Part shown: positions 1-64,000 of the stretch, piece after piece
How positions within the stretch are numbered: position 1 is the first letter of the stretch
How the letters are laid out: every line of letters starts with the position of its first letter
Source of the DNA: a virus
Strand: one strand, 5' to 3'
IMG/VR virus record: IMGVR_UViG_3300032116_000159
Span: 2,613 to 66,612 of that record
Length of the DNA: 64,000 bases
Translations under genes and position numbers: made by a program
The notes under the pieces: generated by a model
Database searches by the model: none
Seen by the model: only the letters and a program-made list of their open reading frames with translations
Told to the model about the DNA's origin: nothing

Positions 1-1025
1 TTCCTACGGTACCTTGGCTACCAATTGTGCCTTGAGAACCTATGGTACCTTGTGTACCGGTAGCGCCCTGAGTTCCTATCGTTCCTTGTGAACCGGTTGT
101 GCCTTGTCGTCCTTGTGTACCCTGAGTGCCTTGACTGCCGATTGTACCTTGAGAGCCCGTAGTACCCTGACTACCAATTGTACCCTGACTACCGATCGTA
201 CCTTGGGCCCCAGTGATACCTTGTGTACCCTGAGTACCTTGAGAGCCCGTAGTACCAATAGTGCCTTGGCTGCCTACGGTACCTTGTGAGCCCGTAGTAC
301 CAATTGTACCCTGACTTCCAGTCGTACCCTGAGTTCCTTGTATACCTTGGCTACCAATTGTACCTTGTGAACCTATTGTGCCTTGAGACCCAGTGATGCC
401 TTGTGTACCTTGTGAGCCCTGAGTTCCTTGCGTTCCTTGTGAACCCGTAGTTCCTTGTGAACCCGTTGTACCTTGGGTACCCTGACTTCCAGTAGTACCT
501 TGTCGGCCTTGTGTACCCTGAGTGCCTTGAGAACCAATTGTGCCTTGCGATCCTAAGGTACCTTGTGAACCGGTCGTACCAATTGTACCTTGGGATCCCG
601 TAGTACCTTGAGTACCTTGTGTGCCTTGTGTACCTATAGTACCCTGAGATCCGATTGTACCTTGTGAACCGGTAGTACCTTGTGTGCCTTGTGAGCCCTG
701 AGTACCTTGAGTGCCTTGGCTACCGGTAGTACCAATTGTTCCTTGAGACCCAGTAGTACCTTGTGTTCCTTGAGATCCTACGGTTCCTTGTGAACCAATC
801 GTGCCTTGAGAGCCCGTAGTACCCTGAGTTCCTTGTGTGCCTTGGCTACCAATAGTACCTTGAGAACCTACGGTTCCTTGTGAACCAGTGATACCTTGTG
901 TGCCTTGTCGACCTTGTGTTCCTTGTGTACCTTGAGAACCCGTAGTACCCTGACTTCCTACGGTTCCTTGTGTGCCTTGTAAACCAATAGTACCTTGTGT
1001 TCCTTGTGTTCCTTGTGTGCCTTGT
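1..1025 (-). repeat. Gly-X-Y (GTQ-rich) collagen-like coding repeat
   Basis: Degenerate 9-bp periodicity (plus strand ccttgtgta/ccttgtgaa/ccttgagaa). Confidence 0.95.
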
Positions 1026-1936
1026 AAACTTAAATTGGTTCTGTATTTTACATTTCCTGTTCCGTCTAAAACAAGAACATTTGTTTCGTTTGTACCATTA
1101 GGTATTGCAGTGAATTTCGCAGTACTACCTGTCAGGCCTTGCGAAATATTTAAAGAACCGGAAACTCCGTACGATCCTGATAGTATTTTTGAATTTCTAT
1201 AAACTCTTGAACTGCTATCAAAAATTATTAAATCGCCGTTTTTCCTGTTTATTTCTAATACATCATGTAGTTCACCTAGTTCATAACCATTTATCACGTT
1301 CACATAAATCGTACCATCAACTGCCTGTGTGATTGTTCGGCCTAATCTTACACCATGGAAAGGTGCTATTGGAATAGTCGATGTGTATTGTCCACTTGCC
1401 GATAAATATAACATCGTTCCTGGTACGAATGCTGTGGTATTTATGCCTCGTATCAGTCCGTTTGTTATAACATAACCGGTGCCATTCGTAGATATATTTT
1501 GTGCTACAAATCCTAAAGTTGTCGCTGAATCTGTATCATCTGTCCAACTTGCCGTAGCTACGGTCGGTCTCTGACCACTCTCACCATTAATATAGACAAT
1601 TATTCCTTTAGTAAGTGTAAACGGGTTTGTATTGCGTACCCTAACTGCATTTTGATGACCGATTTCAATTGAAAAACCATTAATATCGGTATCGATATTT
1701 AAAGTTTTAGTGTCGTCGATCCATTGGAGCCTTCCAGTTAAAAATGGAGGAGTAGCTGTCGTAGTGAAATCGATATAATCGACAGTGGAAATGTGCGATT
1801 GTGTTACTAATAAGGACCCTGTAAGAGTTGCACCTTTCGTGAACTTTCCATACGAGGCTGTAACTGCGTTTGTTACAAATAGACTATTTAAACGCGCATC
1901 GGAACCCGATACGATTACTTTTTTCCAATTTGGCAT
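1..1936 (-). CDS. Collagen-like fibre protein, 3' end runs off the window
   Basis: Not in the ORF track because it has no stop in the window. ATG at 1936 gives MPNWKKVIVSGSDARLNSL..., a ~300-aa beta-rich region, then uninterrupted Gly-X-Y (GTQ/GSQ/GTI/GTT) from ~1025 to the window edge; AGGGA upstream. Confidence 0.85.
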   Translation of the reverse strand, partial: MPNWKKVIVSGSDARLNSLFVTNAVTASYGKFTKGATLTGSLLVTQSHISTVDYIDFTTTATPPFLTGRLQWIDDTKTLNIDTDINGFSIEIGHQNAVRVRNTNPFTLTKGIIVYINGESGQRPTVATASWTDDTDSATTLGFVAQNISTNGTGYVITNGLIRGINTTAFVPGTMLYLSASGQYTSTIPIAPFHGVRLGRTITQAVDGTIYVNVINGYELGELHDVLEINRKNGDLIIFDSSSRVYRNSKILSGSYGVSGSLNISQGLTGSTAKFTAIPNGTNETNVLVLDGTGNVKYRTNLSLQGTQGTQGTQGTIGLQGTQGTVGSQGTTGSQGTQGTQGRQGTQGITGSQGTVGSQGTIGSQGTQGTQGTTGSQGTIGSQGTVGSQGTQGTTGSQGTIGTTGSQGTQGTQGSQGTQGTTGSQGTIGSQGTIGTQGTQGTQGTTGSQGTIGTTGSQGTLGSQGTIGSQGTQGTQGRQGTTGSQGTQGTTGSQGTTGSQGTQGTQGSQGTQGITGSQGTIGSQGTIGSQGIQGTQGTTGSQGTIGTTGSQGTVGSQGTIGTTGSQGTQGTQGITGAQGTIGSQGTIGSQGTTGSQGTIGSQGTQGTQGRQGTTGSQGTIGTQGATGTQGTIGSQGTIGSQGTVG

Positions 1937-1945
1937 ACGTCCCTA

Positions 1946-1997
1946 TTTTGTGGTTGGAAACCCTAACTTAGAGCCCACTTCCTTTCGGCCTACAAAA
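1946..1997 (-). promoter_or_regulatory. Candidate structured 5' leader RNA (three-way junction with GAAA tetraloop)
   Basis: UUUUGU(A)GG pairs with CCACAAAA and encloses CC-GAAA-GG and UGG-GCUCUA-agu-UAGGGU-uu-CCA; ends just before the ribosome-binding site of the 1936 gene. Confidence 0.5.
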
Positions 1998-2007
1998 TTT
2001 TTTAGGC

Positions 2008-2175
2008 TTATTCACTAAGCCGTTCCTGTTCTGCCTTTTTTGTCAGTTCAAGAATTCTACTATAAATATCTGCAACAACAATCGCATCCTTGCCAAATAT
2101 TTGAATTTTTTCAACTGCGTTCTTGAGTATAACCAAATCTTGAAATGTGACTTTCAAATTATGTGACTTATCCAT
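2008..2175 (-). CDS. Small hypothetical protein (55 aa), possible fibre chaperone
   Basis: Manual translation MDKSHNLKVTFQDLVILKNAVEKIQIFGKDAIVVADIYSRILELTKKAEQERLSE*; overlaps the stop of the upstream gene. Confidence 0.7.
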   Translation of the reverse strand: MDKSHNLKVTFQDLVILKNAVEKIQIFGKDAIVVADIYSRILELTKKAEQERLSE

Positions 2176-2326
2176 GTAACTGTTTTTCTAATTTTTGAAC
2201 AATCGAATTTAATATTTTTACGTTTTCACCTTTGAAATTGGAAGCCGCAATAAAGTGTAATAGGAATTTAACCTCTACATCATCGAAGCCCGGTCGTTGT
2301 TCTTTTGCCTGTAAAAAACTTGCCAT
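2168..2326 (-). CDS. Small hypothetical protein (52 aa), loosely similar to 2008-2175
   Basis: Manual translation MASFLQAKEQRPGFDDVEVKFLLHFIAASNFKGENVKILNSIVQKLEKQLHG*; AAAGGT upstream. Confidence 0.7.
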   Translation of the reverse strand: MASFLQAKEQRPGFDDVEVKFLLHFIAASNFKGENVKILNSIVQKLEKQLHG

Positions 2327-2350
2327 AATTTATAACCTTTTAGTTTTCTG

Positions 2351-3616
2351 TTAAGAGTATATGTAAATATCACCACCAGAAGTTACACGTATATTTCCGT
2401 TTTTCTGATAGGCTGCTATATCTGTCATCGATGCCGCTTCGTCTACTACTGCTGCAACAAACGCATCAGGTACAATTGCAGTTGCAGTACCTGCGAGTTT
2501 TGTATTTGTCTGTAAAGAGAAACGTGCTGCTGTATCATACCAACCGAATGCTGCACCAGTGCCGGCCGTTTCAGTTTGTACAATGATACCACCATCGCCT
2601 GTTGCTGAACCAGAATTCAATAATATGAAACGGTCTTCCACGTTCAAATTCGCAACATTTACATTTACTGTCGTTCCTTGCACAAATAGATCACCGGCAA
2701 TATTAACATTGGTACCGAAAGTCGATGTACCGACAGTCAACACATCAGTACCGGCATTATACGTAAATCCGGTATCGCCAGTTACAGTATTCGAATCTGA
2801 CCAATAAGCTACCTGATTTGCAAGACCTGTACCATCTACAAGTGAGGTACCCCATACTCTTGAGTCGATCTCGTCGGATTTTACATTTCCCGTACCATCG
2901 ATAACAAGAACAGTAGTTTCACCGGCACCATCTAATAATGTACCATCCAACATTAATTGACTACCGGTAATCGATGTAGTCACGTCAAGTTTACCGGTCA
3001 CACCTAAAGTAGTACCATCGAATGTTAGATTCGCTTCCCCATTCAATGAATTCGAATCGGTAAATGTCGCTAAACGATTATCCACACCATTTGCAGCATC
3101 GACAAGTGTCGTTCCCCAAACACGTGTATCGATTTCATCGGATTTTACATTTCCGGTAGGATCGATTACTAATACAGTCGCTTCTGCTGCGCCGTCAAGT
3201 AATGTACCATCTAATCGTAAATTACTACCGGTAATTGCACCGGTTACATCTGCACGGCCGGTAACAGTTAATAGTGTACCGTCGAATGTAAGATTCGCTT
3301 CACCGTTTATTCCGGTTGATGTTGTCGATGTTATAATTCGATTATCGCCGGAGTTTGTATATGTTGTTACAGCTGATGGAGTAAGGCCTGTAAGTTGTGA
3401 ACCGTCACCTTTAAAAGAGCCGGTAAATGAACCGGTGAGTTGCACACCGGATGCACCGTTTGCGATTAGATTACCGGTACCGCTTATCGCTTTCGATGTT
3501 AGGTTGCCGGCATTTCCACCACCAATAACCGCCTGACTTGCGGTTAAGTTATCTACCTTTAATGCTGAAAATTGTGCCGCTGAACCTGATACGACGACCT
3601 TCTTCCATGTTGCCAT
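2351..3616 (-). CDS. Tail fibre-like structural protein with an internal 88-aa duplication
   Basis: G/T/S-rich beta-type sequence; NGEANLTFDGT repeats 264 nt apart; N-terminus MATWKKVVVSGS matches the 1936 gene; AAGGA SD. Confidence 0.75.
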   Translation of the reverse strand: MATWKKVVVSGSAAQFSALKVDNLTASQAVIGGGNAGNLTSKAISGTGNLIANGASGVQLTGSFTGSFKGDGSQLTGLTPSAVTTYTNSGDNRIITSTTSTGINGEANLTFDGTLLTVTGRADVTGAITGSNLRLDGTLLDGAAEATVLVIDPTGNVKSDEIDTRVWGTTLVDAANGVDNRLATFTDSNSLNGEANLTFDGTTLGVTGKLDVTTSITGSQLMLDGTLLDGAGETTVLVIDGTGNVKSDEIDSRVWGTSLVDGTGLANQVAYWSDSNTVTGDTGFTYNAGTDVLTVGTSTFGTNVNIAGDLFVQGTTVNVNVANLNVEDRFILLNSGSATGDGGIIVQTETAGTGAAFGWYDTAARFSLQTNTKLAGTATAIVPDAFVAAVVDEAASMTDIAAYQKNGNIRVTSGGDIYIYS

Positions 3617-3631
3617 TGTTATTCCTTTACA

Positions 3632-4090
3632 TTATACACCGAAAAACAAATCGCCATTATAAAAATATAGGCCGCCTGATACCGGTGTCTTTAATTGAGT
3701 GTGCATTTTAAAAACTGCAATTTCATCTGTTGTTATTTTGAAAATATTCGAATCGTTATCCGTTTTTATTGCGAACGGGTCATCAGTACCATTTGCAGTG
3801 ATTTCGGCGTAACCGTCGATCTGCAACTTCTGTGTGTCGTTCTCAAATATAAATATGGGCTTATAGGTCGAATTATAGTATTCTCCGAAACCATTTACAG
3901 AAATTTTTTCATCCGCGTACCAATAGTCGCCATTTGACTGGTATGTAAATAGATTTGATGCGTTACCACCGATAAAAATAGGTGTGCCGTGTTCGACAAC
4001 TCGAACAATATTCTGTTCTTCGCTAACCGAAACATAATTGCGTTCTTCGGTTACCTTTACGGTATTTTTATCGATTCTTACATTTGCCAT
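3632..4090 (-). CDS. Hypothetical virion-associated protein
   Basis: 152-aa ORF coupled to the upstream gene; C-terminal GGLYFYNGDLFFG resembles a fibre-tip motif. Confidence 0.6.
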   Translation of the reverse strand: MANVRIDKNTVKVTEERNYVSVSEEQNIVRVVEHGTPIFIGGNASNLFTYQSNGDYWYADEKISVNGFGEYYNSTYKPIFIFENDTQKLQIDGYAEITANGTDDPFAIKTDNDSNIFKITTDEIAVFKMHTQLKTPVSGGLYFYNGDLFFGV

Positions 4091-4479
4091 TATCGAGTCA
4101 CATTATATTTTGTCGTTATCGTGCCCTCTAATAATCTGACAACATATTCAGGATCTGTTTTTGTATACGGATCTGAAGAGGTGAATATTTCTAAATCGTA
4201 AAAGTACATGTCTTTCACTAAATTATTTGTGTCAGCTGCACTAATATATACGCTTAAAGAACCACTCGTACCAGTTATTGCAATTGAGGATTTGTTCGCA
4301 GTCGAACCGCTCGAGTGTAACGATAAAGATGTCGCTGCGCTACCAGGATCTGTACGTAATTGCATACGAGCATTGTATCCTGTAAGATTCTTTATACTAC
4401 CGGTCGCATCCGTATATTCTACAGTGATTACTTTTGTAGAACCACGATTGATTATAAAATTGTAGTTTTGGCAGCTCAA
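4090..4479 (-). CDS. BppU-like / fibre-attachment Ig-like protein
   Basis: YNFII.RGST, NLTGYNARMQLR, YFYDLEI and RLLEGTIT pattern; TTG start with GAGGA SD. Confidence 0.6.
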   Translation of the reverse strand: MSCQNYNFIINRGSTKVITVEYTDATGSIKNLTGYNARMQLRTDPGSAATSLSLHSSGSTANKSSIAITGTSGSLSVYISAADTNNLVKDMYFYDLEIFTSSDPYTKTDPEYVVRLLEGTITTKYNVTR

Positions 4480-4491
4480 TATATTTCCTCA

Positions 4492-4827
4492 TTATACGTC
4501 TTCAATTATCTCGTCTTTAAACCGCTCCACTTTTTTTAGTGCTGCGTATGCGGCCTTATACGCATTTTCATCACCATTTACATCGTAGGGAAATTCGATT
4601 CCGAAATGATGTAACGGCCTTGCATTATTCATACGTGCTTCCTCATCAGGAAACACAAATATACTCGCCACGTTTTCGTGACGTTTATCGTATTTCAATA
4701 TAAGTGAACCGTCGGCTTGTTCTTCGTATCTTTCTGTGAATTCACTTCCCAATACTATTTTTTTAACCTGTAAATACGCACCAGGATAAAAATCACCATT
4801 CACTTCATAATTCATTTTCAATGCCAT
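4492..4827 (-). CDS. Hypothetical protein
   Basis: 111-aa ORF behind the late-promoter motif; AAAGGT SD. Confidence 0.7.
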   Translation of the reverse strand: MALKMNYEVNGDFYPGAYLQVKKIVLGSEFTERYEEQADGSLILKYDKRHENVASIFVFPDEEARMNNARPLHHFGIEFPYDVNGDENAYKAAYAALKKVERFKDEIIEDV

Positions 4828-4840
4828 AGAAACCTTTTTA

Positions 4841-4850
4841 TATAAATATC
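4841..4850 (-). promoter_or_regulatory. Putative late promoter GATATTTATA
   Basis: Motif recurs 10-30 nt upstream of many structural genes. Confidence 0.6.
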
Positions 4851-4881
4851 AGTTTTGATTTGTTTACTTAGGTATATAGAC

Positions 4882-4912
4882 AAAAAAATAGGCACCTTGT
4901 GAGTGCCTATTT
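4882..4912 (-). terminator. Intrinsic terminator after the major capsid gene
   Basis: AAATAGGCAC/GTGCCTATTT stem followed by a U-run on the minus strand. Confidence 0.85.
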
Positions 4913-4934
4913 ATATTAATCTACCTTGACAGGC

Positions 4935-6560
4935 TTAGATAGTATTCAAACCTTCAACAAAGATCTTACCGTAGAATTCAGGACGCAGCATTTCTTTTGC
5001 GTATCTTGTCATCACGGCTTTTCTTGGTGTAAAGTTATCAGGATCGTGTACAAGCGGTGTCATAATCAATGGAATGTATGGAGCGTATACGGCACCTGTT
5101 TCCAAATATTGTGTTCCTCTGTATCCCATCAAAATTACATTTTCTTTCATGTAAGGTGATTTGTATACAGTGAAACGATTATTGATTGTACCGATCTTGT
5201 GAGATCCCATACTAAACTGATTTCTGCTTCCGTCTGTGTCGGCTGCATAACCAGGAATCGATTCGAGTACAGTTGCTACAGTTGGTGAGGTAACCAAGAA
5301 GTTTGCACCACCTCTAAACGTTAATCTATCGATTTCGTTAGATACTGCTTGGATCTTAGTTCCCAATGTTTGGAACCATGTACCTTGATTGTATGCAGCA
5401 GCGTTTGCAGCTGTTTGACTGAATGCGTTTGTATCAGGATTATATTCGTATCCTAAACGTGCTGACCAATATTTAGTCGTTTGAGCGTTCAATCTCAACA
5501 TGTCTAAGATTTCCAAATCGATTTCTCTCGCAACATATTCACCAAGGATACCGGTTAATTCTGCTTCTGCATCGATGTTCTGGTATGCGTTGATGTCCTG
5601 TGCGAATTCAGGTGTCCACATTGCCTTCAGTTTACGTGTCTTTGCAGTTAACGCTTGGCTATGGAACTCAAGGTTCAATTCAGGAATATCTAATGGATCT
5701 TGACCAGTTTTGTTCTCTTCAAAATCACCTCTTGTAACATCAGTAGGTTGCTTCTGATAGTAAACTGCCAAGTTAGCGATCTGTGTTGCTGAACCAGAAA
5801 TTACAAATGTAATTTGAGTTTTTGCAGCATTGATCGAAGTGAACTGATTGAACTGCGTGTCGATTCCTGTACCACTAACCGTAAATGCACGTACACCTTC
5901 CAAATCAGGATTTGTCAAAGAACTAACTGCGATAGTCAATTTTTTGATTTTTGCAGAGTCAACAACTGAACTTGAGAATTCGCTATCGAAGTTTACATCT
6001 GATGACAGATTACAACTTGAGAATACGCCTTTAGTTGCAGTTGGCGTACCAGATGAACTTGCGATAAGTCCAGTCTTACTGTAATCGTTGATTGAATATG
6101 CGAATCGTCCTGCACCATAAAGACCACCGGTTGCAACTGCTTCACCCTTAGATGCATCAGTTACACCCCAAATCGAGTCTTCTTGTGAATCTTTACCAGA
6201 ACCACTTGCGAAACCTGGTTGTCCAGTACCATACTTGAATTCCAACCAGAACACGAGTCCTGAAGGTAAATTCATCGGCTGTACCGAAACAAAGTCCTTT
6301 GCAGTGATTTCACCGAAAATTCTTCTAATCAACGGTAACGCAACACCAGCCCATTCTTCTGAACCGGCAGCTGTTCCTGTTCTGTTTGCTTCAACTACCA
6401 ATTGCTTCGCTTGGTTTTCTAAGAGTTGAGCAACATTTCCTTTGTCAAGATCTGACAAGTTTTCTAATAGCCCTGTTTTTTCCCACTTTGAGGTCAGTGC
6501 TACTACATCTTTACGCCTTTGAACGTGTGCGTTCTTTGGCAATAAATTATCAATATTCAT
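4935..6560 (-). CDS. gp23: Major capsid protein, T4 gp23 family
   Basis: KWEKTGLLE, LLENQ, VSVQPMNLPSGLVF, AKTRKLKA.WTPE.AQD, DAEAEL, EID.EI, YAPYIPL, DPDNFTPRK.VMTRY motifs. Confidence 0.97.
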   Translation of the reverse strand: MNIDNLLPKNAHVQRRKDVVALTSKWEKTGLLENLSDLDKGNVAQLLENQAKQLVVEANRTGTAAGSEEWAGVALPLIRRIFGEITAKDFVSVQPMNLPSGLVFWLEFKYGTGQPGFASGSGKDSQEDSIWGVTDASKGEAVATGGLYGAGRFAYSINDYSKTGLIASSSGTPTATKGVFSSCNLSSDVNFDSEFSSSVVDSAKIKKLTIAVSSLTNPDLEGVRAFTVSGTGIDTQFNQFTSINAAKTQITFVISGSATQIANLAVYYQKQPTDVTRGDFEENKTGQDPLDIPELNLEFHSQALTAKTRKLKAMWTPEFAQDINAYQNIDAEAELTGILGEYVAREIDLEILDMLRLNAQTTKYWSARLGYEYNPDTNAFSQTAANAAAYNQGTWFQTLGTKIQAVSNEIDRLTFRGGANFLVTSPTVATVLESIPGYAADTDGSRNQFSMGSHKIGTINNRFTVYKSPYMKENVILMGYRGTQYLETGAVYAPYIPLIMTPLVHDPDNFTPRKAVMTRYAKEMLRPEFYGKIFVEGLNTI

Positions 6561-6582
6561 GCTTTTCCTTTAGTTTTTAAAT

Positions 6583-7500
6583 TTACTTAATACCTGCTAA
6601 TTCTTTCCATCTTGAAGCGAACGCATACTGATTATTCGGTGTGTTCTTAATAGAACGCATAGGCTTCGATGCAGATTCTACAATTTGGTTTTTCGTATTT
6701 GTTTTAGCCTGTCTGTCCAAACTTTCACAAATCGTAGCATATACCAATTTAACTTCTCTGATCGTTTGTGCCCTGTCGAATGCCTCAAGTATTTTCACTT
6801 GCTTCTGTGCAGATAGTTTATTAGCACTTGTAATCTTAGTCAAAAACAACAATTTAGAATTCAAAAGATTTACTTCGTTAATTGCGTTTTTCTGTGTTGT
6901 AATTGCACGGTAAGCCTCTTTAAGTTGGGCTTTCGCTTCAGATAACTCTCTGCGTAAACGACGGTTTTCAGACTGCATTTCTTTTTCTGTTTCCATATCG
7001 TCTTCTTCGTACTTCATATCATCTTCCGCGTCACCTTCGAGTTCCGCAAGAATCTCATCGAGTCCACTCATTAAGTCGTCTTCATCATCTGGTTCTTCTT
7101 CGTCATCTTCCGGTTCTTCCATGTCCATACTATCGCCGCCTTCTTCACCTTCAAGTTCTGCAAGAATTTCCGCAAGGTCCATTTCGTCATCTGCTGGTTC
7201 TTCTTCGTCATCCATTGCAGGCACCATGTCGTCTTCTTCTGCGAGTCCGTCATAATCAGGATTCGCGTCGTCATACGTTTCATCTGAATACTCTTCGCCC
7301 ATTGTGTCTTCAGTATCGGTTGGCATTACGTCTTCTTCGTCATCCATGCCTTCTTCTTCTGAAAGTTTCTGAGTGATTAATTGTCTTACCGTCGGTTCGA
7401 ATGCTTCTTTCAGTCGACCGATTGCCGTTTGAACTGCGGTTTCTCTAACTGCTTTTGCATCAGCGATAGCCTCGTTCAAAAGATTTGAATCTAATTTCAT
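6583..7500 (-). CDS. Prohead core scaffolding protein, gp22-like
   Basis: Highly acidic middle with repeated EILAELE, C-terminal coiled coil, ends RWKELAGIK; immediately upstream of the capsid gene. Confidence 0.85.
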   Translation of the reverse strand: MKLDSNLLNEAIADAKAVRETAVQTAIGRLKEAFEPTVRQLITQKLSEEEGMDDEEDVMPTDTEDTMGEEYSDETYDDANPDYDGLAEEDDMVPAMDDEEEPADDEMDLAEILAELEGEEGGDSMDMEEPEDDEEEPDDEDDLMSGLDEILAELEGDAEDDMKYEEDDMETEKEMQSENRRLRRELSEAKAQLKEAYRAITTQKNAINEVNLLNSKLLFLTKITSANKLSAQKQVKILEAFDRAQTIREVKLVYATICESLDRQAKTNTKNQIVESASKPMRSIKNTPNNQYAFASRWKELAGIK

Positions 7501-7525
7501 ACAAAATTTCCTTGATTTTTGTAAT

Positions 7526-7608
7526 TTAAGATTATTTAGAATCTTAATAGGTGTGTTCTATAATAGAGGGACCGAATATTAGTATTCGATATAATACTAT
7601 ATATATTT
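7526..7608 (-). promoter_or_regulatory. Late-promoter variant plus hairpin-rich leader of the scaffold-capsid operon
   Basis: ATATATATAG at ~7597-7606; stems TTAAGATT/AATCTTAA (7526-7547), TCTA/TAGA and CGAATA/TATTCG (7573-7588). Confidence 0.45.
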
Positions 7609-7631
7609 TGCAAAATAGAAATAACTCGATT

Positions 7632-7862
7632 TTAGCGATCGTGTTTTATAAATTTGTTTCTGTGTTTTGCTTTGTCAAGTAACTCTTTTCTGAGTATTGA
7701 AGGTTTAACGTATTCACGTTTATCGAATAGTGTTTTGACCTTTCCTGAGTTTTTCAGTTCCTGCTTCCAAACACGAATCGCTAAACCTAAATCGCCATCA
7801 ACAACTCTTGCACCAATACCACCAGGCAGTAGTGATAAAAACCGTTTTTCTTTTTTGTTCAT
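7632..7862 (-). CDS. rpsU: Ribosomal protein bS21 (phage-encoded)
   Basis: VVDGDLGLAIRVWKQELKNSGKVKTLFDKREYVKPSILRKE fits the bS21 pattern (AL/I-R-x-F/W-K...G...R-x-Y/F-x-KPS-x-x-R); start reassigned to MNKKEK at 7862; sits among head genes as reported for bS21 phages. Confidence 0.8.
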   Translation of the reverse strand: MNKKEKRFLSLLPGGIGARVVDGDLGLAIRVWKQELKNSGKVKTLFDKREYVKPSILRKELLDKAKHRNKFIKHDR

Positions 7863-7894
7863 TGTAGAATTTTTAATAAGTAGTATTTTAGATT

Positions 7895-8221
7895 TTAACG
7901 AGTACTCATATTTTTCAAAATATTCCCAAATTTCTTTTCGAAATTTTTCGCAGTCGCATTCCATCTGTTTTTAAATTCATCAATTGGAATTTCACCGTAC
8001 ATCTCATCGATCAACATTTCAGTTTCCATTAAAAAATCATCGACGGTATCTTGTACTATTTGTGTGGCAATTTGACGACCATACTCGTTAAGTTTCGGAT
8101 TAGATGATTGTGGTATACCAGATTTCATTTTAGTCTCGTCTAAATACTGTCGAGTCATCAGTTCGACAACCTTTGAAATTTTTTCACGAATTACCTCTGT
8201 CGTATTCGATCTACTTTTCAT
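7895..8221 (-). CDS. Hypothetical protein, candidate head cargo
   Basis: 108 aa; amphipathic VIREKISKVVEL and YLDE/KLNE sites. Confidence 0.65.
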   Translation of the reverse strand: MKSRSNTTEVIREKISKVVELMTRQYLDETKMKSGIPQSSNPKLNEYGRQIATQIVQDTVDDFLMETEMLIDEMYGEIPIDEFKNRWNATAKNFEKKFGNILKNMSTR

Positions 8222-8222
8222 A

Positions 8223-8717
8223 TTAGCATTTCCTTTTTTTCTTCGTTTCCGGTAGTGCAGTATATCCTACAGGATTTTGTTTGCCGATTTCGTATTCTAA
8301 ATATTCTGCGGCCGCACTTACATTATGTTTAGCATCGATTATTTTTGTTTGCCACCAGTGAGGAAAATCGACCGGTGACTGTAAATTCTTTACGAGTTTG
8401 CATAATTCGGCTGCGTCTTTTGCTATTGAATATAAATCCGATTTTATCATTTCGAGTTCATCTTCATCATGACTTAAATCTAACGCTTCCTTTTTAACCG
8501 GCAAACCTTTATGTTTTGTTTTAGCGAATTTTTCTAATTCCTTTTCTGACATTTTGTACATTTCTTTAGATGCACCTTTTAATGAAGATACTGGAATGTC
8601 GCCTCTTTTTGCTGCCAATGCTGCACCGGCTGCTTGTTGTTGGTCTTGTGATACCGATTTTTCGTTTATAACTTCGCTAACTGCTTGTCGTATATATGTT
8701 CGGATTTTATTTTGCAC
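8223..8717 (-). CDS. DUF3008-like domain protein with cargo-type leader
   Basis: SQDQQQAAGAALAAKRG...LKGASKEMYKMSEKELEKFAKTKHKGLP recalled as DUF3008; leader KIRTYIRQAVSEVINE; GTG start. Confidence 0.7.
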   Translation of the reverse strand: MQNKIRTYIRQAVSEVINEKSVSQDQQQAAGAALAAKRGDIPVSSLKGASKEMYKMSEKELEKFAKTKHKGLPVKKEALDLSHDEDELEMIKSDLYSIAKDAAELCKLVKNLQSPVDFPHWWQTKIIDAKHNVSAAAEYLEYEIGKQNPVGYTALPETKKKRKC

Positions 8718-8719
8718 TG

Positions 8720-9097
8720 TTATACCTCGTAGTATTTTCCTAATACAGTACCGATATCGTCATACGCAGATTCGAATCTTTGTTGACTCTGACGAAGTTC
8801 ACCTGCTGTTTTCTGTAATATTTTATAGGCTTCTTTTAACTGTTTCATGTGTCGTTGTACAGTTACACCATCGAACCAATTTTCGGTTTCTTGCAGTGTC
8901 ATGTTTTCAGCAGTATCTACCAGCCAACCGATCTCTTCAACCTTTTGACGAATTTCTTCTGATTTCACAAACGACTCTTTATAGTTACCGTATTGTCTAC
9001 ATGCTTCTAAAAATGCACGCTTTTCTGATTTCGTGTATCGCAGATTATCGCCAGTTGCATTTTCTTTAAGGAATTTTTTTAAAGTATTCGATTTCAT
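8720..9097 (-). CDS. Helical head-module protein
   Basis: 125-aa coiled-coil ORF next to the protease; leader LKKFLKE. Confidence 0.75.
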   Translation of the reverse strand: MKSNTLKKFLKENATGDNLRYTKSEKRAFLEACRQYGNYKESFVKSEEIRQKVEEIGWLVDTAENMTLQETENWFDGVTVQRHMKQLKEAYKILQKTAGELRQSQQRFESAYDDIGTVLGKYYEV

Positions 9098-9108
9098 ATA
9101 TACCTATT

Positions 9109-9717
9109 TTATTTTAAACAACATACACCAGAAAGTTCGCATATAATATCGCGTATGAGAACATTAGCGATATCGTAACTTTCAGTATTCGGATTTGCTG
9201 ATTCGTTTACACGTTGCATGAACGCGCCTTGAGTTGAAGGATTTGAAACGAAATCCCATCCGACAAGTGTAAAATCTGGTTGCACCTCTACGGTAGTTTC
9301 ATCTAATTGACGCACACTTCCCATACCTCTTGAACTAATACCCAACGTAACACCGGCTTTGAATAGTTCTTTAAGTATATTACCGGACGGTGTATTCAGA
9401 ATCTGAACTTTACCGTATACGTCATCGCCTTTCCATTCCACATTCAGAATATTATGGGATACATTGCGTAAATTCACTACACTCGATTCAGGATGATCTA
9501 ATTCCCCCAACGCCCTCTTCTGTGCAATTTCTACTTTACGGTATCGTTCGATTTCACGTTCGAGTATCGGTTTCGGATATATTCTCCCATTTTGGTTTTT
9601 TACACCAGCACGTTGCAATACACCTTCGACAATAAAAGAATTGTCGCCGTACTTCGATTCGGTTATCGAGTCACGTGTATAAATGAAATTGCCGTATTCT
9701 ACCAATAAGTTTTTCAT
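9109..9717 (-). CDS. gp21: Prohead core protease, T4 gp21 family
   Basis: KNQNGRIYP, ALGELDHP (catalytic His), VSH, NTPSG, GISSRGMGS (catalytic Ser), DFVSNPS. Confidence 0.97.
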   Translation of the reverse strand: MKNLLVEYGNFIYTRDSITESKYGDNSFIVEGVLQRAGVKNQNGRIYPKPILEREIERYRKVEIAQKRALGELDHPESSVVNLRNVSHNILNVEWKGDDVYGKVQILNTPSGNILKELFKAGVTLGISSRGMGSVRQLDETTVEVQPDFTLVGWDFVSNPSTQGAFMQRVNESANPNTESYDIANVLIRDIICELSGVCCLK

Positions 9718-9726
9718 ATCGTTTTC

Positions 9727-9900
9727 TTATTTAGTTTTACCTTCTTCAACTGAAGCCTTTCTGTATAGAGGTAATAACTTTTTCAATTCGTTTGCGAATT
9801 TTCTTGCTTCACTTTGCGATTTTTTTGTTTGACCATTATGCGATTCTTCAAAAGATTCCCACAATTTACTAATTGATTCAAATAATTCATTCTTTGTCAT
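9727..9900 (-). CDS. Hc1 / histone H1-like small DNA-binding protein (57 aa)
   Basis: Manual translation MTKNELFESISKLWESFEESHNGQTKKSQSEARKFANELKKLLPLYRKASVEEGKTK*; ARK...EL.K....YRK.S.E pattern of Bacteroidota Hc1-family proteins; ATGA overlap with the upstream gene. Confidence 0.65.
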   Translation of the reverse strand: MTKNELFESISKLWESFEESHNGQTKKSQSEARKFANELKKLLPLYRKASVEEGKTK

Positions 9901-10502
9901 TTTCCAATCTCCCTTATTTTATTTTCTAATCGTAACAATCTTTCAGATATTTTATTGAAACGTTGGAAAGTTTGTTTTAAAAATATTTGTTGATCTGCAC
10001 CGATTTCAGTTTTTAATTTCGATAACCGATTTACAGTGCTTTCGATCTCGTATAACTGTTTCGAAACTTCTTTGATACCAGTGTTTATTTTTTGTTTAAA
10101 TGTCGAACTCGGATCGTTTTTAAAATCTTTATATGAGATCTCATCTAATTTTTTTATCGTATCGCTCATACGAGACAGTAATTGTTCAACAATTGCAGGT
10201 TCGTAGTATTTAGGTATCATATTCTTTTTCTTTTTCTTTTTAGAAGTAAATGCATATGGTGTTTGATATTCACCGCCCGCACTTGCTGTTGTGTTCATCT
10301 CGTCGACTTCATCGTATTCATCTACAGTATCTAACGGTTCGGTACCTTCTTCTTTTCTCCACCCACCACCAGCATCTTTATATTCACCTGCTGCCCACGC
10401 GTTTGCATATGCAGACGGATACACATCGAATTTTTTTTTAGCTCGTGATTTATAATACGACCATTTTTGTTTATCGGTCGGCACATTTTTCTCTGTTAAC
10501 AT
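9897..10502 (-). CDS. Modular hypothetical protein (basic YPSAYA module plus coiled coil)
   Basis: KKKFDVYPSAYANAW..EYK..GG.W module, acidic linker, GEYQTPYAF, C-terminal coiled coil. Confidence 0.75.
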   Translation of the reverse strand: MLTEKNVPTDKQKWSYYKSRAKKKFDVYPSAYANAWAAGEYKDAGGGWRKEEGTEPLDTVDEYDEVDEMNTTASAGGEYQTPYAFTSKKKKKKNMIPKYYEPAIVEQLLSRMSDTIKKLDEISYKDFKNDPSSTFKQKINTGIKEVSKQLYEIESTVNRLSKLKTEIGADQQIFLKQTFQRFNKISERLLRLENKIREIGK

Positions 10503-10819
10503 TATGCCCCAGTTTTAACATACACGGGTTTTTGCCCTTTTTTCTGCTCTCCACCTTTCTTCGCATCTCCACCTTTTTTCTGAGCAGCTCTTTTTCTATT
10601 TACAAATGATGCGATTCCTTTTTTTCCTAATTTTGACGCTTTCTCTTTCGATAAACATGCTGAATACGCATCCCCCTCTTTTGCATCACCGCACTTTCCA
10701 ACCTTTTCACCTTTTGAATTGTATCGGTCCCATCCACCACCAGTTGAAGATCCTGACCCGCCTTTGCCAAACCACTTTCTAAGGTCTTCTTTATAAATGT
10801 CAGTTAACTTTAGACTCAT
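10502..10819 (-). CDS. Small basic protein, DUF5872-like
   Basis: EDLRKWF...W...CG...C...RKRAA; Lys/Gly-rich. Confidence 0.6.
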   Translation of the reverse strand: MSLKLTDIYKEDLRKWFGKGGSGSSTGGGWDRYNSKGEKVGKCGDAKEGDAYSACLSKEKASKLGKKGIASFVNRKRAAQKKGGDAKKGGEQKKGQKPVYVKTGA

Positions 10820-11660
10820 TACGTGATTCCAAGTGATGAATAAGTTCGTAATATTTAATCATTGATGAAATATGTTCGTCTTTAACACGTTTAGCATTTA
10901 CAATCTCATTCGCTAAATTTGTCACTTCGTTCAATTTTATTTTTAATGCTGTATCCTCAACCTTGCGTATCAGAGAATACAATGATTTTTGTATACCGAT
11001 AGCTTCGGTATATATAAATTCTTTAAATGGTTGGAGACTTGTATTTTCAGTTATAAAACGATTTATCAATGTTTTTTGTTTCGGATTCAAGTTCTTGTAT
11101 TTGTTATTGAACTTTTCGATAACCATTTTGAACGCAAGTTGTTTGATTTCCGAACTCTGCTTATCGTATATAGACTGTGGTGATTCTGTTAATTTAGTTT
11201 TATTCGCACCTGTCAAATGTTCTAAAATCGTATCATACGAATTCACATGCCCTGTTGGATTATCTGCAGAGTCATATTCAAATAATTTATATACAGATGC
11301 TTTCAATTTATAATCGTGTACACGCGCTTCGAAGAACTTTGCAAGATCGTACTTAGATTTTATCTCAGATATCAGACTGTATTTTTCCTTATTAAGTTTT
11401 TTCTCGTCGATACTCTTTCGCTGTTTCAGTACAATCTCTACGAGTTTAAATGCAGTTGACTCTTTTTTGTTTCGTGTGTCGATTAAGGCTTGATAACATG
11501 CCAGTTCTTTATTTAACTCGGTACCTTCTTTAAAGAATTTTCTAACAATTGTCAAACTCTGATTTTTATTATTAGTCAATACGTCAGATGCGACCTGTTT
11601 AGACAGCAACTCAAAGATGATACCGGTATTTTTGTATTTTACATGTTTAAATTTCTTCAT
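10800..11660 (-). CDS. Hypothetical head-module protein
   Basis: 286-aa helical ORF between portal and protease, behind a late motif at 11685-11694. Confidence 0.75.
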   Translation of the reverse strand: MKKFKHVKYKNTGIIFELLSKQVASDVLTNNKNQSLTIVRKFFKEGTELNKELACYQALIDTRNKKESTAFKLVEIVLKQRKSIDEKKLNKEKYSLISEIKSKYDLAKFFEARVHDYKLKASVYKLFEYDSADNPTGHVNSYDTILEHLTGANKTKLTESPQSIYDKQSSEIKQLAFKMVIEKFNNKYKNLNPKQKTLINRFITENTSLQPFKEFIYTEAIGIQKSLYSLIRKVEDTALKIKLNEVTNLANEIVNAKRVKDEHISSMIKYYELIHHLESRNESKVN

Positions 11661-11684
11661 GCTATGCTACACCTATGATTTAAT

Positions 11685-11694
11685 AATAAATATT
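11685..11694 (-). promoter_or_regulatory. Putative late promoter AATATTTATT
   Basis: Variant of the recurring GATATTTATA motif. Confidence 0.5.
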
Positions 11695-11705
11695 AAGCAA
11701 TTCCC

Positions 11706-13556
11706 TTAAACTAATTCATCTAACAATGAATTTTCATCAAGCATCTTAATATTATCGATATCTGAATCGTTTTTTTTCGTTTCATTGAGTGCAACAACTT
11801 TTTTACCGAACGATTTCGCTATAAGTTCCAAATCTTTACCAGCATTTAAAAACCCGTTTGCGAATTCCTTTCTGCCTGACGGGTCTCTACCATATAACGG
11901 ATCTTTATCACGTTCAAACGATCCGTGCTTTAAAGGTCTACCAGTGTTTTCTTCACGTTTGTCTTTCTTATAGAGTTTTGTAATTCGGTCACCTGCTTCA
12001 GATTCCTCTGCATGTTTAATACCCATACTCGATGCGATTTGCATAGATACGATATCGTGAGGTGTACCAAATGATCTTCCAGTTTTCGCCGGGTCATTAC
12101 CTTCAGATTTAATCTGCTCTTCTCTGAATTCACGTTTAAGGTCTTCGATCATCAGTTCTTGCTGCTCTTCCCATTCCTCATGTGTCATATTGAATAGATT
12201 CTCGTAAACCCATTTACGGCTGAATAATTTGTTTTCTTTTATGTTCTGAATCAGATTCAGTTTCTCATTTAACAGATCGACTTTCTGACGTTCATACAAC
12301 AAAGATGGTGTCGACAATTCCAAAGAGAAATCTACAAGATCTTCATCACGGAAACCTTGCATGTATAAATGTATGTGACCAATTTTCTGCAATTCAGATA
12401 CTACAATTTTTTGAATTCTTTCTATGAATCTTGCAAATTTTATATCTTCGGCCGCAAGTGTTCCTTTACCGTCGACACCTTCATCATAACCTAAATACGC
12501 TTTCGGTATTTTCAAATACGCCATTTGTTTTTTCTGCAAATATTCGATATCCTCTAAACTACCTTCATTTGTCAAACCAGGTAACGATTCGATTCCAGTA
12601 CCACTATCAGCACCTCTTGTCGGTAAATAGAAATCCTCAAGCATATTCATGAGGTTGAAGCGTAAATTGTAGTCGCCAGTTTGAGGATCGATGTATGGTA
12701 CCTTTTTCATTGTATTCGCAACGTCTTCCATGTATCCGTCGATTGCTTCAGGTGGTAAATTTCCGACATCGATTTTAAATATACGTCTCTCAGGTGCTCT
12801 CATAATACGATGTATCAACATCGCATCTTCCATCATGGTCAATTGTTTCCAAACTTTTCTTGCGCCTTCTAATAACGATTTACCATACGGTAAAAAGTTT
12901 GTATCGGTCAGTACACGAAAATGTGCGATCTCATGATAATCGAAAACGCTTCTTGCTTTCTGATAATTAAACATCGTCTCACCCTCATAAATATATTGTG
13001 TGAGATTTTGATTATCACCTGCATAGTCATCACGTTTAATCAGTGATGGGTGAATCGGCACTGCATCCACAATACCTACTGAAGGTACTGTATTCAAGTA
13101 TAAGAATAAATCGCCATATTTACATAGCGATCTTGTCCAATGCCACAGATTAAAATCGACATTTAAAATATCGTAATATAGGTTATTAAGTATTTTTTTC
13201 TTTTCTGCATCATCGCACCGTATTGTCAATAGGTTACCATGTGCGTCTTTTACAGTAGCCTCATCTGCATATATGTCTAATGCAGATGCTAAGATCGGAT
13301 CCGATTCCATACTTTCATAATCAAGATACATAGCCATTCTTGCCGCATCGACCTGTTCGGTCTGTGAAGAATAACCGGTACCGTATTGGCTATCACCAAA
13401 TCTTGACGATTTTATACCACCGTATTTCGGCGTTATATTATTACCGATCGACTGTAATTTATCATAATCGATTACACGGAGTCGATCACCCGGTGTTTTT
13501 TTTATGATTATTTTTTGACTAAATAGTCGCTGTATTACTTTTCCTATTGCTGACAT
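11706..13556 (-). CDS. gp20: Portal protein, T4 gp20 family
   Basis: MMEDAMLIHRIMRAPERRIFKIDVGNLP, MLEDFYLPTRG, IESLPG, EDIEYLQKK, LKIPK, IKFARFIERIQ. Confidence 0.97.
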   Translation of the reverse strand: MSAIGKVIQRLFSQKIIIKKTPGDRLRVIDYDKLQSIGNNITPKYGGIKSSRFGDSQYGTGYSSQTEQVDAARMAMYLDYESMESDPILASALDIYADEATVKDAHGNLLTIRCDDAEKKKILNNLYYDILNVDFNLWHWTRSLCKYGDLFLYLNTVPSVGIVDAVPIHPSLIKRDDYAGDNQNLTQYIYEGETMFNYQKARSVFDYHEIAHFRVLTDTNFLPYGKSLLEGARKVWKQLTMMEDAMLIHRIMRAPERRIFKIDVGNLPPEAIDGYMEDVANTMKKVPYIDPQTGDYNLRFNLMNMLEDFYLPTRGADSGTGIESLPGLTNEGSLEDIEYLQKKQMAYLKIPKAYLGYDEGVDGKGTLAAEDIKFARFIERIQKIVVSELQKIGHIHLYMQGFRDEDLVDFSLELSTPSLLYERQKVDLLNEKLNLIQNIKENKLFSRKWVYENLFNMTHEEWEEQQELMIEDLKREFREEQIKSEGNDPAKTGRSFGTPHDIVSMQIASSMGIKHAEESEAGDRITKLYKKDKREENTGRPLKHGSFERDKDPLYGRDPSGRKEFANGFLNAGKDLELIAKSFGKKVVALNETKKNDSDIDNIKMLDENSLLDELV

Positions 13557-13568
13557 ATTTCAATTTTT

Positions 13569-15164
13569 TTATAGTAACCACCGTGTCGATATAGTATTAC
13601 CTTTTCCGTCATCCATTGTCCATTTTGAATTATCCCCATTCGCATTCGGTGTATACACTCGTTTGTGCATATGTTGTAATGTTTTTCTGGTCATATCTAA
13701 ACCAATCTCACGTAGTTTCAGTGCAGTATCACGAACAAATAACGCAATACCTGTCGATAATACTGCATCGTCTTTACGGCCTGGTCTTGCCTGTGCTTTA
13801 CCGTTTAGCCATACAAAAACAAGCAATTGTGATATTAGCCTCTTCGACCTTACTATAATTAGTTTTTCATTGAAATATCGCTCGATTTTTGATACGATCA
13901 TTGGACGATTTGCGGTAGTTGTTGTGAAACCAGGAACCATATCCTTTTTCGATTTCAAATCGTATCCTTTCGAAATATGTTTTATCGGATCGACATATAC
14001 ATCCTGTCTGTAACTATAAAAAATATTCGAATAATTCATGTCGATCGCTTCTTGTACAGTATCATAACCGATATTTTTATTTTCAATTACAAGCATTGCC
14101 GTGTTGTATTCGGTTGCGATCGATACCGCCATTCTACCTAAATCTCGTGGCGATACTTTTCCAATATACTCGGCAACTTGTTCCATCGATTCGACATCAA
14201 AAACTTCAATTGCAGAATCGTCGGCACCATCGCCACGAGCAACGTCTACCGATACAACATAAGATCGTGTATAATCAGGATATTTCCATATCCAATAATC
14301 GCCATCGATCCCTCTGCGTTCTAATGGATCGGTAACCATGTTTTCGTTGTACCATTTTAAAACATCACCTTCAATAACCGAATGACCTGATGTCAAAAAG
14401 TCGCAGTCACATTCCTGTGCCGCCATTCTTTCACCTAAATGGAGAGTCTGTTGGTCACGCCATTTTTGATCTCGTTCAGGATGTAGATCCCAATTAAGTT
14501 TTATCGGATTAAACGGATCTAAACCGTCTGGTGCTTTTTGTATTTCTGCATCGACCCATAATTGGTGAAATAAGTTGTCTACACCATTTGGAGTCGATAA
14601 TAATATTGCATCTCCACCTGTAGCTAATGTCATCTGTGCCGATGCCCAAATACGATCGATGTTGTCAACAAATGCAGCCTCATCTATAATCAATAGTGAA
14701 AGTGCTTCGGAACGTCCTGCTGTTGGTGAGGATGATACAGCTTTAATTGTTGAACCGTTTGCGAATGATAATTGTAGTTTATTATCATCTACTACACGCG
14801 TTTTCATCCATGACGGCAAGTTCGTATTCATTACCTTTACTTTATGTACAAGGTTCTTTGCAACATCTTGTGTTGTTGCGATTACGAGTACTTTGTAGTT
14901 TTCACGGAAAAGCATATTCATTAAAGCATATGCAGCAACCAGTGTTGAAATTCCCATTTGACGGGACTTCAATATTATATTGAATTTATGCGATATTATT
15001 TCTTCAAGGGCCCGTGTTTGAAACGGGAATAGTTGAAACGGAATTTTGCCCTGAATAGGGTGTTCGATCTTGCAGTATTTTTTTATCGCATAATTATAAT
15101 CGACACTACATCGTGCAAGTTCTTGGGTTACAATATCACGTATGTTCGGTTGTTTTTCTGACAT
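13569..15164 (-). CDS. terL: Terminase large subunit, gp17 family
   Basis: LFPFQ, Walker A KSRQMGIST, Walker B LIIDEAAF, LSTPNG, nuclease VDVARGDGADDS and DDAV. Confidence 0.97.
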   Translation of the reverse strand: MSEKQPNIRDIVTQELARCSVDYNYAIKKYCKIEHPIQGKIPFQLFPFQTRALEEIISHKFNIILKSRQMGISTLVAAYALMNMLFRENYKVLVIATTQDVAKNLVHKVKVMNTNLPSWMKTRVVDDNKLQLSFANGSTIKAVSSSPTAGRSEALSLLIIDEAAFVDNIDRIWASAQMTLATGGDAILLSTPNGVDNLFHQLWVDAEIQKAPDGLDPFNPIKLNWDLHPERDQKWRDQQTLHLGERMAAQECDCDFLTSGHSVIEGDVLKWYNENMVTDPLERRGIDGDYWIWKYPDYTRSYVVSVDVARGDGADDSAIEVFDVESMEQVAEYIGKVSPRDLGRMAVSIATEYNTAMLVIENKNIGYDTVQEAIDMNYSNIFYSYRQDVYVDPIKHISKGYDLKSKKDMVPGFTTTTANRPMIVSKIERYFNEKLIIVRSKRLISQLLVFVWLNGKAQARPGRKDDAVLSTGIALFVRDTALKLREIGLDMTRKTLQHMHKRVYTPNANGDNSKWTMDDGKGNTISTRWLL

Positions 15165-15168
15165 AGTG

Positions 15169-15564
15169 TTATCGAATTGTTGCTACAATATACGCTCCTG
15201 AAAAGATTGTAAAACCGCCTATTAGTGTACCGGCAATAAAACTGAATTGTTTAGTTTCGTACCATTTCTCTTTAGGTTTCGTAGGAAAATCTACAAATCG
15301 ATTCACGGCATTTTTATAGATGTCGATTTCTTTATTTCGATAATCGATTATTGTTTCGTTATATGAATTTAGACGAGTCAGTGCATCGACCTGTTTTAAC
15401 AGATTCGCATTTTGACTATCCTTGACTTGTAAATCGCTTTCTAAATTTTTTATACGTACCGATGCATTAATCAAGAGATCTTTGTGTACAGTGATCGAGT
15501 CTGCTTTTTGTGCGAATACGCAAATAGATATTAAAACGAAAAAAGTTGTCAGTATCTGTTTCAT
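15169..15564 (-). CDS. Secreted coiled-coil protein with C-terminal TM helix, spanin-like candidate
   Basis: Signal peptide ending VFA-Q, coiled coil, KWYE followed by hydrophobic FIAGTLIGGFTIF. Confidence 0.55.
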   Translation of the reverse strand: MKQILTTFFVLISICVFAQKADSITVHKDLLINASVRIKNLESDLQVKDSQNANLLKQVDALTRLNSYNETIIDYRNKEIDIYKNAVNRFVDFPTKPKEKWYETKQFSFIAGTLIGGFTIFSGAYIVATIR

Positions 15565-15565
15565 A

Positions 15566-15889
15566 TTATTTACTGTTTAAAATATTCAATGCGTCTTCGA
15601 CTGTTAGATCGACCGGTTTACCTTTTTTAGAATTGCGTTCGATTCGATCAAGTTCTTTTTTCAATTCAGAAATCTCTTCGAGTGTCAACTGCTTATCTCG
15701 TTCAACCTGTTCACTTTCAACTGCAAGTTTTTCTGCTTCGGTGATTTTCGAATAGACTTCGGTTACGATTTCAGTTTTATACTGATACGCATTATATAGA
15801 ATATATGCAAGTGCGCCGTTTGACATCAGCGACAGTATCATTACGATATAGATTAGTATATTACTCTGAGACTTTTGTTGTGTTTCCAT
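15566..15889 (-). CDS. N-terminal TM coiled-coil protein, i-spanin-like candidate
   Basis: Start reassigned to METQQK at 15889; ILIYIVMILSLMSNGALAYILY TM segment then coiled coil. Confidence 0.55.
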   Translation of the reverse strand: METQQKSQSNILIYIVMILSLMSNGALAYILYNAYQYKTEIVTEVYSKITEAEKLAVESEQVERDKQLTLEEISELKKELDRIERNSKKGKPVDLTVEDALNILNSK

Positions 15890-16502
15890 TATATTCTTGT
15901 ATTTTTTGTAACGCGATTTTTTTAAATTCATGGTATTCTTCACGCATTTTTTCTGCGTGTGTTCGGTCCCCATTCCAAACTTCGATTCGCCCGTCGCTAT
16001 TCACAAAGTGAGATTCGCCGGCAATTTGTTCGTAAGTTATGTCGATCTCTTTATCGGCCTGTTTGAAAAACGCTTCGGCGTTACGCATCATCTGCTCACG
16101 CTCGTACTCTTTAAATTTACCTTCTTGTTTCATTTTGGTTTCGATACGAAATTGGCAGTCTGCACATCTACCGAATTTTGCACGGAATCGCTTATCTAAT
16201 TTCGTGTACACCTTTGTACGACAATTAGGTAAACAGTTCGGATACGAATTCAAGTATTCACGTATCTCCTCTACGGCTTCTTTATGCACACCACTGCGTA
16301 CACGATATCCGTTCTTCTGTTCCCATACTGCAATAACATCACCATTCGAATCTTTCTCTTCCCAAGTCTCTCCAACTTCACGGCGTTTCGATTTCTCACT
16401 CGCTACATCAGCATCGGTGAAACCAATTTTTGTACGTGTTTGAGTTCGATGTTTACCTTCAAGCATCTCACGAACTGCTTTAACATTTTGTAACCTTGCC
16501 AT
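15861..16502 (-). CDS. Hypothetical protein with Cys pairs (possible Zn site)
   Basis: REVGETWEE, WEQKNGY, CLPNC...CADC. Confidence 0.75.
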   Translation of the reverse strand: MARLQNVKAVREMLEGKHRTQTRTKIGFTDADVASEKSKRREVGETWEEKDSNGDVIAVWEQKNGYRVRSGVHKEAVEEIREYLNSYPNCLPNCRTKVYTKLDKRFRAKFGRCADCQFRIETKMKQEGKFKEYEREQMMRNAEAFFKQADKEIDITYEQIAGESHFVNSDGRIEVWNGDRTHAEKMREEYHEFKKIALQKIQEYNGNTTKVSE

Positions 16503-16517
16503 ATTCGATATATTATA

Positions 16518-16829
16518 TTAGTCGTTTTTTGATGCGTCTTTTAATCCTTGGACCATTGCATTTATTTTACCTTTCGGTACACCTACTAAATCAGCAAACT
16601 TCACAATTGCTTCTGCCTGGTCACCGGTATTATTGAATTTCAATAGATTTTTCAATGAAGAGTTTTCAAGTTTTTCAAAAAATCTCTTGACTCTGATTTT
16701 TTTAAATTCCTTAGAAGTCTCAGTTTTTTCTTCATTAATCAATTCTGCAAGAGTTTGCTGCACCATTTTTTGTACAGCTAATCTTATCTGTTTTTCATGC
16801 AATGGGTGTTTCGGATTTCTTATGTTCAT
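16518..16829 (-). CDS. Hypothetical protein, candidate head cargo
   Basis: Late motif at 16850-16859, TAAGGA SD, leader QIRLAVQKMVQQTLAELINE. Confidence 0.7.
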   Translation of the reverse strand: MNIRNPKHPLHEKQIRLAVQKMVQQTLAELINEEKTETSKEFKKIRVKRFFEKLENSSLKNLLKFNNTGDQAEAIVKFADLVGVPKGKINAMVQGLKDASKND

Positions 16830-16872
16830 TTCATTCCTTATAATTTACTAATAAATATCTTTTTCGATTCGA

Positions 16873-19272
16873 TTAACGTGTAAATGTAAACACGCCCATT
16901 ATTTGATTTAACGGTGCAAACGCACCGGTCAGTTTATATGTACTACCTTTATAATTAAATACAATGCCCTCATTAGGTACAATCTTTTCAAAACCACCTA
17001 ATGATTCGAGTCGCTTCAATTCCAATTCGAGTTTAATTAAATTTTTAGCATCACCAGTTGCACGTATTGAAGATATCGCGTTTTTAAGTTTGTCGACAAT
17101 ATCACGTTTCGCCTCTTCAGGATTTACAACAAGTACCGATGACATGAAGGAAAGTACATCGGCGCCAACGCCTAAAAATATTTCTTCGAATTTCATAAGA
17201 TTTGTTTTTGAAATTTTCTGGTAGTCGAGTTTATCTGTTTTTTCGGCCCATTGACGGATGTCAGGATCGGTGATCTGATTTAATCGGAACGACTTATCGA
17301 AAAACGCCCATCGTTTAACTAAACCGTCACGTATATCTGGTGACAAATCTTTCGGAGCGTTTTTATTGATCCATTGTTCCCACCATGCTTGATGATAGTC
17401 TTCAACACCATTCGCATCGTTTAATCCGAATTCTTTTTGCAGTTTCGATATCTTAGTAATATAATCAGGTTGTTTCGCCATTAGATCTTGACTCTTCGGT
17501 AAAGTTTGTACAGGAGGTCCTTGTAATTTAAAACGACTTTGAATATTGGCATTTACCTTTTCGATCATATCGGCAAGTTTAAAACCTGCTTGAGGATCTT
17601 CGCTTATCGGATTCCCTCGTTCATCGTATTCCATTGTACCGTGGAATACTAAAAGCGATTGCCCATATGGAATGACATTTGTATTTTCAGGATATATCAC
17701 TTCGCAATTCATGAACGCTTTACCCTCTTTGAATATCGATTCGCGTTCCGCATTAGATAATTGTATTATTGCAGATTTTAAATCCTTTATTGCAAATGTA
17801 AACGCATCCGATAATGCACCACGTCCTGCAAATTTATCGATGAGATCTTGCTCAGTCATTGCCATTTCACCTGCGTTTACTAAGTGACCTTTATTTCTTG
17901 CAGAAATCAATGCACCATTTTTCCAACTTATCGCAAGTGCCTGACCATCTGTTTTCTCACGGGCTAATTCGAGTTCGCCAGTTAATGCTGACTTTACAAT
18001 TTGTTTGAGATCGCCAAATGTTAAATTCATGTCGATATCGAATGGGTGTGCCATATGACCATATGCACCACCTTCAAGTATTATATTTTCGGTTAAGGCT
18101 TCTGTACGCAATTTTTTTATTTTAGACATTATAGAATCTAATTCGGCTTTAGCTTTTATTTGTTTTGGTGAATTCGGAAACATTTTCATCAGTGCCGAAA
18201 ACAAACGATTTCTCTCCGATTCTAATTTACGGAGTTCGTTCTTTGTATCCTCTACCGATTCTTTGTTTATTTCAATCGCTTGCAGTTGTTTTATTGCCGC
18301 TTTTTTAGTATCATGGGTACCTAATCGTTTACCACCCTTTTTAGGATACACTACCCAGTCGTCACCGACTTTTTTTACTGTTTCAATATTTAACACAGGA
18401 TCCGGTGACTTAAATGCCGGCTTTCGCATAATTGTTTTTGCGATTAATCGATTCGCCTGTGTTTTAAACGGTATATTGATATTTGTTCTTTTATCCGTAA
18501 TTACAAATTCCAAATATTTTTTAGTGAATTCATCGAACGCTGCTCTATTTCTAATGAGACGTTTAAAGAACCCGATCATTTCCGCATACGAAATTTCTTT
18601 GCCGTTTCTTGGATCGTTCAATCGTTGAAAAAAATGATCGATTTCTCTACCAAATTCGAAATCGTATGGAGCTAAATTCGTATCGGCGAATTTTTCCACA
18701 GAATCTAAATCGGCCTTAGCCATTTCATTCATCACATTGAGTTTCGATCGTATCAAATCGTATATGCGCTTGTCGAAATTCGGATACGCTTTTTCGAAAT
18801 TCAATTTAGCGTTGTTTTCATCAGATATACTAAGCCAATCTCTTACATCAGTACCACTTATCGCATTCGGTAGTGATGGAGCAACATACACGTAGCCCTG
18901 TTGTTTAAACGGCAATAAATCAGTGTTACCAGTGTACGGCAAAAAATATTTACCGCCTAAACGGCCGGAGTCTTTTTCACCGACAACCGTTATCAATATA
19001 TCCGAGTCTTCATCATAATCGTTCAGAATTTCAATAGGCCGGTACGGATTTTTTACCTGTACCACTTGCGTCTTCGGTATACCGAACATCGATGTTATTA
19101 TGGTTTTTTTATCTTTGAAATCGAATGGCGATTTCGGTAATTCTACTTTATCTGAGGTTCCGATATAAACATTCGCCTTTCCGAATTTCTTGACAAGATG
19201 CATATAGGTCGCATAATGCCCTTTGTGAAAAGGTTGAAATCTACCTACATATGTTACGATGATATTACCCAT
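16873..19272 (-). CDS. Multidomain protein: HxGH nucleotidyltransferase plus ligase-like KxDG domain
   Basis: N-terminal GRFQPFHKGH and ISGTDVR; C-terminal EKTDG, EVIYP, EGIV, YKLTG. Confidence 0.75.
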   Translation of the reverse strand: MGNIIVTYVGRFQPFHKGHYATYMHLVKKFGKANVYIGTSDKVELPKSPFDFKDKKTIITSMFGIPKTQVVQVKNPYRPIEILNDYDEDSDILITVVGEKDSGRLGGKYFLPYTGNTDLLPFKQQGYVYVAPSLPNAISGTDVRDWLSISDENNAKLNFEKAYPNFDKRIYDLIRSKLNVMNEMAKADLDSVEKFADTNLAPYDFEFGREIDHFFQRLNDPRNGKEISYAEMIGFFKRLIRNRAAFDEFTKKYLEFVITDKRTNINIPFKTQANRLIAKTIMRKPAFKSPDPVLNIETVKKVGDDWVVYPKKGGKRLGTHDTKKAAIKQLQAIEINKESVEDTKNELRKLESERNRLFSALMKMFPNSPKQIKAKAELDSIMSKIKKLRTEALTENIILEGGAYGHMAHPFDIDMNLTFGDLKQIVKSALTGELELAREKTDGQALAISWKNGALISARNKGHLVNAGEMAMTEQDLIDKFAGRGALSDAFTFAIKDLKSAIIQLSNAERESIFKEGKAFMNCEVIYPENTNVIPYGQSLLVFHGTMEYDERGNPISEDPQAGFKLADMIEKVNANIQSRFKLQGPPVQTLPKSQDLMAKQPDYITKISKLQKEFGLNDANGVEDYHQAWWEQWINKNAPKDLSPDIRDGLVKRWAFFDKSFRLNQITDPDIRQWAEKTDKLDYQKISKTNLMKFEEIFLGVGADVLSFMSSVLVVNPEEAKRDIVDKLKNAISSIRATGDAKNLIKLELELKRLESLGGFEKIVPNEGIVFNYKGSTYKLTGAFAPLNQIMGVFTFTR

Positions 19273-19304
19273 TATTCTTCTTTATTACGTGTTATTAATA
19301 ATTA

Positions 19305-22300
19305 TTAGGTCTTTTTAGTATACAGTTGAAAAGACCAATCTGACGCACCGTTAACTACACCGGTATCTAATCGTAATAGATCTCCTTTACTAAGAGTAGT
19401 TTGACCTGCTCGGGAACCTGTGACTGCATAATAAAGGAAGCCGGCATCCGGTAATGATACTGTAACTATCGTACCTGAAAATGTAGCACCACCGTTTGTT
19501 GATTTCAAGGCTTTCATTACAAATGGGCCGCCACTCGGTAAATTTTTTGCTGATAGTGATGCTGAATAGATTGTTACATTTTCAACTACATATTTCCATT
19601 CTGCTACATCGGCCGCTTCGGTTGAAGGTGTTCCAGTACCTGACCAATCGAATACAAGTGGAAAGTTTGTTGAACCGATAATACCTTGCGTTCCTTGTGT
19701 ACCCTGAGTACCTTGCGTACCTTGGGTTCCAATAGTTCCTTGTGTACCGGTTGTACCTTGTCGACCTTGAGTGCCTTGGGTTCCTTGTGTACCAATATCG
19801 CCAGTGTCACCTTTAGTTCCTTGAGAGCCTGTTGTTCCTTGTACGCCTTGAGTACCAATATCGCCAGTGTCACCTTTAGTTCCTTGACGACCTTGAGTGC
19901 CTTGTGTTCCTTGTGTACCAAGAGTTCCTTGAGACCCGGTATCACCTTTAGTTCCTTGTGAACCCGTTGTACCTTGTGTTCCTTGAGATCCTACGGTTCC
20001 TTGTGAACCAATTGTTCCTTGTGAACCGGTATCCCCAGTTGTACCTGAAGCACCTTGAGTTCCAATAGTTCCTTGTGTACCGGTTGTACCTTGTCGTCCT
20101 TGTGTACCCTGAGTGCCTTGTGTACCAATATCGCCAGTGTCACCTTTAGTTCCTTGGGAACCGATAGTTCCTTGTGTTCCTTGAGATCCTACGGTACCCT
20201 GACTTCCAATAGTTCCTTGTGTACCGGTAGTACCCATTGCACCAGTTTCACCTACTGTACCTTGTGTTCCAGTAGTACCTTGCCGACCTTGTGTACCCTG
20301 AGTGCCTTGAGACCCGGTATCACCTTTAGTTCCTTGTGAACCAATTGTTCCTTGATGGCCTTGTGTACCTTGTGTACCTTGTGTACCTATAACGCCTTGA
20401 CTACCAATCGTTCCTTGTGTACCGGTTGTGCCTGCGGCTCCAGTTTCGCCTACTGTACCTTGAGTTCCAGTTGCACCTTGTCGACCTTGTACACCTTGTG
20501 TACCGATTGTACCTTGAGTTCCAGTAGTGCCTTGTGAACCAATTGTACCTTGATGACCTTGTGTACCTTGTGTACCCTGACTGCCTGTTGTACCATTTGT
20601 ACCAGAGGCGCCTTGAGAACCTACAGTGCCTTGTGTACCTATAGTGCCTTGATGACCTTGTGTACCTTGTGTACCTTGGGTACCAATTGTGCCTTGTGTA
20701 CCGGTTGTTCCATTTGTACCAGAGGTGCCTTGAGAACCTACGGTGCCTTGTGTACCGGTTGTGCCTTGATGACCCTGAGTACCTTGTGTACCTTGTGTAC
20801 CAATTGTACCTTGTGTACCGGTTGTTCCATTTGTACCAGAAGTGCCTTGTGAACCAATTGTGCCTTGAGTTCCAGTAGTACCATTTGTACCAGAAGTGCC
20901 TTGTGAACCAATTGTACCTTGTGTACCGATTGTACCTTGTCGACCTTGTACACCTTGTGTACCGGTTGTACCTTGAGTACCGGTTGTGCCTTGAGTTCCA
21001 GTAGTGCCTTGTCGACCTTGTACACCTTGTGTACCAATTATGCCTTGTGAACCAATTGTGCCTTGTGTACCGATTGTACCTTGTCGACCTTGTACACCTT
21101 GTGTACCGGTTGTACCTTGTGTACCGGTTGTACCTTGTGAACCAATTGTGCCTTGTGTTCCAGTAGTGCCTTGTGAACCAATTGTGCCTTGAGGGCCTTG
21201 TACACCTTGTATGTTTACTGACCCTGTGAATATTTCAAAATCTTGTTTTAAATTATTATAACTCCCTGATAATATTAGAAATCGTGTTTTTGTATCTGAA
21301 CTACTTCCTGAGATTGATTGTATTACATCATTTTCTGATAGAAGATCTCTACGTATACCAAATCCTTGAAAATATACACCATATAATTGAGTGAATATTC
21401 TTGATTTTATACCGTTCTCTGTATAATAGTCGATATTCAAAACAAGTTCGGTATTTGTTTCAAATGACGATAACGGTAATATCAGTCGTGCCTGATTAGG
21501 TGAATATCCTCTTTCATTACGAGGTTGAACTGTTATATTTTTTATATTGACAATATCGCAATCTCTAAATGCGAATACAGGACGTATAGCACGGGTCGAC
21601 CCTACTCTAAAATAGAATTCGAACTTTTTCGATTCTGGTGTACTGATTTCTGATACTGATGCTAAATACGATCCTAATAGAGGCGCCTTTATCGGTTCTC
21701 TAACATTTTTGAGATTCAGTATATTTGTAACAACATCTGAACCTGATATAAAAATATCGATTTGTGGGGTATTCGAATTCAGAGATTCTGCGCCGTTTGT
21801 TGTCACGGTCAATTTGAATTCAGTATTTTCAACTGCATTAATCGATAGGTAAGGTCGCACATAATAATCATAATCGGTAACTATAGAACTTGTATATGAT
21901 GCAGACAACGCAGTACCCTGATTATTAAATATCACAGAGTTTACAGGCGTTATTTTTTTAGAGCCGTTTACATATTGCCAGTATTGCGTGAATTCAGCTG
22001 CTGTTTTAAACTTACCGACCGATTTTTCAACAAACTCGATTTTAGTTCGGTCGATTTGCTCTGATACTAAGAAATCCTGCGTTTTTATTTTATATTCACC
22101 AATGTCACGGAATTCGCCGAATGACCCGAACGGTTTATAACTTATACGAACTTTGTCCGCATCACCTGCAATAGGTTGTAAATTGAAAAAATCTAATTGT
22201 ACAAAAGATTCACTTGCAACTTGCGACAACTGTGCGTCTTCTGTTGAATAATAACTTGCAGTCACATTTTGTATATCGAAAAACTTTTTTACAGAGTTCG

Positions 22301-23255
22301 TTTGACCGTCTCTTACATAATCGAATCGGAATGGAGGATATACTTTTGCAGTTTTCGCATCCATCACTTCGAGTACGCTGCAACTATATGCCGGTACAGT
22401 ACCACCTAATGAAACTATGGTCTGTTTGTCTAAACCTAATTGATTTGTCAAACCTTTTACGACAAGAGTACCTCCGACATATTGTTCATCGAAACTACCA
22501 CCTGCATCATAGATAACACTAATGTCTTTAAACGGTGAAATTAGATCCTGACTCGATTCGAAATAGTTCGGACCAACTTTCGGATCGTAAATTATATTTT
22601 CATCGATCTCACTTACTCGAACTGCACCTTTTAGTGTATCACTATATTTGTATTCAACACCGGGTGAGGTTGTAGAAAGTTTAAATGAACCAGTGACTAC
22701 CTTTCTACGGTCACGAGGATCGGTGTCGAAGGCGTAATATCTCTCACGTCTCTCAGTCGCTCTAACTATGGGCGGCGAAGCGAAAATTAATTCGGTACTA
22801 TTTTGTATATTCGGAATTATGATTATACGTTTTGACCATATAAGATTCGGATTATCGATAAAATCTGAACTACTGGCATCTCTACTATATGCGAGTTCAT
22901 TTCCATTTCTAACATCGACCGATGCCCTACCAGCGATGTATATTGTCGCTTCACCAGGTGTAGTTGTTTCGTATATATGTGCAACGATCAATCGTGCGTC
23001 GTCTTCTCCAATAAAATTGACAACTTCATGGAATACTGTTTTACCTGCAGCATCTATTATATCGATATAGATAAGTGATGACTTAACAAGTGTATTCGAA
23101 TTTGCACGTATACGGAATGCGTTTTTTCCTAAATACAGACGTTCTGGTATATCGAATAATCGGAAATAATCAGTCGATAATAAAGATGTGTCCTGTATAG
23201 GGATTTGATTATAAACTTTGTCTAAACCGGTAGCAAATCTTTTACTCTTGAGCAT
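19305..23255 (-). CDS. Large structural protein with ~500-aa collagen-like domain
   Basis: ~680-aa globular N-terminus, Gly-X-Y from ~21210 to ~19680, ~120-aa C-terminal domain. Confidence 0.85.
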   Translation of the reverse strand: MLKSKRFATGLDKVYNQIPIQDTSLLSTDYFRLFDIPERLYLGKNAFRIRANSNTLVKSSLIYIDIIDAAGKTVFHEVVNFIGEDDARLIVAHIYETTTPGEATIYIAGRASVDVRNGNELAYSRDASSSDFIDNPNLIWSKRIIIIPNIQNSTELIFASPPIVRATERRERYYAFDTDPRDRRKVVTGSFKLSTTSPGVEYKYSDTLKGAVRVSEIDENIIYDPKVGPNYFESSQDLISPFKDISVIYDAGGSFDEQYVGGTLVVKGLTNQLGLDKQTIVSLGGTVPAYSCSVLEVMDAKTAKVYPPFRFDYVRDGQTNSVKKFFDIQNVTASYYSTEDAQLSQVASESFVQLDFFNLQPIAGDADKVRISYKPFGSFGEFRDIGEYKIKTQDFLVSEQIDRTKIEFVEKSVGKFKTAAEFTQYWQYVNGSKKITPVNSVIFNNQGTALSASYTSSIVTDYDYYVRPYLSINAVENTEFKLTVTTNGAESLNSNTPQIDIFISGSDVVTNILNLKNVREPIKAPLLGSYLASVSEISTPESKKFEFYFRVGSTRAIRPVFAFRDCDIVNIKNITVQPRNERGYSPNQARLILPLSSFETNTELVLNIDYYTENGIKSRIFTQLYGVYFQGFGIRRDLLSENDVIQSISGSSSDTKTRFLILSGSYNNLKQDFEIFTGSVNIQGVQGPQGTIGSQGTTGTQGTIGSQGTTGTQGTTGTQGVQGRQGTIGTQGTIGSQGIIGTQGVQGRQGTTGTQGTTGTQGTTGTQGVQGRQGTIGTQGTIGSQGTSGTNGTTGTQGTIGSQGTSGTNGTTGTQGTIGTQGTQGTQGHQGTTGTQGTVGSQGTSGTNGTTGTQGTIGTQGTQGTQGHQGTIGTQGTVGSQGASGTNGTTGSQGTQGTQGHQGTIGSQGTTGTQGTIGTQGVQGRQGATGTQGTVGETGAAGTTGTQGTIGSQGVIGTQGTQGTQGHQGTIGSQGTKGDTGSQGTQGTQGRQGTTGTQGTVGETGAMGTTGTQGTIGSQGTVGSQGTQGTIGSQGTKGDTGDIGTQGTQGTQGRQGTTGTQGTIGTQGASGTTGDTGSQGTIGSQGTVGSQGTQGTTGSQGTKGDTGSQGTLGTQGTQGTQGRQGTKGDTGDIGTQGVQGTTGSQGTKGDTGDIGTQGTQGTQGRQGTTGTQGTIGTQGTQGTQGTQGTQGIIGSTNFPLVFDWSGTGTPSTEAADVAEWKYVVENVTIYSASLSAKNLPSGGPFVMKALKSTNGGATFSGTIVTVSLPDAGFLYYAVTGSRAGQTTLSKGDLLRLDTGVVNGASDWSFQLYTKKT
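19680..21210 (-). repeat. Gly-X-Y collagen-like repeat with higher-order blocks
   Basis: GTQ/GSQ/GTI/GTT triplets; recurring blocks GTSGTNGTT, GTQGHQ, GTKGDTGDI. Confidence 0.95.
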
Positions 23256-23280
23256 TAATAACAGACCTTTATCATAATTA

Positions 23281-26200
23281 TCAAGCAGCCTTTATTTCGG
23301 AAAAACCTTTTGTGTTTTTATTTATATGAATTAGACTATCTGCAAGATCTTTCATAGCATCTAAGTGACTAATACATAAAATAAAATCGAATTGCGTTTT
23401 CAGAAAATCGAAAAGTAAACCGACTGAAGATATCTTATCGGAATCTAATACGCCGAAACCTTCATCGATTGCGATAAAATTTGGCCTTGGTAAACTCGAT
23501 ACATTTATAAGTGCAGCACGCATTGCTACAGAAATCATAAAACGTTCCATACCCGATGCGAGTTCAACAGGCCAATTCATTTCATCATTATAGTGTATAT
23601 AGCAATTTATATTTTTATCATCGGCCTCAAGTGTAACGTAAAACTCGACTATTTGATTCAGTATTGAATTCACCTCGTCTTCGATCACTGGCAGTATCTT
23701 TTTTAGAAGCATGTACGGTACACCATTTTTTGCGATCGATTCTAAATACGATTCGTATACGGAAATCTCATCGTATAGATCGTTTAACTGCATCTGTTTA
23801 GTTTTCCAAATATCGAATGTAGTTTGTAGTGACGACAGTTTATTACTATATGTCATCATATCATTGTGGTATTTTTTCTGTATAGTTTTGTTCGAGTTAT
23901 ATTCGATTTCTAATTCAGCAATTTTTTCCAATAACAGTTTATTGTTCAATTGAATCGATTCTTGTTTATGGTATTTTTTCTCTTGTTGTTTTAGATGCTT
24001 TATTTTATCATCGATAGTTTTCGATAGTTCACGATTGTTCGAATTCAAATTTTCGTAATTTACAATTTTAGATTCAAGTGAACCGATATCGTTTCGCAAT
24101 TGGTTATATGAAGATTCCGATTGTTGAACCAACGGCTTCAGTTCATCATGTTCCCGTGTCAGACTTTGTATTTCCGATTTAAGTGATTCGTGTTTTTCTA
24201 TAGTTTCTGGTAGTTTATCTTTCGCTTCACTTGCTTTTTGTACAAATGGATTATTGACGCAATATTTACAATTCGGATCGTATTCATGCGAGTCTAAATG
24301 TGAAATTTGTTCTTGATAGTGTTTCAAATTAGCAGATACTCTTGCATACTGTTCTTTACGTTTCTGTAAAGAATTTGCGATTTCTTGCAAACGAGTTTTG
24401 TCGGATTCAATTTTTTCTAAATCCAATTTCGAAAATGAATCTTGTAGTTTTACGAGATCTGATTTACATGTTTTTATTTCGTCAGTGTATTCGGATATCG
24501 TTTGTTTCAGCCGTTCACGAGTCGTAATGTTTTCATCTATCGATTTTGTAACTGCATCAATATCGATAATTTCATCGACATTTTGTATCTGTATTCTCAG
24601 TGAATTAAGTTCACTTTCTTTAGTTTTTAGTACAGTTTCTTCATGTGTATAGGAACCCGATGTCTCTATAAATTTCTCATGTATTTCATTTATCTGAGAT
24701 GGTAGAGTTGTATAATGGTCTTGCAGTACATCCGATTCCAAATTTTTAATTAGTACTTGTTTACCCTTAATTTCATTTCGAGTTACCAAATACAATTCGT
24801 CGAATATCGATATATCCAAAAACGAATTCAATAAATCTTTACGTTCTCTTTGTGTTTTGAATATGAAATTTTTATTGTCGTTTTGTGTCGATAGTGCAGT
24901 CAAAAGAAAATCGTCATATGAACCGATGTATCCTCTTATTATTTTATTAGTCGAATCTCTATCAATATCGTTCAAACTTTGATATTCGCCATTTACCATT
25001 TTACCGAAATTGACATCGACACGTACATTTCCAGTTCGCTTATGACGTTCGCCGAAACGTTCAATTACAAAAATTTCATTATTCAACTCGAATGTTAATT
25101 TGCATTGAAATTTGTTTCGATTGTTATTCATCACATCTTTTGCACGGTATGTACGCGAACATTTATCGAATAGGCAAAAAGTTACCGCATCTAATAATGT
25201 AGATTTACCGGAAGCATTTGGAGCAAACAAACCTTGTACACCGGTATAGTTTGAAAAATCTATCGAGTTATTTTCACCATATGAAAACATATTTGAGAAT
25301 TCGAACACTAAAGGTTTCCAAACAACATTACGCACAATAACTGCGGTCTTATCGAGTTTCGAATTCATTACACGATTGACATGTCGTACCAAATCGATAT
25401 TGACTGTCTTCTTAGAATCTAATGCCTCTAAATACTGAGTTATGAGTGTATTCTGATATTCCACATCACGTACATCGCCTAATACTGTATGGTGATCTTG
25501 TAAGTTCGACTCGGTATCGTTAACTCGTATTACAGTCGTTTCTAATAAAGTGTGACGTGTCTTTAGTAATTGAATAATTTTCTGTATATCCTTATACTCG
25601 GTATTTTTATAACGCACACGTAGTCTTAAATTTTTAGGCAGTGCATCGATATACTCTCTTGATGATGTGACTTTCCCATCTAAAATTTCAATGGTTGCGT
25701 ATGCAATTGTATTTTCAATTCTTACATATTCAGACTTTTTAGTCGCCACATCCCAAACTAATATTCCATGATCGACATCCTCACCATGATTTTGTTGAAT
25801 AAGTGAACCAGGATATGCTATTGTTTTTTTCGGATCTAAATATTGACGTTTGTGAATATCGCCTAATAGAACTAAATCGAATCCGTCAAACAATTTAGGT
25901 GTAACAAATTCGTTTTCGATATTATAGTTCAAATCGGTTACTGCGCTTGATACAGCACCATGATGTAATGCTATTTTATAATCAGATTCGATATCTTTTG
26001 CAGTTATCCAATTTTCAGGATTTCCGAATACTGAAAATACAGAAAATGCAACTCCACGGAAATTGTAAACTCCAGTGTCTTTCCAATAATATATGTTATC
26101 GTTATTCAAAGCACTGATAATCGGTGTGAGTGTATCGAGTCGTGAATCGTTATTCAAGTTCGCATCGTGATTTCCGGTAATTACGATTGTAGGTGCGATA

Positions 26201-26424
26201 TCGGCACAACCAGTTAAGAACGATGACACCATGTCAACAAGTTCAGGTGACATATCGTTTTTCGAATGGACAATATCTCCACCTAAAAAAATAACAGATT
26301 TCGAATCCGCATTCTGTTTCAAGTATTTAAAAAGACGTTTGAAAACGGATCGATATTCATCATGACGTTTCAAATTTCGTATATGAATGTCTGCAACGTG
26401 AAATATCTTTGATATATCAATCAT
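23281..26424 (-). CDS. Fused SbcD-SbcC (Mre11-Rad50; gp47-gp46) recombination nuclease
   Basis: DIH, GGDIVH, GNHD, HHG, GDIHK phosphoesterase motifs, then Walker A NASGKST, coiled coil with CKYC hook, signature ASGME, Walker B IAIDEG, ISH. Confidence 0.92.
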   Translation of the reverse strand: MIDISKIFHVADIHIRNLKRHDEYRSVFKRLFKYLKQNADSKSVIFLGGDIVHSKNDMSPELVDMVSSFLTGCADIAPTIVITGNHDANLNNDSRLDTLTPIISALNNDNIYYWKDTGVYNFRGVAFSVFSVFGNPENWITAKDIESDYKIALHHGAVSSAVTDLNYNIENEFVTPKLFDGFDLVLLGDIHKRQYLDPKKTIAYPGSLIQQNHGEDVDHGILVWDVATKKSEYVRIENTIAYATIEILDGKVTSSREYIDALPKNLRLRVRYKNTEYKDIQKIIQLLKTRHTLLETTVIRVNDTESNLQDHHTVLGDVRDVEYQNTLITQYLEALDSKKTVNIDLVRHVNRVMNSKLDKTAVIVRNVVWKPLVFEFSNMFSYGENNSIDFSNYTGVQGLFAPNASGKSTLLDAVTFCLFDKCSRTYRAKDVMNNNRNKFQCKLTFELNNEIFVIERFGERHKRTGNVRVDVNFGKMVNGEYQSLNDIDRDSTNKIIRGYIGSYDDFLLTALSTQNDNKNFIFKTQRERKDLLNSFLDISIFDELYLVTRNEIKGKQVLIKNLESDVLQDHYTTLPSQINEIHEKFIETSGSYTHEETVLKTKESELNSLRIQIQNVDEIIDIDAVTKSIDENITTRERLKQTISEYTDEIKTCKSDLVKLQDSFSKLDLEKIESDKTRLQEIANSLQKRKEQYARVSANLKHYQEQISHLDSHEYDPNCKYCVNNPFVQKASEAKDKLPETIEKHESLKSEIQSLTREHDELKPLVQQSESSYNQLRNDIGSLESKIVNYENLNSNNRELSKTIDDKIKHLKQQEKKYHKQESIQLNNKLLLEKIAELEIEYNSNKTIQKKYHNDMMTYSNKLSSLQTTFDIWKTKQMQLNDLYDEISVYESYLESIAKNGVPYMLLKKILPVIEDEVNSILNQIVEFYVTLEADDKNINCYIHYNDEMNWPVELASGMERFMISVAMRAALINVSSLPRPNFIAIDEGFGVLDSDKISSVGLLFDFLKTQFDFILCISHLDAMKDLADSLIHINKNTKGFSEIKAA

Positions 26425-27350
26425 AATAACTCTTGTATTTTATATTCGAATAATACCTGTTCGGATAGAGGTGATGTAGACTCTATCAAGTTCCACATAT
26501 TTTCATGTCCCAAACTATTTGGATCTGAATTTTTTGGTAGATTCACAAAATATACATTTACACCGAATCCCATAAAATACTCGGCTATTTTTATCGACTT
26601 CATTAATGCATCGTCATCTAATGCAATATACAGATCGGTAACTCCATTTTCCAATATTTGCAAACGAAGTGACTTCGACAGTGTTGTACCGTATAGTGGA
26701 CTCGCATTACGCTTAACCGTTATCGCATCTAATGCAGATTCGACAAGTACTAAAGGCAGTGACCAGTTCAATTGCATTTCGAAACCTACAACATTTCTTG
26801 AAAACGGCGGGTTTACAAATTTTGTCTTATTTGTGTTAAGAAACGACCTTGTAGTAAAATATGTAAGTTGACCACTTTTATCGTAGTTAGGAAATACTAT
26901 CATATTTTCATACTTACCTTGTGTACAATACCCTATACGATATTTTAGAATATCATAGAGCGTTATACCACGTCGTGAAAGATATTCGACACATGTATTC
27001 CATAAAAAATTTTTGCGGTTCGGTATCCATAAAGGCGTGTACTCTTTCGGTAAATTGCAGATTTGTCGTATCTGTTCTTTATCTTCCGTAATTACACGTT
27101 TGATTTTAGGTAACAGTTCACCTAAACGTATAAAGTGATGCTCCTTTGCATTTGCACGCTTAAACAAAGTATACATCGATTTACCTTTTGTACCACAAAC
27201 CCAACAATTCCAGTATTGTGTTTCAGGATGTATTTCGAGTTTTCTTTTTGCATGGTTACAAAAAGGACAATGGAATGCGTAATTGCCTTTGCTTTTTTGC
27301 GAAGACGCACCTAAAACCGATTCTAATAGTTTCACTAAATCTACAACCAT
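26421..27350 (-). CDS. DNA primase (Zn finger plus TOPRIM)
   Basis: CPFC...CWVC, YLSRRGI, LVESALDAI, ALDDDA, DPN. Confidence 0.9.
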   Translation of the reverse strand: MVVDLVKLLESVLGASSQKSKGNYAFHCPFCNHAKRKLEIHPETQYWNCWVCGTKGKSMYTLFKRANAKEHHFIRLGELLPKIKRVITEDKEQIRQICNLPKEYTPLWIPNRKNFLWNTCVEYLSRRGITLYDILKYRIGYCTQGKYENMIVFPNYDKSGQLTYFTTRSFLNTNKTKFVNPPFSRNVVGFEMQLNWSLPLVLVESALDAITVKRNASPLYGTTLSKSLRLQILENGVTDLYIALDDDALMKSIKIAEYFMGFGVNVYFVNLPKNSDPNSLGHENMWNLIESTSPLSEQVLFEYKIQELL

Positions 27351-27356
27351 ACTTTG

Positions 27357-27388
27357 TAAAAATACGTAAAATATTTCGAATTTCCAAA
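27357..27388 (-). promoter_or_regulatory. Bacteroidota-type sigma70 promoter
   Basis: TTTG-N20-TATTTTTA upstream of primase. Confidence 0.55.
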
Positions 27389-27835
27389 TTATAGAAGAAG
27401 TTTTTTTAAACTTTCGTTGCCACGAAGCGCTACAAAATCCTTTGAACCGATTGCATCATTATAGTAATCTTCTCGTAAAATAACATCTTTTTTATGTTGA
27501 AGATTCACTTCGATATAATTTATCTGACCTTTTGTTTCTGCAAAATAAAGTATTTCAAAATAGAAATTCTCTTTGCCCAAAAGTTTTATATCTTCATTCA
27601 ATTGTTTGTTTGAACCAGTGTAGGTTTTCCAATTCGATTCTTTTTTAACAACATCACGCCTCACACGGCCTGATTCTTTTTGTTTTTTAGTCAAGGGTTT
27701 CCGTGTAGTAGATTGTGTGTATTTTCTACCGATATACTTTTTATTATTTGTCAGGTTTTTAATTTCATAAACAAACCCGCAAACATTTTCAGGTAATTCT
27801 GTTACCGGTTGCCCTTCATATATCCAATGTGCCAT
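27389..27835 (-). CDS. GIY-YIG endonuclease
   Basis: GFVYEIKN...KKYIGRK, ESNWKTYTGS, F..EIL, YYN. Confidence 0.85.
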   Translation of the reverse strand: MAHWIYEGQPVTELPENVCGFVYEIKNLTNNKKYIGRKYTQSTTRKPLTKKQKESGRVRRDVVKKESNWKTYTGSNKQLNEDIKLLGKENFYFEILYFAETKGQINYIEVNLQHKKDVILREDYYNDAIGSKDFVALRGNESLKKLLL

Positions 27836-28138
27836 TTAAGAGAAAAGTTCTTTCATACCTTTATAAAAAACAGGAAAATATTTTTGATAATATTTATGTG
27901 CAGATGCTTTAATATGACTATCTCTATATCTGTCATAATCTGATTCTTCTTCTCTATAAAAATCGTTTGCAGTTTCAGAAGCATCAAAAACAGCAATTAT
28001 AGAGGGCGGATCTTTAGGGTTACGTAAATCTTTATGCATTGAATTTAATAATACACCTTCATCAGATCCTCCCCAATCTTCCGTTAACATTTTTTTTGTA
28101 TCTGCTTTAATAAGTGTTTTTAATGATGTTAATCTCAT
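27836..28138 (-). CDS. Hypothetical protein, candidate head cargo
   Basis: Late motif at 28157-28166, AAGGA SD, leader MRLTSLKTLIK...MLTE. Confidence 0.7.
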   Translation of the reverse strand: MRLTSLKTLIKADTKKMLTEDWGGSDEGVLLNSMHKDLRNPKDPPSIIAVFDASETANDFYREEESDYDRYRDSHIKASAHKYYQKYFPVFYKGMKELFS

Positions 28139-28156
28139 TGTTATCCTTTATTTATA

Positions 28157-28166
28157 TATAAATATC
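28157..28166 (-). promoter_or_regulatory. Putative late promoter GATATTTATA
   Basis: Exact copy of the recurring motif. Confidence 0.6.
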
Positions 28167-28181
28167 AGTGGACATGATTTC

Positions 28182-28655
28182 TTATTTGAATTTTGCAAAA
28201 GTATACCGTACGCCGGCAAGTTGCCGTTTATAGATTTCAATGTTCGGAATAGCCTTTTTTATGTACGCTATATATAAATTGTTTCGTTTTTCGCCCATGT
28301 CACCACCTTTTTGATAAGGTGAGTATTTTATACCTAAGACATCGGAATCATCTGAATCTGAACCTGTGTTTAAACCTTCGAGTGCTGATTTTATAATATC
28401 CACAATTGTTGCCATTACTGAAAACATTTCTCCCCGATTTGTAACATTATATGATTCATCTGCTTCAAAATCAACTTTTATGAATTTCAAATCATTTTTC
28501 AAGGTAACCCGATAATTCAAACCGCTATCTGTCACAAAACTATAACCTTGTTTTGCTCCTATTTTATTCAAATCACCGGAAATTTCTTGTTTCCATTTGT
28601 ATTTAGCGCCGGAGGCTTCACCTATTTCTTTCAGTAGTTTTTTAAGTCGTATCAT
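28182..28655 (-). CDS. Hypothetical protein, candidate head cargo
   Basis: Start reassigned to MIRLKKLLKEIGE at 28655, just behind GATATATATT. Confidence 0.7.
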   Translation of the reverse strand: MIRLKKLLKEIGEASGAKYKWKQEISGDLNKIGAKQGYSFVTDSGLNYRVTLKNDLKFIKVDFEADESYNVTNRGEMFSVMATIVDIIKSALEGLNTGSDSDDSDVLGIKYSPYQKGGDMGEKRNNLYIAYIKKAIPNIEIYKRQLAGVRYTFAKFK

Positions 28656-28666
28656 ATCAATATATA

Positions 28667-29299
28667 TCAATGAATGTGCTGAGGTATAAATATATTTGAA
28701 TTTTTATCGATCGGTTCAATAGATTTTGTTGCTATCAATGTCACGCCGTCCTTTTTTATATCCCACGATTTAGGTGCAATTTGCACATCTCTCCATAAAT
28801 GATATGTGTACCCATTATTTATATTTGTCTGTGACAATTCTAAAAATTTAGCGGTGTGTGTATCAGTCAATAAATTTGAACCCGTTGGTGTATATGTAAA
28901 CGATGTAGATGTAGATTTTGAAAATGCTGTAAATTGTCGCGTTGTTAAATCCTTATAAACTATTTGTACATTGTAATGACGTAATACAACACCGGCAACA
29001 TTTATTGATAGTTGACCTGTTGCATTGAATCTAACCTCTTTTACTTTCGATTTATTATAGATTTCGTAGACTCGGTTTGAACTGACTAAATAATTGTCCG
29101 TTGTTAACGACCCTCTATAGAAAATTTTATCTAAGGTTTGAGTTCTTGATACTAAATGTGGCAATGTATCTGCGGTACTTATATCAGTTTGTGGTATCGA
29201 TGCTGCGGATTCTGATTCCATTTCATCTTTCTGACAACCTAAAAATATAACCGATGCTGCTACCCATAACGTAATAATAAAATAGATAAATTTTTTCAT
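28667..29299 (-). CDS. Lipoprotein with Bacteroidota surface-export-like signal
   Basis: MKK, hydrophobic core, lipobox FLG-C, then QKDEMESE; AAGGAG SD. Confidence 0.75.
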   Translation of the reverse strand: MKKFIYFIITLWVAASVIFLGCQKDEMESESAASIPQTDISTADTLPHLVSRTQTLDKIFYRGSLTTDNYLVSSNRVYEIYNKSKVKEVRFNATGQLSINVAGVVLRHYNVQIVYKDLTTRQFTAFSKSTSTSFTYTPTGSNLLTDTHTAKFLELSQTNINNGYTYHLWRDVQIAPKSWDIKKDGVTLIATKSIEPIDKNSNIFIPQHIH

Positions 29300-29318
29300 A
29301 GAAACTCCTTTTTAAATT

Positions 29319-31016
29319 TTAACCGTCCCATCTTACTAATATATTAAGATCGACATCGTCACGCATTTGTATAGGTTGCCCTAATTTACCGATAGCGACT
29401 AAATCTCCCTTATCGTTGTACATTCCAATAGATGTTGCATACGGTTTCAGTAATGAACCTGTAATATCGTTTATAAATAAATCCGATTTAGCCGATCTTA
29501 AAGCAGTCGGATTCAGTGTTGTATTAAAATCACCTTTACGTATTCTACATAAAACTTCATATTGGTAGACTGTATGTGTACCTTTATACGATATCGTATA
29601 CGAACCACTGAGTATGTTTTTGTATTTAGGGTGTAAAGGTGATACTACAATATTTCCTGATCGATAAAACGCATTGCCGATTACCGATGTATTGTACATA
29701 AAATCAGGATTCGCCAGTTTATTATAGAAACCGTTATCGATCACAGAACTTGAATAGAATGCTTTATTTACAAAACGTACTTCGTCTAATGAACCACTGA
29801 AACTATTTGCACCTAAACGGTTTCGACTACCAAACAATAATGCGAAATCGTTCATCGGATTTACAGTCGAATCGGTGACAGATCCAGTGACACGATTTCC
29901 ATTCACAAACATTTTAAGTTTTGCCGAAGAGTTTGTATCGTAGCGTACAATACTAACATGTGACCACTGACTTGCGGATACCGGCAATTGTATCTTACTC
30001 ACACGTGAACCATCTGTACGTGTAAATGTTAATTTTCCTGTCGGACCAGTTTTATATGTCCATGATAGATCGAATGGATACACATCGGTATTTTGTTCGA
30101 CATACGAACTCGATGTATGATACTTAGGCCAAACTGTACCTTCTGAATTTACTTTCGGTAATTTACCGTATTGATTTTTAAATAGTACACCGTTTTTCGA
30201 AATTACCGAACCGGTGGTGTTTTGTTTTTCAGGACGGATCCAAAAAGATAGTGTAAACTCGTCGTCGCTATCAAAATTGAATTCGTTCTTATTTGGAGTT
30301 AACACATAACCGTAACTTGCCGCATTCTTTTTAAATGTTGCAGTCATACCAGATTTCGATCCGCTTATCGATAAACCTTGTTCGAAATATGTATTGAAAA
30401 TATCACTCTTGTATGTATACGGTGAAAACGTGAATGAATCGTATTGATATTTGACGCCTGAAACTGTTCCTTTATCAGTTTTAAGTTGACGAAAAATATC
30501 GTTCCACCCCCAATATGCTATAGTATTATTATTTGGTATATTCGGCAGTTTCGATTCTAAAGTCGCATCGTAAATATTACCTTCTCCGTCATCAATAACA
30601 GTCAAGTTCTGTGCGGTATTACGTATTGTTATCGAATTCGGTTTTATCTTTTCACCATAGTCTAAATACGGCATCGATAAATATGATGCGGTAAGATTCA
30701 GAAATTTGTCGGCGTATCTTCGATTTGAATGTTCTAATGTGTAACCAGGAGTGTACGCATCTCTATAGTATAAATGATCGATGTGTCTCCAAATAACATG
30801 TTTGTAACTTCCGTCGATCGAATTTTTAGGATCGTTCGCCGCTTGAGGGGCGCCAATTGGAGTTATACGTTTTGTATAATAACCTTCAACTAAATTATAA
30901 CCGGAACCAGTGTCTGCTAATACCAAATTATTTATAGAAAACTGCTTGTTTACCTTTAAGGGACTTAAAGTAAAATCTTGAGGTTTAACAGGTGCAGTTG
31001 TAGATGGTATCGCCAT
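29319..31016 (-). CDS. Baseplate/tail structural protein with LamG-like domain
   Basis: FTLSFWI, WSHVSIVR, MFVNG, FSGSLDEVRF; C-terminal SIGMYNDKGDLVAIGKL shared with the two neighbouring genes. Confidence 0.75.
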   Translation of the reverse strand: MAIPSTTAPVKPQDFTLSPLKVNKQFSINNLVLADTGSGYNLVEGYYTKRITPIGAPQAANDPKNSIDGSYKHVIWRHIDHLYYRDAYTPGYTLEHSNRRYADKFLNLTASYLSMPYLDYGEKIKPNSITIRNTAQNLTVIDDGEGNIYDATLESKLPNIPNNNTIAYWGWNDIFRQLKTDKGTVSGVKYQYDSFTFSPYTYKSDIFNTYFEQGLSISGSKSGMTATFKKNAASYGYVLTPNKNEFNFDSDDEFTLSFWIRPEKQNTTGSVISKNGVLFKNQYGKLPKVNSEGTVWPKYHTSSSYVEQNTDVYPFDLSWTYKTGPTGKLTFTRTDGSRVSKIQLPVSASQWSHVSIVRYDTNSSAKLKMFVNGNRVTGSVTDSTVNPMNDFALLFGSRNRLGANSFSGSLDEVRFVNKAFYSSSVIDNGFYNKLANPDFMYNTSVIGNAFYRSGNIVVSPLHPKYKNILSGSYTISYKGTHTVYQYEVLCRIRKGDFNTTLNPTALRSAKSDLFINDITGSLLKPYATSIGMYNDKGDLVAIGKLGQPIQMRDDVDLNILVRWDG

Positions 31017-31029
31017 TCATTTTTATCGT

Positions 31030-33300
31030 TTACTGTCCAATTTTAACAGTGAATAAAGATTCGTGCGTCATTGAACTAACAAGTGCCTTTGAAATCTTAC
31101 CGACTGCTAACAATTCTTTATTCTCGTTATAAATACCTATTGATGTGAAATACGCTTGATTCTTTCTTTGGAAATCGGTAACAATATCACCTAAACTTCC
31201 ACTTTGGTATGTTGGATTATTTGAGTGATTAAACTTCCTGTTATTTACTCGAATAAAACAGTATTTGTTATATTTTATGTCGACCGACCTACCCATAAAC
31301 CCTAAAGCATCACCTGACAGATCTGTCAAGTTACGATCTAACACGAGTTTCATAGAGTGAAATAATCGATACGTATTATACCCATTTTTTTCTACTGAGC
31401 GATTTGTATTAAATCCGAGTTCGTCCATTTTACGACCAGATAAAACAAGTATACCATGATTCGGATAAAATTTTCCATAAGCATCAGATGTTACCGGTAT
31501 CAATACAAAACCGTTACTATTCGGTAATGTTTCGTAACTTCCAGTTGCAATATATGTTTTCAGTCCCCAACCATCTGTATAGTAGTTCGCTTCAGCAGAT
31601 CCTGTAAACGATCCTGTAACGACTGTTTGTCCATAATCAACATCGGTTAGATTATATGTTGTACCAAATGTCGATTCAACACCTGAAACGTAATTCGGCA
31701 TTGCACCCCATTTCAGTGCGCCTTTATATTGTATAAAGTTTTTTGTGAGACGGATTTTTCGATTATTAAAATCCGTTGTAGATGCTAACCAATGAAATTT
31801 ACCGTCATTGTCTCTATTCCATATGCCTCTTGTAGAACCAGACATTATTGTCGGTGCTATTGTGGCACCTGCTGGTATTTTTATACTACCAGTCCAAGAT
31901 CCTTGATATAGTCCGACCTGATATTCGACAGGTGGTACAGTTGTTGTTGCACCGGTTGTGAACCCTGCGAAATTCATTCTGAAAGAACCGGTCACGGTTA
32001 TCGGAGCATTAAAATTATCGTTTCCAGTACCAGGCATATTGTAATAAGGACTCCAAACAAACACGCGGGCGCCTTGTACAATTACAGTAGTATTAGATGG
32101 ATTATTACTCGTACTTATATACGAACTACCACCACTCGCAAGACTTGAAGATGCTATACTTGCAGAAACATAGTTTGTGCCGACGCCGTCTTCTAATGTG
32201 CCAACAACAATATCGTAACCTTTACTCGAATAGTATATCGATTTGCCGGTCTTACTCTGACCAGTGAGTGTATCAACAAGTGTTACCGAATCGTTTTTGA
32301 ATGACGCAGTTTGCATATTTTCTAATACGCTATCAATGTCGACATCATTTGAGAAACTGCAAGATGCTAAAGAGACTTGCCAGTTACCAGGATCCATTGC
32401 ATATTTGTATCGGCTACGGCTGACATCAATTATATACACATAGTCTTCGTCGGTGCCGTTGAAATTAAATTTCTTTTGGCCCGGTGGCAAAAGTATATTT
32501 GCATATTGTGTATACATTGCCTTTGTCAAAGTCTCGTTGTCTTTACCACCTAAGTCTCTTGCACCTTTACCATTGTAGTCGGCGTATACAATTTTATATT
32601 GCAGCTCCAAACATTCATTACTGTTTGGTGGATTATTATAAACTTCCAATATGTAATTTGCAGAACTCGAAGTCTGTAAACTTGCAGTATTTGGTGTTTC
32701 TAAAATCGACGCATTATTTGTCCATAACCCTGCAGATGTTGTATCGACTTCTGTTAAAATGTCATTCTGATCGATTTTTGCATAAATTTGACCTGAACCT
32801 AATGGTATTTCTTGGTCTTGAAAAGTAAACGGGCCATTTGAACGAATTGTTGACGCACAGATTTTATAGATTACGAGTTTACGATATTGTCCATCTTGAG
32901 AAGCTAGGCGCGTGCTGTTATCGGGTATTAAACCAGATTGTACAGCAATACCGGACGAATTCATTTCGAAATATGACCAGTCTGAACTATTTCGCACACT
33001 TAAAATATATACACAATTCGAATTTGAAATTCCTGTTAGATCTACTGGAAGACGATCATTATTATTTGTACCAAATGGTTCGTATCCAATTGCACCGTAT
33101 CTTCTATTCGGTCTATTAAAATCAACCGAGTTCATTACGCAATTATATTTATCAGGACATTCCTCAAACATATCGACACCGACAGTAAACTGATTCGGAT
33201 TCAATGATGCGATAAATGAGTTTATTTCATCCGCAGTATGTATTGTAATATCACGGATTTCTTGCCCTGAAGGAAGAACTATAATTTGTCGTAACGCCAT
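31030..33300 (-). CDS. Baseplate/tail structural protein, paralogue of 33304-34962
   Basis: Shares MDPGNW, YG..YP..GI.VL, FNHSNNPT and SIGIYNENKELLAVGK motifs. Confidence 0.75.
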   Translation of the reverse strand: MALRQIIVLPSGQEIRDITIHTADEINSFIASLNPNQFTVGVDMFEECPDKYNCVMNSVDFNRPNRRYGAIGYEPFGTNNNDRLPVDLTGISNSNCVYILSVRNSSDWSYFEMNSSGIAVQSGLIPDNSTRLASQDGQYRKLVIYKICASTIRSNGPFTFQDQEIPLGSGQIYAKIDQNDILTEVDTTSAGLWTNNASILETPNTASLQTSSSANYILEVYNNPPNSNECLELQYKIVYADYNGKGARDLGGKDNETLTKAMYTQYANILLPPGQKKFNFNGTDEDYVYIIDVSRSRYKYAMDPGNWQVSLASCSFSNDVDIDSVLENMQTASFKNDSVTLVDTLTGQSKTGKSIYYSSKGYDIVVGTLEDGVGTNYVSASIASSSLASGGSSYISTSNNPSNTTVIVQGARVFVWSPYYNMPGTGNDNFNAPITVTGSFRMNFAGFTTGATTTVPPVEYQVGLYQGSWTGSIKIPAGATIAPTIMSGSTRGIWNRDNDGKFHWLASTTDFNNRKIRLTKNFIQYKGALKWGAMPNYVSGVESTFGTTYNLTDVDYGQTVVTGSFTGSAEANYYTDGWGLKTYIATGSYETLPNSNGFVLIPVTSDAYGKFYPNHGILVLSGRKMDELGFNTNRSVEKNGYNTYRLFHSMKLVLDRNLTDLSGDALGFMGRSVDIKYNKYCFIRVNNRKFNHSNNPTYQSGSLGDIVTDFQRKNQAYFTSIGIYNENKELLAVGKISKALVSSMTHESLFTVKIGQ

Positions 33301-33303
33301 TTA

Positions 33304-34962
33304 TTAGAAATCCAACTTTATTTTAATTAATGCTTCTTCTTTGTACGATTTACGAACCGCCTGTGATAACTTCGCAACTGCAACTAAATCTTTATTCGTA
33401 TTATATAATCCGATAGCAGTTATATATGTTTTAGGATCTGTAAACATATCTGCATGACGTAAATCACCTAATGTTCCTGTTACAAATGTTGGGTTATTTG
33501 AAAAGTTATAATCTGAGTTTTTAGCCCGTACAAAATAATGTGTAGATTTTACCTTTTCTGCGCCTCTACCTTGAAAACCTAAATAGTCACCAGTGCCGTC
33601 ATCAAATTTTGCTGAACCTGAAATTGCTTTATACAATTTATATGCGTTATCGCCATTTGTTTCACGTGCGGTCACTGTTGCAAAGGATGCGCTTTGGTCT
33701 AATTTAACACCGTCTAATACAATTATACCTTTGCGTTTAAAAAGTAAACCGTATACATGAGGATTCGATGCATTATAAACACCGTCTTCAATTGTACCAG
33801 AGACGATATTATAAACTTCACCTGATTGTTTTATTGTAGCAGGATTTATTTTAGAGTCGTCGATCAATCTTATTACTCTTGCTTGCTTGGCGGGTAGTAT
33901 ACCATTACCTATTAATTTTACATTACTACCGGTATGTGCTTGTGGTAAACCACCACCAGCAATAAATTTAGATCCTGAAAGTGCTGCAATATTCAGTTCA
34001 AGATTTCCTTCATCTAAATATTCACGCATTCTTGCACGATTTACATTTATTGCATATATCGAATTTGTTGCTGTACCACCAATTACAAATCTTTCCTCGT
34101 TAGGATTCAAACATAATAATCGATATTGTCCGTAAATTGCACGTGACGGTGTATCTTCGATTTGACCGCCTTCATCAACTGAACCCGATCCTAATTTATG
34201 ACCGTATGCAACACTAAACTGTGGTTCTGAAGAGCATCCTGCTGCAGATGAACTGTTATATATTTCGTAGTAATAACGTTTTTGTGTATTTGTTTGTGCA
34301 GAACTTGTAAAAAACGTTAACAAATTACCTACATTATTTGACCATAACGCCCGTGTAACAACTTCTTGTTGATTCGGTACTATATCGTCGATTGCGAATT
34401 GTGAATAAATTTTACCAGAACCTAAACCAGGTACTTGAGGGCCACCACCAGCAGGAGTATTATTTGTGCCACCACCTCCGCCAGTTGGAGTTCCACCAAA
34501 ACCACCGCCAGTGCCTGTTCCAATACCGGTGCCTAAGCCTGTACCTGTTCCTGTTGGTGTACCGCCGCCTCCTGTACGATCCGGTCCACCATTCGTTCCA
34601 GTGCCAGTACCAATAGCTGTTCCACCACCGCCAACCGGTGAAGGTGGTACCGGTGTAATTGTTAACATGTAAGCAACATCTTGTTCAGATAATACATAAG
34701 GTACACCATTCTGATCTTGGAACGCTTCAACATATTTTCCAGTGTTACCCACTGCAAATTTTATTGCGGTAAAGTTTGCTAAAAGATATGTCGAATTGAA
34801 TGATGTTGGTGTAAGTGTATAACCTGCCGCACGTATCGCGTCAAGTTGACTTTGATCTAATAGTAAACCAGGACTTCTGACGGGAGATACTGGATTTCCG
34901 AATTTATCAACGCCCGGAGTTCTCTGTCCACCACCGCCAAATGTATTAAAAGATATTGCCAT
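33304..34962 (-). CDS. Baseplate/tail structural protein with Gly/Thr/Pro-rich linker
   Basis: YFVRAKN.DYNFSNNPTF, ITAIGLYNTNKDLVAVAKLS; low-complexity segment ~34420-34650. Confidence 0.75.
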   Translation of the reverse strand: MAISFNTFGGGGQRTPGVDKFGNPVSPVRSPGLLLDQSQLDAIRAAGYTLTPTSFNSTYLLANFTAIKFAVGNTGKYVEAFQDQNGVPYVLSEQDVAYMLTITPVPPSPVGGGGTAIGTGTGTNGGPDRTGGGGTPTGTGTGLGTGIGTGTGGGFGGTPTGGGGGTNNTPAGGGPQVPGLGSGKIYSQFAIDDIVPNQQEVVTRALWSNNVGNLLTFFTSSAQTNTQKRYYYEIYNSSSAAGCSSEPQFSVAYGHKLGSGSVDEGGQIEDTPSRAIYGQYRLLCLNPNEERFVIGGTATNSIYAINVNRARMREYLDEGNLELNIAALSGSKFIAGGGLPQAHTGSNVKLIGNGILPAKQARVIRLIDDSKINPATIKQSGEVYNIVSGTIEDGVYNASNPHVYGLLFKRKGIIVLDGVKLDQSASFATVTARETNGDNAYKLYKAISGSAKFDDGTGDYLGFQGRGAEKVKSTHYFVRAKNSDYNFSNNPTFVTGTLGDLRHADMFTDPKTYITAIGLYNTNKDLVAVAKLSQAVRKSYKEEALIKIKLDF

Positions 34963-34980
34963 ATTGTATGTCTCGTTTTA

Positions 34981-35640
34981 TTAGTTTGTAAGACTACCTC
35001 TATTTGAGGTCGTTTCTTTTTGTACAGTTATATTAATAACAGTTTGACCGCCAGTCTCGTTTCCGTAAATTGTAAGAGTAGTTGTCTTGTCGACAATAGG
35101 TGCTTCTCTTCCTACAATTCTGAAAGACTTACCTGCAAGTGATACTGATTGTCCTGGTTCCAATAATGCTAAAGGTGGAGTAGTGAAATTTGTTGTTGCT
35201 GCCGATGCTTCTACTACCTCTAAACTTACTACATCACTATCGGCAAGAATTGCAGTGTATCCATAAGTTGTATTTCCGTCACGATAGTTAATCGTACTTG
35301 GGATAATTGTATCCTGTTGACCAGCTAATAATGTTATCGAATTATTCGGTACAGTCACCACTGGAATACGAACTGTATTTTTCGGTAAAGTTACCAACTT
35401 ATATCGCATAACTTGCGTCTCATCAGGAACTGCTTCAGTAATGGGCATCGCTTCGATAACTGCACCATAATATGCAGAACCTAATGGATGGTCAGGATTC
35501 CATAAAGTATAATCGATCTCATCATCTGCTAATGCATAATGTGTTATGTTGAATTCGTTTTGACCTTTTGCTAATAATTCACGACCTTTTCTTGTCAGGA
35601 TCGCATCTACAACAATTGAAGAGTTATTTAGATATCCCAT
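34981..35640 (-). CDS. Baseplate/tail structural protein
   Basis: DAILTRKGRELLAKG...ITHYALADDEIDY resembles the first half of tail-collar (P2 gpH N-terminal) domains. Confidence 0.65.
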   Translation of the reverse strand: MGYLNNSSIVVDAILTRKGRELLAKGQNEFNITHYALADDEIDYTLWNPDHPLGSAYYGAVIEAMPITEAVPDETQVMRYKLVTLPKNTVRIPVVTVPNNSITLLAGQQDTIIPSTINYRDGNTTYGYTAILADSDVVSLEVVEASAATTNFTTPPLALLEPGQSVSLAGKSFRIVGREAPIVDKTTTLTIYGNETGGQTVINITVQKETTSNRGSLTN

Positions 35641-35650
35641 ATTTTCCTAC

Positions 35651-35893
35651 TTACTTTTTATTCAATTTTTTAATTTCAGATTCAACAACCAATCGAATCG
35701 CTTTTCGTAACCGTATCATCTTGTTATTATAGGTATTTGCGGACTTTGATATTCCCTCGTTTTTCGCCTTGTAGTTATTGTCTACATAATCGAAAAACTT
35801 CTTTTTCTCTTCATCTGTTTTAAGATCGGCAGGTGAATTTATGTTAAACTTTTCCAATGCCGATTTGAAAAACTTTTCGTAATCTTTATCCAT
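35651..35893 (-). CDS. Small hypothetical protein, candidate head cargo
   Basis: Late motif at 35920-35929, TAAGGA SD; C-terminal IRLRKAIRLVVESEI helix. Confidence 0.7.
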   Translation of the reverse strand: MDKDYEKFFKSALEKFNINSPADLKTDEEKKKFFDYVDNNYKAKNEGISKSANTYNNKMIRLRKAIRLVVESEIKKLNKK

Positions 35894-35919
35894 TATATTT
35901 CCTTATGATTTCACTTTCT

Positions 35920-35929
35920 TATAAATATC
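35920..35929 (-). promoter_or_regulatory. Putative late promoter GATATTTATA
   Basis: Exact copy of the recurring motif. Confidence 0.6.
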
Positions 35930-35950
35930 ATTATATACACAATTTTAACA

Positions 35951-38900
35951 TCATTCTAAACGTAAATTACCTTCAGCACCTCTATCACCCAATGTTAAAT
36001 TATTTGGACTTGTAACTTGAATAACAACAACAGGTCCGCCATCAACTGTATTTGGTGAATCGATATTGATTCCTGGTCCTGATAGTTTACTACCTGCAAA
36101 TCTTGAATTATTTTGAGATGAACATTCGTCGATTTGGTAGTACCAATTTTCTAATACACAACCCTCACGAACATGTGATCGATCACCTAATTCGTATGCA
36201 CGTTTTGCCCACCCTTCTTGCCAAGGTGTTAGATACGGATGAATTTCTGCTGTATATAAAAATATACCTTCACGAGTTGCAGGGAATGTCTCAAAAATAT
36301 TTCCTGCTCTGAATTTTATCGTGTCAGCACCTGAACCTGTTATATAGTATCGGTATTCTCTTAACCATTTTTTAGAACCTGATACTATAGGTTTAACTGT
36401 ATCTAAATCGTAAATCGAATATTCAATTGGACTACCAGAAGTTATAATCGATACGTTTAATAAATTATGCTCGTAGTTATAGCCACCAGTCTCGTCGAAA
36501 TTAAATACGCTACCTGAGGTATAAGGTGCTGCAAATACACGTATTAGATATTTCGCATCTTTTACAGTTGTTACTGATTGTGATATTATTGTTCCAAGAG
36601 GCATATGAAATGCTGACTTGAATCGATATTCACCGACAATATTATCCCATTTATAAGAAGACGTCTCTTCACTTACAAGATAAGGTGGATTATAAGATTC
36701 AGTTACCCAATATTGTAAACTACCACTTTGAATATTACTCTCTCTGAATAATGAGTATCTTAAAGGATACGCATCATAATAACATACCTTTTTCGAATAT
36801 CGACAATTAGGTCGCATTGTATCGATTTGTCGTATTATAGAACCAGACGCAAAAGTTTCATATGGATCGCGTATACGAATAGAACCGGTTTCATTTTCTT
36901 TTGCAGTTGTTTCGAATTCAAAAGGACTTGCGATTTCACTTTCAATATAACCATAACTTGTATCGACAACTTCTGCTAATTCGACAGAACCGGTTTCATA
37001 AAAATAACCGACACTTGCAATTTTTTCATGTTGGATATCTGCTTTGTATGTCGGAAACACTCCACTCTGTGATACTGTATAAACAATTGTCCGATCCCAT
37101 TGTGGATTTGTGACTTTCGGCCGTTTCGATATTTGAACCTTAGATCGATCTAAAATATGCGGCTCTATTAGAATTCCGGTTATAAGATCGGATCTACCAG
37201 GAACCAATTGTTTTAACTGTTCGAAAAATGTATAATCGTACAGACTTAAAATTCTAATAAACGAATTGAGATCGTTTTTATTATTGAACTTCTGAAAATA
37301 ATCGTTACGTCTATGTTGCAGTGTTTTATATTCGTTTTCGAATTCTTCCTCAGGGTCTGCGATCCATGTATCTAAATCTGAAAATCCCATATGATTAGCA
37401 ATGTCACGATTTAGATAATCGGCAGTCGAAAACACAATTGCTAAACGATTCGTATCCGTAGGTTTATCATCATATTCGGATTGTTCACCTCTTGATTCTG
37501 GCGACAATTCATATCGCAATGAATTTTCTTCGATGCGGATTTTTTCGTTACGAATCGGTATACCACCAACTTTCGGAACCTGTGAATAATATGTTTCGTT
37601 TATCGATTCATATTGTGATTCTTGGTTACCTGTAAAACCTGACATTGATGCCGGTGTAGGTTGTTTTGTTCTATCAGGATGTGATGAAGATAAATATAAA
37701 TGTGTAGTATGATCGAATCTCTGTACATCACCACCTAAAGGATAATATCGATACAGCGAATAAAACGACCCTGACGGTGTATCTACATTATATGCACCAG
37801 GATTTAAAACATGGTTTCTGAAAGTTTCATTTCCGTAAATTGTATAATACTCTTTATACGATTGTAAAGAACCGGAAAACCATGTTGTAAAATCATGAGG
37901 CGTAAAAGTATAGTTATTTATTATCGAACCGGTCAACGATGGCCCGTAATAATAGATGCCTGCTTTACCACCTAAATATACATAGTCGATTGGCTGACTT
38001 GTATAATCGACACCTGACATCGACATTGCGGATTCGTGGACAACTCTTCCATAAAGATAGTCAGATGCTTTCGCTATCTGAACGCGTTCATTTAAAATTG
38101 TACCGCTTATTGGTGTTTCATTATATAATCGAACCGTCCATAAATCGCCATCGAAAACCGGCAACCAATTACTATATTGAATATCACCACTGATAAAATC
38201 TTCATATACGAGTTTTCCGTATTCAGTACTTCCTGATACCGAACCGGTACCTGTTAATTCTAATGCAGATACAAGAGATAATACGGAATTAAGACCATAC
38301 GGTTCAGGAAAGTTTGGTGTCGCGTTTCTTTTTACGAATAACGGAATTGCGCCCAATGAACCAGATTGTTTTGTACTGAATCTGAATTCGTAAGTGTCCG
38401 GTGTTCTTGATACTATAGGTTGACCTGGTGTAGCATTGCACCATGAACCGTTACCCCAACCGTAATAAGATGCAGAAACTAATTCTTGTGCTATTGTTAT
38501 TTGATTGTTTTGATTGCCGTTTACATTTAATTTATAGGTAAACATGTTTTCGATGGCAATTGGAATATCACTATCAATACCCGGTCCGCCATATTCTTTT
38601 ATCGACAATAGGGTTTGAGGTATGCCGTAAATTGACATCAACGCCTTTACAGATCGATCGGTACCTTTTGTTTTTAAGAGATACGGTAAGTTATTTACAA
38701 TACGTCGCCAAATTAATTGGGTTTGTCTTTCATGTGGCAATACCGATAAACCAGACGATGTTTGAAAACTTCCGGTAGAATCGGTACCTAATTTATATAA
38801 CCATAGACTCGACAGTCCACGGGCATTCTGTAAATTCCATCCGTAACTTTTCGCAATATAATAAAGCAAATCATTACTTGCACCACGTTCAGGATGTTCG

Positions 38901-40306
38901 TCTCGTTCATGAATTTTAGTCAACGCATTTACATACATATACATCACATCGAAATGCTGACCTATCATATTTACAAACGTGATGTATTCAGAATTGTTCG
39001 CATCCATCAATACGTGTTCAGGTATCGACCACCAAAGACTATTCTGATTTTGTAAATCGTATTCGTTTGCTAATTGATAATTCTCTGTATACCAATTTTT
39101 GACAATACTACTTGTCGATGGATGTAATACGTATTTGTTACCGGTTTCATACTTAGGCCAAGGTGTTACCGATCCTGTAATGTCATGGGTGAATATTGAA
39201 CCTGATTGCTGATAATACATCCATCGTTCAAAAGGATCGAACGCAGATACGAGTGTATCTATTCTTGTTTGCAGTGTATCTTTTGATCTTCTTGAAAATA
39301 CCGATAAATTTTGACCAGGTGAAACTGAATTATTTATAACAGTTATATCATTATTGTATAATTCGATCTGTTCAACTTTTCGCTTGAAATTTGCTAATCG
39401 ATCCGATGCACTACTGTAAAAAATAAAATTTTCATAATCGGTATAGTCGATATTTATTGTAGCCTGTCCTGAACCTGATATTATGTTGTCGATTATTCTT
39501 TGTGCAGTAGGTGCGTTCGCATCTAATAACTGATTCCAACTCTGATACATTGTTGCGTTAGAATCCCACTGGTCGACATCGATATCGAATTTAGGACCGC
39601 GTAATTTATTTAGTACAGGTATATCGGATTCAGTTGTTAATATTACATTATCTATATATGAATCTACCGCTTCGACTCCAAACCACGCACCATCGTATTC
39701 CTCAACTGAATCGGCAAGTTCACCATGTATCTTAACATAAAATACAAGAGGATCTTTCTCGTCGAATCGTATATTTAAAATTCGGTATACATTATTGCCG
39801 CCGAAATTTATCGATAAGAAATTCAGAAGATTTACAAAATTGTAGGAGAATACGTAGTCTCTGAATTGTTGCAGTTGTATTTTATTTTCACCGTCTTTTA
39901 GTACGAGTTTTATTTCGTTACGATCTGGTGAAATTTCATCGATAAATACCGGAGGCTTAAATTCGCTACCAGGTCGGCCGTAAATCGGCACAAAAACATT
40001 TACTGCTAATTTATAAGAACCTTTTCGTATTCCTAAATTACTGAATACTTCACGAGCATCAACAAATAGACTGTTAGAATCTGCATCTAATAACAATCGA
40101 TTATCGTAAATCGATCCTAAATAATCGTTGCCTAATGTATATACGTGTGCTTCTGTAAACAGTGAGCCTTCATTTACTGATTTTATCAGAGTATACAGAT
40201 CCTTCGACTGCAATATTTGATAATCTGTATCAGAATACAGTTCACCATACATTGGCCTGTTAGATGAATTCAGTTTCTCAAAATTTGTAAATCTTTGTAG
40301 GCTCAT
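35951..40306 (-). CDS. Large baseplate wedge-like protein
   Basis: 1451 aa; FVNMIGQHFD, LPYLLKTKGTDRSV..L..IYG pattern of P2 gpI / T4 gp7-like wedge subunits; lies in the baseplate block. Confidence 0.7.
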   Translation of the reverse strand: MSLQRFTNFEKLNSSNRPMYGELYSDTDYQILQSKDLYTLIKSVNEGSLFTEAHVYTLGNDYLGSIYDNRLLLDADSNSLFVDAREVFSNLGIRKGSYKLAVNVFVPIYGRPGSEFKPPVFIDEISPDRNEIKLVLKDGENKIQLQQFRDYVFSYNFVNLLNFLSINFGGNNVYRILNIRFDEKDPLVFYVKIHGELADSVEEYDGAWFGVEAVDSYIDNVILTTESDIPVLNKLRGPKFDIDVDQWDSNATMYQSWNQLLDANAPTAQRIIDNIISGSGQATINIDYTDYENFIFYSSASDRLANFKRKVEQIELYNNDITVINNSVSPGQNLSVFSRRSKDTLQTRIDTLVSAFDPFERWMYYQQSGSIFTHDITGSVTPWPKYETGNKYVLHPSTSSIVKNWYTENYQLANEYDLQNQNSLWWSIPEHVLMDANNSEYITFVNMIGQHFDVMYMYVNALTKIHERDEHPERGASNDLLYYIAKSYGWNLQNARGLSSLWLYKLGTDSTGSFQTSSGLSVLPHERQTQLIWRRIVNNLPYLLKTKGTDRSVKALMSIYGIPQTLLSIKEYGGPGIDSDIPIAIENMFTYKLNVNGNQNNQITIAQELVSASYYGWGNGSWCNATPGQPIVSRTPDTYEFRFSTKQSGSLGAIPLFVKRNATPNFPEPYGLNSVLSLVSALELTGTGSVSGSTEYGKLVYEDFISGDIQYSNWLPVFDGDLWTVRLYNETPISGTILNERVQIAKASDYLYGRVVHESAMSMSGVDYTSQPIDYVYLGGKAGIYYYGPSLTGSIINNYTFTPHDFTTWFSGSLQSYKEYYTIYGNETFRNHVLNPGAYNVDTPSGSFYSLYRYYPLGGDVQRFDHTTHLYLSSSHPDRTKQPTPASMSGFTGNQESQYESINETYYSQVPKVGGIPIRNEKIRIEENSLRYELSPESRGEQSEYDDKPTDTNRLAIVFSTADYLNRDIANHMGFSDLDTWIADPEEEFENEYKTLQHRRNDYFQKFNNKNDLNSFIRILSLYDYTFFEQLKQLVPGRSDLITGILIEPHILDRSKVQISKRPKVTNPQWDRTIVYTVSQSGVFPTYKADIQHEKIASVGYFYETGSVELAEVVDTSYGYIESEIASPFEFETTAKENETGSIRIRDPYETFASGSIIRQIDTMRPNCRYSKKVCYYDAYPLRYSLFRESNIQSGSLQYWVTESYNPPYLVSEETSSYKWDNIVGEYRFKSAFHMPLGTIISQSVTTVKDAKYLIRVFAAPYTSGSVFNFDETGGYNYEHNLLNVSIITSGSPIEYSIYDLDTVKPIVSGSKKWLREYRYYITGSGADTIKFRAGNIFETFPATREGIFLYTAEIHPYLTPWQEGWAKRAYELGDRSHVREGCVLENWYYQIDECSSQNNSRFAGSKLSGPGINIDSPNTVDGGPVVVIQVTSPNNLTLGDRGAEGNLRLE

Positions 40307-40315
40307 TATTGACCA

Positions 40316-41629
40316 TTATTTTTGCTGCGATAAAAATTTTTCTTTTTCAGTTTCAGCTTCGGCTTTCGCCGCTTCAGCTTCGGCTTTTTCGGTTTCTGCT
40401 TGGGCCTTTGCTGCATCTGCTTCGGCTTTCGCCGCTTCCGCTTGTGCCTTTGCTGCTTCTGCTTCCGCTTTTGCAGCATCTGCTTCAGCACGTGTTGCGG
40501 CAATTTCATTATTCATTGTATCAAACTGTGTTTGTGTTTGTTCTTGGAACGTTTGTATAGTTTGACACTGACTTGTTGTCGTATTTGCCAATTGCAAAAA
40601 TGCTTCTGAAAATGTCTCTTGTTGCATACCATCTGTAAATTCTTCAGATCGATCTGGTACGGAATCGCCAGCACCTCCACCAGCACCTCCACCAGCACCT
40701 CCACCAGCACCGCCACCTCCACCAGCACCTCCACCTCCACCGGCACCACTACCGCCACTGCCTGCGCCTCCTCCACCACCGGCACCACCTCCACCACCGG
40801 CACCGCCACCTCCACCAGCACCGCCGCTACTGCCGCCACTGCCTGCGCCACCTCCGCCACCGGCACCGCCTCCTGATGCAGGTCCACTTGAACCATCTTT
40901 ACTTCCACCACCGCCTCCACTACCTTTCGAACCGGCACCTGGTGCTGAACCGCCACCTTTTGCAGATAGACTTCCAGTAGGCATCGATGTCGGTAAATTT
41001 AATGCGATCTCGTTAGCAACTCTTTGTGCATCATCACGTGTAAACCCTTGTTTTATTAATGCGTTTTTGTCAGACTCTCTTAATAAACTTTTAAATTGTG
41101 AAGGTTCCACAACTCGAATATCATCTATCAGTTTGCCCTTTTCTGCAAGTAAAACAACTGCTGTTTTGAAATTCGGTATATCTTTTACTTCACCATCTTC
41201 GATGGTATAATATTTATAGTCTTGCAAATCTTTCACACCTTCACCAGTGACTCTGAAAACTATACCGTCTTCGAGTACAATAGTTTCATCTAAATCTAAT
41301 GCTAAATCTATTGGTGTAAAATATTCGAAACTTGTATTGAATTTATAATCGAAAGAGTCACCGAATACAATTGTCTTTTTCGGTAAAAAATTTATATAGA
41401 CCATATCCTTTTCGACAGGTACAGTATATACACCTTTCGAATTTCTCACTGATAATTTAGATGCGATTGGGTGATTTTTTATAACATCTTCATAATCTTT
41501 ATTCGAATTAGTAAATTTCGAATTCGTGTCATCGTACAGTGAATGTAATATGAATTTAAACTTTTCAGAATCGATTTCTGTCGGATCCGAAAATGCCAGT
41601 TGTCCTTCTAATAAATTAATTTTTATCAT
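40316..41629 (-). CDS. Hypothetical structural protein with poly-Gly linker and AEA/AKA coiled-coil tail
   Basis: GGGGAG repeats ~40670-40960; AEAEAAKAQAEAAK repeats ~40340-40500. Confidence 0.75.
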   Translation of the reverse strand: MIKINLLEGQLAFSDPTEIDSEKFKFILHSLYDDTNSKFTNSNKDYEDVIKNHPIASKLSVRNSKGVYTVPVEKDMVYINFLPKKTIVFGDSFDYKFNTSFEYFTPIDLALDLDETIVLEDGIVFRVTGEGVKDLQDYKYYTIEDGEVKDIPNFKTAVVLLAEKGKLIDDIRVVEPSQFKSLLRESDKNALIKQGFTRDDAQRVANEIALNLPTSMPTGSLSAKGGGSAPGAGSKGSGGGGGSKDGSSGPASGGGAGGGGGAGSGGSSGGAGGGGGAGGGGGAGGGGGAGSGGSGAGGGGGAGGGGGAGGGAGGGAGGGAGDSVPDRSEEFTDGMQQETFSEAFLQLANTTTSQCQTIQTFQEQTQTQFDTMNNEIAATRAEADAAKAEAEAAKAQAEAAKAEADAAKAQAETEKAEAEAAKAEAETEKEKFLSQQK

Positions 41630-42747
41630 CTTTCTACTCTAAAGTTAAAATCGTTATCGATTATAGTTTCGGTGTCATTCGCTGCATCTACAACCTTAAA
41701 TATAATTTTGTAATAACGTACCGGCATAAAATTTGTTAAATCGATATCGACGTAATGACCATTCGCATCCATTTCAACTTTTGTACCGACAGTGTCGAAA
41801 TCGACTATTGGTATTCCTGTAACCGAGTCGACAATTGAATAATATGTCGTCGTTGGAAAACGATATTCAGTGACACTGCGTAAACTTGTTGTATACGACT
41901 TTGATTCGTATTTAGCACGTATAGCAAAACGCATACGTGTTTTTTCATTTACACGGTATACTGATTTGATATTTTTAGCATATACAACTGCCGATTCTGG
42001 TATAGTTGATTTCGAAGCAAATGTACCAGTGTATGTTTCGTATGAATTCCAAAATACTTCTAATTTAGGTAAATGTATTGTATGTGATTCCCTGCCGAAA
42101 AATTTAAGTGAGCCGTATATTGTCGCATCCTCTTCGGCAGATGCAGTGTGCTTTAATATGAGACCGTTATTCGGTATCGTATTCGCCATCCATGCTTTGA
42201 AAATCTTTGTTACGTCCATACGTACATCAGGTTCTTCGAAAGAAAACGATTGACTTGCTGCGTATTGTGGATACCAATTCGCACCACCCTTTTCTGTAGC
42301 ATAATCATGCGAATATGATGAAGAATTCCATTGAGAACCTTGATATCTGCTATCACGATATTTCCAAGAGGCTCCGTTTGTTATTTCAGGTGTATCATTA
42401 TAGTTACCGTTACCATTCACCCAAGATTGTGCAATTGGATACGCATATAGTGTGTATTCAGTATTTAGAGATTTAGCATCACATGCTTTTAGATTGAGAT
42501 AATATTTTGCTGACGCGGTACTGAATTGACCTGCTGATGCTTGGCGTTTCAAATCGGTCAAATCGAATTCCATCAAAATTCGTGAATTATAAGTTGTATC
42601 CCATGTTGCAAATTCGTCTGTGACATCACTATATGATTCACCAGGTGCAAATTTTGTAATTTCAATTATTGCGTCGACACCAGAATTTCTCTCGGGATGT
42701 TTTTCGTAAATTGTGGCATCCTTTTTCGGATATAATACTTTATACAT
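41626..42747 (-). CDS. DNRLRE/CBM96-like domain virion protein
   Basis: KDATIY, SRILMEFDL, W..G.G, MDVT, PNNGLILK, PKLEVFW. Confidence 0.7.
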   Translation of the reverse strand: MYKVLYPKKDATIYEKHPERNSGVDAIIEITKFAPGESYSDVTDEFATWDTTYNSRILMEFDLTDLKRQASAGQFSTASAKYYLNLKACDAKSLNTEYTLYAYPIAQSWVNGNGNYNDTPEITNGASWKYRDSRYQGSQWNSSSYSHDYATEKGGANWYPQYAASQSFSFEEPDVRMDVTKIFKAWMANTIPNNGLILKHTASAEEDATIYGSLKFFGRESHTIHLPKLEVFWNSYETYTGTFASKSTIPESAVVYAKNIKSVYRVNEKTRMRFAIRAKYESKSYTTSLRSVTEYRFPTTTYYSIVDSVTGIPIVDFDTVGTKVEMDANGHYVDIDLTNFMPVRYYKIIFKVVDAANDTETIIDNDFNFRVER

Positions 42748-42760
42748 GAGTTCACCTTAA

Positions 42761-44665
42761 TTATAAATCGATTACACGTCCGACAATGTCGTTCTTAGGA
42801 TATTTTATTTCAAATATACACGGATCTAAACTCGGATAGATTATATTGTTACGTTTCGCAACATTTAAGTCGTAAAGATTTCCACTGTATCCTAATGTTG
42901 TATCATGCAGATTTTTCACAACAAAATTTTCTACACTTTGAACACCTTCAAGTTTATCTAATTCAGTTATAAGATTCGAAAGCATTATCGGTGCGTTTAT
43001 CTGCATATTTTCGTTTGACATCAAAACCATTAATCTTTCGTTACATCGCAATAGCACTTCGTAACTGTTATAACCTGGTCGTGTTAAAATATCATACTCG
43101 ACACCTATATTTATTATGAACGGATCTTTAATATTTATAGCATCTGTCATCAAACGATATTGACGTAAATATTGTCTTAAATTTTCCTTTACGGCCTCGT
43201 TCGAATTTACTAATTGCTTCGAATCATTATAACTTAGTATATATAGATTCAATGCATATGGATTTGGTACGCGTTCAGATGCATTCCATTTACTACTTTG
43301 AAAATCTTGTTCAACATACGCTTTTGCAATTGAACCATAACGATCAGGTAGTGTATAGCAACGTAAAATATAATCTTCTTTTGTAACTGCTCTATTTTGT
43401 GCAGCGAAATTTGCCATTGCCTCTTCACGCATTACGTCTAATGGTCGTTTGTTTATACCACCGTACGCCGGGTGTGGATTGTTTGCAGTGACCGAATCTT
43501 TTACTTCGTTTAGTACATTCAAATCTAAATTATCGATAGTCGATGCGAAATTTATTGTTGGTATTTCAGTAAGTGAATTAGCACGAACATTTCCTAATAG
43601 TCCGTTTGATACCGAATACTTAACCGTCAAGGTCGTATCACTTGGAGCAGACCCGTAGGTTTTAGTATATAGGAAATTAGTTGGGTCAATACTTACATCT
43701 TCAGCTCGTTGGAAATAATCTAAACCGATACCTACGTTTATAGGATTAGGTACAATCTCTTCATCTGCCTCATTCGACAAACCTGCACCGAACTGTATTT
43801 CTAATAAATCATCATTTCGACGTCGTGTGACAAAACGTTTTTCAGTCTGTTTATATGTTAGTAGATACGGTACAGAACTTTTATACTTTGCAAGTTTAGG
43901 ATCGTTATATTCAACATTTCTAACTGGCACCTGTACAAGATCTTGTGCTAAATACGGCACTTCGTACCAGGTATTGCCATCTGAATCTACAACTGAAATA
44001 ATTTCACTTACATTTTCATCTTGTATTACGATCTTATCGTAAATTTTCGCATCGGTGAATTCGAACTGTGCAGTTTTAAGTTCACCTTCAACTGCCTTTG
44101 TACGTTTTTTAAGTAAATAGTATTCTACACTACCATCGTTCAGAACCGAATAAACCGATATATCGGTAGGATCCATACTGCTACTATGTCGAAAATTTAA
44201 AGATTCGACAGTTCTAAACAATCGAACATCTGCTTCACTACGAGCATCGTTACTGATTAAAGTATTCGGATCGATTGTAAGTGCGTATCTAAAATCAGGT
44301 TTAGTATTTTCACCGGAACCGATTGCCGGTATCAGTTGCATAAATTCGATATCGACCTGTGCAGGTACGAGTGACTTCGGTTTATACCCAAGGCCTTGTG
44401 CTAAATTATATAAATTTTTCTGCTCGTTAACTGTATAAAGAAATGACTCTTGTAATTGAACATCTGAATAAAAATTCAGAACATCACCTACATAGGCTGC
44501 CATTTCAATAAACATCATTCCTGGTGAGGACTCATTAAAATCGTTATAGGTATTCGGAAAATAATTTTTAGCATAGTTGATTAGTGAGTTTCTTAAATCA
44601 CCAAAATCACGATTTGTATATTTAACTTCTCGTTTTATTTTATCGCTAATTGACACTTTATTCAT
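42761..44665 (-). CDS. gp6: Baseplate wedge subunit, gp6 / Baseplate J-like
   Basis: RDF..L..YAKNYFP..YNDF.ESSPG, YVGDVLNFY, LGYKP, IQFG, AQNRAVTKEDY. Confidence 0.88.
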   Translation of the reverse strand: MNKVSISDKIKREVKYTNRDFGDLRNSLINYAKNYFPNTYNDFNESSPGMMFIEMAAYVGDVLNFYSDVQLQESFLYTVNEQKNLYNLAQGLGYKPKSLVPAQVDIEFMQLIPAIGSGENTKPDFRYALTIDPNTLISNDARSEADVRLFRTVESLNFRHSSSMDPTDISVYSVLNDGSVEYYLLKKRTKAVEGELKTAQFEFTDAKIYDKIVIQDENVSEIISVVDSDGNTWYEVPYLAQDLVQVPVRNVEYNDPKLAKYKSSVPYLLTYKQTEKRFVTRRRNDDLLEIQFGAGLSNEADEEIVPNPINVGIGLDYFQRAEDVSIDPTNFLYTKTYGSAPSDTTLTVKYSVSNGLLGNVRANSLTEIPTINFASTIDNLDLNVLNEVKDSVTANNPHPAYGGINKRPLDVMREEAMANFAAQNRAVTKEDYILRCYTLPDRYGSIAKAYVEQDFQSSKWNASERVPNPYALNLYILSYNDSKQLVNSNEAVKENLRQYLRQYRLMTDAINIKDPFIINIGVEYDILTRPGYNSYEVLLRCNERLMVLMSNENMQINAPIMLSNLITELDKLEGVQSVENFVVKNLHDTTLGYSGNLYDLNVAKRNNIIYPSLDPCIFEIKYPKNDIVGRVIDL

Positions 44666-45138
44666 TAACTAACCTCTACATTTATTTGCAAATCAGGATT
44701 TCCGAAAAAGGTAACTGTACGATTTGCACCAGATTCAGTTACTTGAAATATTATTGTTATATTTATAGAATTCTCGTCATCACTGAAATTTCCTTGGATA
44801 TTTATATCGTTTACAATTATGTAAGGTAAATATGTAGCCATTTGCTGACGTATCAAAAATTCCAATTGAGAATTTGTACTTGTAGTATTTTGTTCGAATA
44901 TTTTATAGTATAAACCAACACCGTATGCAGGTTGCATATAGCGTTCACCATCTTTTGTAAGTAACAAGTTTATCATATTACTGATAGCCTGTTCTTCCGT
45001 GGTGTACGATAGATTAAATATCGAATCGGAAGGTCCGAAGCGTGAAGAGTTCATTGGCAGTTTAATCGCCAAACTTCCCAATGGTTTTTTATAGTCATCA
45101 GGATAGATTTTACTGTTTATAAAAACTGCACGTGCCAT
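44665..45138 (-). CDS. gp25: Baseplate subunit, gp25-like
   Basis: NMINLLLTKDGERYMQPAYG..L...FEQ, YLPYI. Confidence 0.88.
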   Translation of the reverse strand: MARAVFINSKIYPDDYKKPLGSLAIKLPMNSSRFGPSDSIFNLSYTTEEQAISNMINLLLTKDGERYMQPAYGVGLYYKIFEQNTTSTNSQLEFLIRQQMATYLPYIIVNDINIQGNFSDDENSINITIIFQVTESGANRTVTFFGNPDLQINVEVS

Positions 45139-45141
45139 TTA

Positions 45142-45543
45142 TTAAGTACTCCGCATTTTATTCGAAGATGTACGTTCCATAACATCTAATACACGTTTAA
45201 AATCTGTATTCTGTATTTTATTCATAACACGTGCTACTGGGTCATCCGCATTTGTAAAATTTTCATCTAAAATAGATTTGACATTATTTTCATCCTCTTC
45301 GAACGGTGTAATTTCTTGAAATATTTCAGATAGATACGAACTTTTACTGAATGGTGACCCTGACCCGTTTCCTTTTTTAGGTACTAATTTCGTTTGTGGA
45401 CTGATCGGAACTGATTTCGCATTTTCGTTTAGTAGATTTCGCAGTTCACTTTTAATTTCACGAATTTCGCTTAGGATTTTAGCATTTTCCCTTTTCATTT
45501 CAAGAATCGACTTCACAAGAGTCTTTAATTGTGATTCATTCAT
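45142..45543 (-). CDS. Hypothetical protein with cargo-type leader
   Basis: Late motif at 45563-45572; MNESQLKTLVKSILE and LLNE. Confidence 0.7.
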   Translation of the reverse strand: MNESQLKTLVKSILEMKRENAKILSEIREIKSELRNLLNENAKSVPISPQTKLVPKKGNGSGSPFSKSSYLSEIFQEITPFEEDENNVKSILDENFTNADDPVARVMNKIQNTDFKRVLDVMERTSSNKMRST

Positions 45544-45592
45544 AACGATGTCTTTTTTATTAAATAAATATCAGTGAAGATGGAATTGTAAA

Positions 45593-46657
45593 TTAGACCG
45601 GTTTCTTAAATTTCAGATTCCAATCAACTTTGTGAATTTTTGTTATTTGTGCAACATTTGTAGATGCCGCAGTTGGACCCATTGCAGTTAAATACTGCAT
45701 TTGTGCTGTTGCGAGTTTCCAAAATTCTGCGTATGCTGAATTTATCCAATCCATCAAATCGTCTAAATCAACTTTGTATTTATCGGATTGCAATAACACC
45801 TTTTTTCCAGTAACTACGGATTGTTCCTTTCCGACTAAAAACGCTTTGTTCTTTTTAGCGTTAATAATTACACGGTCCGCATCGATTACTATTTGTGAAC
45901 CACCAGACCAGGTCGGTGCCAATTTTACATCAAGATTTTTCGATGACGCACCTTTAAATTTAAGTAGTTTTTGCGATGTTGTCAAATATATACTTGCAGC
46001 ATCTTTTGATATGTCTTCGATATCGTAACTGTTACCAGATTCTGGTTTTTTTACTTTTATAATCATCAACGGATCGTTCTCCTTTGCACCGGGCCAATAT
46101 GTCAACGAGTTTTTCTCATATATACCAGGACCAGGAGGATACGAAAATCCACCATGACGTGTGAAACGAATCGATTGACCGAAACGCCCTTCCCATAAAT
46201 CGTCTCCTTCAAACGGTTGGAGCATTTTACTTGTACTTGGATTTTTCTTTATAGTATAACCGATTTGTTTGAAATCTGCAATACCAGGAGGTGCAGGACG
46301 GAGTGGATTTTTACCGTTATTTATCGCGTCTCTTTGAAAATTGAAAGGCATTGTCTGTAGTGTGACATCATCGATTACATTTACCAGTGTGAAATAGTAA
46401 AAGTCGACAGTCTTCTGACGGGCGTCGTGTTTTTCAGTTGACATGCCTTTGAAAATAAAAACTTGTTCGCCTACTAAAGGTATTCGTTTATTGAAAAACG
46501 CAGGTGCGGCGTATACATTATCGACTGTATTAAATATACCTTTTTTACCACCAATACGAACTTCGATTGCACCCTTAAATAAACGATTGCCGTTGTCGTC
46601 TTTTTGACCGGTTTTAAATGCTTTCCGTGTATCGATTACTTCTGCGATTTGTAGCAT
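45593..46657 (-). CDS. Baseplate hub/spike protein, gp5-like without lysozyme domain
   Basis: OB-fold-like PLVGEQVFI, EGD...EGRFGQSIRF, beta-repeat QIVIDADRVIINAK. Confidence 0.65.
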   Translation of the reverse strand: MLQIAEVIDTRKAFKTGQKDDNGNRLFKGAIEVRIGGKKGIFNTVDNVYAAPAFFNKRIPLVGEQVFIFKGMSTEKHDARQKTVDFYYFTLVNVIDDVTLQTMPFNFQRDAINNGKNPLRPAPPGIADFKQIGYTIKKNPSTSKMLQPFEGDDLWEGRFGQSIRFTRHGGFSYPPGPGIYEKNSLTYWPGAKENDPLMIIKVKKPESGNSYDIEDISKDAASIYLTTSQKLLKFKGASSKNLDVKLAPTWSGGSQIVIDADRVIINAKKNKAFLVGKEQSVVTGKKVLLQSDKYKVDLDDLMDWINSAYAEFWKLATAQMQYLTAMGPTAASTNVAQITKIHKVDWNLKFKKPV

Positions 46658-47040
46658 TAATTACCGTTTCCCATCTTAACAATTTTACCAGAACCGAATT
46701 CACGTGCGTTCGCTATAATTTCGGCACGCTCTTTTTCACTTAAACCGTATGAACTGTCTTCTTCATTATTAGATGCAGATGTTTTTATAAATCTCTGCAC
46801 GAGTGCTGCTAACTTAATAAGTTGTTCATCATTTTTTACACCGACTTCTAAATACGACGCTAATAACGGAACTAATAACGCAGCATCATCAGTGTCTTTT
46901 ATAAAACCAGATAGTTTCAATATGAGGGATCTTATTTGGTCAGATTTCTCGTTCGAGTTATCATGAATCTGTTTCAGTAGTTCATCAAAGGATTTTCCTT
47001 TGTATACTTCGATTTGTGAAAAGTCTATATTTTTAGACAT
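46657..47040 (-). CDS. Helical hypothetical protein (small terminase possible, unproven)
   Basis: 127 aa, all-helical, VKNDEQLIKLA; TAAGGA SD. Confidence 0.6.
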   Translation of the reverse strand: MSKNIDFSQIEVYKGKSFDELLKQIHDNSNEKSDQIRSLILKLSGFIKDTDDAALLVPLLASYLEVGVKNDEQLIKLAALVQRFIKTSASNNEEDSSYGLSEKERAEIIANAREFGSGKIVKMGNGN

Positions 47041-47048
47041 CGCAATCC

Positions 47049-47342
47049 TTAGGATATATACATATTCAATTCGTAATTACGATTCGGTGTACCGAATACC
47101 TGAATGTGTAGTTGTTTTCTTTGAGGTTTTCCGTTTTTAGTCAATTCGATACTGAATCGATTTGTGTTACCAGGTGAAGGCTTTTTAGGACCTAAACCGA
47201 CTTGCTTTGCGACTTGTTCTTCATCGTATTCGTAGCCTTCGTTTTTCGCATATTCTAAAGCAGTGTCAATAGCACTCGAGTACTGATTATGGTATATTTG
47301 ATAGTCAGATCTTTCAGACAATAGTTTTTTTAAACTTAACAT
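47049..47342 (-). CDS. Hypothetical protein, candidate head cargo
   Basis: Start reassigned to MLSLKKLLSE at 47342; AAGGA SD; late motif at 47357-47366. Confidence 0.7.
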   Translation of the reverse strand: MLSLKKLLSERSDYQIYHNQYSSAIDTALEYAKNEGYEYDEEQVAKQVGLGPKKPSPGNTNRFSIELTKNGKPQRKQLHIQVFGTPNRNYELNMYIS

Positions 47343-47355
47343 GAATATCCTTTTA

Positions 47356-48093
47356 TTATAAATATTTTTTAGCATCAATAAATCCGTGTTTACGGTAATC
47401 TGAAAACATATCTGTAAACAAATCCTTAAAAATACGTACAACTTTTGTTATATGTTGTGTTTCGACACTTGCACGTTCACGCACTAATATGTATAATAGT
47501 TTTTTGTTGTGAATATCGATATCTTCACTATTTCTGAAAATTTCTAATAGTGAATCCGCTATTCTTCTATCGCGTTTCGATTTAAACAGTTTTTCCAAAT
47601 TCTGGTCGCACCAATCACACCATTTTATCATAAAATCACGTAGAGTTTCTTGATAATCAGTCAAAGATATTTCAGTTCCAATATTTCTTTCAGAGTCGAC
47701 AACATCTAATTCGAATCGTGTTTTTGATGCTTCGTACAAAACTTGAGATTTGTGTATCAAAAAGTTTTTGCATACAATTGTGAAATAAGAATATGCTCTT
47801 CCTTTGTCCTCATCGTAACCAGGCATTTTAGTAAACATGAATGCTACCGCATCACGTTGTAGATCAGAAAATGTCGTTTCGTATCTGTGAAATTTCCACG
47901 TGTTAATGATATTTTCGGTTAGTTTCAAAAACGCAGGATATATTGTATTATTGAAAAGTTTACTCTTTTCTATGTTTCCTGTTTTTTCGATTTCGAGTAT
48001 GTTATAACGTATTATAGCATCTTGGACATCTCTACCAAAATATACAGTTCTTTTTTTTGTCGGCTTAGTCGTTTCCAGTACCATCGTTTCCAT
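47356..48093 (-). CDS. Sigma factor, gp55-like (late transcription)
   Basis: YF...AI..YN, YPAFLKLTENII, region-2-like YDEDKGRAYSYFTIVCKNFLI. Confidence 0.75.
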   Translation of the reverse strand: METMVLETTKPTKKRTVYFGRDVQDAIIRYNILEIEKTGNIEKSKLFNNTIYPAFLKLTENIINTWKFHRYETTFSDLQRDAVAFMFTKMPGYDEDKGRAYSYFTIVCKNFLIHKSQVLYEASKTRFELDVVDSERNIGTEISLTDYQETLRDFMIKWCDWCDQNLEKLFKSKRDRRIADSLLEIFRNSEDIDIHNKKLLYILVRERASVETQHITKVVRIFKDLFTDMFSDYRKHGFIDAKKYL

Positions 48094-48409
48094 CTGCTTC
48101 TTGTAATTTATTTTCTAATATTCGCAATTCTTCGACAAGTGTTTCTATTGTTTCTTTTATTGTTTTGAATACAAAACCAACTTCGTCATCCGATTCGAAA
48201 CTGCCTCTACGGTCAACTCGTTTTAAACGATTCAGTATCTGACTATATTTCACTACGAGACTCTGCACCAATAATACGGATCGTTGTTCAACATCACTTG
48301 CTAAATCGATCTGTTTATATAACGCATCGAGTTTTGAATACAGATTAAACACAAAATATAACAATATGCAAATTGTCGATAATAGAATTGCGAATATTAT
48401 TGTTGTCAT
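48065..48409 (-). CDS. Membrane-anchored coiled-coil protein
   Basis: Start reassigned to MTTIIFAILL at 48409; GSFESDDEVGFVF motif. Confidence 0.7.
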   Translation of the reverse strand: MTTIIFAILLSTICILLYFVFNLYSKLDALYKQIDLASDVEQRSVLLVQSLVVKYSQILNRLKRVDRRGSFESDDEVGFVFKTIKETIETLVEELRILENKLQEADGNDGTGND

Positions 48410-48410
48410 T

Positions 48411-49220
48411 TTATTTCTTATTAAAAATTTCATCGAAACTCGTAGCAAGTTCCTTACCTACTGCTTTTTGTTTTTCTTTACGGTCCTGCTTCGGCTCTGT
48501 TTGTTGTGATATATAATTTAGATTATTATCTTCTAAGCGTTTTGTATTGAATTCATTTGATGTACGATTCCATCTTTCAAACTCGTAACGACTTGCAGCA
48601 AGATCGGCATTGTGTAGAATTTGCGGCATTGTAGTACGCAATTTCGCTTTGAGTTGCTTAGTCAAATAATAAGATTTGTTTGCATCATCATACATTCCAT
48701 CATGGATTCGTATACCTAAATATTCGTTCCATGAACATGGTATTCTATATGATTGCAATAAAAACAATGATCGATCTTGAACCAGTGTAAACGGTATATT
48801 TTCGTTTGCATCATACATCTTGCCTTGATTTTTACGATGCCATTCCGATGTGTTAAATACGTAACCATCCTTTCCATCACCGACAAATCCAAGTTTACCT
48901 AAATCATGATGCATCGCAGCAAACATCAATTCGGTTACCGTAAAATTTGTTACATCGATCCCCATCGATTCGTAGTGTTGCCATTCGAGTAATGCGAAAT
49001 CCATAACTCGTAATACATGGTCGATATAACCACCAGGTATTGCATTATGATAATAGTTAACTGAAGATGCTGGTGAAAACATTAAGCGCTCTTCACCTAA
49101 TGCACTATACATTTCTTTTAAACCTTCAGCACGTTCAGGAAACATTTTATCGATACGGGCAAAAAACTTTTTATAGTTTTCTTGAATCTGCTCAGCAGTA
49201 AGTGAAAATTCTTTCGACAT
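48411..49220 (-). CDS. HD-domain phosphohydrolase, YhaM-like
   Basis: PAS...H.A..GG..DH, HHDLGK, IRIHDG, LHNAD. Confidence 0.85.
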   Translation of the reverse strand: MSKEFSLTAEQIQENYKKFFARIDKMFPERAEGLKEMYSALGEERLMFSPASSVNYYHNAIPGGYIDHVLRVMDFALLEWQHYESMGIDVTNFTVTELMFAAMHHDLGKLGFVGDGKDGYVFNTSEWHRKNQGKMYDANENIPFTLVQDRSLFLLQSYRIPCSWNEYLGIRIHDGMYDDANKSYYLTKQLKAKLRTTMPQILHNADLAASRYEFERWNRTSNEFNTKRLEDNNLNYISQQTEPKQDRKEKQKAVGKELATSFDEIFNKK

Positions 49221-49222
49221 AT

Positions 49223-49771
49223 TTATTTAATTATTAATTGTTTACGTAACATTTCAGTTTCCCCTATCGAAAACGGTTTGTCTATTTTTACACCATTCAA
49301 TTCTATGAATCTTTCAACACAACCAGCAAAATATTTCAAATCGTTGCCGTTATAAAATTCTATGTATGTTGATTTACTTAATCTGACAGGTACACCTATA
49401 TAGAGTAACGGCACCATTGATTTTAAAAATATGCCACGTACACTAATTGATACTTTTATCGAATCATCAATTTTTCGAATATCTTGAATGTATTCAGCAA
49501 GTGTAATAAATTTCTGAATATACAGATCTGATTTTTCTGAGTTTAAACCACTAAAATCACCTATACAAAAATTCAATACAATATCAGGTTGTACACCTTG
49601 ACGTTTCGATTCTAATATATGTGTACGTATTGTTGTTGTAACCACCGCAACCGACGGCGATTCGGCGCTTTCGAAAGTTAGGATGAGTTGTTCAGGATAT
49701 TGTACAACTGTATCGGTCTCTTCAGTATTTATACGATCTGGTATGTACTCGCCGTATATATCTGTATTCAT
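49223..49771 (-). CDS. Hypothetical protein, possibly degenerate ClpP-like
   Basis: 182 aa; strand/helix pattern resembles ClpP but catalytic residues are not evident. Confidence 0.5.
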   Translation of the reverse strand: MNTDIYGEYIPDRINTEETDTVVQYPEQLILTFESAESPSVAVVTTTIRTHILESKRQGVQPDIVLNFCIGDFSGLNSEKSDLYIQKFITLAEYIQDIRKIDDSIKVSISVRGIFLKSMVPLLYIGVPVRLSKSTYIEFYNGNDLKYFAGCVERFIELNGVKIDKPFSIGETEMLRKQLIIK

Positions 49772-49785
49772 AAAACTAATTTAAT

Positions 49786-49816
49786 TCAATATAGGTAAAA
49801 TATCTGAGATAACAAA
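49786..49816 (-). promoter_or_regulatory. Bacteroidota-type promoter
   Basis: TTTG-N19-TATATTGA. Confidence 0.5.
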
Positions 49817-49819
49817 ATA

Positions 49820-50992
49820 TTAAGTTGTATTTTTTGAGATATATCTACGAATCGATTCGTGTGACATATTTTTTATTTGATTAGGTGTCAGATTTGCAGT
49901 ATCAGGTTGCATCTCATTTACCGTATCAGGTGTCACCTTTTTTTTTACATTTTCTTCTGTTGGCGCTTCAGTTTTTTTCCTTGCTGGTTTTTTATCTTTA
50001 GTTGCTATCGTTTTCTTTTTTTCTCTAATCAGTTTTAAACGTTTTTCAAGTGGATTTTCTTCGATTTTTTCAGTTGTTTCAATTTCATCGTTTACAATAT
50101 TTACAAATTCTGAAATATTATCGATATCGTTAGTGAATGGATCTGTATCGGTATCAATTTTAATTTCAGTTTCTGCAATTTCTTTTTCTTTGTTCGATTC
50201 TTTAAATGCAAAATTTGCTGCAAGTACCAAAGATATTGCTAATGGATCGAATACGAAAATTATCAGTAATAGAAAATAGTTGACAACACGGTCCATAGGT
50301 ATACCAGTTAATCCGCTTATATATTTCAGAGGACCTAATTCTGCTGCAGCATCAGAGTTATTTTCTAACTCTATCTTTTCGACTTCAAACTTTCCAATAC
50401 TATCAGATGCGACTTGTATTTTTTGAGTTAATTCATCACGTCTTTTCACTGCATCATCTAATTGCTTTTCTAAAGATGCTCGTGCTTTCGGGTCATTCGA
50501 TGTTGACGTTACTATCTTACCGGTTCTACGATCTACGAATTGCACTTGACCAGGATTCGATAATGATTTACGCAATTCAGATATCGATTGAACTACCGAT
50601 TCTTTCTCAGTCGTATATTCGGTTTTTGATTGCTCAAAAACTTTCTGCTTTGTGTCGACAAGTTCAATACCACGTGTCACAATCTTATCTTGATTTGCAG
50701 TCAATTGATATGCGTTACTAAGAAACCCGTATATACCAGCACTTGTAATTAATACAAGAACGACAGTAGCGAGTGTTAGATAAATTCTTAATAACCGATT
50801 TAATCGATTCCAATATTCATGCAAAAGTGTTGCGATAATAAGTTTAGAAACTTCCAAACTACCAGCCATGATTGCAACTTGCAATGCAGCACCAGCAAAC
50901 AGTTTACTTAAACCGTATACCGAATAAAAGGCAGCCGAACCACTAACAGCTAAAGCAGATAAAAGTATGATGTAAGGTAAAATTTTTCGCAT
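49820..50992 (-). CDS. Multi-pass membrane protein with long coiled coil
   Basis: Three N-terminal TM helices, ITSAGIYGFLS, ELGPLKY, IIFVFDPLA TM segment, charged tail. Confidence 0.8.
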   Translation of the reverse strand: MRKILPYIILLSALAVSGSAAFYSVYGLSKLFAGAALQVAIMAGSLEVSKLIIATLLHEYWNRLNRLLRIYLTLATVVLVLITSAGIYGFLSNAYQLTANQDKIVTRGIELVDTKQKVFEQSKTEYTTEKESVVQSISELRKSLSNPGQVQFVDRRTGKIVTSTSNDPKARASLEKQLDDAVKRRDELTQKIQVASDSIGKFEVEKIELENNSDAAAELGPLKYISGLTGIPMDRVVNYFLLLIIFVFDPLAISLVLAANFAFKESNKEKEIAETEIKIDTDTDPFTNDIDNISEFVNIVNDEIETTEKIEENPLEKRLKLIREKKKTIATKDKKPARKKTEAPTEENVKKKVTPDTVNEMQPDTANLTPNQIKNMSHESIRRYISKNTT

Positions 50993-51130
50993 ATCCGAAT
51001 CTTATTATGGAGTTACCCTGTTTCAATAATTATTAACGTGTTCTTTTTTCTTTCTTATATTTTATACTATAAAATCTCTTTTATATAATCTTCTTTTTAT
51101 TTTATAAAATATTATTATAGTAATTTAGAA

Positions 51131-51162
51131 TAAAGTTAATAAAAATTTCTGAGATTTGCAAC
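51131..51162 (-). promoter_or_regulatory. Bacteroidota-type promoter
   Basis: GTTG-N20-TAACTTTA. Confidence 0.45.
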
Positions 51163-51181
51163 CTTTTGAAGATAAAAGAGC

Positions 51182-51210
51182 AAAAAAAAGTCCACGAGAA
51201 GTGGACCTTT
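51182..51210 (-). terminator. Intrinsic terminator
   Basis: GTCCAC/GTGGAC stem with U8 tail on the minus strand. Confidence 0.75.
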
Positions 51211-51247
51211 GTAACATATAACCTTTTAGTAACTGAAAACGAATACA

Positions 51248-51517
51248 TTAGCCGGGTGCCATACCTCCCAACTTATAATTTTTTTTCAGTGCTTCTAAAG
51301 CAAGTTCGGCAGTTTCACAAATGCGACTCAATTCATGAATCGTTATTTTGAATTCTTTACCATCGATATAAAACGATCCACATGGTGAATGTTTACTTTT
51401 TTCACGATAGTCGGAATCTGAATACTCAGGATTCGATTCGAAATCAATTGTGTGAAAAATTCTACCTAACCGCTTTGTTGTTTTTTGGTCAATACCAAAA
51501 CGCTGATTTACTGACAT
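51248..51517 (-). CDS. Hypothetical protein
   Basis: 89-aa ORF in operon with the methyltransferase. Confidence 0.7.
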   Translation of the reverse strand: MSVNQRFGIDQKTTKRLGRIFHTIDFESNPEYSDSDYREKSKHSPCGSFYIDGKEFKITIHELSRICETAELALEALKKNYKLGGMAPG

Positions 51518-51527
51518 ACGGTAAAAT

Positions 51528-52217
51528 TTAAAAAGTGTTATTAAAAATGACTAATTTGAAAACATTAGGAAAATCCGAATTGTCGAATGCGAATTTATAA
51601 CCTAATCTGAATAAAATATTTGATATTTCCGTAAACGAAAACGTTATATACAAATCTGCGTGTGCATGATTATTGTCGTTGAGAAGCATAAATACTGCGC
51701 CTTTATCTGCAATACTTAACGACTTCCTTATTACGGATTCTAAATATTCATAACGTGAACGCCCATTGAAATTTCCGTAATCGACGGTTAAATTTGTGAC
51801 GTGAAAAACCCAGTCATAACGAATGTCTGTCGGATAATCCGAATCGAAATTTCCTTTGATGAGATTGAAAGAATCTGATGCAGTATGCTCAGGGTATTTA
51901 TGTTTTCCGACATCGATCGCCAGTGGATTCAAATCAACACCGGTATATTTAATATTGGTATACTCGAGTTCGTTTTTGATATAGTTACCGAAATCGCCAC
52001 GACCGCAACCAACATCTAAAATCGATGTATCAGTATTATCGAGTATACCAAAAATTGTAGATTGATAAACTGCATTCTGTAGCTCTCTATCAGAATACCC
52101 CATATATGTCGGGTCGTCGATCATATACGGTTGAAACGTTACATTTGATTCCTCTGTAACAACTTCAGAAAGAGTAGTCTCTGTTGTACTTTCTGAAAGA
52201 TCTGAAAACTTTTTCAT
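51528..52217 (-). CDS. Class I SAM-dependent methyltransferase
   Basis: SILDVGCGRGD, YTGVDLN, YDWVF. Confidence 0.88.
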   Translation of the reverse strand: MKKFSDLSESTTETTLSEVVTEESNVTFQPYMIDDPTYMGYSDRELQNAVYQSTIFGILDNTDTSILDVGCGRGDFGNYIKNELEYTNIKYTGVDLNPLAIDVGKHKYPEHTASDSFNLIKGNFDSDYPTDIRYDWVFHVTNLTVDYGNFNGRSRYEYLESVIRKSLSIADKGAVFMLLNDNNHAHADLYITFSFTEISNILFRLGYKFAFDNSDFPNVFKLVIFNNTF

Positions 52218-52267
52218 GACAAAACAATTTGATAATATATATGTGTTGTCATTTTATTTTAACTCTA

Positions 52268-52489
52268 TTAGACTTCGATATTTTTATTAATTATCGCAGT
52301 TGCATTTGTATCGATATAATACATCGAATTTTTGACATCGGTTTGTAAATGCGTATGGTGTGTACCATTCTCCATAATTACCGAAAATACTTTCGATTTA
52401 CCTTTACGGCCGACTTCGGTAATTTTACCGATCTTGCTCACACCATGATCTTTGACAACTACGATGTCTCCTGTTTTCAATTTTTGCAT
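52268..52489 (-). CDS. Small SH3/KOW-like protein
   Basis: LKTGDIVVV...KIGKITEV. Confidence 0.6.
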   Translation of the reverse strand: MQKLKTGDIVVVKDHGVSKIGKITEVGRKGKSKVFSVIMENGTHHTHLQTDVKNSMYYIDTNATAIINKNIEV

Positions 52490-52510
52490 ATTTTAGATTT
52501 TTTGTTCATA

Positions 52511-52541
52511 CAAATATACAATAATTTTTTCGAATAGCAAA
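52511..52541 (-). promoter_or_regulatory. Bacteroidota sigma70 consensus promoter
   Basis: TTTG-N19-TATATTTG, an exact match to the -33 TTTG / -7 TAnnTTTG consensus. Confidence 0.75.
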
Positions 52542-52546
52542 ATTAA

Positions 52547-53524
52547 TTAGAGACTATTTATCATTTCGACTAATAATTTTTGAGGTGACACATCGCTCTT
52601 ATCTTTTCTGACATTTGTGTGTGAAAGCAAACCTTTAACTTTACCGTCACGAGCAGATTGATTGAATTCAAATGCCTTTGCAGCACCGACTTTAGATATC
52701 CAAGCCTTTAAACCTAAATCGGTATTGATACCGGTTTTCTTCTCTATACTTTTAATCAACGCATATAAAGATTCGATTTGATTTTCGGTGTATTTATGCC
52801 AGTACTGATAACCTCTAAACTTAAAACCTAAATCGACTATATTTGCATCTGGTACGCGTACACCAGTGTACGTATAAAACGCACTACCTTTTTGTGTAAG
52901 ATACCCCATATTACAAATCTCTATACCGATCGAATGGACATGCATATGCATACTGATACCGTCTTTTGACGTACTACCTAAATGCCAACCGAAATAGTCA
53001 TCAGGTATACATTTAAGTATACGGCCGTCATGGTCAGATTTGCCGGTTTTTATATCGTGCCCTCCTATAACATAGTGGGTGCCTATACGTCCACGACTAT
53101 CAGAGTTCCAATCAGTAATTGTATTATACGGATTCGACCAACCAGATGTATGATGTAAAAACAAGTATTCCTTTTTTGGAACTTTGCCGTTAGAGGTTAC
53201 ATATTCATCCGAGTCCAACATGAATAACTCGAATGCAGCATCGGTTTCCGATATATCGGTAGTCGAATCTGAGTCTTCGGATTTCGATGTGTCACTGTAA
53301 ATTTCAGTTTCAAGTTTAGATAAGGCTTCGTTATCACTGCCAAGTCTTTGAGTAATCGATTCGTAAACTGCATCGGTTAACACATCGGAAGATCCATTAC
53401 CGTAACGTAAATTATAGTTTTTTACAGCTGCTTTAGTGTGTTCATCGTATACACCATTTGAAGGTGTGATACCTAATAACGTTTGAACAATTCGGATTTT
53501 GTTAGAATCAATAGTTACGCTCAT
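52547..53524 (-). CDS. Endolysin: peptidoglycan-binding domain plus N-acetylmuramoyl-L-alanine amidase (Amidase_2)
   Basis: VQTLLG...G.Y...T.AAV..Y; LHHT, THYVIG, WHLG, SIGIEI, YT.NQ, SHTNVRKDKSD.SP. Confidence 0.9.
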   Translation of the reverse strand: MSVTIDSNKIRIVQTLLGITPSNGVYDEHTKAAVKNYNLRYGNGSSDVLTDAVYESITQRLGSDNEALSKLETEIYSDTSKSEDSDSTTDISETDAAFELFMLDSDEYVTSNGKVPKKEYLFLHHTSGWSNPYNTITDWNSDSRGRIGTHYVIGGHDIKTGKSDHDGRILKCIPDDYFGWHLGSTSKDGISMHMHVHSIGIEICNMGYLTQKGSAFYTYTGVRVPDANIVDLGFKFRGYQYWHKYTENQIESLYALIKSIEKKTGINTDLGLKAWISKVGAAKAFEFNQSARDGKVKGLLSHTNVRKDKSDVSPQKLLVEMINSL

Positions 53525-53528
53525 AATT

Positions 53529-54035
53529 TTAACTCTTTATTGGACATGCTAAAAACATCGAACCTGACCATTCGAAGTCTCTTTTCAAAAATAAATTACG
53601 GTATGTGCCACCTAATGTCATAATATGTGCTGCTAATACCGCACAGAAAATATTTAACCATGCAGCATAGTTTAGATTGCCTGGTATTGTAGGTCCTTTA
53701 AATATACCAGGAAATGTCACTGTCGCGTACCCTAATGGACCGACGACGGTCTGACCATTCCAATATGAATAGAATGCCGGTGCCATTTGTGTAAATACAT
53801 TTACAGGCCGTGCGCCGTATTTACGATTCGCATCGAATACCGACTGTAAACCGTTACGCAAAACCGATGTACGTGTAGGTGCTAATATTGCTCTACCACC
53901 GCCAGTCATCACTTCGAAATGACGTAATACTAAATCGGTATATGCATCTGCAATAACACGTGCTTGTTTTGTTTTACTCTGATGAGGTGGAACTAAACTC
54001 GCTAATAATTCTGCTTTAAATAAGAAATAACTCAT
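53529..54035 (-). CDS. Hypothetical protein
   Basis: 168-aa ORF, translationally coupled. Confidence 0.7.
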   Translation of the reverse strand: MSYFLFKAELLASLVPPHQSKTKQARVIADAYTDLVLRHFEVMTGGGRAILAPTRTSVLRNGLQSVFDANRKYGARPVNVFTQMAPAFYSYWNGQTVVGPLGYATVTFPGIFKGPTIPGNLNYAAWLNIFCAVLAAHIMTLGGTYRNLFLKRDFEWSGSMFLACPIKS

Positions 54036-54962
54036 TTACCAATACCTTGGAATTTCACCTTCTGATATACGAGTTTCAAGTTCAAGATTCTCGTTATAAT
54101 TCGAATCGGTATGTGTGCCTGATAGTATACATGATCGATTTTCTAAAACACAACCGGTCACTCTTGAATCGCCTTGTATTTGTGCAGTATCGATAATTAT
54201 CGAATTTGTAACCCAAGATTTTCCACGGCATAATGCACCAGTGTTCAGAATACAGTTATCGATTTGTGATTCTTCGAATACCATACTTGCATTCTCTAAG
54301 AGCGAATTCTTTACAACTGCATTATGCTTAATTTCTACAAGATCCTTTATGTGTGACGATTCGATTCGGCAGTTATCGTGGATACGTGCGTAGTTTTCAA
54401 TTCGACTATTTACGATTTCTGCATTATCGTAAACAAGGCAGTTTTCTGTGACATATGAACCGTCAAGTATTTTAGCATTACCGAAAACTCTTGCACGATG
54501 GTCAACCCAAACAGGATTATCAGGATCCAAATTGTCAAGCGATTCCACATAACCACCGATCGTGTAAATTTCTATAGTTTTAGGTATAATTAACGAATCA
54601 GGATTATCGAGTAGTTTGTCGTTTTTTGTAAACTCTGAACGATAACGATTCAGTTCGTATTCGCACTTAATCTTTTCGGTAGCCAGTTTTTTAACTTTTT
54701 CCGCATCGTTTTTTTCCATAGCGTTGGAAATTAAACCGTCGAAACTGTCGTATGCTTTCTGAATTGTGTCAAGATAACGCTGCATCAGTTTTTTGTGTTT
54801 CTGTGCAGTTTCAGTATCTGTAATTCCTTGTATCGATTTAGGTGAAATTTGAAACGTGCGCATTGCTATAACGCGATGCAGTTTGATTTCACGATTTTCC
54901 TTAGGATGTCTTATGATAATAGTATCGTTGTCTAATAGACCGATATAACCGTTACTCTTCAT
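54036..54962 (-). CDS. Left-handed beta-helix (hexapeptide-like) protein with coiled-coil insert
   Basis: LHRVIA...GGYVES..NL, WV...ARVFGNAKI, repeating I-x-x-S-x-I pattern. Confidence 0.75.
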   Translation of the reverse strand: MKSNGYIGLLDNDTIIIRHPKENREIKLHRVIAMRTFQISPKSIQGITDTETAQKHKKLMQRYLDTIQKAYDSFDGLISNAMEKNDAEKVKKLATEKIKCEYELNRYRSEFTKNDKLLDNPDSLIIPKTIEIYTIGGYVESLDNLDPDNPVWVDHRARVFGNAKILDGSYVTENCLVYDNAEIVNSRIENYARIHDNCRIESSHIKDLVEIKHNAVVKNSLLENASMVFEESQIDNCILNTGALCRGKSWVTNSIIIDTAQIQGDSRVTGCVLENRSCILSGTHTDSNYNENLELETRISEGEIPRYW

Positions 54963-54975
54963 GATGTATTTTTAT

Positions 54976-54985
54976 TATAAATATC
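54976..54985 (-). promoter_or_regulatory. Putative late promoter GATATTTATA
   Basis: Exact copy of the recurring motif. Confidence 0.6.
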
Positions 54986-55010
54986 CTTACCAAATCGATT
55001 TTACTGCGTA

Positions 55011-55670
55011 TTACGAATTTAACAGTCTTAATACGTTTTTCACTGCTTCATGACGATGATTTTGCGTAAGTGTAGCGACATGTACATATTCAGATTTCGA
55101 AATTTTTTCAATATCGTGTACTGCCGATGTCAATCGGTTTTTCAAGTCGATTTGTGCAGGGTCACCACAAAAAATCATTATACTATTTTGACCTAATCTA
55201 CCTAATGCCATTTGCAATTGCGCCCGTGTAAGATTCTGGTATTCGTCAACAATACACACTGCATTATCGAATGTTTGTCCTCTAAAGTGAGTTAACGCAA
55301 TCAATTCAATTGTACCGTCTTCGTATAGTGATTGGATTTTTTTACCATCGTAAATCTTCATCAAATTCGATTTAATCGGAACCATCCAAGGTTCCATTTT
55401 TTCCTTTAAATCACCTGGTAAGAATCCGTTATCTTCAGTTGATACGGACGGCCGTGTTATAATTATTTTCGTCTTCTCACGTTTGAAAATTAAATCTAAT
55501 GCGATTTGACATGCCAATAAAGTTTTACCACAACCGGCTTCACCATGAATAAAACTGTATGCCTTTTCAATAACAATTTTCTTCGCTTCTTTCTGTTCCT
55601 CATCCAATGATATTTTATAGGTTATTGGATTTTTTGGGACTCTCTTTTCTTTTTTCTGTTCATCAATCAT
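55011..55670 (-). CDS. phoH: PhoH-family ATPase
   Basis: GEAGCGKT, ITRP, GFLPGDLKEK..PW, RGQTF, VDEYQN, GDPAQIDL, RH. Confidence 0.95.
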   Translation of the reverse strand: MIDEQKKEKRVPKNPITYKISLDEEQKEAKKIVIEKAYSFIHGEAGCGKTLLACQIALDLIFKREKTKIIITRPSVSTEDNGFLPGDLKEKMEPWMVPIKSNLMKIYDGKKIQSLYEDGTIELIALTHFRGQTFDNAVCIVDEYQNLTRAQLQMALGRLGQNSIMIFCGDPAQIDLKNRLTSAVHDIEKISKSEYVHVATLTQNHRHEAVKNVLRLLNS

Positions 55671-55935
55671 CTGTTTCCTCTATTAGTATTATGAGATCCG
55701 AATCGCCTTTAAGTATACGATGGTATACTTCTTTACCGATTTCAAGTTTTAGACCATCGGTTAAACTTATAGGCAGTTCGTCTTCGAATTGAAACTTCCA
55801 ATTACCGCTTTGAACGATTTCGACTGTGCGATTTTTATAATCACGGTGCCAAACCAATTCAGATTCGTTTAGATTATCCACCTTAAATATTCGTGTGAAT
55901 CGATTCGACTCGTGCGGCGTATCTGTGTATACCAT
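55663..55935 (-). CDS. Small cupin-like protein
   Basis: ELVWHRD, WKFQFEDELP, YHRILKG; ATG at 55935 overlaps the upstream stop. Confidence 0.7.
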   Translation of the reverse strand: MVYTDTPHESNRFTRIFKVDNLNESELVWHRDYKNRTVEIVQSGNWKFQFEDELPISLTDGLKLEIGKEVYHRILKGDSDLIILIEETDD

Positions 55936-56504
55936 TACCAATAAGTGTTCATGTTATCGCCTAAACCTAATGTTTTAGCGTAACGCGGTAATCTACAAGA
56001 CCAATAACCAGGGCTGGTTCTGTCTGTTTTATCTTTACAATTATGACGGTCTGCAAATGCTTTACGTCTCTCAGGATCTTTGAATTTAACTGCTAAACTA
56101 CCTCCACCATCTTTTGCACCGAAGGCTACTTTTCGTATGTTACCACTTGAAGGATCTTTTACAAACACATAAAACTTTTTCGATCCGCCACGTTTAGGTT
56201 TACCTAATTCAACTTCGCGTCCTTGGTATTCTGCCTCGTTTACAAATGGTAAATCTAATGGAACACGTTCACCATTGTATAATCCGAATTCACCTAAATC
56301 GGTCTGCAACATATCGGTGTCGTTTTCATTATAATATTTACCAGATCGGCATAAAGTTTTTGCTTCGTTTATAACTTCAAAAAATTTAGCGCTACCATGA
56401 CGAAATATATTTTTTGAGACCGGTATATTGTTTTCTATATGATAACGAAGTTCCTTTGAAATTGCAGTCTCCGTTTCGAGTAGTAAACTTTTTATGCTAA
56501 TCAT
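55935..56504 (-). CDS. Hypothetical protein with cargo leader and basic C-terminal module
   Basis: MISIKSLLLE; FVNE; KKFYVFVK...KVAFG...RRKAFADRHNC...YWSC. Confidence 0.75.
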   Translation of the reverse strand: MISIKSLLLETETAISKELRYHIENNIPVSKNIFRHGSAKFFEVINEAKTLCRSGKYYNENDTDMLQTDLGEFGLYNGERVPLDLPFVNEAEYQGREVELGKPKRGGSKKFYVFVKDPSSGNIRKVAFGAKDGGGSLAVKFKDPERRKAFADRHNCKDKTDRTSPGYWSCRLPRYAKTLGLGDNMNTYW

Positions 56505-56603
56505 CGCTTACCTGTTTAGTAATATATATAGACAGAGAAAGATCTTATCACTAAGATCCTTCTGTTAAATTTGAGTTTATTTTAAATAACTGTACAAGTA
56601 TAG

Positions 56604-57065
56604 TTACTCGCCGTAACTCGCTGAATTTTTCGCATGCTCATAAACTTCAACTTTTGTAACTCTGACTCGGTTGTCGGTTTCAAGTTTTACAAAATTGTTT
56701 ATTTGATTGAACAAAAACTCAGCAAATCTTTCACATCCTACTGCATCTAATACTCGCAATTGAATTATACCTAAATCAGCCAATTCACGGAATTTATCTA
56801 AATAAGGGTCATCCTCTGCTACAATAGTTGTATGGTCTAAAAGATAATCGAAATACTCTTTCGGTGTTTTACCATCGATTTTATTTTTGGCACGTTTCAT
56901 ACCGCCAAAATCCCAAACCCAATTACGTTCGTCTAAATCCCCTTCGAACCATACTCTAAATGATACCGCATAACCATGCAGGTATTTACAATGAGTACCT
57001 TCAGCTCTCCATTGACGGAAGCATGCTGAATACCCATCGAATAATTTTGATGATGTAAACTTCAT
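56604..57065 (-). CDS. queD: QueD / 6-pyruvoyl-tetrahydropterin synthase family
   Basis: HCKYLHGY, WVWDFG, LDHT, GCE..A, V.V.E..KNSA.Y. Confidence 0.88.
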   Translation of the reverse strand: MKFTSSKLFDGYSACFRQWRAEGTHCKYLHGYAVSFRVWFEGDLDERNWVWDFGGMKRAKNKIDGKTPKEYFDYLLDHTTIVAEDDPYLDKFRELADLGIIQLRVLDAVGCERFAEFLFNQINNFVKLETDNRVRVTKVEVYEHAKNSASYGE

Positions 57066-57077
57066 AAACTTTTTTTT

Positions 57078-57109
57078 AGAATATACAAAATAAAACTCGA
57101 TTTACCAAA
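57078..57109 (-). promoter_or_regulatory. Bacteroidota-type promoter
   Basis: TTTG-N20-TATATTCT upstream of queD. Confidence 0.5.
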
Positions 57110-57120
57110 TAAAATCGGAA

Positions 57121-57408
57121 TTAATTTAATTTATCCGGTTCGATTGTGTCATGTTCTTTAATTGCCGATACGAGTTCGTATTGTGCAATTGTTGCCCACC
57201 CGTCAATACCTTCCTTTACAAGAGTTATAAACGATGGAACCATAAGTGGGCTCTGAGGTCCTAACTCATCGATATACATTGCGCTTTTCACGTCTTCATT
57301 ACCTTCAGTACCGTCATTTAGAAACATCGGAAAAGGTATCGACAGTTCCGCAATTTCTTCAAGCCTTTCAGGATCCATACTGTTTTCCATTCGATATCCT
57401 TTATACAT
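57121..57408 (-). CDS. Hypothetical protein
   Basis: 95-aa ORF in a tight array of small genes. Confidence 0.65.
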   Translation of the reverse strand: MYKGYRMENSMDPERLEEIAELSIPFPMFLNDGTEGNEDVKSAMYIDELGPQSPLMVPSFITLVKEGIDGWATIAQYELVSAIKEHDTIEPDKLN

Positions 57409-57413
57409 AAATA

Positions 57414-57734
57414 TTAACTTTTAGATAATTCAGATGGATAAACTGCAACAACTACCAGTTCACCTTCCTTGAAATTTTTATAATTAGAATTGCGTATACG
57501 TTCACATAATACACGCAGTTGAACTGCCTTTCCTCCAAGTATTGTATTTAGATTCTTTTCGAAAAATCTCACACGTGATTTGAATTCATACGGATTAGAG
57601 ACCTTTTCGGTATACGCACATGTCACATCGGATGTCAGATTCATAAGAGGGTCTGTTACGTATCCGATGTGACGATTTGTATTTTTTTCAACAACTTTAA
57701 AACCTATGCGCATTGCCATATTAAAAATCTTCAA
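57414..57734 (-). CDS. Hypothetical protein
   Basis: 106-aa ORF; the start may be MAMRIG slightly downstream. Confidence 0.65.
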   Translation of the reverse strand: MKIFNMAMRIGFKVVEKNTNRHIGYVTDPLMNLTSDVTCAYTEKVSNPYEFKSRVRFFEKNLNTILGGKAVQLRVLCERIRNSNYKNFKEGELVVVAVYPSELSKS

Positions 57735-58047
57735 ATGTCACATCCGCATTGATGCCTCCGTGTTTTAAAACAACTTGTTCGATAAGTTTCATTGGTATAT
57801 AACCGTATACAGTTCCTGTAGGATCTGCAGGATTGTCTGCATACGTGATTATCAGATCTTCTGGTTCTGAAGGGAACCCGATTTCCATCGCTGAAAATTG
57901 TGGACCGGTTTTTCTTGGTATCGAGTATGCCATTTCGTTGCCTTGTACCGACATTTTAAAACCGTCCATGCAAACGATTTTAGGTCGGTGTCGTACAGTA
58001 CCGCAACGAATCATAAATTCGGTTAGTGTTATAGGTGTCGGTTCCAT
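57721..58047 (-). CDS. Phage hypothetical protein
   Basis: IVCMDGFKMSVQ, YSIPR, EIGFPS, TVYGYIP, KHGGI. Confidence 0.75.
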   Translation of the reverse strand: MEPTPITLTEFMIRCGTVRHRPKIVCMDGFKMSVQGNEMAYSIPRKTGPQFSAMEIGFPSEPEDLIITYADNPADPTGTVYGYIPMKLIEQVVLKHGGINADVTFEDF

Positions 58048-58058
58048 ATATTATCGAT

Positions 58059-58274
58059 TTATTTTGATGATTCGGATTCGACTGTCGGCAATGTTCTTCC
58101 GGTAAGTTCTTCGTAATCGTCAGGATTTACAGTTCTTACTACTTTGGCGACTCGTTTCAATTCCTTCTCAGAAGGCAGTTTAACATCACCGATATAGTTG
58201 TTAATCAGTTCATCGAAATCGTTCGATGCGTCGTCGGTTAAATGGTCTAAATAAAACTCTTTCATACGTCCCAT
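58059..58274 (-). CDS. Hypothetical protein
   Basis: MGRMKE N-terminus; lies behind a promoter. Confidence 0.65.
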   Translation of the reverse strand: MGRMKEFYLDHLTDDASNDFDELINNYIGDVKLPSEKELKRVAKVVRTVNPDDYEELTGRTLPTVESESSK

Positions 58275-58308
58275 AATTCAATGTTTAAATGGTTAATTAA
58301 TTATATTG

Positions 58309-58340
58309 TAAAAATAGAAGTCTTTTCTGAGATATCCAAA
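58309..58340 (-). promoter_or_regulatory. Bacteroidota-type promoter
   Basis: TTTG-N20-TATTTTTA; palindrome TCCAAAT-T-ATTTGGA overlaps the -33 element. Confidence 0.55.
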
Positions 58341-58361
58341 TTATTTGGAATCTTTTTTTAA

Positions 58362-58550
58362 TTATTTTTCGATTAATAATTTAAGTTCATGTGCGGCCTG
58401 ACGTATACTTGAATTCAAGTAACCGACCTCGTATGCGATTTGTGAATGGACATCGTCAGAATATGCACGAGAGGATTCCAGTGCGGTTTTCTCTATCGAT
58501 TCAATGAATCCGATAATTTCTACTAATCTGTTTTCTGTTTCTCTATTCAT
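58362..58550 (-). CDS. Hypothetical protein
   Basis: Start reassigned to MNRETE at 58550. Confidence 0.65.
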   Translation of the reverse strand: MNRETENRLVEIIGFIESIEKTALESSRAYSDDVHSQIAYEVGYLNSSIRQAAHELKLLIEK

Positions 58551-58552
58551 GA

Positions 58553-58750
58553 TTATCGTTTTACAGGTAAACCTAATTGCGCAGCTGCGTAATTTATATG
58601 TTTTTGCGTTGTCACCGACCACCAACCTAATTGATGTAATGCAACACCTGGTTCGACACGTGCAACTAATGTATCATACGATTTAACGTATTCGAAGCCG
58701 TCAAGTCCGTAGGCCAATTGAAGATTCATTTTGTACTTTGGAAATTTCAT
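58553..58750 (-). CDS. Hypothetical early protein
   Basis: SYDTLVA...WSVTTQKHINY. Confidence 0.7.
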   Translation of the reverse strand: MKFPKYKMNLQLAYGLDGFEYVKSYDTLVARVEPGVALHQLGWWSVTTQKHINYAAAQLGLPVKR

Positions 58751-59083
58751 GTTTTAATTATTTAAGTGTGATTAATTGAAAATATAACTTGTAACATCGG
58801 CTGTTTAGTCTTTGATATGATAGCTATATTGCCATCCGCAATCATCATCGAAGTCGGAATACTCTTCTACATTTGCATTGTGTCCAAGTATCTGTTTCAG
58901 TTTTCCGATACTGATTTGTTGCCAGTATCCGAATCTAAAATACATGTGAGGATCGGTACCCCACGTCAGATCGATATCGAATTCACCGAACACTTTTTCG
59001 ATCTCTTTTAATTTTTCAATATAAAGTCTCATGTTAATTATTTAAGTGATTATTTAAAATTGTAACTTGTAACATCGGCGGTT
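58748..59083. repeat. Imperfect ~55-bp direct repeats (58748-58805 and 59030-59083) flanking one gene
   Basis: Both copies contain TTAATTATTTAAGTG and TAACTTGTAACATCGGC. Confidence 0.8.
58805..59032 (-). CDS. Hypothetical early protein
   Basis: 75 aa; RFGYW, DDDCGWQYSY. Confidence 0.7.
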   Translation of the reverse strand: MRLYIEKLKEIEKVFGEFDIDLTWGTDPHMYFRFGYWQQISIGKLKQILGHNANVEEYSDFDDDCGWQYSYHIKD

Positions 59084-59250
59084 AATTGACGGAATGTTTT
59101 AGGTTGCATGATTCTTTGCAACGAGGTTGCTGTAACATATTCTTGACCGTTAAACTCGATAATACCGACCCATTCGATTGATTTAACAAGGCGATATTTT
59201 CTCATCGACTTCGCCCAATTGATGACTTCCGTTCTTTTTAATAACTGCAT
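59050..59250 (-). CDS. Hypothetical early protein
   Basis: 66 aa, directly behind a consensus promoter. Confidence 0.65.
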   Translation of the reverse strand: MQLLKRTEVINWAKSMRKYRLVKSIEWVGIIEFNGQEYVTATSLQRIMQPKTFRQLTADVTSYNFK

Positions 59251-59264
59251 ATTTGTTGTTTTTG

Positions 59265-59355
59265 ATTACATAACAAATATAGGGCGTTACGGCTTACGAT
59301 GCAACCTTTTCCGACAAAATGTTCGATTGAAGATTCTGAGAAATCCAAATATTAT
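59265..59355 (-). promoter_or_regulatory. 91-bp early-promoter cassette, copy 1
   Basis: GTTG-N20-TATATTTG; colinear with 63844-63934. Confidence 0.8.
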
Positions 59356-59792
59356 TTTGTGGGGTTGTCACTGTCGATATACTTCGACCATACATCTTGT
59401 TTGACTCGACGTCGTGTTCGGCGCTTCGGTTTAGGCAGTTCAGTTTCGAGTTCATCGAGTAGTGTACTGACTGCAAGTTCTGATTCGATTTCATCTAAAC
59501 GACTCAGTACACGCATCGCATAATGGCAGTCTTCGTACCTTTCTGCAGCGACAAGATGTGCGATATTTTTTTCGATTGTGGTACGATACTCTTTCGGGTC
59601 GATTATAATTTCGAGTGATGCCGCTATATCTTCGACATCGATTTGAAAACCCGGTTCATAAGACGGATCGTTGTGGTGTTCGATCGCAACAGCAATTTCA
59701 TCGATTATGTAACGGGAAAACTCAGGTGCTTCCGGTCCATGTATCATATCACGTAATTGCTGTTGCGTTTCGAGTCGTATACGTCTTTGCAT
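59352..59792 (-). CDS. Hypothetical protein with UVR-like motif
   Basis: LVAAERYEDC; basic tail KPKRRTRRR. Confidence 0.65.
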   Translation of the reverse strand: MQRRIRLETQQQLRDMIHGPEAPEFSRYIIDEIAVAIEHHNDPSYEPGFQIDVEDIAASLEIIIDPKEYRTTIEKNIAHLVAAERYEDCHYAMRVLSRLDEIESELAVSTLLDELETELPKPKRRTRRRVKQDVWSKYIDSDNPTK

Positions 59793-59801
59793 AAAGAGAG
59801 A

Positions 59802-60083
59802 TTATTTCCAAACTGCGCTACCGTCACTTGTTACGTACTGTCCACGATTGTGGCGGCGTATTACACCTTTCATAGCGGCAGCGATTTGAGTTTCCATTTC
59901 ATCACGGAAACGATTTAACTGGCGGTCATCCATTGTACGTACCGATGGGCCCATACCGCTCTGAAAAGAAAAATATTGGTCGACGATTTCCCGTGCCATT
60001 TTTTTAAGGTCAAGTACCTGTGCCTCTTCGAGTTCCTGACGGACCGTTTCCTTTATAATTCTGCGCAAATCTGAGTGTGTCAT
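59802..60083 (-). CDS. Candidate head cargo protein
   Basis: MTHSDLRRIIKETVRQELEE; TAAGGA SD. Confidence 0.7.
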   Translation of the reverse strand: MTHSDLRRIIKETVRQELEEAQVLDLKKMAREIVDQYFSFQSGMGPSVRTMDDRQLNRFRDEMETQIAAAMKGVIRRHNRGQYVTSDGSAVWK

Positions 60084-60091
60084 CGGTATCC

Positions 60092-60409
60092 TTATTGCGG
60101 TTCGTATTCATCGAAACGTTTCTGCAATGCAGTACCGGCATCCTCACCGAATCGTATTGTGTACTGATCGAGTAGTTGTTTGAGAAAACCGTCACGTTGC
60201 TTTGTGTACACGAGACGCTTCTTCGGATCCGATTCCGATTTCAGTCTTTGAGCAAGTGTGCGTAAAGACGAGAAAGAACGATCTTCCAACGCCTTAGCCA
60301 GTGCCACGACGGCATCATTATACATATCACGTCGCAGTAAACGATCGGTTTCCGATTCTACACGTTTCGGGTCGACAACTACCGCTTCAAATAAATCACG
60401 TAATTTCAT
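60092..60409 (-). CDS. Candidate head cargo protein
   Basis: MKLRDLFE; AAGGA SD. Confidence 0.7.
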   Translation of the reverse strand: MKLRDLFEAVVVDPKRVESETDRLLRRDMYNDAVVALAKALEDRSFSSLRTLAQRLKSESDPKKRLVYTKQRDGFLKQLLDQYTIRFGEDAGTALQKRFDEYEPQ

Positions 60410-60428
60410 GGTGTTCCTTTTTTATCGA

Positions 60429-60707
60429 TTATCGGATTCGAACTTTATTTTTATCGACCAGATCATCGATGAACTTTTTCGAATCAGATTTCGTGTCGTA
60501 GTTTTTAAGTTGATTTACAATTAAATCGAAGGCCTTCTTTCCTGAACTTCCTTTTGCTTGTGTTATAAGGAGTGTTCGCCCGCCGGGGAATTCAAGTGTT
60601 ACTCTATGCATTTGCGGGTCGGAGGTATCTACTTTGTGACCTATGACCTCCGAAGATTCAGTTAAAGCCCGTCGGACTTCTTCTTTAATGATTTGTTGCA
60701 ATTTCAT
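60429..60707 (-). CDS. Candidate head cargo protein
   Basis: MKLQQIIKEEVRRALTE. Confidence 0.7.
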   Translation of the reverse strand: MKLQQIIKEEVRRALTESSEVIGHKVDTSDPQMHRVTLEFPGGRTLLITQAKGSSGKKAFDLIVNQLKNYDTKSDSKKFIDDLVDKNKVRIR

Positions 60708-60809
60708 GGTATCTCTTTTTATTCAGTTTCAAATTAGTTCGACGAAGTCGAACAGAGTCCGACCGCAATCGTTTCACCGTGTGTACCGTTCGGTACCTTC
60801 GGTACGGCG

Positions 60810-61112
60810 TTAACCGCGTCGCGTCGCTTCGATTTCTTTACCGATCGCTTCGATCACTTTAGGAAACTCACGGGCCCATTCACCGTCTTTGACAATGCGG
60901 TATGCGTCTTCTAAAGCACGGTTAGCACGTTGGAGGTTCTGCTGCGACGGCGCCGCGTTTTTCTCTTCGACGAATACACGGAGTTCCCGTAGAAACTCCC
61001 ACATTTGTTGATAGAACAAACCGAACCGTGGTCGGAGGTTTTCGCTTTCCCAACCGGCTGCTTCACGGAGTTGCCGACGGACTTGTTCCGGTGTTAAATG
61101 GTTTAGATTCAT
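60810..61112 (-). CDS. Candidate head cargo protein
   Basis: LTPEQVRRQLRE; AAGG SD. Confidence 0.7.
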   Translation of the reverse strand: MNLNHLTPEQVRRQLREAAGWESENLRPRFGLFYQQMWEFLRELRVFVEEKNAAPSQQNLQRANRALEDAYRIVKDGEWAREFPKVIEAIGKEIEATRRG

Positions 61113-61156
61113 GTGTGCCTTTTTATTTCTTCACGGACTGTTTGTTTTAGTTTCAT
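61109..61156 (-). other. 15-codon mini-ORF encoding only the cargo leader motif
   Basis: ATG at 61156 gives MKLKQTVREEIKRHT*, with an ATGA overlap onto the 61112 start. Confidence 0.45.
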
Positions 61157-61162
61157 TGAGTT

Positions 61163-61945
61163 TCATTCCTGTGATTCAAATTTAGCAGTTACACCCAATG
61201 TATCAAATGTTGCAGACAAGTCCTTTTCCAATTCATCAAGTGTTTCAGGCTCTTCAGGAAAAAACCAATAACCCTTTCTTGCATTCCAATAGGCAATGAG
61301 TTGATGATCTTCAATGATGTCTTTGATTGTATTGTTATCAATAGGTGTACGACCTTTCACAACCAGGCCAGGACCCGTAAAATCAGCACCATACGACTCA
61401 TTCATTAATACAAATTCAGGATCTTTTTCATATGCAATTTTACCCCCGTCCAATTCCCATTTACCATTACCTAATTTTTTTACAATTTTGTTTATTTTAG
61501 GTTTGGCGGTTTTTAGGTTTTTATATTGTACAGACTTTCCAATTGCCCATTCAGATGCCTCATTAACACGCGCAGCGGAAACAGAGTTTGACACCTTCCT
61601 ACCTTTATTAGAATGCGCAAGGAGTCCGCGCCTAACTTCTTCCGCAATGATTTGCTTTAGATTCATGGGGTTTATGCTTTCGGTTACCGATTTATAATCA
61701 TTATACAATTTTTCGATTTGTCTTATCAATAGGCGTTCACCCTCATCCCATGTTTTAAAGGTTTTGGCATTGACACCGGCAGCACCGGCAATAAAGCCCA
61801 TTGCACGTTGCCATTTAACATCGTTGTCACGGTGTAAGCTATCGAAATATTTTGTTACGACGGCATCGGACCATTTCCCGTTCAATGCATTTAATATGCC
61901 TTGGCCGTGTTTCGATTGAAAAAAATCGCGGGTTCTTCTATTCAT
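61163..61945 (-). CDS. Modular candidate cargo polyprotein
   Basis: Internal MNLKQIIAEEVRRGLL leader and SVTE/RVNE/LMNE junctions between modules. Confidence 0.7.
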   Translation of the reverse strand: MNRRTRDFFQSKHGQGILNALNGKWSDAVVTKYFDSLHRDNDVKWQRAMGFIAGAAGVNAKTFKTWDEGERLLIRQIEKLYNDYKSVTESINPMNLKQIIAEEVRRGLLAHSNKGRKVSNSVSAARVNEASEWAIGKSVQYKNLKTAKPKINKIVKKLGNGKWELDGGKIAYEKDPEFVLMNESYGADFTGPGLVVKGRTPIDNNTIKDIIEDHQLIAYWNARKGYWFFPEEPETLDELEKDLSATFDTLGVTAKFESQE

Positions 61946-61956
61946 GAAAAATTCCT

Positions 61957-62316
61957 TTATTTCTTTCGGCCTAATCGGTACTGCCCTCGCATTCCCTGTC
62001 GCACTTTCGGATCTTCGAAATCGGCGTATTTGCCGGCTTTGATTCCCCGTTTAACATAGATCACAAGATCACGGAGTTTGCCGAAACCACGCATACCACG
62101 TCCACGCTCCCAGTCATCGATCATCATGGTACCGGGTTCCTGTTCGTCGAATTCGATCGGAATTCCGATATCGTCACCTTCATATGTTAGATAGGTGAAC
62201 TGGCCTGAACCGTCGATCTGATACCCCATGAATTTCGGATTCATGTTCTCTTCACGGAGTTGTCTTTGGACTTCTTCACGGATTAATTTTTTCAGTAATA
62301 ATGCTTTCTCGTTCAT
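61957..62316 (-). CDS. Candidate head cargo protein
   Basis: Start reassigned to MNEKALLLKKLIREEVQRQLREE at 62316; GAGGA SD. Confidence 0.7.
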   Translation of the reverse strand: MNEKALLLKKLIREEVQRQLREENMNPKFMGYQIDGSGQFTYLTYEGDDIGIPIEFDEQEPGTMMIDDWERGRGMRGFGKLRDLVIYVKRGIKAGKYADFEDPKVRQGMRGQYRLGRKK

Positions 62317-62344
62317 TGTGTTCCTCATTGTGTTCCGTATCGGT

Positions 62345-62662
62345 TTATCGTTTAACAATGCGTGCGTCTTTGCCTTCGCCTTCAATACGACCAGCTGCAT
62401 ACATCGCTTTCACATAGTCGACCATTTCTTGGTTGGTTCCACGTAACGGTTTGTCGGCACCGTCGATCCAATAGCCACCCATGTCGTAGTCGAATTCGTA
62501 GGCGATGACCGGCTTACCGTCTAACTTAACGATACCTAAGTTACCCTCTCGTCCACCGGAACCCGCTTCTGCTGTCCATTTCTCTTCACGCAGTAAGCCG
62601 GTCTGTCTACGGATCTCTTCGCGTATTAACGCCTTCAGTCGTTGTACATTCTTTGTTTGCAT
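62345..62662 (-). CDS. Candidate head cargo protein
   Basis: RLKALIREEIRRQTGLLREE; AAGGA SD; late motif at 62682-62691. Confidence 0.7.
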   Translation of the reverse strand: MQTKNVQRLKALIREEIRRQTGLLREEKWTAEAGSGGREGNLGIVKLDGKPVIAYEFDYDMGGYWIDGADKPLRGTNQEMVDYVKAMYAAGRIEGEGKDARIVKR

Positions 62663-62681
62663 TGCATATCCTTTTTTTACT

Positions 62682-62691
62682 AATATATATC
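62682..62691 (-). promoter_or_regulatory. Putative late promoter GATATATATT heading the cargo island
   Basis: Variant of the recurring motif 20 nt upstream of the ATG. Confidence 0.55.
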
Positions 62692-62963
62692 GATTCCGGT
62701 TGGAAGCGCAGCGATACCGCCCGGAAAGATTCGCTATGGTGGAAAAAACCGTCCGCGCAAGATGGAACGGTATTACTACCCCTCAAAAAAGGGCCAATAC
62801 CCATATATACACGAAATATCGTACCCTACCCCCTATCGACCGGGTATTGGTAGGGTCACCCACCTTATCTACACGGATCCCGGAGGTCACCGCTCTTAGC
62901 TGACGCCTACTGTAGGTAAAGGGGGTTAGTGCCGTTTGACCGGTACCCACCCCTCTTAGGCTG

Positions 62964-63251
62964 TCATGGCTGATGGGTGACCTCAGTATCGGACCGTTCC
63001 ACCGTTGTTGCACCTGTTGTCCATGCAAAGGTTTGACCGTATATACTGTAACCGGCTATCGCGTGTTCTGTAAGGGCTGATTGGTACGCCTCTTCTGTGC
63101 TGTACGCAGTTAACTGAATTGTACCGGACAGACAATTCTTTTCTTTCCGTTTAGCATCCCTCAGTGATAACTGACCGTAGGCTTTATAGTAACCACCATT
63201 AGGTAATTGAGGATTGTGCTGCCATCCGATGTAATAACTTTGCTTTTTCAT
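62964..63251 (-). CDS. Hypothetical early protein
   Basis: HNPQL..YYKAYGQLS; no SD. Confidence 0.65.
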   Translation of the reverse strand: MKKQSYYIGWQHNPQLPNGGYYKAYGQLSLRDAKRKEKNCLSGTIQLTAYSTEEAYQSALTEHAIAGYSIYGQTFAWTTGATTVERSDTEVTHQP

Positions 63252-63253
63252 GA

Positions 63254-63466
63254 TTATTGATTTTCGATTATATACGGTTCATAAATCTTTTGCAGCTCCG
63301 CATCTTCTATCCATGCGTCATTGGGAACATATCGGTCTATTAATTCCATCATTGCTCCCAACTGTCTGAATTGCTCTCTTGCAACATCACTGTCTGACAG
63401 ATTGTATGTATTGATTTTCAAATCATGTATCAGTGACTTCATTACTATTCTTACTTTTGTTTCCAT
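63254..63466 (-). CDS. Hypothetical early protein
   Basis: 70 aa; A-rich leader without SD. Confidence 0.65.
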   Translation of the reverse strand: METKVRIVMKSLIHDLKINTYNLSDSDVAREQFRQLGAMMELIDRYVPNDAWIEDAELQKIYEPYIIENQ

Positions 63467-63487
63467 GTTCGATTACTTTTTATTTAT

Positions 63488-63838
63488 TTAATTGATTGAG
63501 GTTTTTTGTTCACCGGTAACCCATCCGGCATGAACCCAACATTTGAGATCTTCTACCCATCCTTCTGAATGTAAATGATACCATTCAGGCTTGAGATAAA
63601 TAATCATATATCCGGCGTCATTGTCTTCAATGTCAATGAGTCCTTTCTTGACCAGGTTTGCTAATACTCCCCTGACTGATTTGATTGGAATGCCTGTATC
63701 ATGGGCAATGTCTGTTGCATCTACATCACTGAAACCAGCTTCGGCATACAAGCCGTTGATTAATGATTGTAAACACTGGCTCTCCATCTCCGTGAGGCCT
63801 AACTTTTGAATTGATTCTTTAATTGTCATTGTTATCAT
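63488..63838 (-). CDS. Winged helix-turn-helix protein
   Basis: LTEME...L..L...ATDIAHDTGIPIKSVRGVLANLVKKGLI. Confidence 0.8.
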   Translation of the reverse strand: MITMTIKESIQKLGLTEMESQCLQSLINGLYAEAGFSDVDATDIAHDTGIPIKSVRGVLANLVKKGLIDIEDNDAGYMIIYLKPEWYHLHSEGWVEDLKCWVHAGWVTGEQKTSIN

Positions 63839-63843
63839 TTTTA

Positions 63844-63934
63844 ATTACATAACAAATATAGGGCCTTTTAGAATACGAGGCAACCTTTTTATGCAAAATG
63901 TTCAATTGAAGATTTAGGGAACACCAAATATTAT
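63844..63934 (-). promoter_or_regulatory. 91-bp early-promoter cassette, copy 2
   Basis: GTTG-N20-TATATTTG; colinear with 59265-59355. Confidence 0.8.
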
Positions 63935-63941
63935 ATGGCAT

Positions 63942-63966
63942 AAAAAAAGCCCGTCTTTTCCGGGCT
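63942..63966 (-). terminator. Intrinsic terminator
   Basis: AGCCCG/CGGGCT stem followed by a U-run on the minus strand. Confidence 0.8.
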
Positions 63967-64000
63967 GTGTCAGATAAGTTCTCTGGCTTAATGGACCAGA

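Follow-up and report, generated by a model that had tools for sequence, protein, structure and literature searches.

A group of small, otherwise unrelated proteins of an uncultured phage share N-terminal segments that we take, on sequence analysis and with a probability of about 0.7, to be T4-type capsid-targeting and cleavage tags. The segments themselves are present, they are common to unrelated proteins beyond chance, their classes are exchangeable on one module, and hydrophobic-x-Glu marks module borders. The window, i.e., the whole 64-kb stretch of DNA that was analysed, was taken from a 66.6-kb fragment of an Immutovirus-like, T4-type myophage of flavobacteria. Proteins are named by start coordinate (e.g., 28655), and all the listed genes lie on the minus strand (Table 1). 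The proposed tag consists of an amphipathic stretch followed by hydrophobic-x-Glu and would occur in a short class (approximately 10 residues, hydrophobic at positions 4, 7 and 8, with Glu at 10) and a long class (16–26 residues around (L/I)-I-(K/R)-E-E). By analogy with T4, the tag would bring a protein into the prohead scaffolding core, and cleavage after Glu by the S77 protease of gp21 type that the phage encodes would follow; in related phages, the same element would double as a joint between the modules of multi-module proteins. Searches of a paper library found no experimental data on this phage or its clade.

The first-pass annotation had claimed that about 20 unrelated proteins carry such a leader. 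All 14 peptides that it quoted (14/14) were found on the minus strand at the coordinates by which the genes are named. For 62316, 28655 and 47342, this start is an internal Met in a longer ORF, and the gene spacing fits it. Approximately 12 predicted members were well supported, namely 62662, 62316, 60707, 60083, 56504, 47342, 28655, 10819, 10502, 9097, 8717 and, as a substrate, the capsid protein. Another six or so (61112, 16829, 28138, 45543, 52217 and 8221) are plausible candidates, and the weak cases included 60409.

Table 1. Features of the window; a slash marks the predicted cut site
Feature	Coordinates	Strand	Length (aa)	N-terminus and remarks
Major capsid protein, gp23 type	4935..6560	-	541	PF07068, 6.4e-72
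Acidic scaffold-like protein	6583..7500	-	305	T4 gp22 position; MKLDSNLLNE/A
8221	7895..8221	-	108	20-residue leader possible, end V-V-E; plausible only
8717	8223..8717	-	164	19-residue leader, then DUF3008 domain; GTG start
9097	8720..9097	-	125	right after protease; MKSNTLKKFLKE/N
Prohead protease, gp21 type	9109..9717	-	202	Pfam PF03420 Peptidase_S77, 3.8e-32
10502	9897..10502	-	201	head-module protein; MLTE/KNVPT
10819	10502..10819	-	105	basic, mature pI 10.0; MSLKLTDIYKE/D
Portal protein, gp20 type	11706..13556	-	616	PF07230, 2e-77; start of head module
16829	16518..16829	-	103	33-residue leader, end L-I-N-E; plausible
28138	27836..28138	-	100	MRLTSLKTLIKADTKKMLTE/D; plausible
28655	28182..28655	-	157	10-residue leader MIRLKKLLKE/IGEA, then widespread module
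45543	45142..45543	-	133	N-terminal helix with several hydrophobic-x-Glu sites; ambiguous
47342	47049..47342	-	97	10-residue leader MLSLKKLLSE/R
52217	51528..52217	-	229	SAM-dependent methyltransferase; ~55-residue N-terminal extension from MKKFSDL
56504	55935..56504	-	189	10-residue leader MISIKSLLLE/T; viral-only family
60083	59802..60083	-	93	long leader, core LRRIIKETVRQELEE
60409	60092..60409	-	105	MKLRDLFE/A; weak, own sequence alone
60707	60429..60707	-	92	long leader MKLQQIIKEEVRRALTE/S
61112	60810..61112	-	100	second half only of long leader, EQVRRQLRE/A
62316	61957..62316	-	119	long leader MNEKALLLKKLIREEVQRQLRE/E
62662	62345..62662	-	105	long leader, core LKALIREEIRRQ, L-R-E end at residue 26
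Promoter-like motif GATATWTATW	62682..62691	-		upstream of 62662
Other GATATWTATW copies	54976-54985, 45563-45572, 35920-35929, 28659-28668, 28157-28166, 16850-16859, 4841-4850			

The head module and the candidate tagged genes

The window encodes a T4-type head module comprising the gp20 portal, the S77 (gp21-type) prohead protease, an acidic scaffold and the gp23 capsid protein. When the protease was aligned with T4 gp21, His75 and Ser128/129 were invariant, and its N-terminus, MKNLLVE, aligned to L-I-E of the T4 enzyme. BLASTP paired LVVE57-A58 of the capsid protein with FLTE65-A66 of T4 gp23, which has a 65-residue propeptide with the aligned Glu65 at its end (available part of PMC5694885). 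A 57-residue propeptide is predicted from the capsid sequence, and QLV(T/S)E/AN was retained among the relatives shown. The gp21-type cleavage setting assumed at first is supported by the encoded protease and by the alignment of V-V-E57/A with L-T-E65/A. The scaffold-like protein was matched by homologs at 77 of the 80 capsid loci; its predicted cut site is weak, since many of 36 orthologs carry Asp or Ser in place of the N-terminal Glu.

Individual leaders were scored with a short- and a long-leader matrix, for which leaders in a public library had served as the training set (threshold, 99th percentile), and placed in a network of N-terminal pairs whose local similarity exceeded the 99.9th percentile obtained with interior segments as the null. 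Within the head module, 9097 scored 11.7 with the short matrix (>99th percentile) and 10819 scored 8.5 (95th–99th percentile), while the long matrix gave 12.4 for 8717 (>99th percentile), in which PF11450 (3.8e-24) spans residues 23–76, and 7.5 for 8221 (95th–99th percentile), which had homologs in five loci. Homologs of 9097 were found in 48 of 80 loci, and its leader is of the type seen in four proteins of a cultured relative, Flavobacterium phage vB_FspM_immuto (hereafter immuto); hydrophobic-x-Glu occurred in 33/34 N-terminal regions of this family, yet also in 82% of interior control segments. In L001, the closest relative, the protease is surrounded by three long-leader genes, one of which is the 9097 ortholog, with a long leader in place of the short one. 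In the 10502 family, the N-termini of relatives terminate in hydrophobic-x-Glu.

Among the long-leader genes, 62662 matched the long-leader pattern, belonged to the network and was preceded by a promoter-like motif and a Shine-Dalgarno (SD)-like site. The neighbouring 62316 exceeded the 99th percentile with both matrices; 60707 (16.8 and 12.2 with the short and long matrix, respectively) and 60083 (10.2, long matrix) were also network members. The one item of support for 61112 was a network score of 40 against 62316. A short-matrix score of 12.0 was obtained for 16829, which follows the promoter-like motif at 16850-16859; 28138, a network member with a long-matrix score of 7.3, follows the copy at 28157-28166. 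Both matrices placed 45543 above the 99th percentile; it lies immediately upstream of the baseplate genes, a position shared by a similar gene of immuto (81525), and may act in the tail or baseplate. In 52217, methyltransferase Pfam families matched at 1e-7 from residue 56 on. Its homologs kept hydrophobic residues at positions 4 and 7 in 28/34 cases, followed by a hypervariable linker, and the N-terminal layout is the same as that of T4 IPI, making this methyltransferase a candidate packaged enzyme. As for 60409, it was neither among the 30 best of 79 proteins with the short matrix nor among the 16 best with the long one, and no homologs were found among the fetched loci.

Modules and leader exchange in related phages

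The best evidence for the predicted tags is comparative and comes from the leader classes and module borders of relatives. The same mature modules were found there behind leaders of either class, short or long, or embedded in proteins that reach 1,549 residues, and the leader class was swapped between orthologs. In phage immuto, one 25-residue leader is common to four unrelated proteins. Both observations support the notion of a portable label. In relatives of 62316 (89–93% identical), the leader forms an internal linker after an extra module of ~80 residues. A 668-aa ORF of one related record (L098) joins the modules of 10819, 10502 and 47342, each after hydrophobic-x-Glu at the residue aligned to the cut predicted in the window: L-K-E immediately precedes DLRKWFGKG of the 10819 module, and the N-terminal module of 10502 follows L-V-E/KNVPT (BLASTP 1e-18). 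In another record (L168), the 10819 module is preceded by the leader MITQERLQEIITE/S. Neither a protease nor a capsid gene was found in the L098 record, a 35%-complete fragment; the S77 protease was present in 4/8 module-carrying records, including the sole complete one.

The family of 28655 comprised 1144 clusters at E<=0.001, and the junctions were read in the best 150 of the 1144 representative clusters. In this sample, the module stood after a short leader, after a long leader or internally; leader lengths peaked at 10 and 16, and the long ones included the long class of the window. Hydrophobic-x-Glu immediately preceded the module at 160/162 located starts (85/85 internal and 75/77 N-terminal). 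In the AF2 model of 28655 (pLDDT 74.6), residues 1–10 were the block of lowest confidence. The conserved hydrophobic-x-Glu could belong to the fold of this module, not to a cut site. The module of 47342 was present in 69 longer proteins, with hydrophobic-x-Glu at most 10 residues upstream at 50/52 internal junctions versus 19% at control positions. The module itself ended in Glu in 10/12 cases when the protein continued versus 0/25 at the C-terminus (Fisher 1.9e-7). The family of 56504 (short-matrix score 10.2) was mixed: many relatives begin MLSFADYKD(K/R), without Glu, and only 1/4 junctions of the fused forms carried hydrophobic-x-Glu.

These data also bear on an account that we consider unlikely but worth weighing, in which the segments are protease sites and module joints of proteins that assemble the head or pack the DNA (core, scaffold-like or histone-like), these proteins are degraded or retained and not injected as effectors, and the helix is no address label. 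Several members do lie within the head module, where T4 carries the core proteins gp67 and gp68 and where a histone-like Hc1 gene is located here between portal and protease, but many others are distant from it, each with its own promoter-like motif. Some of the mature parts are strongly basic (10819, with a net charge of +15), and T4 internal proteins are likewise abundant, basic and DNA-binding in the available part of PMC9026906; across the candidates, however, mature charges are mixed (pI from 4.5 to 10), and one candidate is an enzyme, the methyltransferase. Up to five tandem 28655 modules in one protein would suit a bulk structural role, whereas the exchange of whole leaders between orthologs suggests a role of the helix beyond a three-residue cut site. 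Of the effector set proposed at first, several members located in the head module may instead belong to the core or serve in assembly. Targeting and cleavage tags are still our preferred reading.

Leader statistics and the upstream motif

The mature parts of the candidates (n=21) lacked BLASTP similarity to one another at E<=0.01. A loose motif (hxxhhxE with its end in the first 28 residues) was present in 15/79 window proteins, 9/73 of Flavobacterium phage 11b, 6/72 of Bacteroides phage B40-8, 10/88 of a T4 stretch and 33/246 of immuto. It is weak evidence, because 8–12% of the N-termini of unrelated phages contain it, at 1.5 to 3.3 times the interior rate. The bare motif is also non-discriminating because primase 27350 carries L-L-E ending at residue 10. 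The larger hydrophobic moment of the chosen leaders (median 0.66 versus 0.50) is circular, since the examples had been selected by eye. The rates in the control phages and the selection by eye would favour chance, combined with a habit of small phage proteins to open with an amphipathic helix and no shared function, which we regard as very improbable and, for the core set, disfavoured in view of the more specific measures.

The N-terminal network contained 19 similarity pairs in the window versus 2.85 expected, and an excess was absent in the three controls (T4, 2 versus 2.2; 11b, 3 versus 1.3; B40-8, 2 versus 1.1). The 10-residue leaders of 28655, 47342 and 56504 formed a clique and were near-identical in register; four window pairs had at least 5/9 leader identities, whereas shuffles averaged 0.54 such pairs and never exceeded 3. 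The long-leader pattern gave 10 non-redundant matches in the window and 80 related capsid loci, each 2 to 10 residues past a Met, and none in protein interiors of the same set. The independent matrices flagged 11/79 window proteins versus 2/145 in two control phages (2.5e-4), and the Glu at the module end of 47342 depended on the protein continuing. Of the amphipathic leader ending in hydrophobic-x-Glu, the specific classes exceeded chance in four tests (network, 10-residue clique, long-leader pattern and matrices), and the loose motif was unspecific. On T4, the short matrix picked 4/7 known substrates versus 6/81 other proteins; IPI, IPII and IPIII obtained no score, indicating that the matrix captures clade-specific composition, and several immuto enzymes exceeded the 95th percentile.

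The motif GATATWTATW was matched 11 times versus 2.55 expected, a number reached in 0/100 shuffles, with 9/11 matches on the coding strand, and 13/16 matches of a shorter pattern lay 12–38 nt upstream of a start codon. In immuto, genes for terminase, sheath, tube and baseplate proteins follow the upstream motif. For TATAAATA, strand bias was absent in the window. The late-promoter motif described in the first-pass annotation is real as an upstream motif, with an orientation unlike that of the T4 late promoter. It is highly doubtful that recombination merely spread a promoter, a ribosome-binding site and favourable first codons as an expression cassette whose peptide has no role, for although the promoter-like motif precedes 6/12 leader genes versus 9/67 others, SD-like sites occur at 12/18 versus 19/61 (p=0.012) and Lys codons are abundant in leaders, identical residues frequently use different codons (e.g., 5/9 between 62662 and 62316), the same peptides recur inside long proteins far from start codons, and the flanks vary while hydrophobic-x-Glu stays conserved.

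Comparison with known systems

In T4, capsid targeting sequences on IPI, IPII, IPIII and Alt are removed by gp21 after L/I-x-E. The window phage shares with T4 the protease, capsid and portal families, a predicted cut site in the capsid protein that aligns with that of gp23 and, in 28655, 47342 and 56504, the layout of the short leader: 10 residues, hydrophobic at 4, 7 and 8, with Glu at 10, as in IPII, IPIII and gp24 of the T4 record. In the available text of PMC9026906, targeting is ascribed to residues 4 and 7 of the T4 leader and processing to residues 8 and 10. As in T4, the leaders stand on otherwise unrelated, fast-changing proteins (PMC9026906 and PMC3012670, in the parts available). 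The two systems differ in number, with ~12–18 candidate tagged genes predicted from sequence in 64 kb here and, in the whole T4 genome, eight cut core or internal proteins (gp21, gp22, gp67, gp68, Alt and IPI-III) plus gp23 and gp24, according to the same portion of PMC9026906. Unlike T4, there are at least two exchangeable leader classes here, one of 16–26 residues on I-(K/R)-E-E, relatives use the putative tags as joints in very long proteins, and P3 of the predicted sites can also be V or M.

A diverged gp21-type protease also cuts after Glu in the giant phages phiKZ, 201phi2-1 and SPN3US, acting on head, inner-body and ejection proteins. The accessible sections of PMC9026906 and PMC5694885 put the number of processed head proteins at 19 for 201phi2-1 and at 8 for SPN3US. 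They also describe several cleavage sites within a propeptide, and propeptides thought to direct proteins into the prohead. Unlike in these phages, virion RNA polymerase and inner-body genes were not seen in the window fragment. In the same excerpts, most giant-phage propeptides exceed 100 residues and the quoted examples have A or S at P3, whereas the leaders here are 10–26 residues long and P3 was L, I, V or M at 162/162 located starts of the 28655 family (best 150 of 1144 clusters).

Head module and predicted cutting rule

The window spans positions 2613-66612 of a virus record of 66,612 bases and carries all its sizeable genes on the minus strand; genes are named here by their start coordinate. 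The leaders, N-terminal stretches ending in hydrophobic-x-Glu (h-x-E), are probably targeting and cleavage tags of the T4 type, a reading to which we assign a probability of about 0.7 from sequence comparison. The first-pass annotation had interpreted them as capsid tags on about 20 proteins, and each of the 14 peptides it quoted was located at its start position. The N-terminal network, the modules and the matrices described below lend that interpretation partial support. The figure of about 20 did not prove firm: about 12 window proteins appear well supported as tagged and some six are plausible, while no support was found for 60409.

As expected of a T4-type targeting system, a prohead protease of the gp21 type (Peptidase_S77) is encoded. 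When it was aligned with T4 gp21, His75 and Ser128/129, which we take to be the catalytic residues, were invariant, and the N-terminus MKNLLVE was aligned with the L-I-E of T4 gp21. That T4 site matches the gp21 cleavage logo in the excerpted text of PMC9026906. The gp23-type capsid protein likewise has, at the sequence level, a propeptide ending in hydrophobic-x-Glu: LVVE57-A58 was aligned by BLASTP with FLTE65-A66 of T4 gp23, from which a propeptide of 65 residues is removed (excerpted text of PMC5694885). The sequence QLV(T/S)E, followed after the predicted cut by AN, was retained in those capsid relatives that were displayed. The protease alignment, together with a capsid site that aligns with that of T4 and is kept in relatives, makes a cutting rule of the T4 kind plausible in this clade. 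The N-terminal Glu of the scaffold was not conserved among orthologs, and the scaffold site was rejected as evidence.

Capsid protein identity was 56% with Microcystis phage Mel-JY01, 52% with Flavobacterium phage vB_FspM_immuto (hereafter immuto) and 34% with Rhodothermus phage RM378. Over most of the window, the genes follow the same order as in immuto. The search of IMG/VR gave 428 relatives, from which 80 loci were retained for comparison; a Megablast comparison of the head module with phage records gave no match. For the ribosomal protein S21 homolog, the longer ORF from 7964 is probably incorrect, since in 46 of the 80 related loci the alignment of homologs begins at residue 36. The immuto homolog of the Hc1-like gene lies elsewhere, at 42260.

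Head-module and other genes noted in the window
Feature	Coordinates	Strand	Support or remark
Large terminase	15164-13569	minus	Pfam
gp20 portal	13556-11706	minus	Pfam 2e-77
Peptidase_S77 prohead protease	9717-9109	minus	PF03420 3.8e-32; 111.8 bits vs cut-off 27
Acidic scaffold-like protein, 305 residues		minus	between protease and gp23 genes
gp23 major capsid protein	6560-4935	minus	Pfam 6.4e-72
Ribosomal protein S21 homolog	7632-7862	minus	in head module between protease-side genes and scaffold; PF01165 26.5 bits vs cut-off 27
Hc1 histone H1-like homolog, 57 residues	9727-9900	minus	between portal and protease; PF07432 4.9e-5, exactly at cut-off
Calcineurin-like phosphoesterase (residues 6-192) with SMC/RecF-type ATPase, 1047 residues	23281-26424	minus	
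Very long fibre protein	19305-23255	minus	collagen triple-helix repeats, PF01391 9.9e-75
Collagen-like fibre, >1,518 residues	2-1936	minus	ORF runs on past window and off left end of record
QueD-type 6-pyruvoyl-tetrahydropterin synthase	56604-57065	minus	63% identical to immuto QueD
Protein with N-terminal cytidylyltransferase-like domain, 799 residues	16873-19272	minus	upstream of terminase

Several further genes were noted. The phosphoesterase-ATPase resembles a fusion nuclease of the Mre11/Rad50 type (SbcCD-like), and the collagen-like ORF at the left end has the repetitive frames typical of collagen-type repeats. The QueD gene points to 7-deazaguanine DNA modification, which was reportedly examined in a study of immuto. 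The protein with the cytidylyltransferase-like domain occupies the position of an immuto gene annotated as nicotinamide mononucleotide adenylyltransferase (NadR).

Specificity of the leaders in the window and in control phages

The resemblance among N-termini was evaluated as a network, in which the best ungapped similarity over residues 2-27 was determined for all protein pairs, with interior segments as the null and the 99.9th percentile as the threshold. In the window, 19 pairs exceeded the threshold (2.85 expected). The corresponding observed and expected numbers were 36 and 18 for immuto, 2 and 2.2 for T4, 3 and 1.3 for Flavobacterium phage 11b, and 2 and 1.1 for Bacteroides phage B40-8, the last two being control phages without an S77 protease. 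The network joined 62662, 62316, 60707, 60083 and 61112; weaker links reached 45543, 28138 and 16829 and formed the pair 9097-28655. The decapeptide leaders of 28655, 47342 and 56504 formed an in-register clique. No BLASTP pair at E<=0.01 was obtained among the mature parts (the protein after the predicted cut) of 21 candidates. One leader on otherwise unrelated proteins, as in T4-type systems, was thus found in the window, and the same was seen in immuto and in a public library. Identical leader residues are often written with different codons, which indicates that selection acts on the leader peptide.

Simpler counts did not discriminate. The loose motif hxxhhxE, ending within 28 residues, was present in 15 of 79 window proteins, 10 of 88 in a T4 stretch and 33 of 246 in immuto, and was rejected as evidence because the control phages carry it at a nearly equal rate (9/73 in 11b, 6/72 in B40-8). 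The primase 27350 has an L-L-E ending at residue 10. The presence of h-x-E in the N-terminal regions of the 9097 family (33/34) is also uninformative, since interior control segments reach 82%. Many relatives in the 56504 family were without the Glu, and a proper junction was present in one of four fused forms. Gene 45543 may encode a tail factor, as it adjoins baseplate genes both in the window and in immuto.

Position-specific matrices separated the window from the controls. The short-leader matrix comprised nine columns built from 68 library N-terminal leaders, after dropping one identical to that of the window, with a threshold set at the 99th percentile of 2,153 interior windows. Above it lay 8 of the 79 window proteins, 10 of 246 from immuto, 2 of 88 from the T4 stretch and none of 145 from the two control phages. 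At the 95th percentile the counts were 15/79 in the window versus 10/145 in controls (p=0.008), and in T4 the matrix recovered four of the seven known substrates in the stretch versus 6 of 81 other proteins (p=0.0026). T4 IPI, IPII and IPIII did not pass the short-leader matrix. A long-leader matrix (14 columns from 31 long leaders) added 8717, 60083 and 9900, the last being the histone-like Hc1 homolog, whose N-terminus belongs to the domain. The union of both matrices comprised 11 of 79 window proteins versus 2 of 145 control proteins (2.5e-4).

The first-pass annotation had also placed many of these genes behind a late-promoter motif with a Shine-Dalgarno (SD) site. The motif GATATWTATW occurred 11 times in the window (2.55 expected), nine times on the coding strand, and 13 of 16 matches to a shorter promoter-like pattern lay 12-38 nt upstream of a start codon. 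In immuto the promoter-like pattern was strand-biased (27 versus 4) and was located upstream of terminase, sheath, tube, baseplate-hub and tail-spike genes; this position before structural and terminase genes makes a late-transcription role for ATATTTAT(A/T) plausible. High matrix scores were enriched behind the motif (6/12 versus 9/67, p=0.008), and SD-like sites were commoner before candidates (12/18 versus 19/61, p=0.012). The T4 late promoter TATAAATA matched 21 times (9.5 expected) and was rejected as the promoter here, since its matches fall on both strands and are partly the reverse complement of the real motif, which differs from that of T4 in orientation.

Candidate cargo modules and leaders in relatives

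The comparative sequence data are the strongest part of the evidence. A profile of 11 sequences of the 28655 module, searched against a library of 1.84 billion, retrieved 1144 representative clusters at E<=0.001. Module starts were mapped in the best 150 of the 1144, proteins of 85-1,549 residues with up to five copies each; 162 distinct starts were obtained, 12 were unlocated, and matches beginning after profile position 13 were excluded. In these best 150 proteins, h-x-E formed the three residues before the module at all 85 internal and at 75 of 77 N-terminal starts. P1 was Glu at 160 of the 162 starts and Asp at 2, and P3 was L (88), I (46), V (23) or M (5). The length distribution of the N-terminal leaders had peaks at 10 (23 cases) and 16 residues (11 cases). 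The library 10-residue leaders resembled those of the window, and 9 of 31 long leaders of the family contained the (L/I)-I-(K/R)-E-E core of the long class in the window (16-26 residues). Since both lengths occur on one module, the short and long classes are exchangeable on it. The predicted cut of the long leaders lies seven residues past E-E, in agreement with 62316, 60707 and 61112.

Alternatively, the 28655 module might include the invariant tripeptide in its fold. The AF2 model of 28655 (pLDDT 74.6) places a helix at residues 4-13, and its least confident block is residues 1-10. A second module, that of 47342, was found within 69 longer proteins (171-1,342 residues). Of its 52 distinct internal junctions, 50 had an h-x-E in the ten residues ahead of the module, compared with 19% at control positions. 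A Glu two residues past its last Tyr was present in 10 of 12 cases in which more protein follows and in none of 25 at the protein end (Fisher 1.9e-7). The linkers around this module are often leader-like, with a site on each side.

Several modules also occur in one chain. A 668-residue ORF of a related locus (L098) combines the modules of 10819, 10502 (N-terminal part) and 47342, each preceded by h-x-E at the residue aligned with the predicted cut in the window; no protease or capsid gene was found in the record of this locus, a fragment estimated to be 35% complete. Relatives of 62316 (89-93% identity) are longer by a module of about 80 residues, behind which the long leader forms an internal linker. 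In the closest relative, L001 (capsid 79% identical), three long-leader genes surround the protease; one of them is the ortholog of 9097, which carries a short leader in the window. One leader of about 25 residues is common to four immuto proteins whose mature parts are unrelated, and its core matches the 9097 leader. Of eight records carrying these modules, four, among them the sole complete one, have an S77 protease; the other four are fragments with an estimated completeness of 5-35%.

Further arrangements were observed in passing. An extra leader class, (R)MQKLAGI(I/L)xE, occurs in two immuto proteins (genes 25097 and 111675 of NC_055915.1) and in N-terminal leaders of the 28655 family from the library, and is absent from the window. 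Another related locus (L080, 4723-5466) joins a 9097-type protein to a module that is a homolog of window gene 35651-35893, with V-T-E at the joint; the window copy of that module begins directly at Met, with no leader. The region 59300-63000 comprises small ORFan genes, including the long-leader genes, and its G+C content is 43% versus 33-39% in the rest of the window. For the two genes of this region that were searched, 62316 and 61945, no relatives were found in IMG/VR; near-identical, differently assembled relatives of 62316 are present in a large protein collection.

Candidate cargo and comparison with T4 and giant phages

Pfam and PHROGs assigned methyltransferase domains to 52217 and PHROGs of unknown function to 56504, 35893 and 8717. 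In 8717, DUF3008 (PF11450, 3.8e-24, 85.1 bits vs cut-off 24) covers residues 23-76 behind a 19-residue leader; PF05714 in 8221 was below cut-off (18.3 bits vs 27). DUF3008 and the methyltransferase aside, the mature parts gave no informative family in Pfam, PHROGs, PDB profiles or the ESM Atlas, and their charges were mixed. Two profiles, A2 (28655) and A3, retrieved nothing at E<0.1 in a PDB sequence search, and 56504 fell in unnamed viral clusters of the ESM Atlas. The AF2 model of 28655 had no Foldseek match in the PDB at E<=0.001, and GNAT-type look-alikes (TM 0.3-0.47) give a weak lead to an acetyltransferase-like fold; the 56504 model (pLDDT 73.4) also remained unmatched (best Foldseek E 0.5). 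The SAM-dependent methyltransferase 52217 keeps hydrophobic residues 4 and 7 in 28 of 34 homologs, and 22 of the 34 begin MK(K/R)FS(D/E/Q)h; a hypervariable linker of 16-52 residues comes next. This N-terminal layout is the same as that of T4 IPI, by analogy with which we infer that the enzyme might be packaged. Virion data on this clade were not found in the collection of papers searched.

We also put forward, with more doubt than belief, a leader-helix grammar shared by marine and freshwater T4-type phages, in which interchangeable helices would serve as a prohead address and a bead joint, and the same cargo modules would circulate. The leader classes would be the 10-residue, I-K-E-E, LKKFLVEN and QKLAGII-x-E types, each helix ending in hydrophobic-x-Glu. 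The helix would be the address for loading into the prohead and also the joint between the beads of multi-module cargo proteins. Cargo modules would occur either singly, each in a tagged gene of its own, or strung as beads in proteins that reach about 1,500 residues, and would include enzymes such as the methyltransferase with its IPI-like N-terminus; one cargo module family comprised more than 1,000 clusters. If true, the injected arsenal of uncultured phages would be legible straight from sequence. Should the label, with its exchangeable forms and its use as a joint, mark at least a dozen genes in a distant, abundant aquatic phage lineage, the packaged proteome of uncultured phages would be predictable, a large set of candidate first-minute effectors and DNA-packing proteins could be tested against defence systems, and the S77 cutting rule (hydrophobic-x-Glu) would hold over a wide evolutionary distance.

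The capsid-targeting sequence of T4 is the textbook route for smuggling proteins into the cell with the phage DNA, and T4 IPI counters a restriction system. The mechanism is not new; its scale, modular use and lineage are. T4 has a system of this kind, and giant phages have one in another form. In the T4 record, IPII and IPIII begin with 10 residues containing Tyr4, Phe7, Ile8 and Glu10, and gp24 has Ile4, Leu7, Leu8 and Glu10. The leaders of 28655, 47342 and 56504 share this propeptide layout of 10-20 residues (hydrophobic 4 and 7, L/I at 8, Glu10), with Leu/Ile4, Leu7, Leu8 and Glu10. According to the excerpted text of PMC9026906, targeting of T4 IPIII needs residues 4 and 7 and processing residues 8 and 10, and Asp10 keeps targeting and blocks processing. 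The long-leader class is a variant of the T4 layout, and further points of difference would be how many genes are tagged, the interchangeability of the leader classes and the role of the tag in joining the modules of larger proteins. In contrast, most propeptides of phiKZ-type giant phages exceed 100 residues, and the examples taken from PMC9026906 and PMC5694885 have a small residue at P3; the window leaders have 10-26 residues, and P3 is L, I, V or M at the 162 starts of the 28655 family.

Follow-up and report, generated by a model that had tools for sequence, protein, structure and literature searches.

In phage T4, the internal proteins IPI to IPIII and Alt are targeted to the capsid, cut by the prohead protease gp21, and ejected with the DNA. 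One account gives the gp21 cleavage rule as L/I-x-E and the capsid targeting sequence as 10 residues long (PMC9026906). A second group of related systems consists of polyvalent phage proteins that contain RNase domains of the PBECR type (Iyer et al. 2017, PMC5512222); that text describes unrelated enzyme domains that are joined in one chain and shuffled among relatives, encoded by genes that adjoin virion genes. It places the PBECR active site at a His of the N-terminal helix together with a C-terminal Thr or Ser. It mentions RNA ligases of ATP-grasp types only, without a link to polyvalent proteins, and contains no occurrence of cytidylyltransferase, NMNAT, or HxGH.

Here, we describe a gene in a 64,000-nucleotide window of viral DNA (positions 2,613 to 66,612 of IMG/VR record IMGVR_UViG_3300032116_000159) that can be set beside both systems. 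The open reading frame at 16873..19272 on the minus strand encodes 799 aa plus a stop codon, with an ATG start and no frame breaks. An identical protein (P0002) is present in a public collection, and 3,567 of the 7,999 candidates scored match at E<=1e-3; with this many homologues, 16873..19272 is a real gene. A first-pass annotation had proposed a chain of enzyme modules marked by 14 motif strings, and all 14 were located in the translation in the order claimed: GRFQPFHKGH (first residue at aa 10), VMNE (180), HFFQRLNDPRN (213), KTIMRK (279), LNIE (294), KKVGDDWVVY (300), KGGKRLGTH (312), INKE (335), ALTE (392), IILE (397), EKTDG (439), EVIY (524), EGIV (768), and YKLTG (779). The product is one modular ("polyvalent") protein. 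In the explanation that we favor, with a probability of roughly one-half, an NMNAT-like enzyme, two mobile modules, and a ligase-like RNA-end enzyme make up a protein of a T4-like phage that is cut and packaged. We found no literature on this protein family, including under phage RNA repair by an RNA ligase with an NMNAT and under capsid-targeted RNA ligases.

The N-terminal domain (aa 1 to 180; 18733..19272, minus strand) carries GRFQPFHKGH and ISGTDVR, the HxGH and SxTxxR-type nucleotide-binding motifs of NadM-type NMN adenylyltransferases. PF01467 (CTP_transf_like) matches the window copy at E 5.9e-4 and 20.5 bits, against a gathering threshold of 21, and reaches scores of up to 38 bits in orthologues. 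By sequence, the window protein matches the solved NMNATs 2qjt (E 1.2e-4) and 1f9a (E 5.8e-4); similarly, a family profile of the domain run against solved structures returns NMNATs in 11/11 matches, the best being 2qjt at E 8.9e-7. An alignment of 24 orthologues has 39 invariant columns, with H16, G18, H19, T141, and R144 invariant and S139 and G140 at least 90% conserved. The best NCBIfam matches are also NMNAT models, all of them far under their curated cut-offs (NF002243, 26 bits versus 127; TIGR01527, 23 bits versus 181.2; NadM-Nudix models, 16 to 28 bits versus 354 to 449), and the NMNAT similarity is restricted mainly to the first 60 to 70 residues. The Pfam, PDB, and NCBIfam matches support the HxGH nucleotidyltransferase proposed for this end of the protein, and from its sequence we assign the domain to the NadM/NMNAT type of these Rossmann-type enzymes, at scores far under the curated family cut-offs. 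As its substrate, NMN or some other compound with a 5'-phosphate is possible.

At the other end of the chain lies a domain that resembles RNA ligases and belongs to an unclassified family of covalent nucleotidyltransferases (aa 401 to 799; 16876..18072, minus strand), for which an AF2 model was obtained at a pLDDT of 92.2. In an unbiased fold search of 48,161 chains, the top 13 rows are all ligases (Z 8.9 to 6.6), and a second search returned 22 chains at Z>=8, all of them RNA ligases, Z values of 8 to 9 being only moderately over those often reached by unrelated models. The best RNA-ligase match is NgrRnl (Z 9.2, rmsd 3.9, 186 residues aligned); Trl1 (Z 8.9), T4 Rnl1 (8.8), TbREL1 (8.7), and T4 Rnl2 (8.1) lie close behind. 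Residues E55, K56, D58, G59, R75, E140, E384, and G385 (domain numbering; K56 is Lys440) are invariant in 36/36 rows of the family alignment, and K396 of motif V is conserved to at least 90%. The order of the conserved motifs is I (K440), III (E524), IV (E768-G769), and V (K780), as expected, with the motif III, IV, and V residues placed on core strands of the model (residues 135 to 142, 385 to 390, and 393 to 397, respectively). Lys440 (codon at 17953..17955, minus strand), in the motif I sequence E-K-T-D-G (aa 439 to 443), is the predicted AMP-accepting lysine, and a conserved GGxxGHxxHP(F/Y)(D/E) element lies ahead of this motif. Between motifs IIIa and IV, the model has an all-helical insert of roughly 170 aa (about aa 589 to 764; 16981..17508, minus strand), with helices at model residues 211 to 379 between strands 156 to 175 and 385 to 397. 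Alignments to ligases reach both flanks of this insert and cover only about 180 to 215 residues. Motif V is followed by one helix (model residues 401 to 414) and the chain end, with no OB-fold domain in the model.

Sequence methods do not make the same connection. Neither Pfam nor NCBIfam has a family that matched the C-terminal domain of the window copy. PF09511 (T4 Rnl1/Trl1) gave no match at E<=1 in the window protein and is absent from the 25 families listed for 36 members of the family, and PF09414 (RNA_ligase, Rnl2) matches 3/36 members weakly (best E 0.014) and the window copy not at all. An hhalign comparison with T4 Rnl1, which is not significant (E 0.12, probability 0.5), has motifs I and III in register and sets Lys440 on the Lys of T4 Rnl1 K-E-D-G. 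Other candidates were rejected: ribosomal protein eS6 and TetR, which appeared in the family-profile search of solved structures (E 0.0017 to 0.1), were taken as spurious, and DUF6267, listed in a protein atlas for 23 to 44% of the members of neighboring clusters, was not confirmed by profile search, being absent from the window's record (E<=10), from four relative records (E<=1), and from the 25 families of the 36 members. The domain thus belongs to no curated family and is linked to known ligases by fold. The fold searches with the AF2 model and the conservation across 36 rows bear out the ligase fold with motifs I, III, IV, and V suggested in the first-pass annotation, and we predict with high confidence that aa 401 to 799 have the fold and conserved motifs of ATP-dependent RNA ligases.

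Between the two enzymes lie two small modules, both mobile among many proteins of phages. Module A (aa 184 to 295; 18388..18723, minus strand) matches phrog_23027 (E 1.4e-8) and phrog_14518 (E 1.5e-4), and copies exist as stand-alone genes and in other fusions. Its AF2 model (mean pLDDT 84.5) resembles RelE (Z 5.4, 74 residues aligned), CdiA-CT (Z 4.8), and T4 RegB (Z 4.7, 98 aligned); further matches are ParE, HigB, and BrnT, all of them, like the first three, at Z scores below the level of trust of the search tool (VIA); Foldseek gives ParE as its best match, at E 0.048. In BECR-fold RNases (RelE/ParE, RegB, and PBECR), one or more N-terminal helices come ahead of a sheet of three to five strands. 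H213, in model helix 30 to 37, is present in 40/43 rows of the module A alignment, and T280, just past the last strand, is present in 41/43, a pair that fits the PBECR pattern, with its N-terminal-helix His and its C-terminal Thr or Ser. These fold matches and the conserved H213 and T280 lend weak support to the earlier guess that aa 184 to 295 form a BECR-like RNase, and we regard this mobile module of RelE/ParE/RegB-like fold as a putative BECR-type RNase or RNA binder, a fold assignment that is weak at Z<=5.4.

Module B (aa 298 to 337; 18262..18381, minus strand; KKVGDDWVVYPKKGGKRLGTH...) is a small, basic, beta-plus-helix unit that matches phrog_3684 at E 3e-13. It is DUF2188-like, with PF09954 matching at E 0.25 and 11.9 bits, under the gathering threshold of 22, and copies 70 to 85% identical are present in many small phage proteins that are unrelated. 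A fold search with module B gave no convincing match, returning short PH-like and miscellaneous matches at Z<=5.2. The K/E/L-rich linker that follows (aa 338 to 400; 18073..18261, minus strand) ends in a tandem of L-T-E (aa 393 to 395) and I-L-E (aa 398 to 400). For a possible coiled coil at aa 338 to 392, named in the first-pass annotation, the pointers are two weak Pfam matches to coiled-coil families (E 0.25 and 0.43) and a modeled helix that runs into this stretch; the last 16 residues (aa 385 to 400) are modeled as disordered (AF2 pLDDT 33 to 35).

The gene has a fixed place in its genomes. A Cys-rich 213-aa ORF without family matches (15861..16502, minus strand) lies downstream of the homologue in 79/80 related loci by tblastn, and the terminase large subunit TerL (13569..15164, minus strand; phrog_2, E 7.5e-43) does so in 78/80, the one miss and the two misses, respectively, all being cut loci. 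The order homologue, 213-aa ORF, TerL, portal, and protease is conserved in 78 to 79 of the 80 loci. The gene thus belongs to the core set of a large T4-like clade of aquatic myoviruses and lies a short distance upstream of the terminase, portal, and head genes. A cultured relative, Microcystis phage Mel-JY01, also has a homologue (WWT39297.1).

The C-terminal domain family comprises 1,842 representatives (50%-identity clusters) at E<=1e-3. HxGH is found within the first 60 aa in 45/52 complete orthologues, and PF01467 is found in 20/34 diverse representatives and in 21/25 orthologues that share the genome position; either of the two enzymes may come first in the chain. As the first-pass annotation had suggested checking, the modules occur in relatives both as separate genes and in other combinations. 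Among the 34 representatives, added domains include PolyA_pol (2 proteins), P-loop kinase of AAA_33/Zeta_toxin type (6), HD (1), and 2H (1, under its cut-off); among the 25 orthologues, PolyA_pol and HD are each found in 3. The majority of relatives have no RNA-repair domain besides the HxGH and ligase-like enzymes. Since the chain of some relatives also includes CCA-adding-type, HD, and P-loop kinase domains, RNA-end repair of cuts made by host defenses is the role that we propose: the C-terminal domain would self-adenylylate on K440 and then join or adenylylate RNA ends, probably repairing tRNA or mRNA cut by those defenses, and module A may act as a BECR-type RNase or an RNA binder. A coupling of Trl1/Tpt1 type (in which a ligase leaving a 2'-phosphate is paired with an NAD-using phosphotransferase) was considered and rejected, with Tpt1 found in 0/4 whole relatives and nowhere in the window's record.

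Other roles for the two enzymes would leave different marks. Rescue of NAD+, raised in the first-pass annotation, would have the N-terminal domain act as a true NMNAT against NAD-depleting defenses, with the C-terminal domain serving the same pathway. The solved sequence relatives are indeed all NMNATs, NMNAT models are the best NCBIfam matches, and both signature motifs are present, but these matches span only about the first 60 to 70 residues at 23 to 28 bits (cut-offs, 127 to 449). Further, the partner domain is ligase-shaped rather than an NAD-pathway enzyme, and NAPRTase and NAMPT were found in 0/4 whole relative genomes and nowhere in the 66.6-kb record that holds the window (38% complete). 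The claim is not supported by these results, and we consider NAD+ rescue highly improbable. The place upstream of TerL, kept in 78/80 loci, would fit a packaging role in which the C-terminal domain acts on DNA, in nick sealing or the handling of genome ends. DNA ligases have the same fold (Z 5 to 7.2), and DNA_ligase_aden matches 2/36 members weakly (best E 0.063). RNA ligases nevertheless rank over DNA ligases throughout the fold searches, the model lacks an OB domain past motif V, and the domains fused in relatives are RNA-end enzymes, all of which make a DNA substrate very unlikely. NMNAT-like and ligase-like enzymes both form A(5')pp(5')N linkages, and with this common chemistry, the two could therefore jointly adenylylate RNA after transcription, or give it NAD-type caps and repair it. 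The chain would then enter the prohead, be cut at its Glu joints, and leave with the DNA as an RNA toolkit whose two enzymes work on the same RNA 5' ends; we know of no enzyme for such a post-transcriptional system, and we hold this to be a long shot.

Whether the chain is cut bears on the other half of the explanation that we favor. The phage encodes a T4 gp21-type prohead protease (9109..9717, minus strand; PF03420 Peptidase_S77, E 3.8e-32, 111.8 bits), as the first-pass annotation had supposed. Its statement that an (L/I/V/M/N)-x-E site occurs at each junction holds to the letter, but in that form the motif does not exceed chance: 13 such sites were counted in the protein versus 15.4 +/- 3.1 in 2,000 shuffles and 3 strict [LI]xE sites versus 8.4 +/- 2.5, a total at or below chance. 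Conservation separates the joints. Directly ahead of module A, joint 1 (M-N-E, aa 181 to 183; 18724..18732, minus strand) has [LIVMF]xE in 28/40 rows with residues upstream (background, 2.1% per position), and the site is kept in leaderless close relatives. At the ligase-domain joint, [LIVMF]xE stands directly ahead of GG in 107/136 family representatives, with Met, Cys, or Ala in place of Glu in the other 29, and 76/122 representatives have a tandem second site no more than 12 aa upstream, versus 16% expected. At the LNIE and INKE joints, the rule holds in 0/21 and 0/22 rows, respectively. A stand-alone module A protein (P0293) begins exactly past the joint Glu, and stand-alone ligase-like proteins have leaders of 10 to 21 aa ending in LxE. 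Most relatives (P0017 onward) have N-terminal leaders of 10 to 17 aa shaped like the T4 IPII/IPIII leader. Such a capsid-targeting-like leader is absent from the window protein and from the 14 relatives closest to it (P0003 to P0016), in which the start is the Rossmann strand; the window protein starts MGNIIVTYVGRFQ, and the stop codon of the upstream gene lies 32 nt ahead of the ATG.

The proposal of a polyprotein cut by gp21 is thus upheld in part, by canonical sites conserved at two of the four joints and the tandem before the ligase domain, and weakened by the missing leader. Because two joints carry a conserved motif of the head-protease type, a capsid-cut enzyme kit is possible. The main competitor is an uncut, cytoplasmic, multidomain RNA-end enzyme that never enters capsids, in which LLxE-GG would belong to the ligase domain or serve as a flexible hinge; indeed, the conserved LLxE could be a functional part of that domain instead of a cut site. 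The leaderless start of the window protein and its closest relatives, the chance-level site count with two of four joints lacking canonical sites, and the 29 representatives without Glu at the main joint all agree with an uncut enzyme. Stand-alone forms retain the motif too, as expected of a domain part. The motif lies, however, in a stretch modeled as disordered, its tandem arrangement in 76/122 representatives compares with 16% expected, P0293 begins right past the joint Glu, most relatives have leaders like the T4 capsid targeting sequence, and the phage encodes a gp21-type protease. We judge an uncut enzyme to be a serious but less probable alternative to the cut and packaged protein. For the latter, we suggest, less firmly than for the RNA-end chemistry, that the gp21-type protease cuts the chain past Glu183 and past Glu395/Glu400 and that the cuts release separate enzymes in the prohead, to be ejected later with the DNA. 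Packaging of the window protein in the capsid is plausible but unproven.

The C-terminal domain defines a large, virus-borne, RNA-ligase-shaped family that is named by no curated library and is encoded by a core gene of an abundant clade of T4-like phages from fresh and marine waters. RNA sealing by this domain, if it occurs, would widen the set of phage countermeasures to host RNA-cutting defenses and could yield new ligase reagents. Should the head protease cut the joints, T4-type capsid targeting would prove to deliver whole enzyme sets built by module shuffling, and the polyvalent-protein idea would become linked to the gp21 system. The constant pairing of NMNAT-like and ligase-like domains stands out in phages with no other NAD-salvage gene.

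Naegleria NgrRnl, the ligase domain of fungal Trl1, T4 Rnl1, T. brucei REL1, and T4 Rnl2 have the core fold in common with the window domain (Z 9.2 to 8.1), with alignments of 179 to 215 residues at an rmsd of 3.8 to 5.1 and the same motif order of I, III, IV, and V. As in these RNA ligases, there is no OB domain, whereas DNA ligases and mRNA capping enzymes have an OB-fold after motif V. Unlike in known RNA ligases, the helical domain of about 170 aa interrupts the chain between motifs IIIa and IV instead of being appended to it, and the GGxxGHxxHP(F/Y)(D/E) element and the HxGH nucleotidyltransferase as usual partner set the window family apart. NadM-type NMN adenylyltransferases (M. jannaschii MJ0541 and F. 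tularensis NadM-Nudix), the sole solved relatives of the N-terminal domain found by sequence, have GRFQPFHKGH and a downstream S-G-T-x-x-R in common with it; the window protein differs in having no Nudix partner, and no NAMPT is present in the four whole relative genomes.

At the level of the whole chain, the window protein resembles the polyvalent proteins of PMC5512222 in its shuffled, unrelated enzyme domains and in the position of its gene beside virion genes; it differs from them in that Pfam finds no embedded metallopeptidase in its 799 aa. With the T4 internal proteins, it shares a gp21-type protease encoded by the same phage, hydrophobic-x-Glu motifs conserved at two joints, and relatives whose leaders are like those of IPII and IPIII. 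In contrast to those proteins, the window copy is leaderless, and the predicted cuts fall between enzyme domains, not just past a propeptide.

The ORF at 16873..19272 (-) is a single unbroken frame in the window that encodes a 799-aa protein, and all 14 sequence strings quoted for it in the first-pass annotation are found in the order reported. Among 7,999 candidates scored, 3,567 proteins are homologous to this product at E ≤ 1e-3, many of them with 60 to 70% identity; judged from sequence comparison, the gene is real and widespread. The source record is a 66.6-kb IMG/VR virus record with an estimated completeness of 38%, and the window's long ORFs all lie on one strand. Gene neighbors encode a major head protein, portal, large terminase, baseplate wedge protein, collagen-like fiber, SbcC-like protein, and primase, together with a T4 gp21-type prohead protease (9109..9717 (-); Peptidase_S77, E = 3.8e-32). 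The terminase is closest to that of Microcystis phage Mel-JY01 (52% identity), followed by Flavobacterium Immutovirus phages (50%), with only 29% identity to T4-like cyanophages, which along with the neighboring genes indicates that the phage is a distant T4-type aquatic myovirus. In the head-gene block, a 110-aa ORF (7632..7964 (-)) resembles ribosomal protein S21 (PF01165, E = 9.4e-6, 25.7 bits against a cutoff of 27), and another of 164 aa, located between the genes for the prohead protease and major head protein (8223..8717 (-)), matches DUF3008 (E = 3.8e-24) and carries I-N-E near its start (residues 17 to 19).

The C-terminal domain (residues 401 to 799) has no family match in Pfam, PHROG, or NCBIfam. 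An exhaustive HMMER search with this domain recovered 1,842 representatives of clusters at E ≤ 1e-3, 594 of them at E ≤ 1e-30, and literature searches turned up no paper on the family. It is almost always C-terminal, in proteins of 390 to 1,930 aa, and is at times the whole protein (~415 aa). Residues E55, K56, D58, G59, R75, E140, E384, and G385 are invariant in a 36-member alignment, and K396 is conserved in at least 90% (domain numbering; add 384 for full-length numbering). PF09414 matches are weak and confined to 3 of the 36 members, and an hhalign comparison with T4 Rnl1 falls short of significance (E = 0.12); this alignment pairs E-K-T-D-G with K-E-D-G and C-E-V-I-Y-P with F-E-F-V-A-P, which we take to be motifs I and III of Rnl1.

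An AlphaFold2 model of the domain built from the 36-member alignment has a mean pLDDT of 92.2. The best Foldseek matches are weak (E from 2.4e-3) and nearly all RNA or DNA ligases, and when the model is aligned against 48,161 representative chains, the 13 best-scoring rows are without exception ligases (Z 8.9 to 6.6, ~180 to 210 residues aligned). When the top 1,000 Foldseek chains were realigned, all 22 chains at Z ≥ 8 were RNA ligases, although a Z near 8 can occur without kinship. The best scores are to NgrRnl (9.2), Trl1 (8.9), T4 Rnl1 (8.8), TbREL1 (8.7), and T4 Rnl2 (8.1), with DNA ligases at 7.2 at most. Conserved residues of the model occupy the places of ligase motifs I, III, IV, and V, motifs IIIa and IV are separated by an inserted run of helices (model residues 211 to 379), and the model contains no OB domain after motif V. 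Weighing fold, motif pattern, and uniformity of the hit list together, we judge that the modeled domain represents a new family within the ligase superfamily, nearer to RNA than to DNA ligases, in line with the ligase-like assignment made earlier from motifs.

The N-terminal domain (residues 1 to 180) falls just below the Pfam cutoff for CTP_transf_like (20.5 bits; cutoff, 21), which its orthologues pass, and its conservation is strong (39 invariant columns across 24 orthologues). Its solved relatives by sequence are exclusively NMNATs: a single-sequence search finds 2qjt (E = 1.2e-4) and 1f9a (E = 5.8e-4), the latter alignment extending to the ISGTDVR element, and a profile of the 24 orthologues gives 11 matches to solved structures, 11 of 11 NMNATs (best E = 8.9e-7). 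Yet NCBIfam NMNAT models cover only the first 60 to 70 residues at 16 to 28 bits, far below their cutoffs of 127 to 449. This combination indicates an HxGH nucleotidyltransferase, as the first-pass annotation proposed, that resembles NadM and is at most a putative NMNAT.

A role in NAD+ rescue had also been suggested. Three IMG/VR relatives rated 100% complete and Mel-JY01 all encode PF01467 (4/4), with NAPRTase/NAMPT in none (0/4), which leaves an NAD-rebuilding pathway unsupported; an NMNAT working without a salvage partner is possible. Tpt1 is likewise absent from all four, and neither NAPRTase/NAMPT nor Tpt1 occurs in the window's own, incomplete record. Elsewhere in the window, a 148-aa ORF (27389..27835 (-)) matches phrog_447, "NAD synthetase" (E = 9e-38), and also homing-endonuclease PHROGs; the NAD synthetase label looks doubtful.

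Between the two enzymes lie modules A (residues 184 to 295) and B (residues 298 to 337). Module A matches PHROGs without functional annotation. It also exists as a stand-alone protein or in different fusions among phages of Flavobacterium, Methylophilales, Paraglaciecola, and Sinorhizobium, as well as in numerous metagenome proteins. In a model of residues 182 to 345 (pLDDT 84.5), its best structural matches are RelE (Z 5.4, 74 residues aligned, and Z 5.1), a CdiA-CT RNase (4.8), and T4 RegB (4.7, 98 aligned), with ParE, HigB, and BrnT next; the top Foldseek match is ParE (E = 0.048). Across 43 rows, H213, R217, D220, R222, N223, and T280 each show conservation of at least 90%. The phage PBECR RNase domains of polyvalent proteins are described as having a His that lies within the N-terminal helix plus a C-terminal Thr or Ser (PMC5512222), a pattern shared by H213 and T280 of module A; the words cytidylyltransferase, NMNAT, and HxGH are absent from the text of that paper. 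The RelE/ParE/RegB-type matches are weak (Z ≤ 5.4) yet recurrent, and with the His/Thr pattern they lend weak support to the earlier guess of a BECR-like RNase. Module B is small, basic, highly conserved, and scattered over many phage proteins; neither Pfam nor the fold search of the residue 182 to 345 model gave a convincing match for it.

Gene order around the family is well conserved. Of 80 related IMG/VR loci, 79 have a counterpart of the Cys-rich ORF at 15861..16502 (-) downstream of the studied gene's homologue and 78 have the terminase there, the misses being loci whose DNA ends early; the portal, the homologue of ORF 10800..11660, and the protease come next wherever the DNA extends. 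The Cys-rich ORF (213 aa) has no family match and overlaps ORF 15566..15973 by ~110 nt; in the related loci its homologue sits directly before the terminase, a location that makes it a candidate small terminase subunit. A 103-aa ORF (16518..16829 (-)) separates it from the studied gene and looks like a lineage-specific insertion, since the corresponding gap is only ~0.15 to 0.2 kb in most related loci. Directly upstream of the studied gene, 19305..23255 (-) encodes a 1,316-aa protein in which collagen-like G-x-x repeats take up ~550 residues and which matches many tail-fiber PHROGs.

Where the ORF is complete (52 loci), homologues range from 414 to 1,848 aa, plus an odd open frame of 3,737 aa (locus L031) that leads into the ligase-like domain. 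The HxGH motif lies within the first 60 residues in 45, at residues 61 to 108 in 3, and is missing in 1, the remaining 3 being two stand-alone 414-aa ligase-like proteins and L031. Retention of an N-terminal HxGH across such lengths indicates that the middle is the variable part. By Pfam, 34 diverse representatives contain CTP_transf_like on either side of the ligase-like domain (20), DUF5661 (7), an AAA_33/Zeta_toxin-type P-loop kinase (6), ROS_MUCR (3), a PolyA_pol head domain (2), HD (1), a 2H domain below cutoff (1), and an intein (1); 25 orthologues at the same genome position contain CTP_transf_like (21), PolyA_pol (3), and HD (3). In relative P0254 (1,245 aa), an intein sits just upstream of the ligase-like domain (Intein_splicing, E = 1.1e-10, residues 748 to 878). 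RNA ligases in RNA repair are usually partnered by CCA-adding-type, HD, 2H, and kinase domains, as in T4 Pnkp/Rnl1 and Trl1. The presence of such partners in relatives suggests that the family may act on RNA ends; most relatives have the two enzymes only, with no further RNA-repair domain.

The protein had further been read as a polyprotein with an (L/I/V/M/N)-x-E cut site at every junction. The T4 prohead protease gp21 cuts after L/I-x-E, and the first 10 residues of the internal protein IPIII suffice for capsid targeting; of these, residues 4 and 7 are important for targeting itself, while processing involves residues 8 and 10, and an Asp at position 10 prevents cutting yet still allows targeting (review, PMC9026906). 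Site counts speak against a polyprotein, the 799-aa protein having 13 [LIVMN]xE sites where shuffles give 15.4 ± 3.1, and 3 strict [LI]xE sites where they give 8.4 ± 2.5. The hydrophobic-x-Glu rule also fails at the LNIE joint (0/21 aligned rows) and the INKE joint (0/22), whereas two other joints are conserved. In favor of cutting, [LIVMF]xE immediately precedes the conserved GGxxGHxxHP element that opens the ligase-like domain in 107 of 136 representatives, with L, I, V, or M at position -4 in 123, L or I at -3 in 132, and Glu (107), Met (14), Cys (13), or Ala (2) at -1. A second site lies ≤12 residues further upstream in 76/122, where the background rate predicts 16%; the tandem sites of the window copy are L-T-E and I-L-E, and the stretch is modeled as disordered (pLDDT 33 to 35). 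Before module A, the motif is present in 28/40 rows against a background of 2.1% per position, and one stand-alone module A protein starts exactly after the joint Glu.

A further point against a polyprotein is that the studied protein has no N-terminal leader: it starts four residues before the first Rossmann strand, with the stop codon of the upstream gene 32 nt before its ATG. The 14 closest relatives (P0003 to P0016) likewise lack a leader, and both conserved joints are kept in these leaderless proteins. Most other relatives (P0017 onward) begin M-N-S-L-T-Q-F-L-V-D-G-I-L-L-E-G or M-K-G-L-E-K-F-L-V-E, and stand-alone ligase-like proteins have 10- to 21-aa leaders ending LxE, such as M-I-T-F-R-Q-Y-I-S-E directly before GG; in the T4 record, IPII and IPIII start M-K-T-Y-Q-E-F-I-A-E. 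Similar starts occur in the window's protease (9109..9717) and in two ORFs with 10-residue leaders of IPII/IPIII shape, 6583..7500 (-) (M-K-L-D-S-N-L-L-N-E then A) and 55935..56504 (-) (M-I-S-I-K-S-L-L-L-E then T), whose products are candidate capsid-targeted proteins. For the family, cleavage at two of the joints is plausible, and capsid loading of the leaderless window copy is uncertain. The ligase-like domain is a new family of a superfamily already known, and the architecture as a whole varies in a new way on themes familiar from RNA repair enzymes, polyvalent proteins, and T4 capsid cargo.
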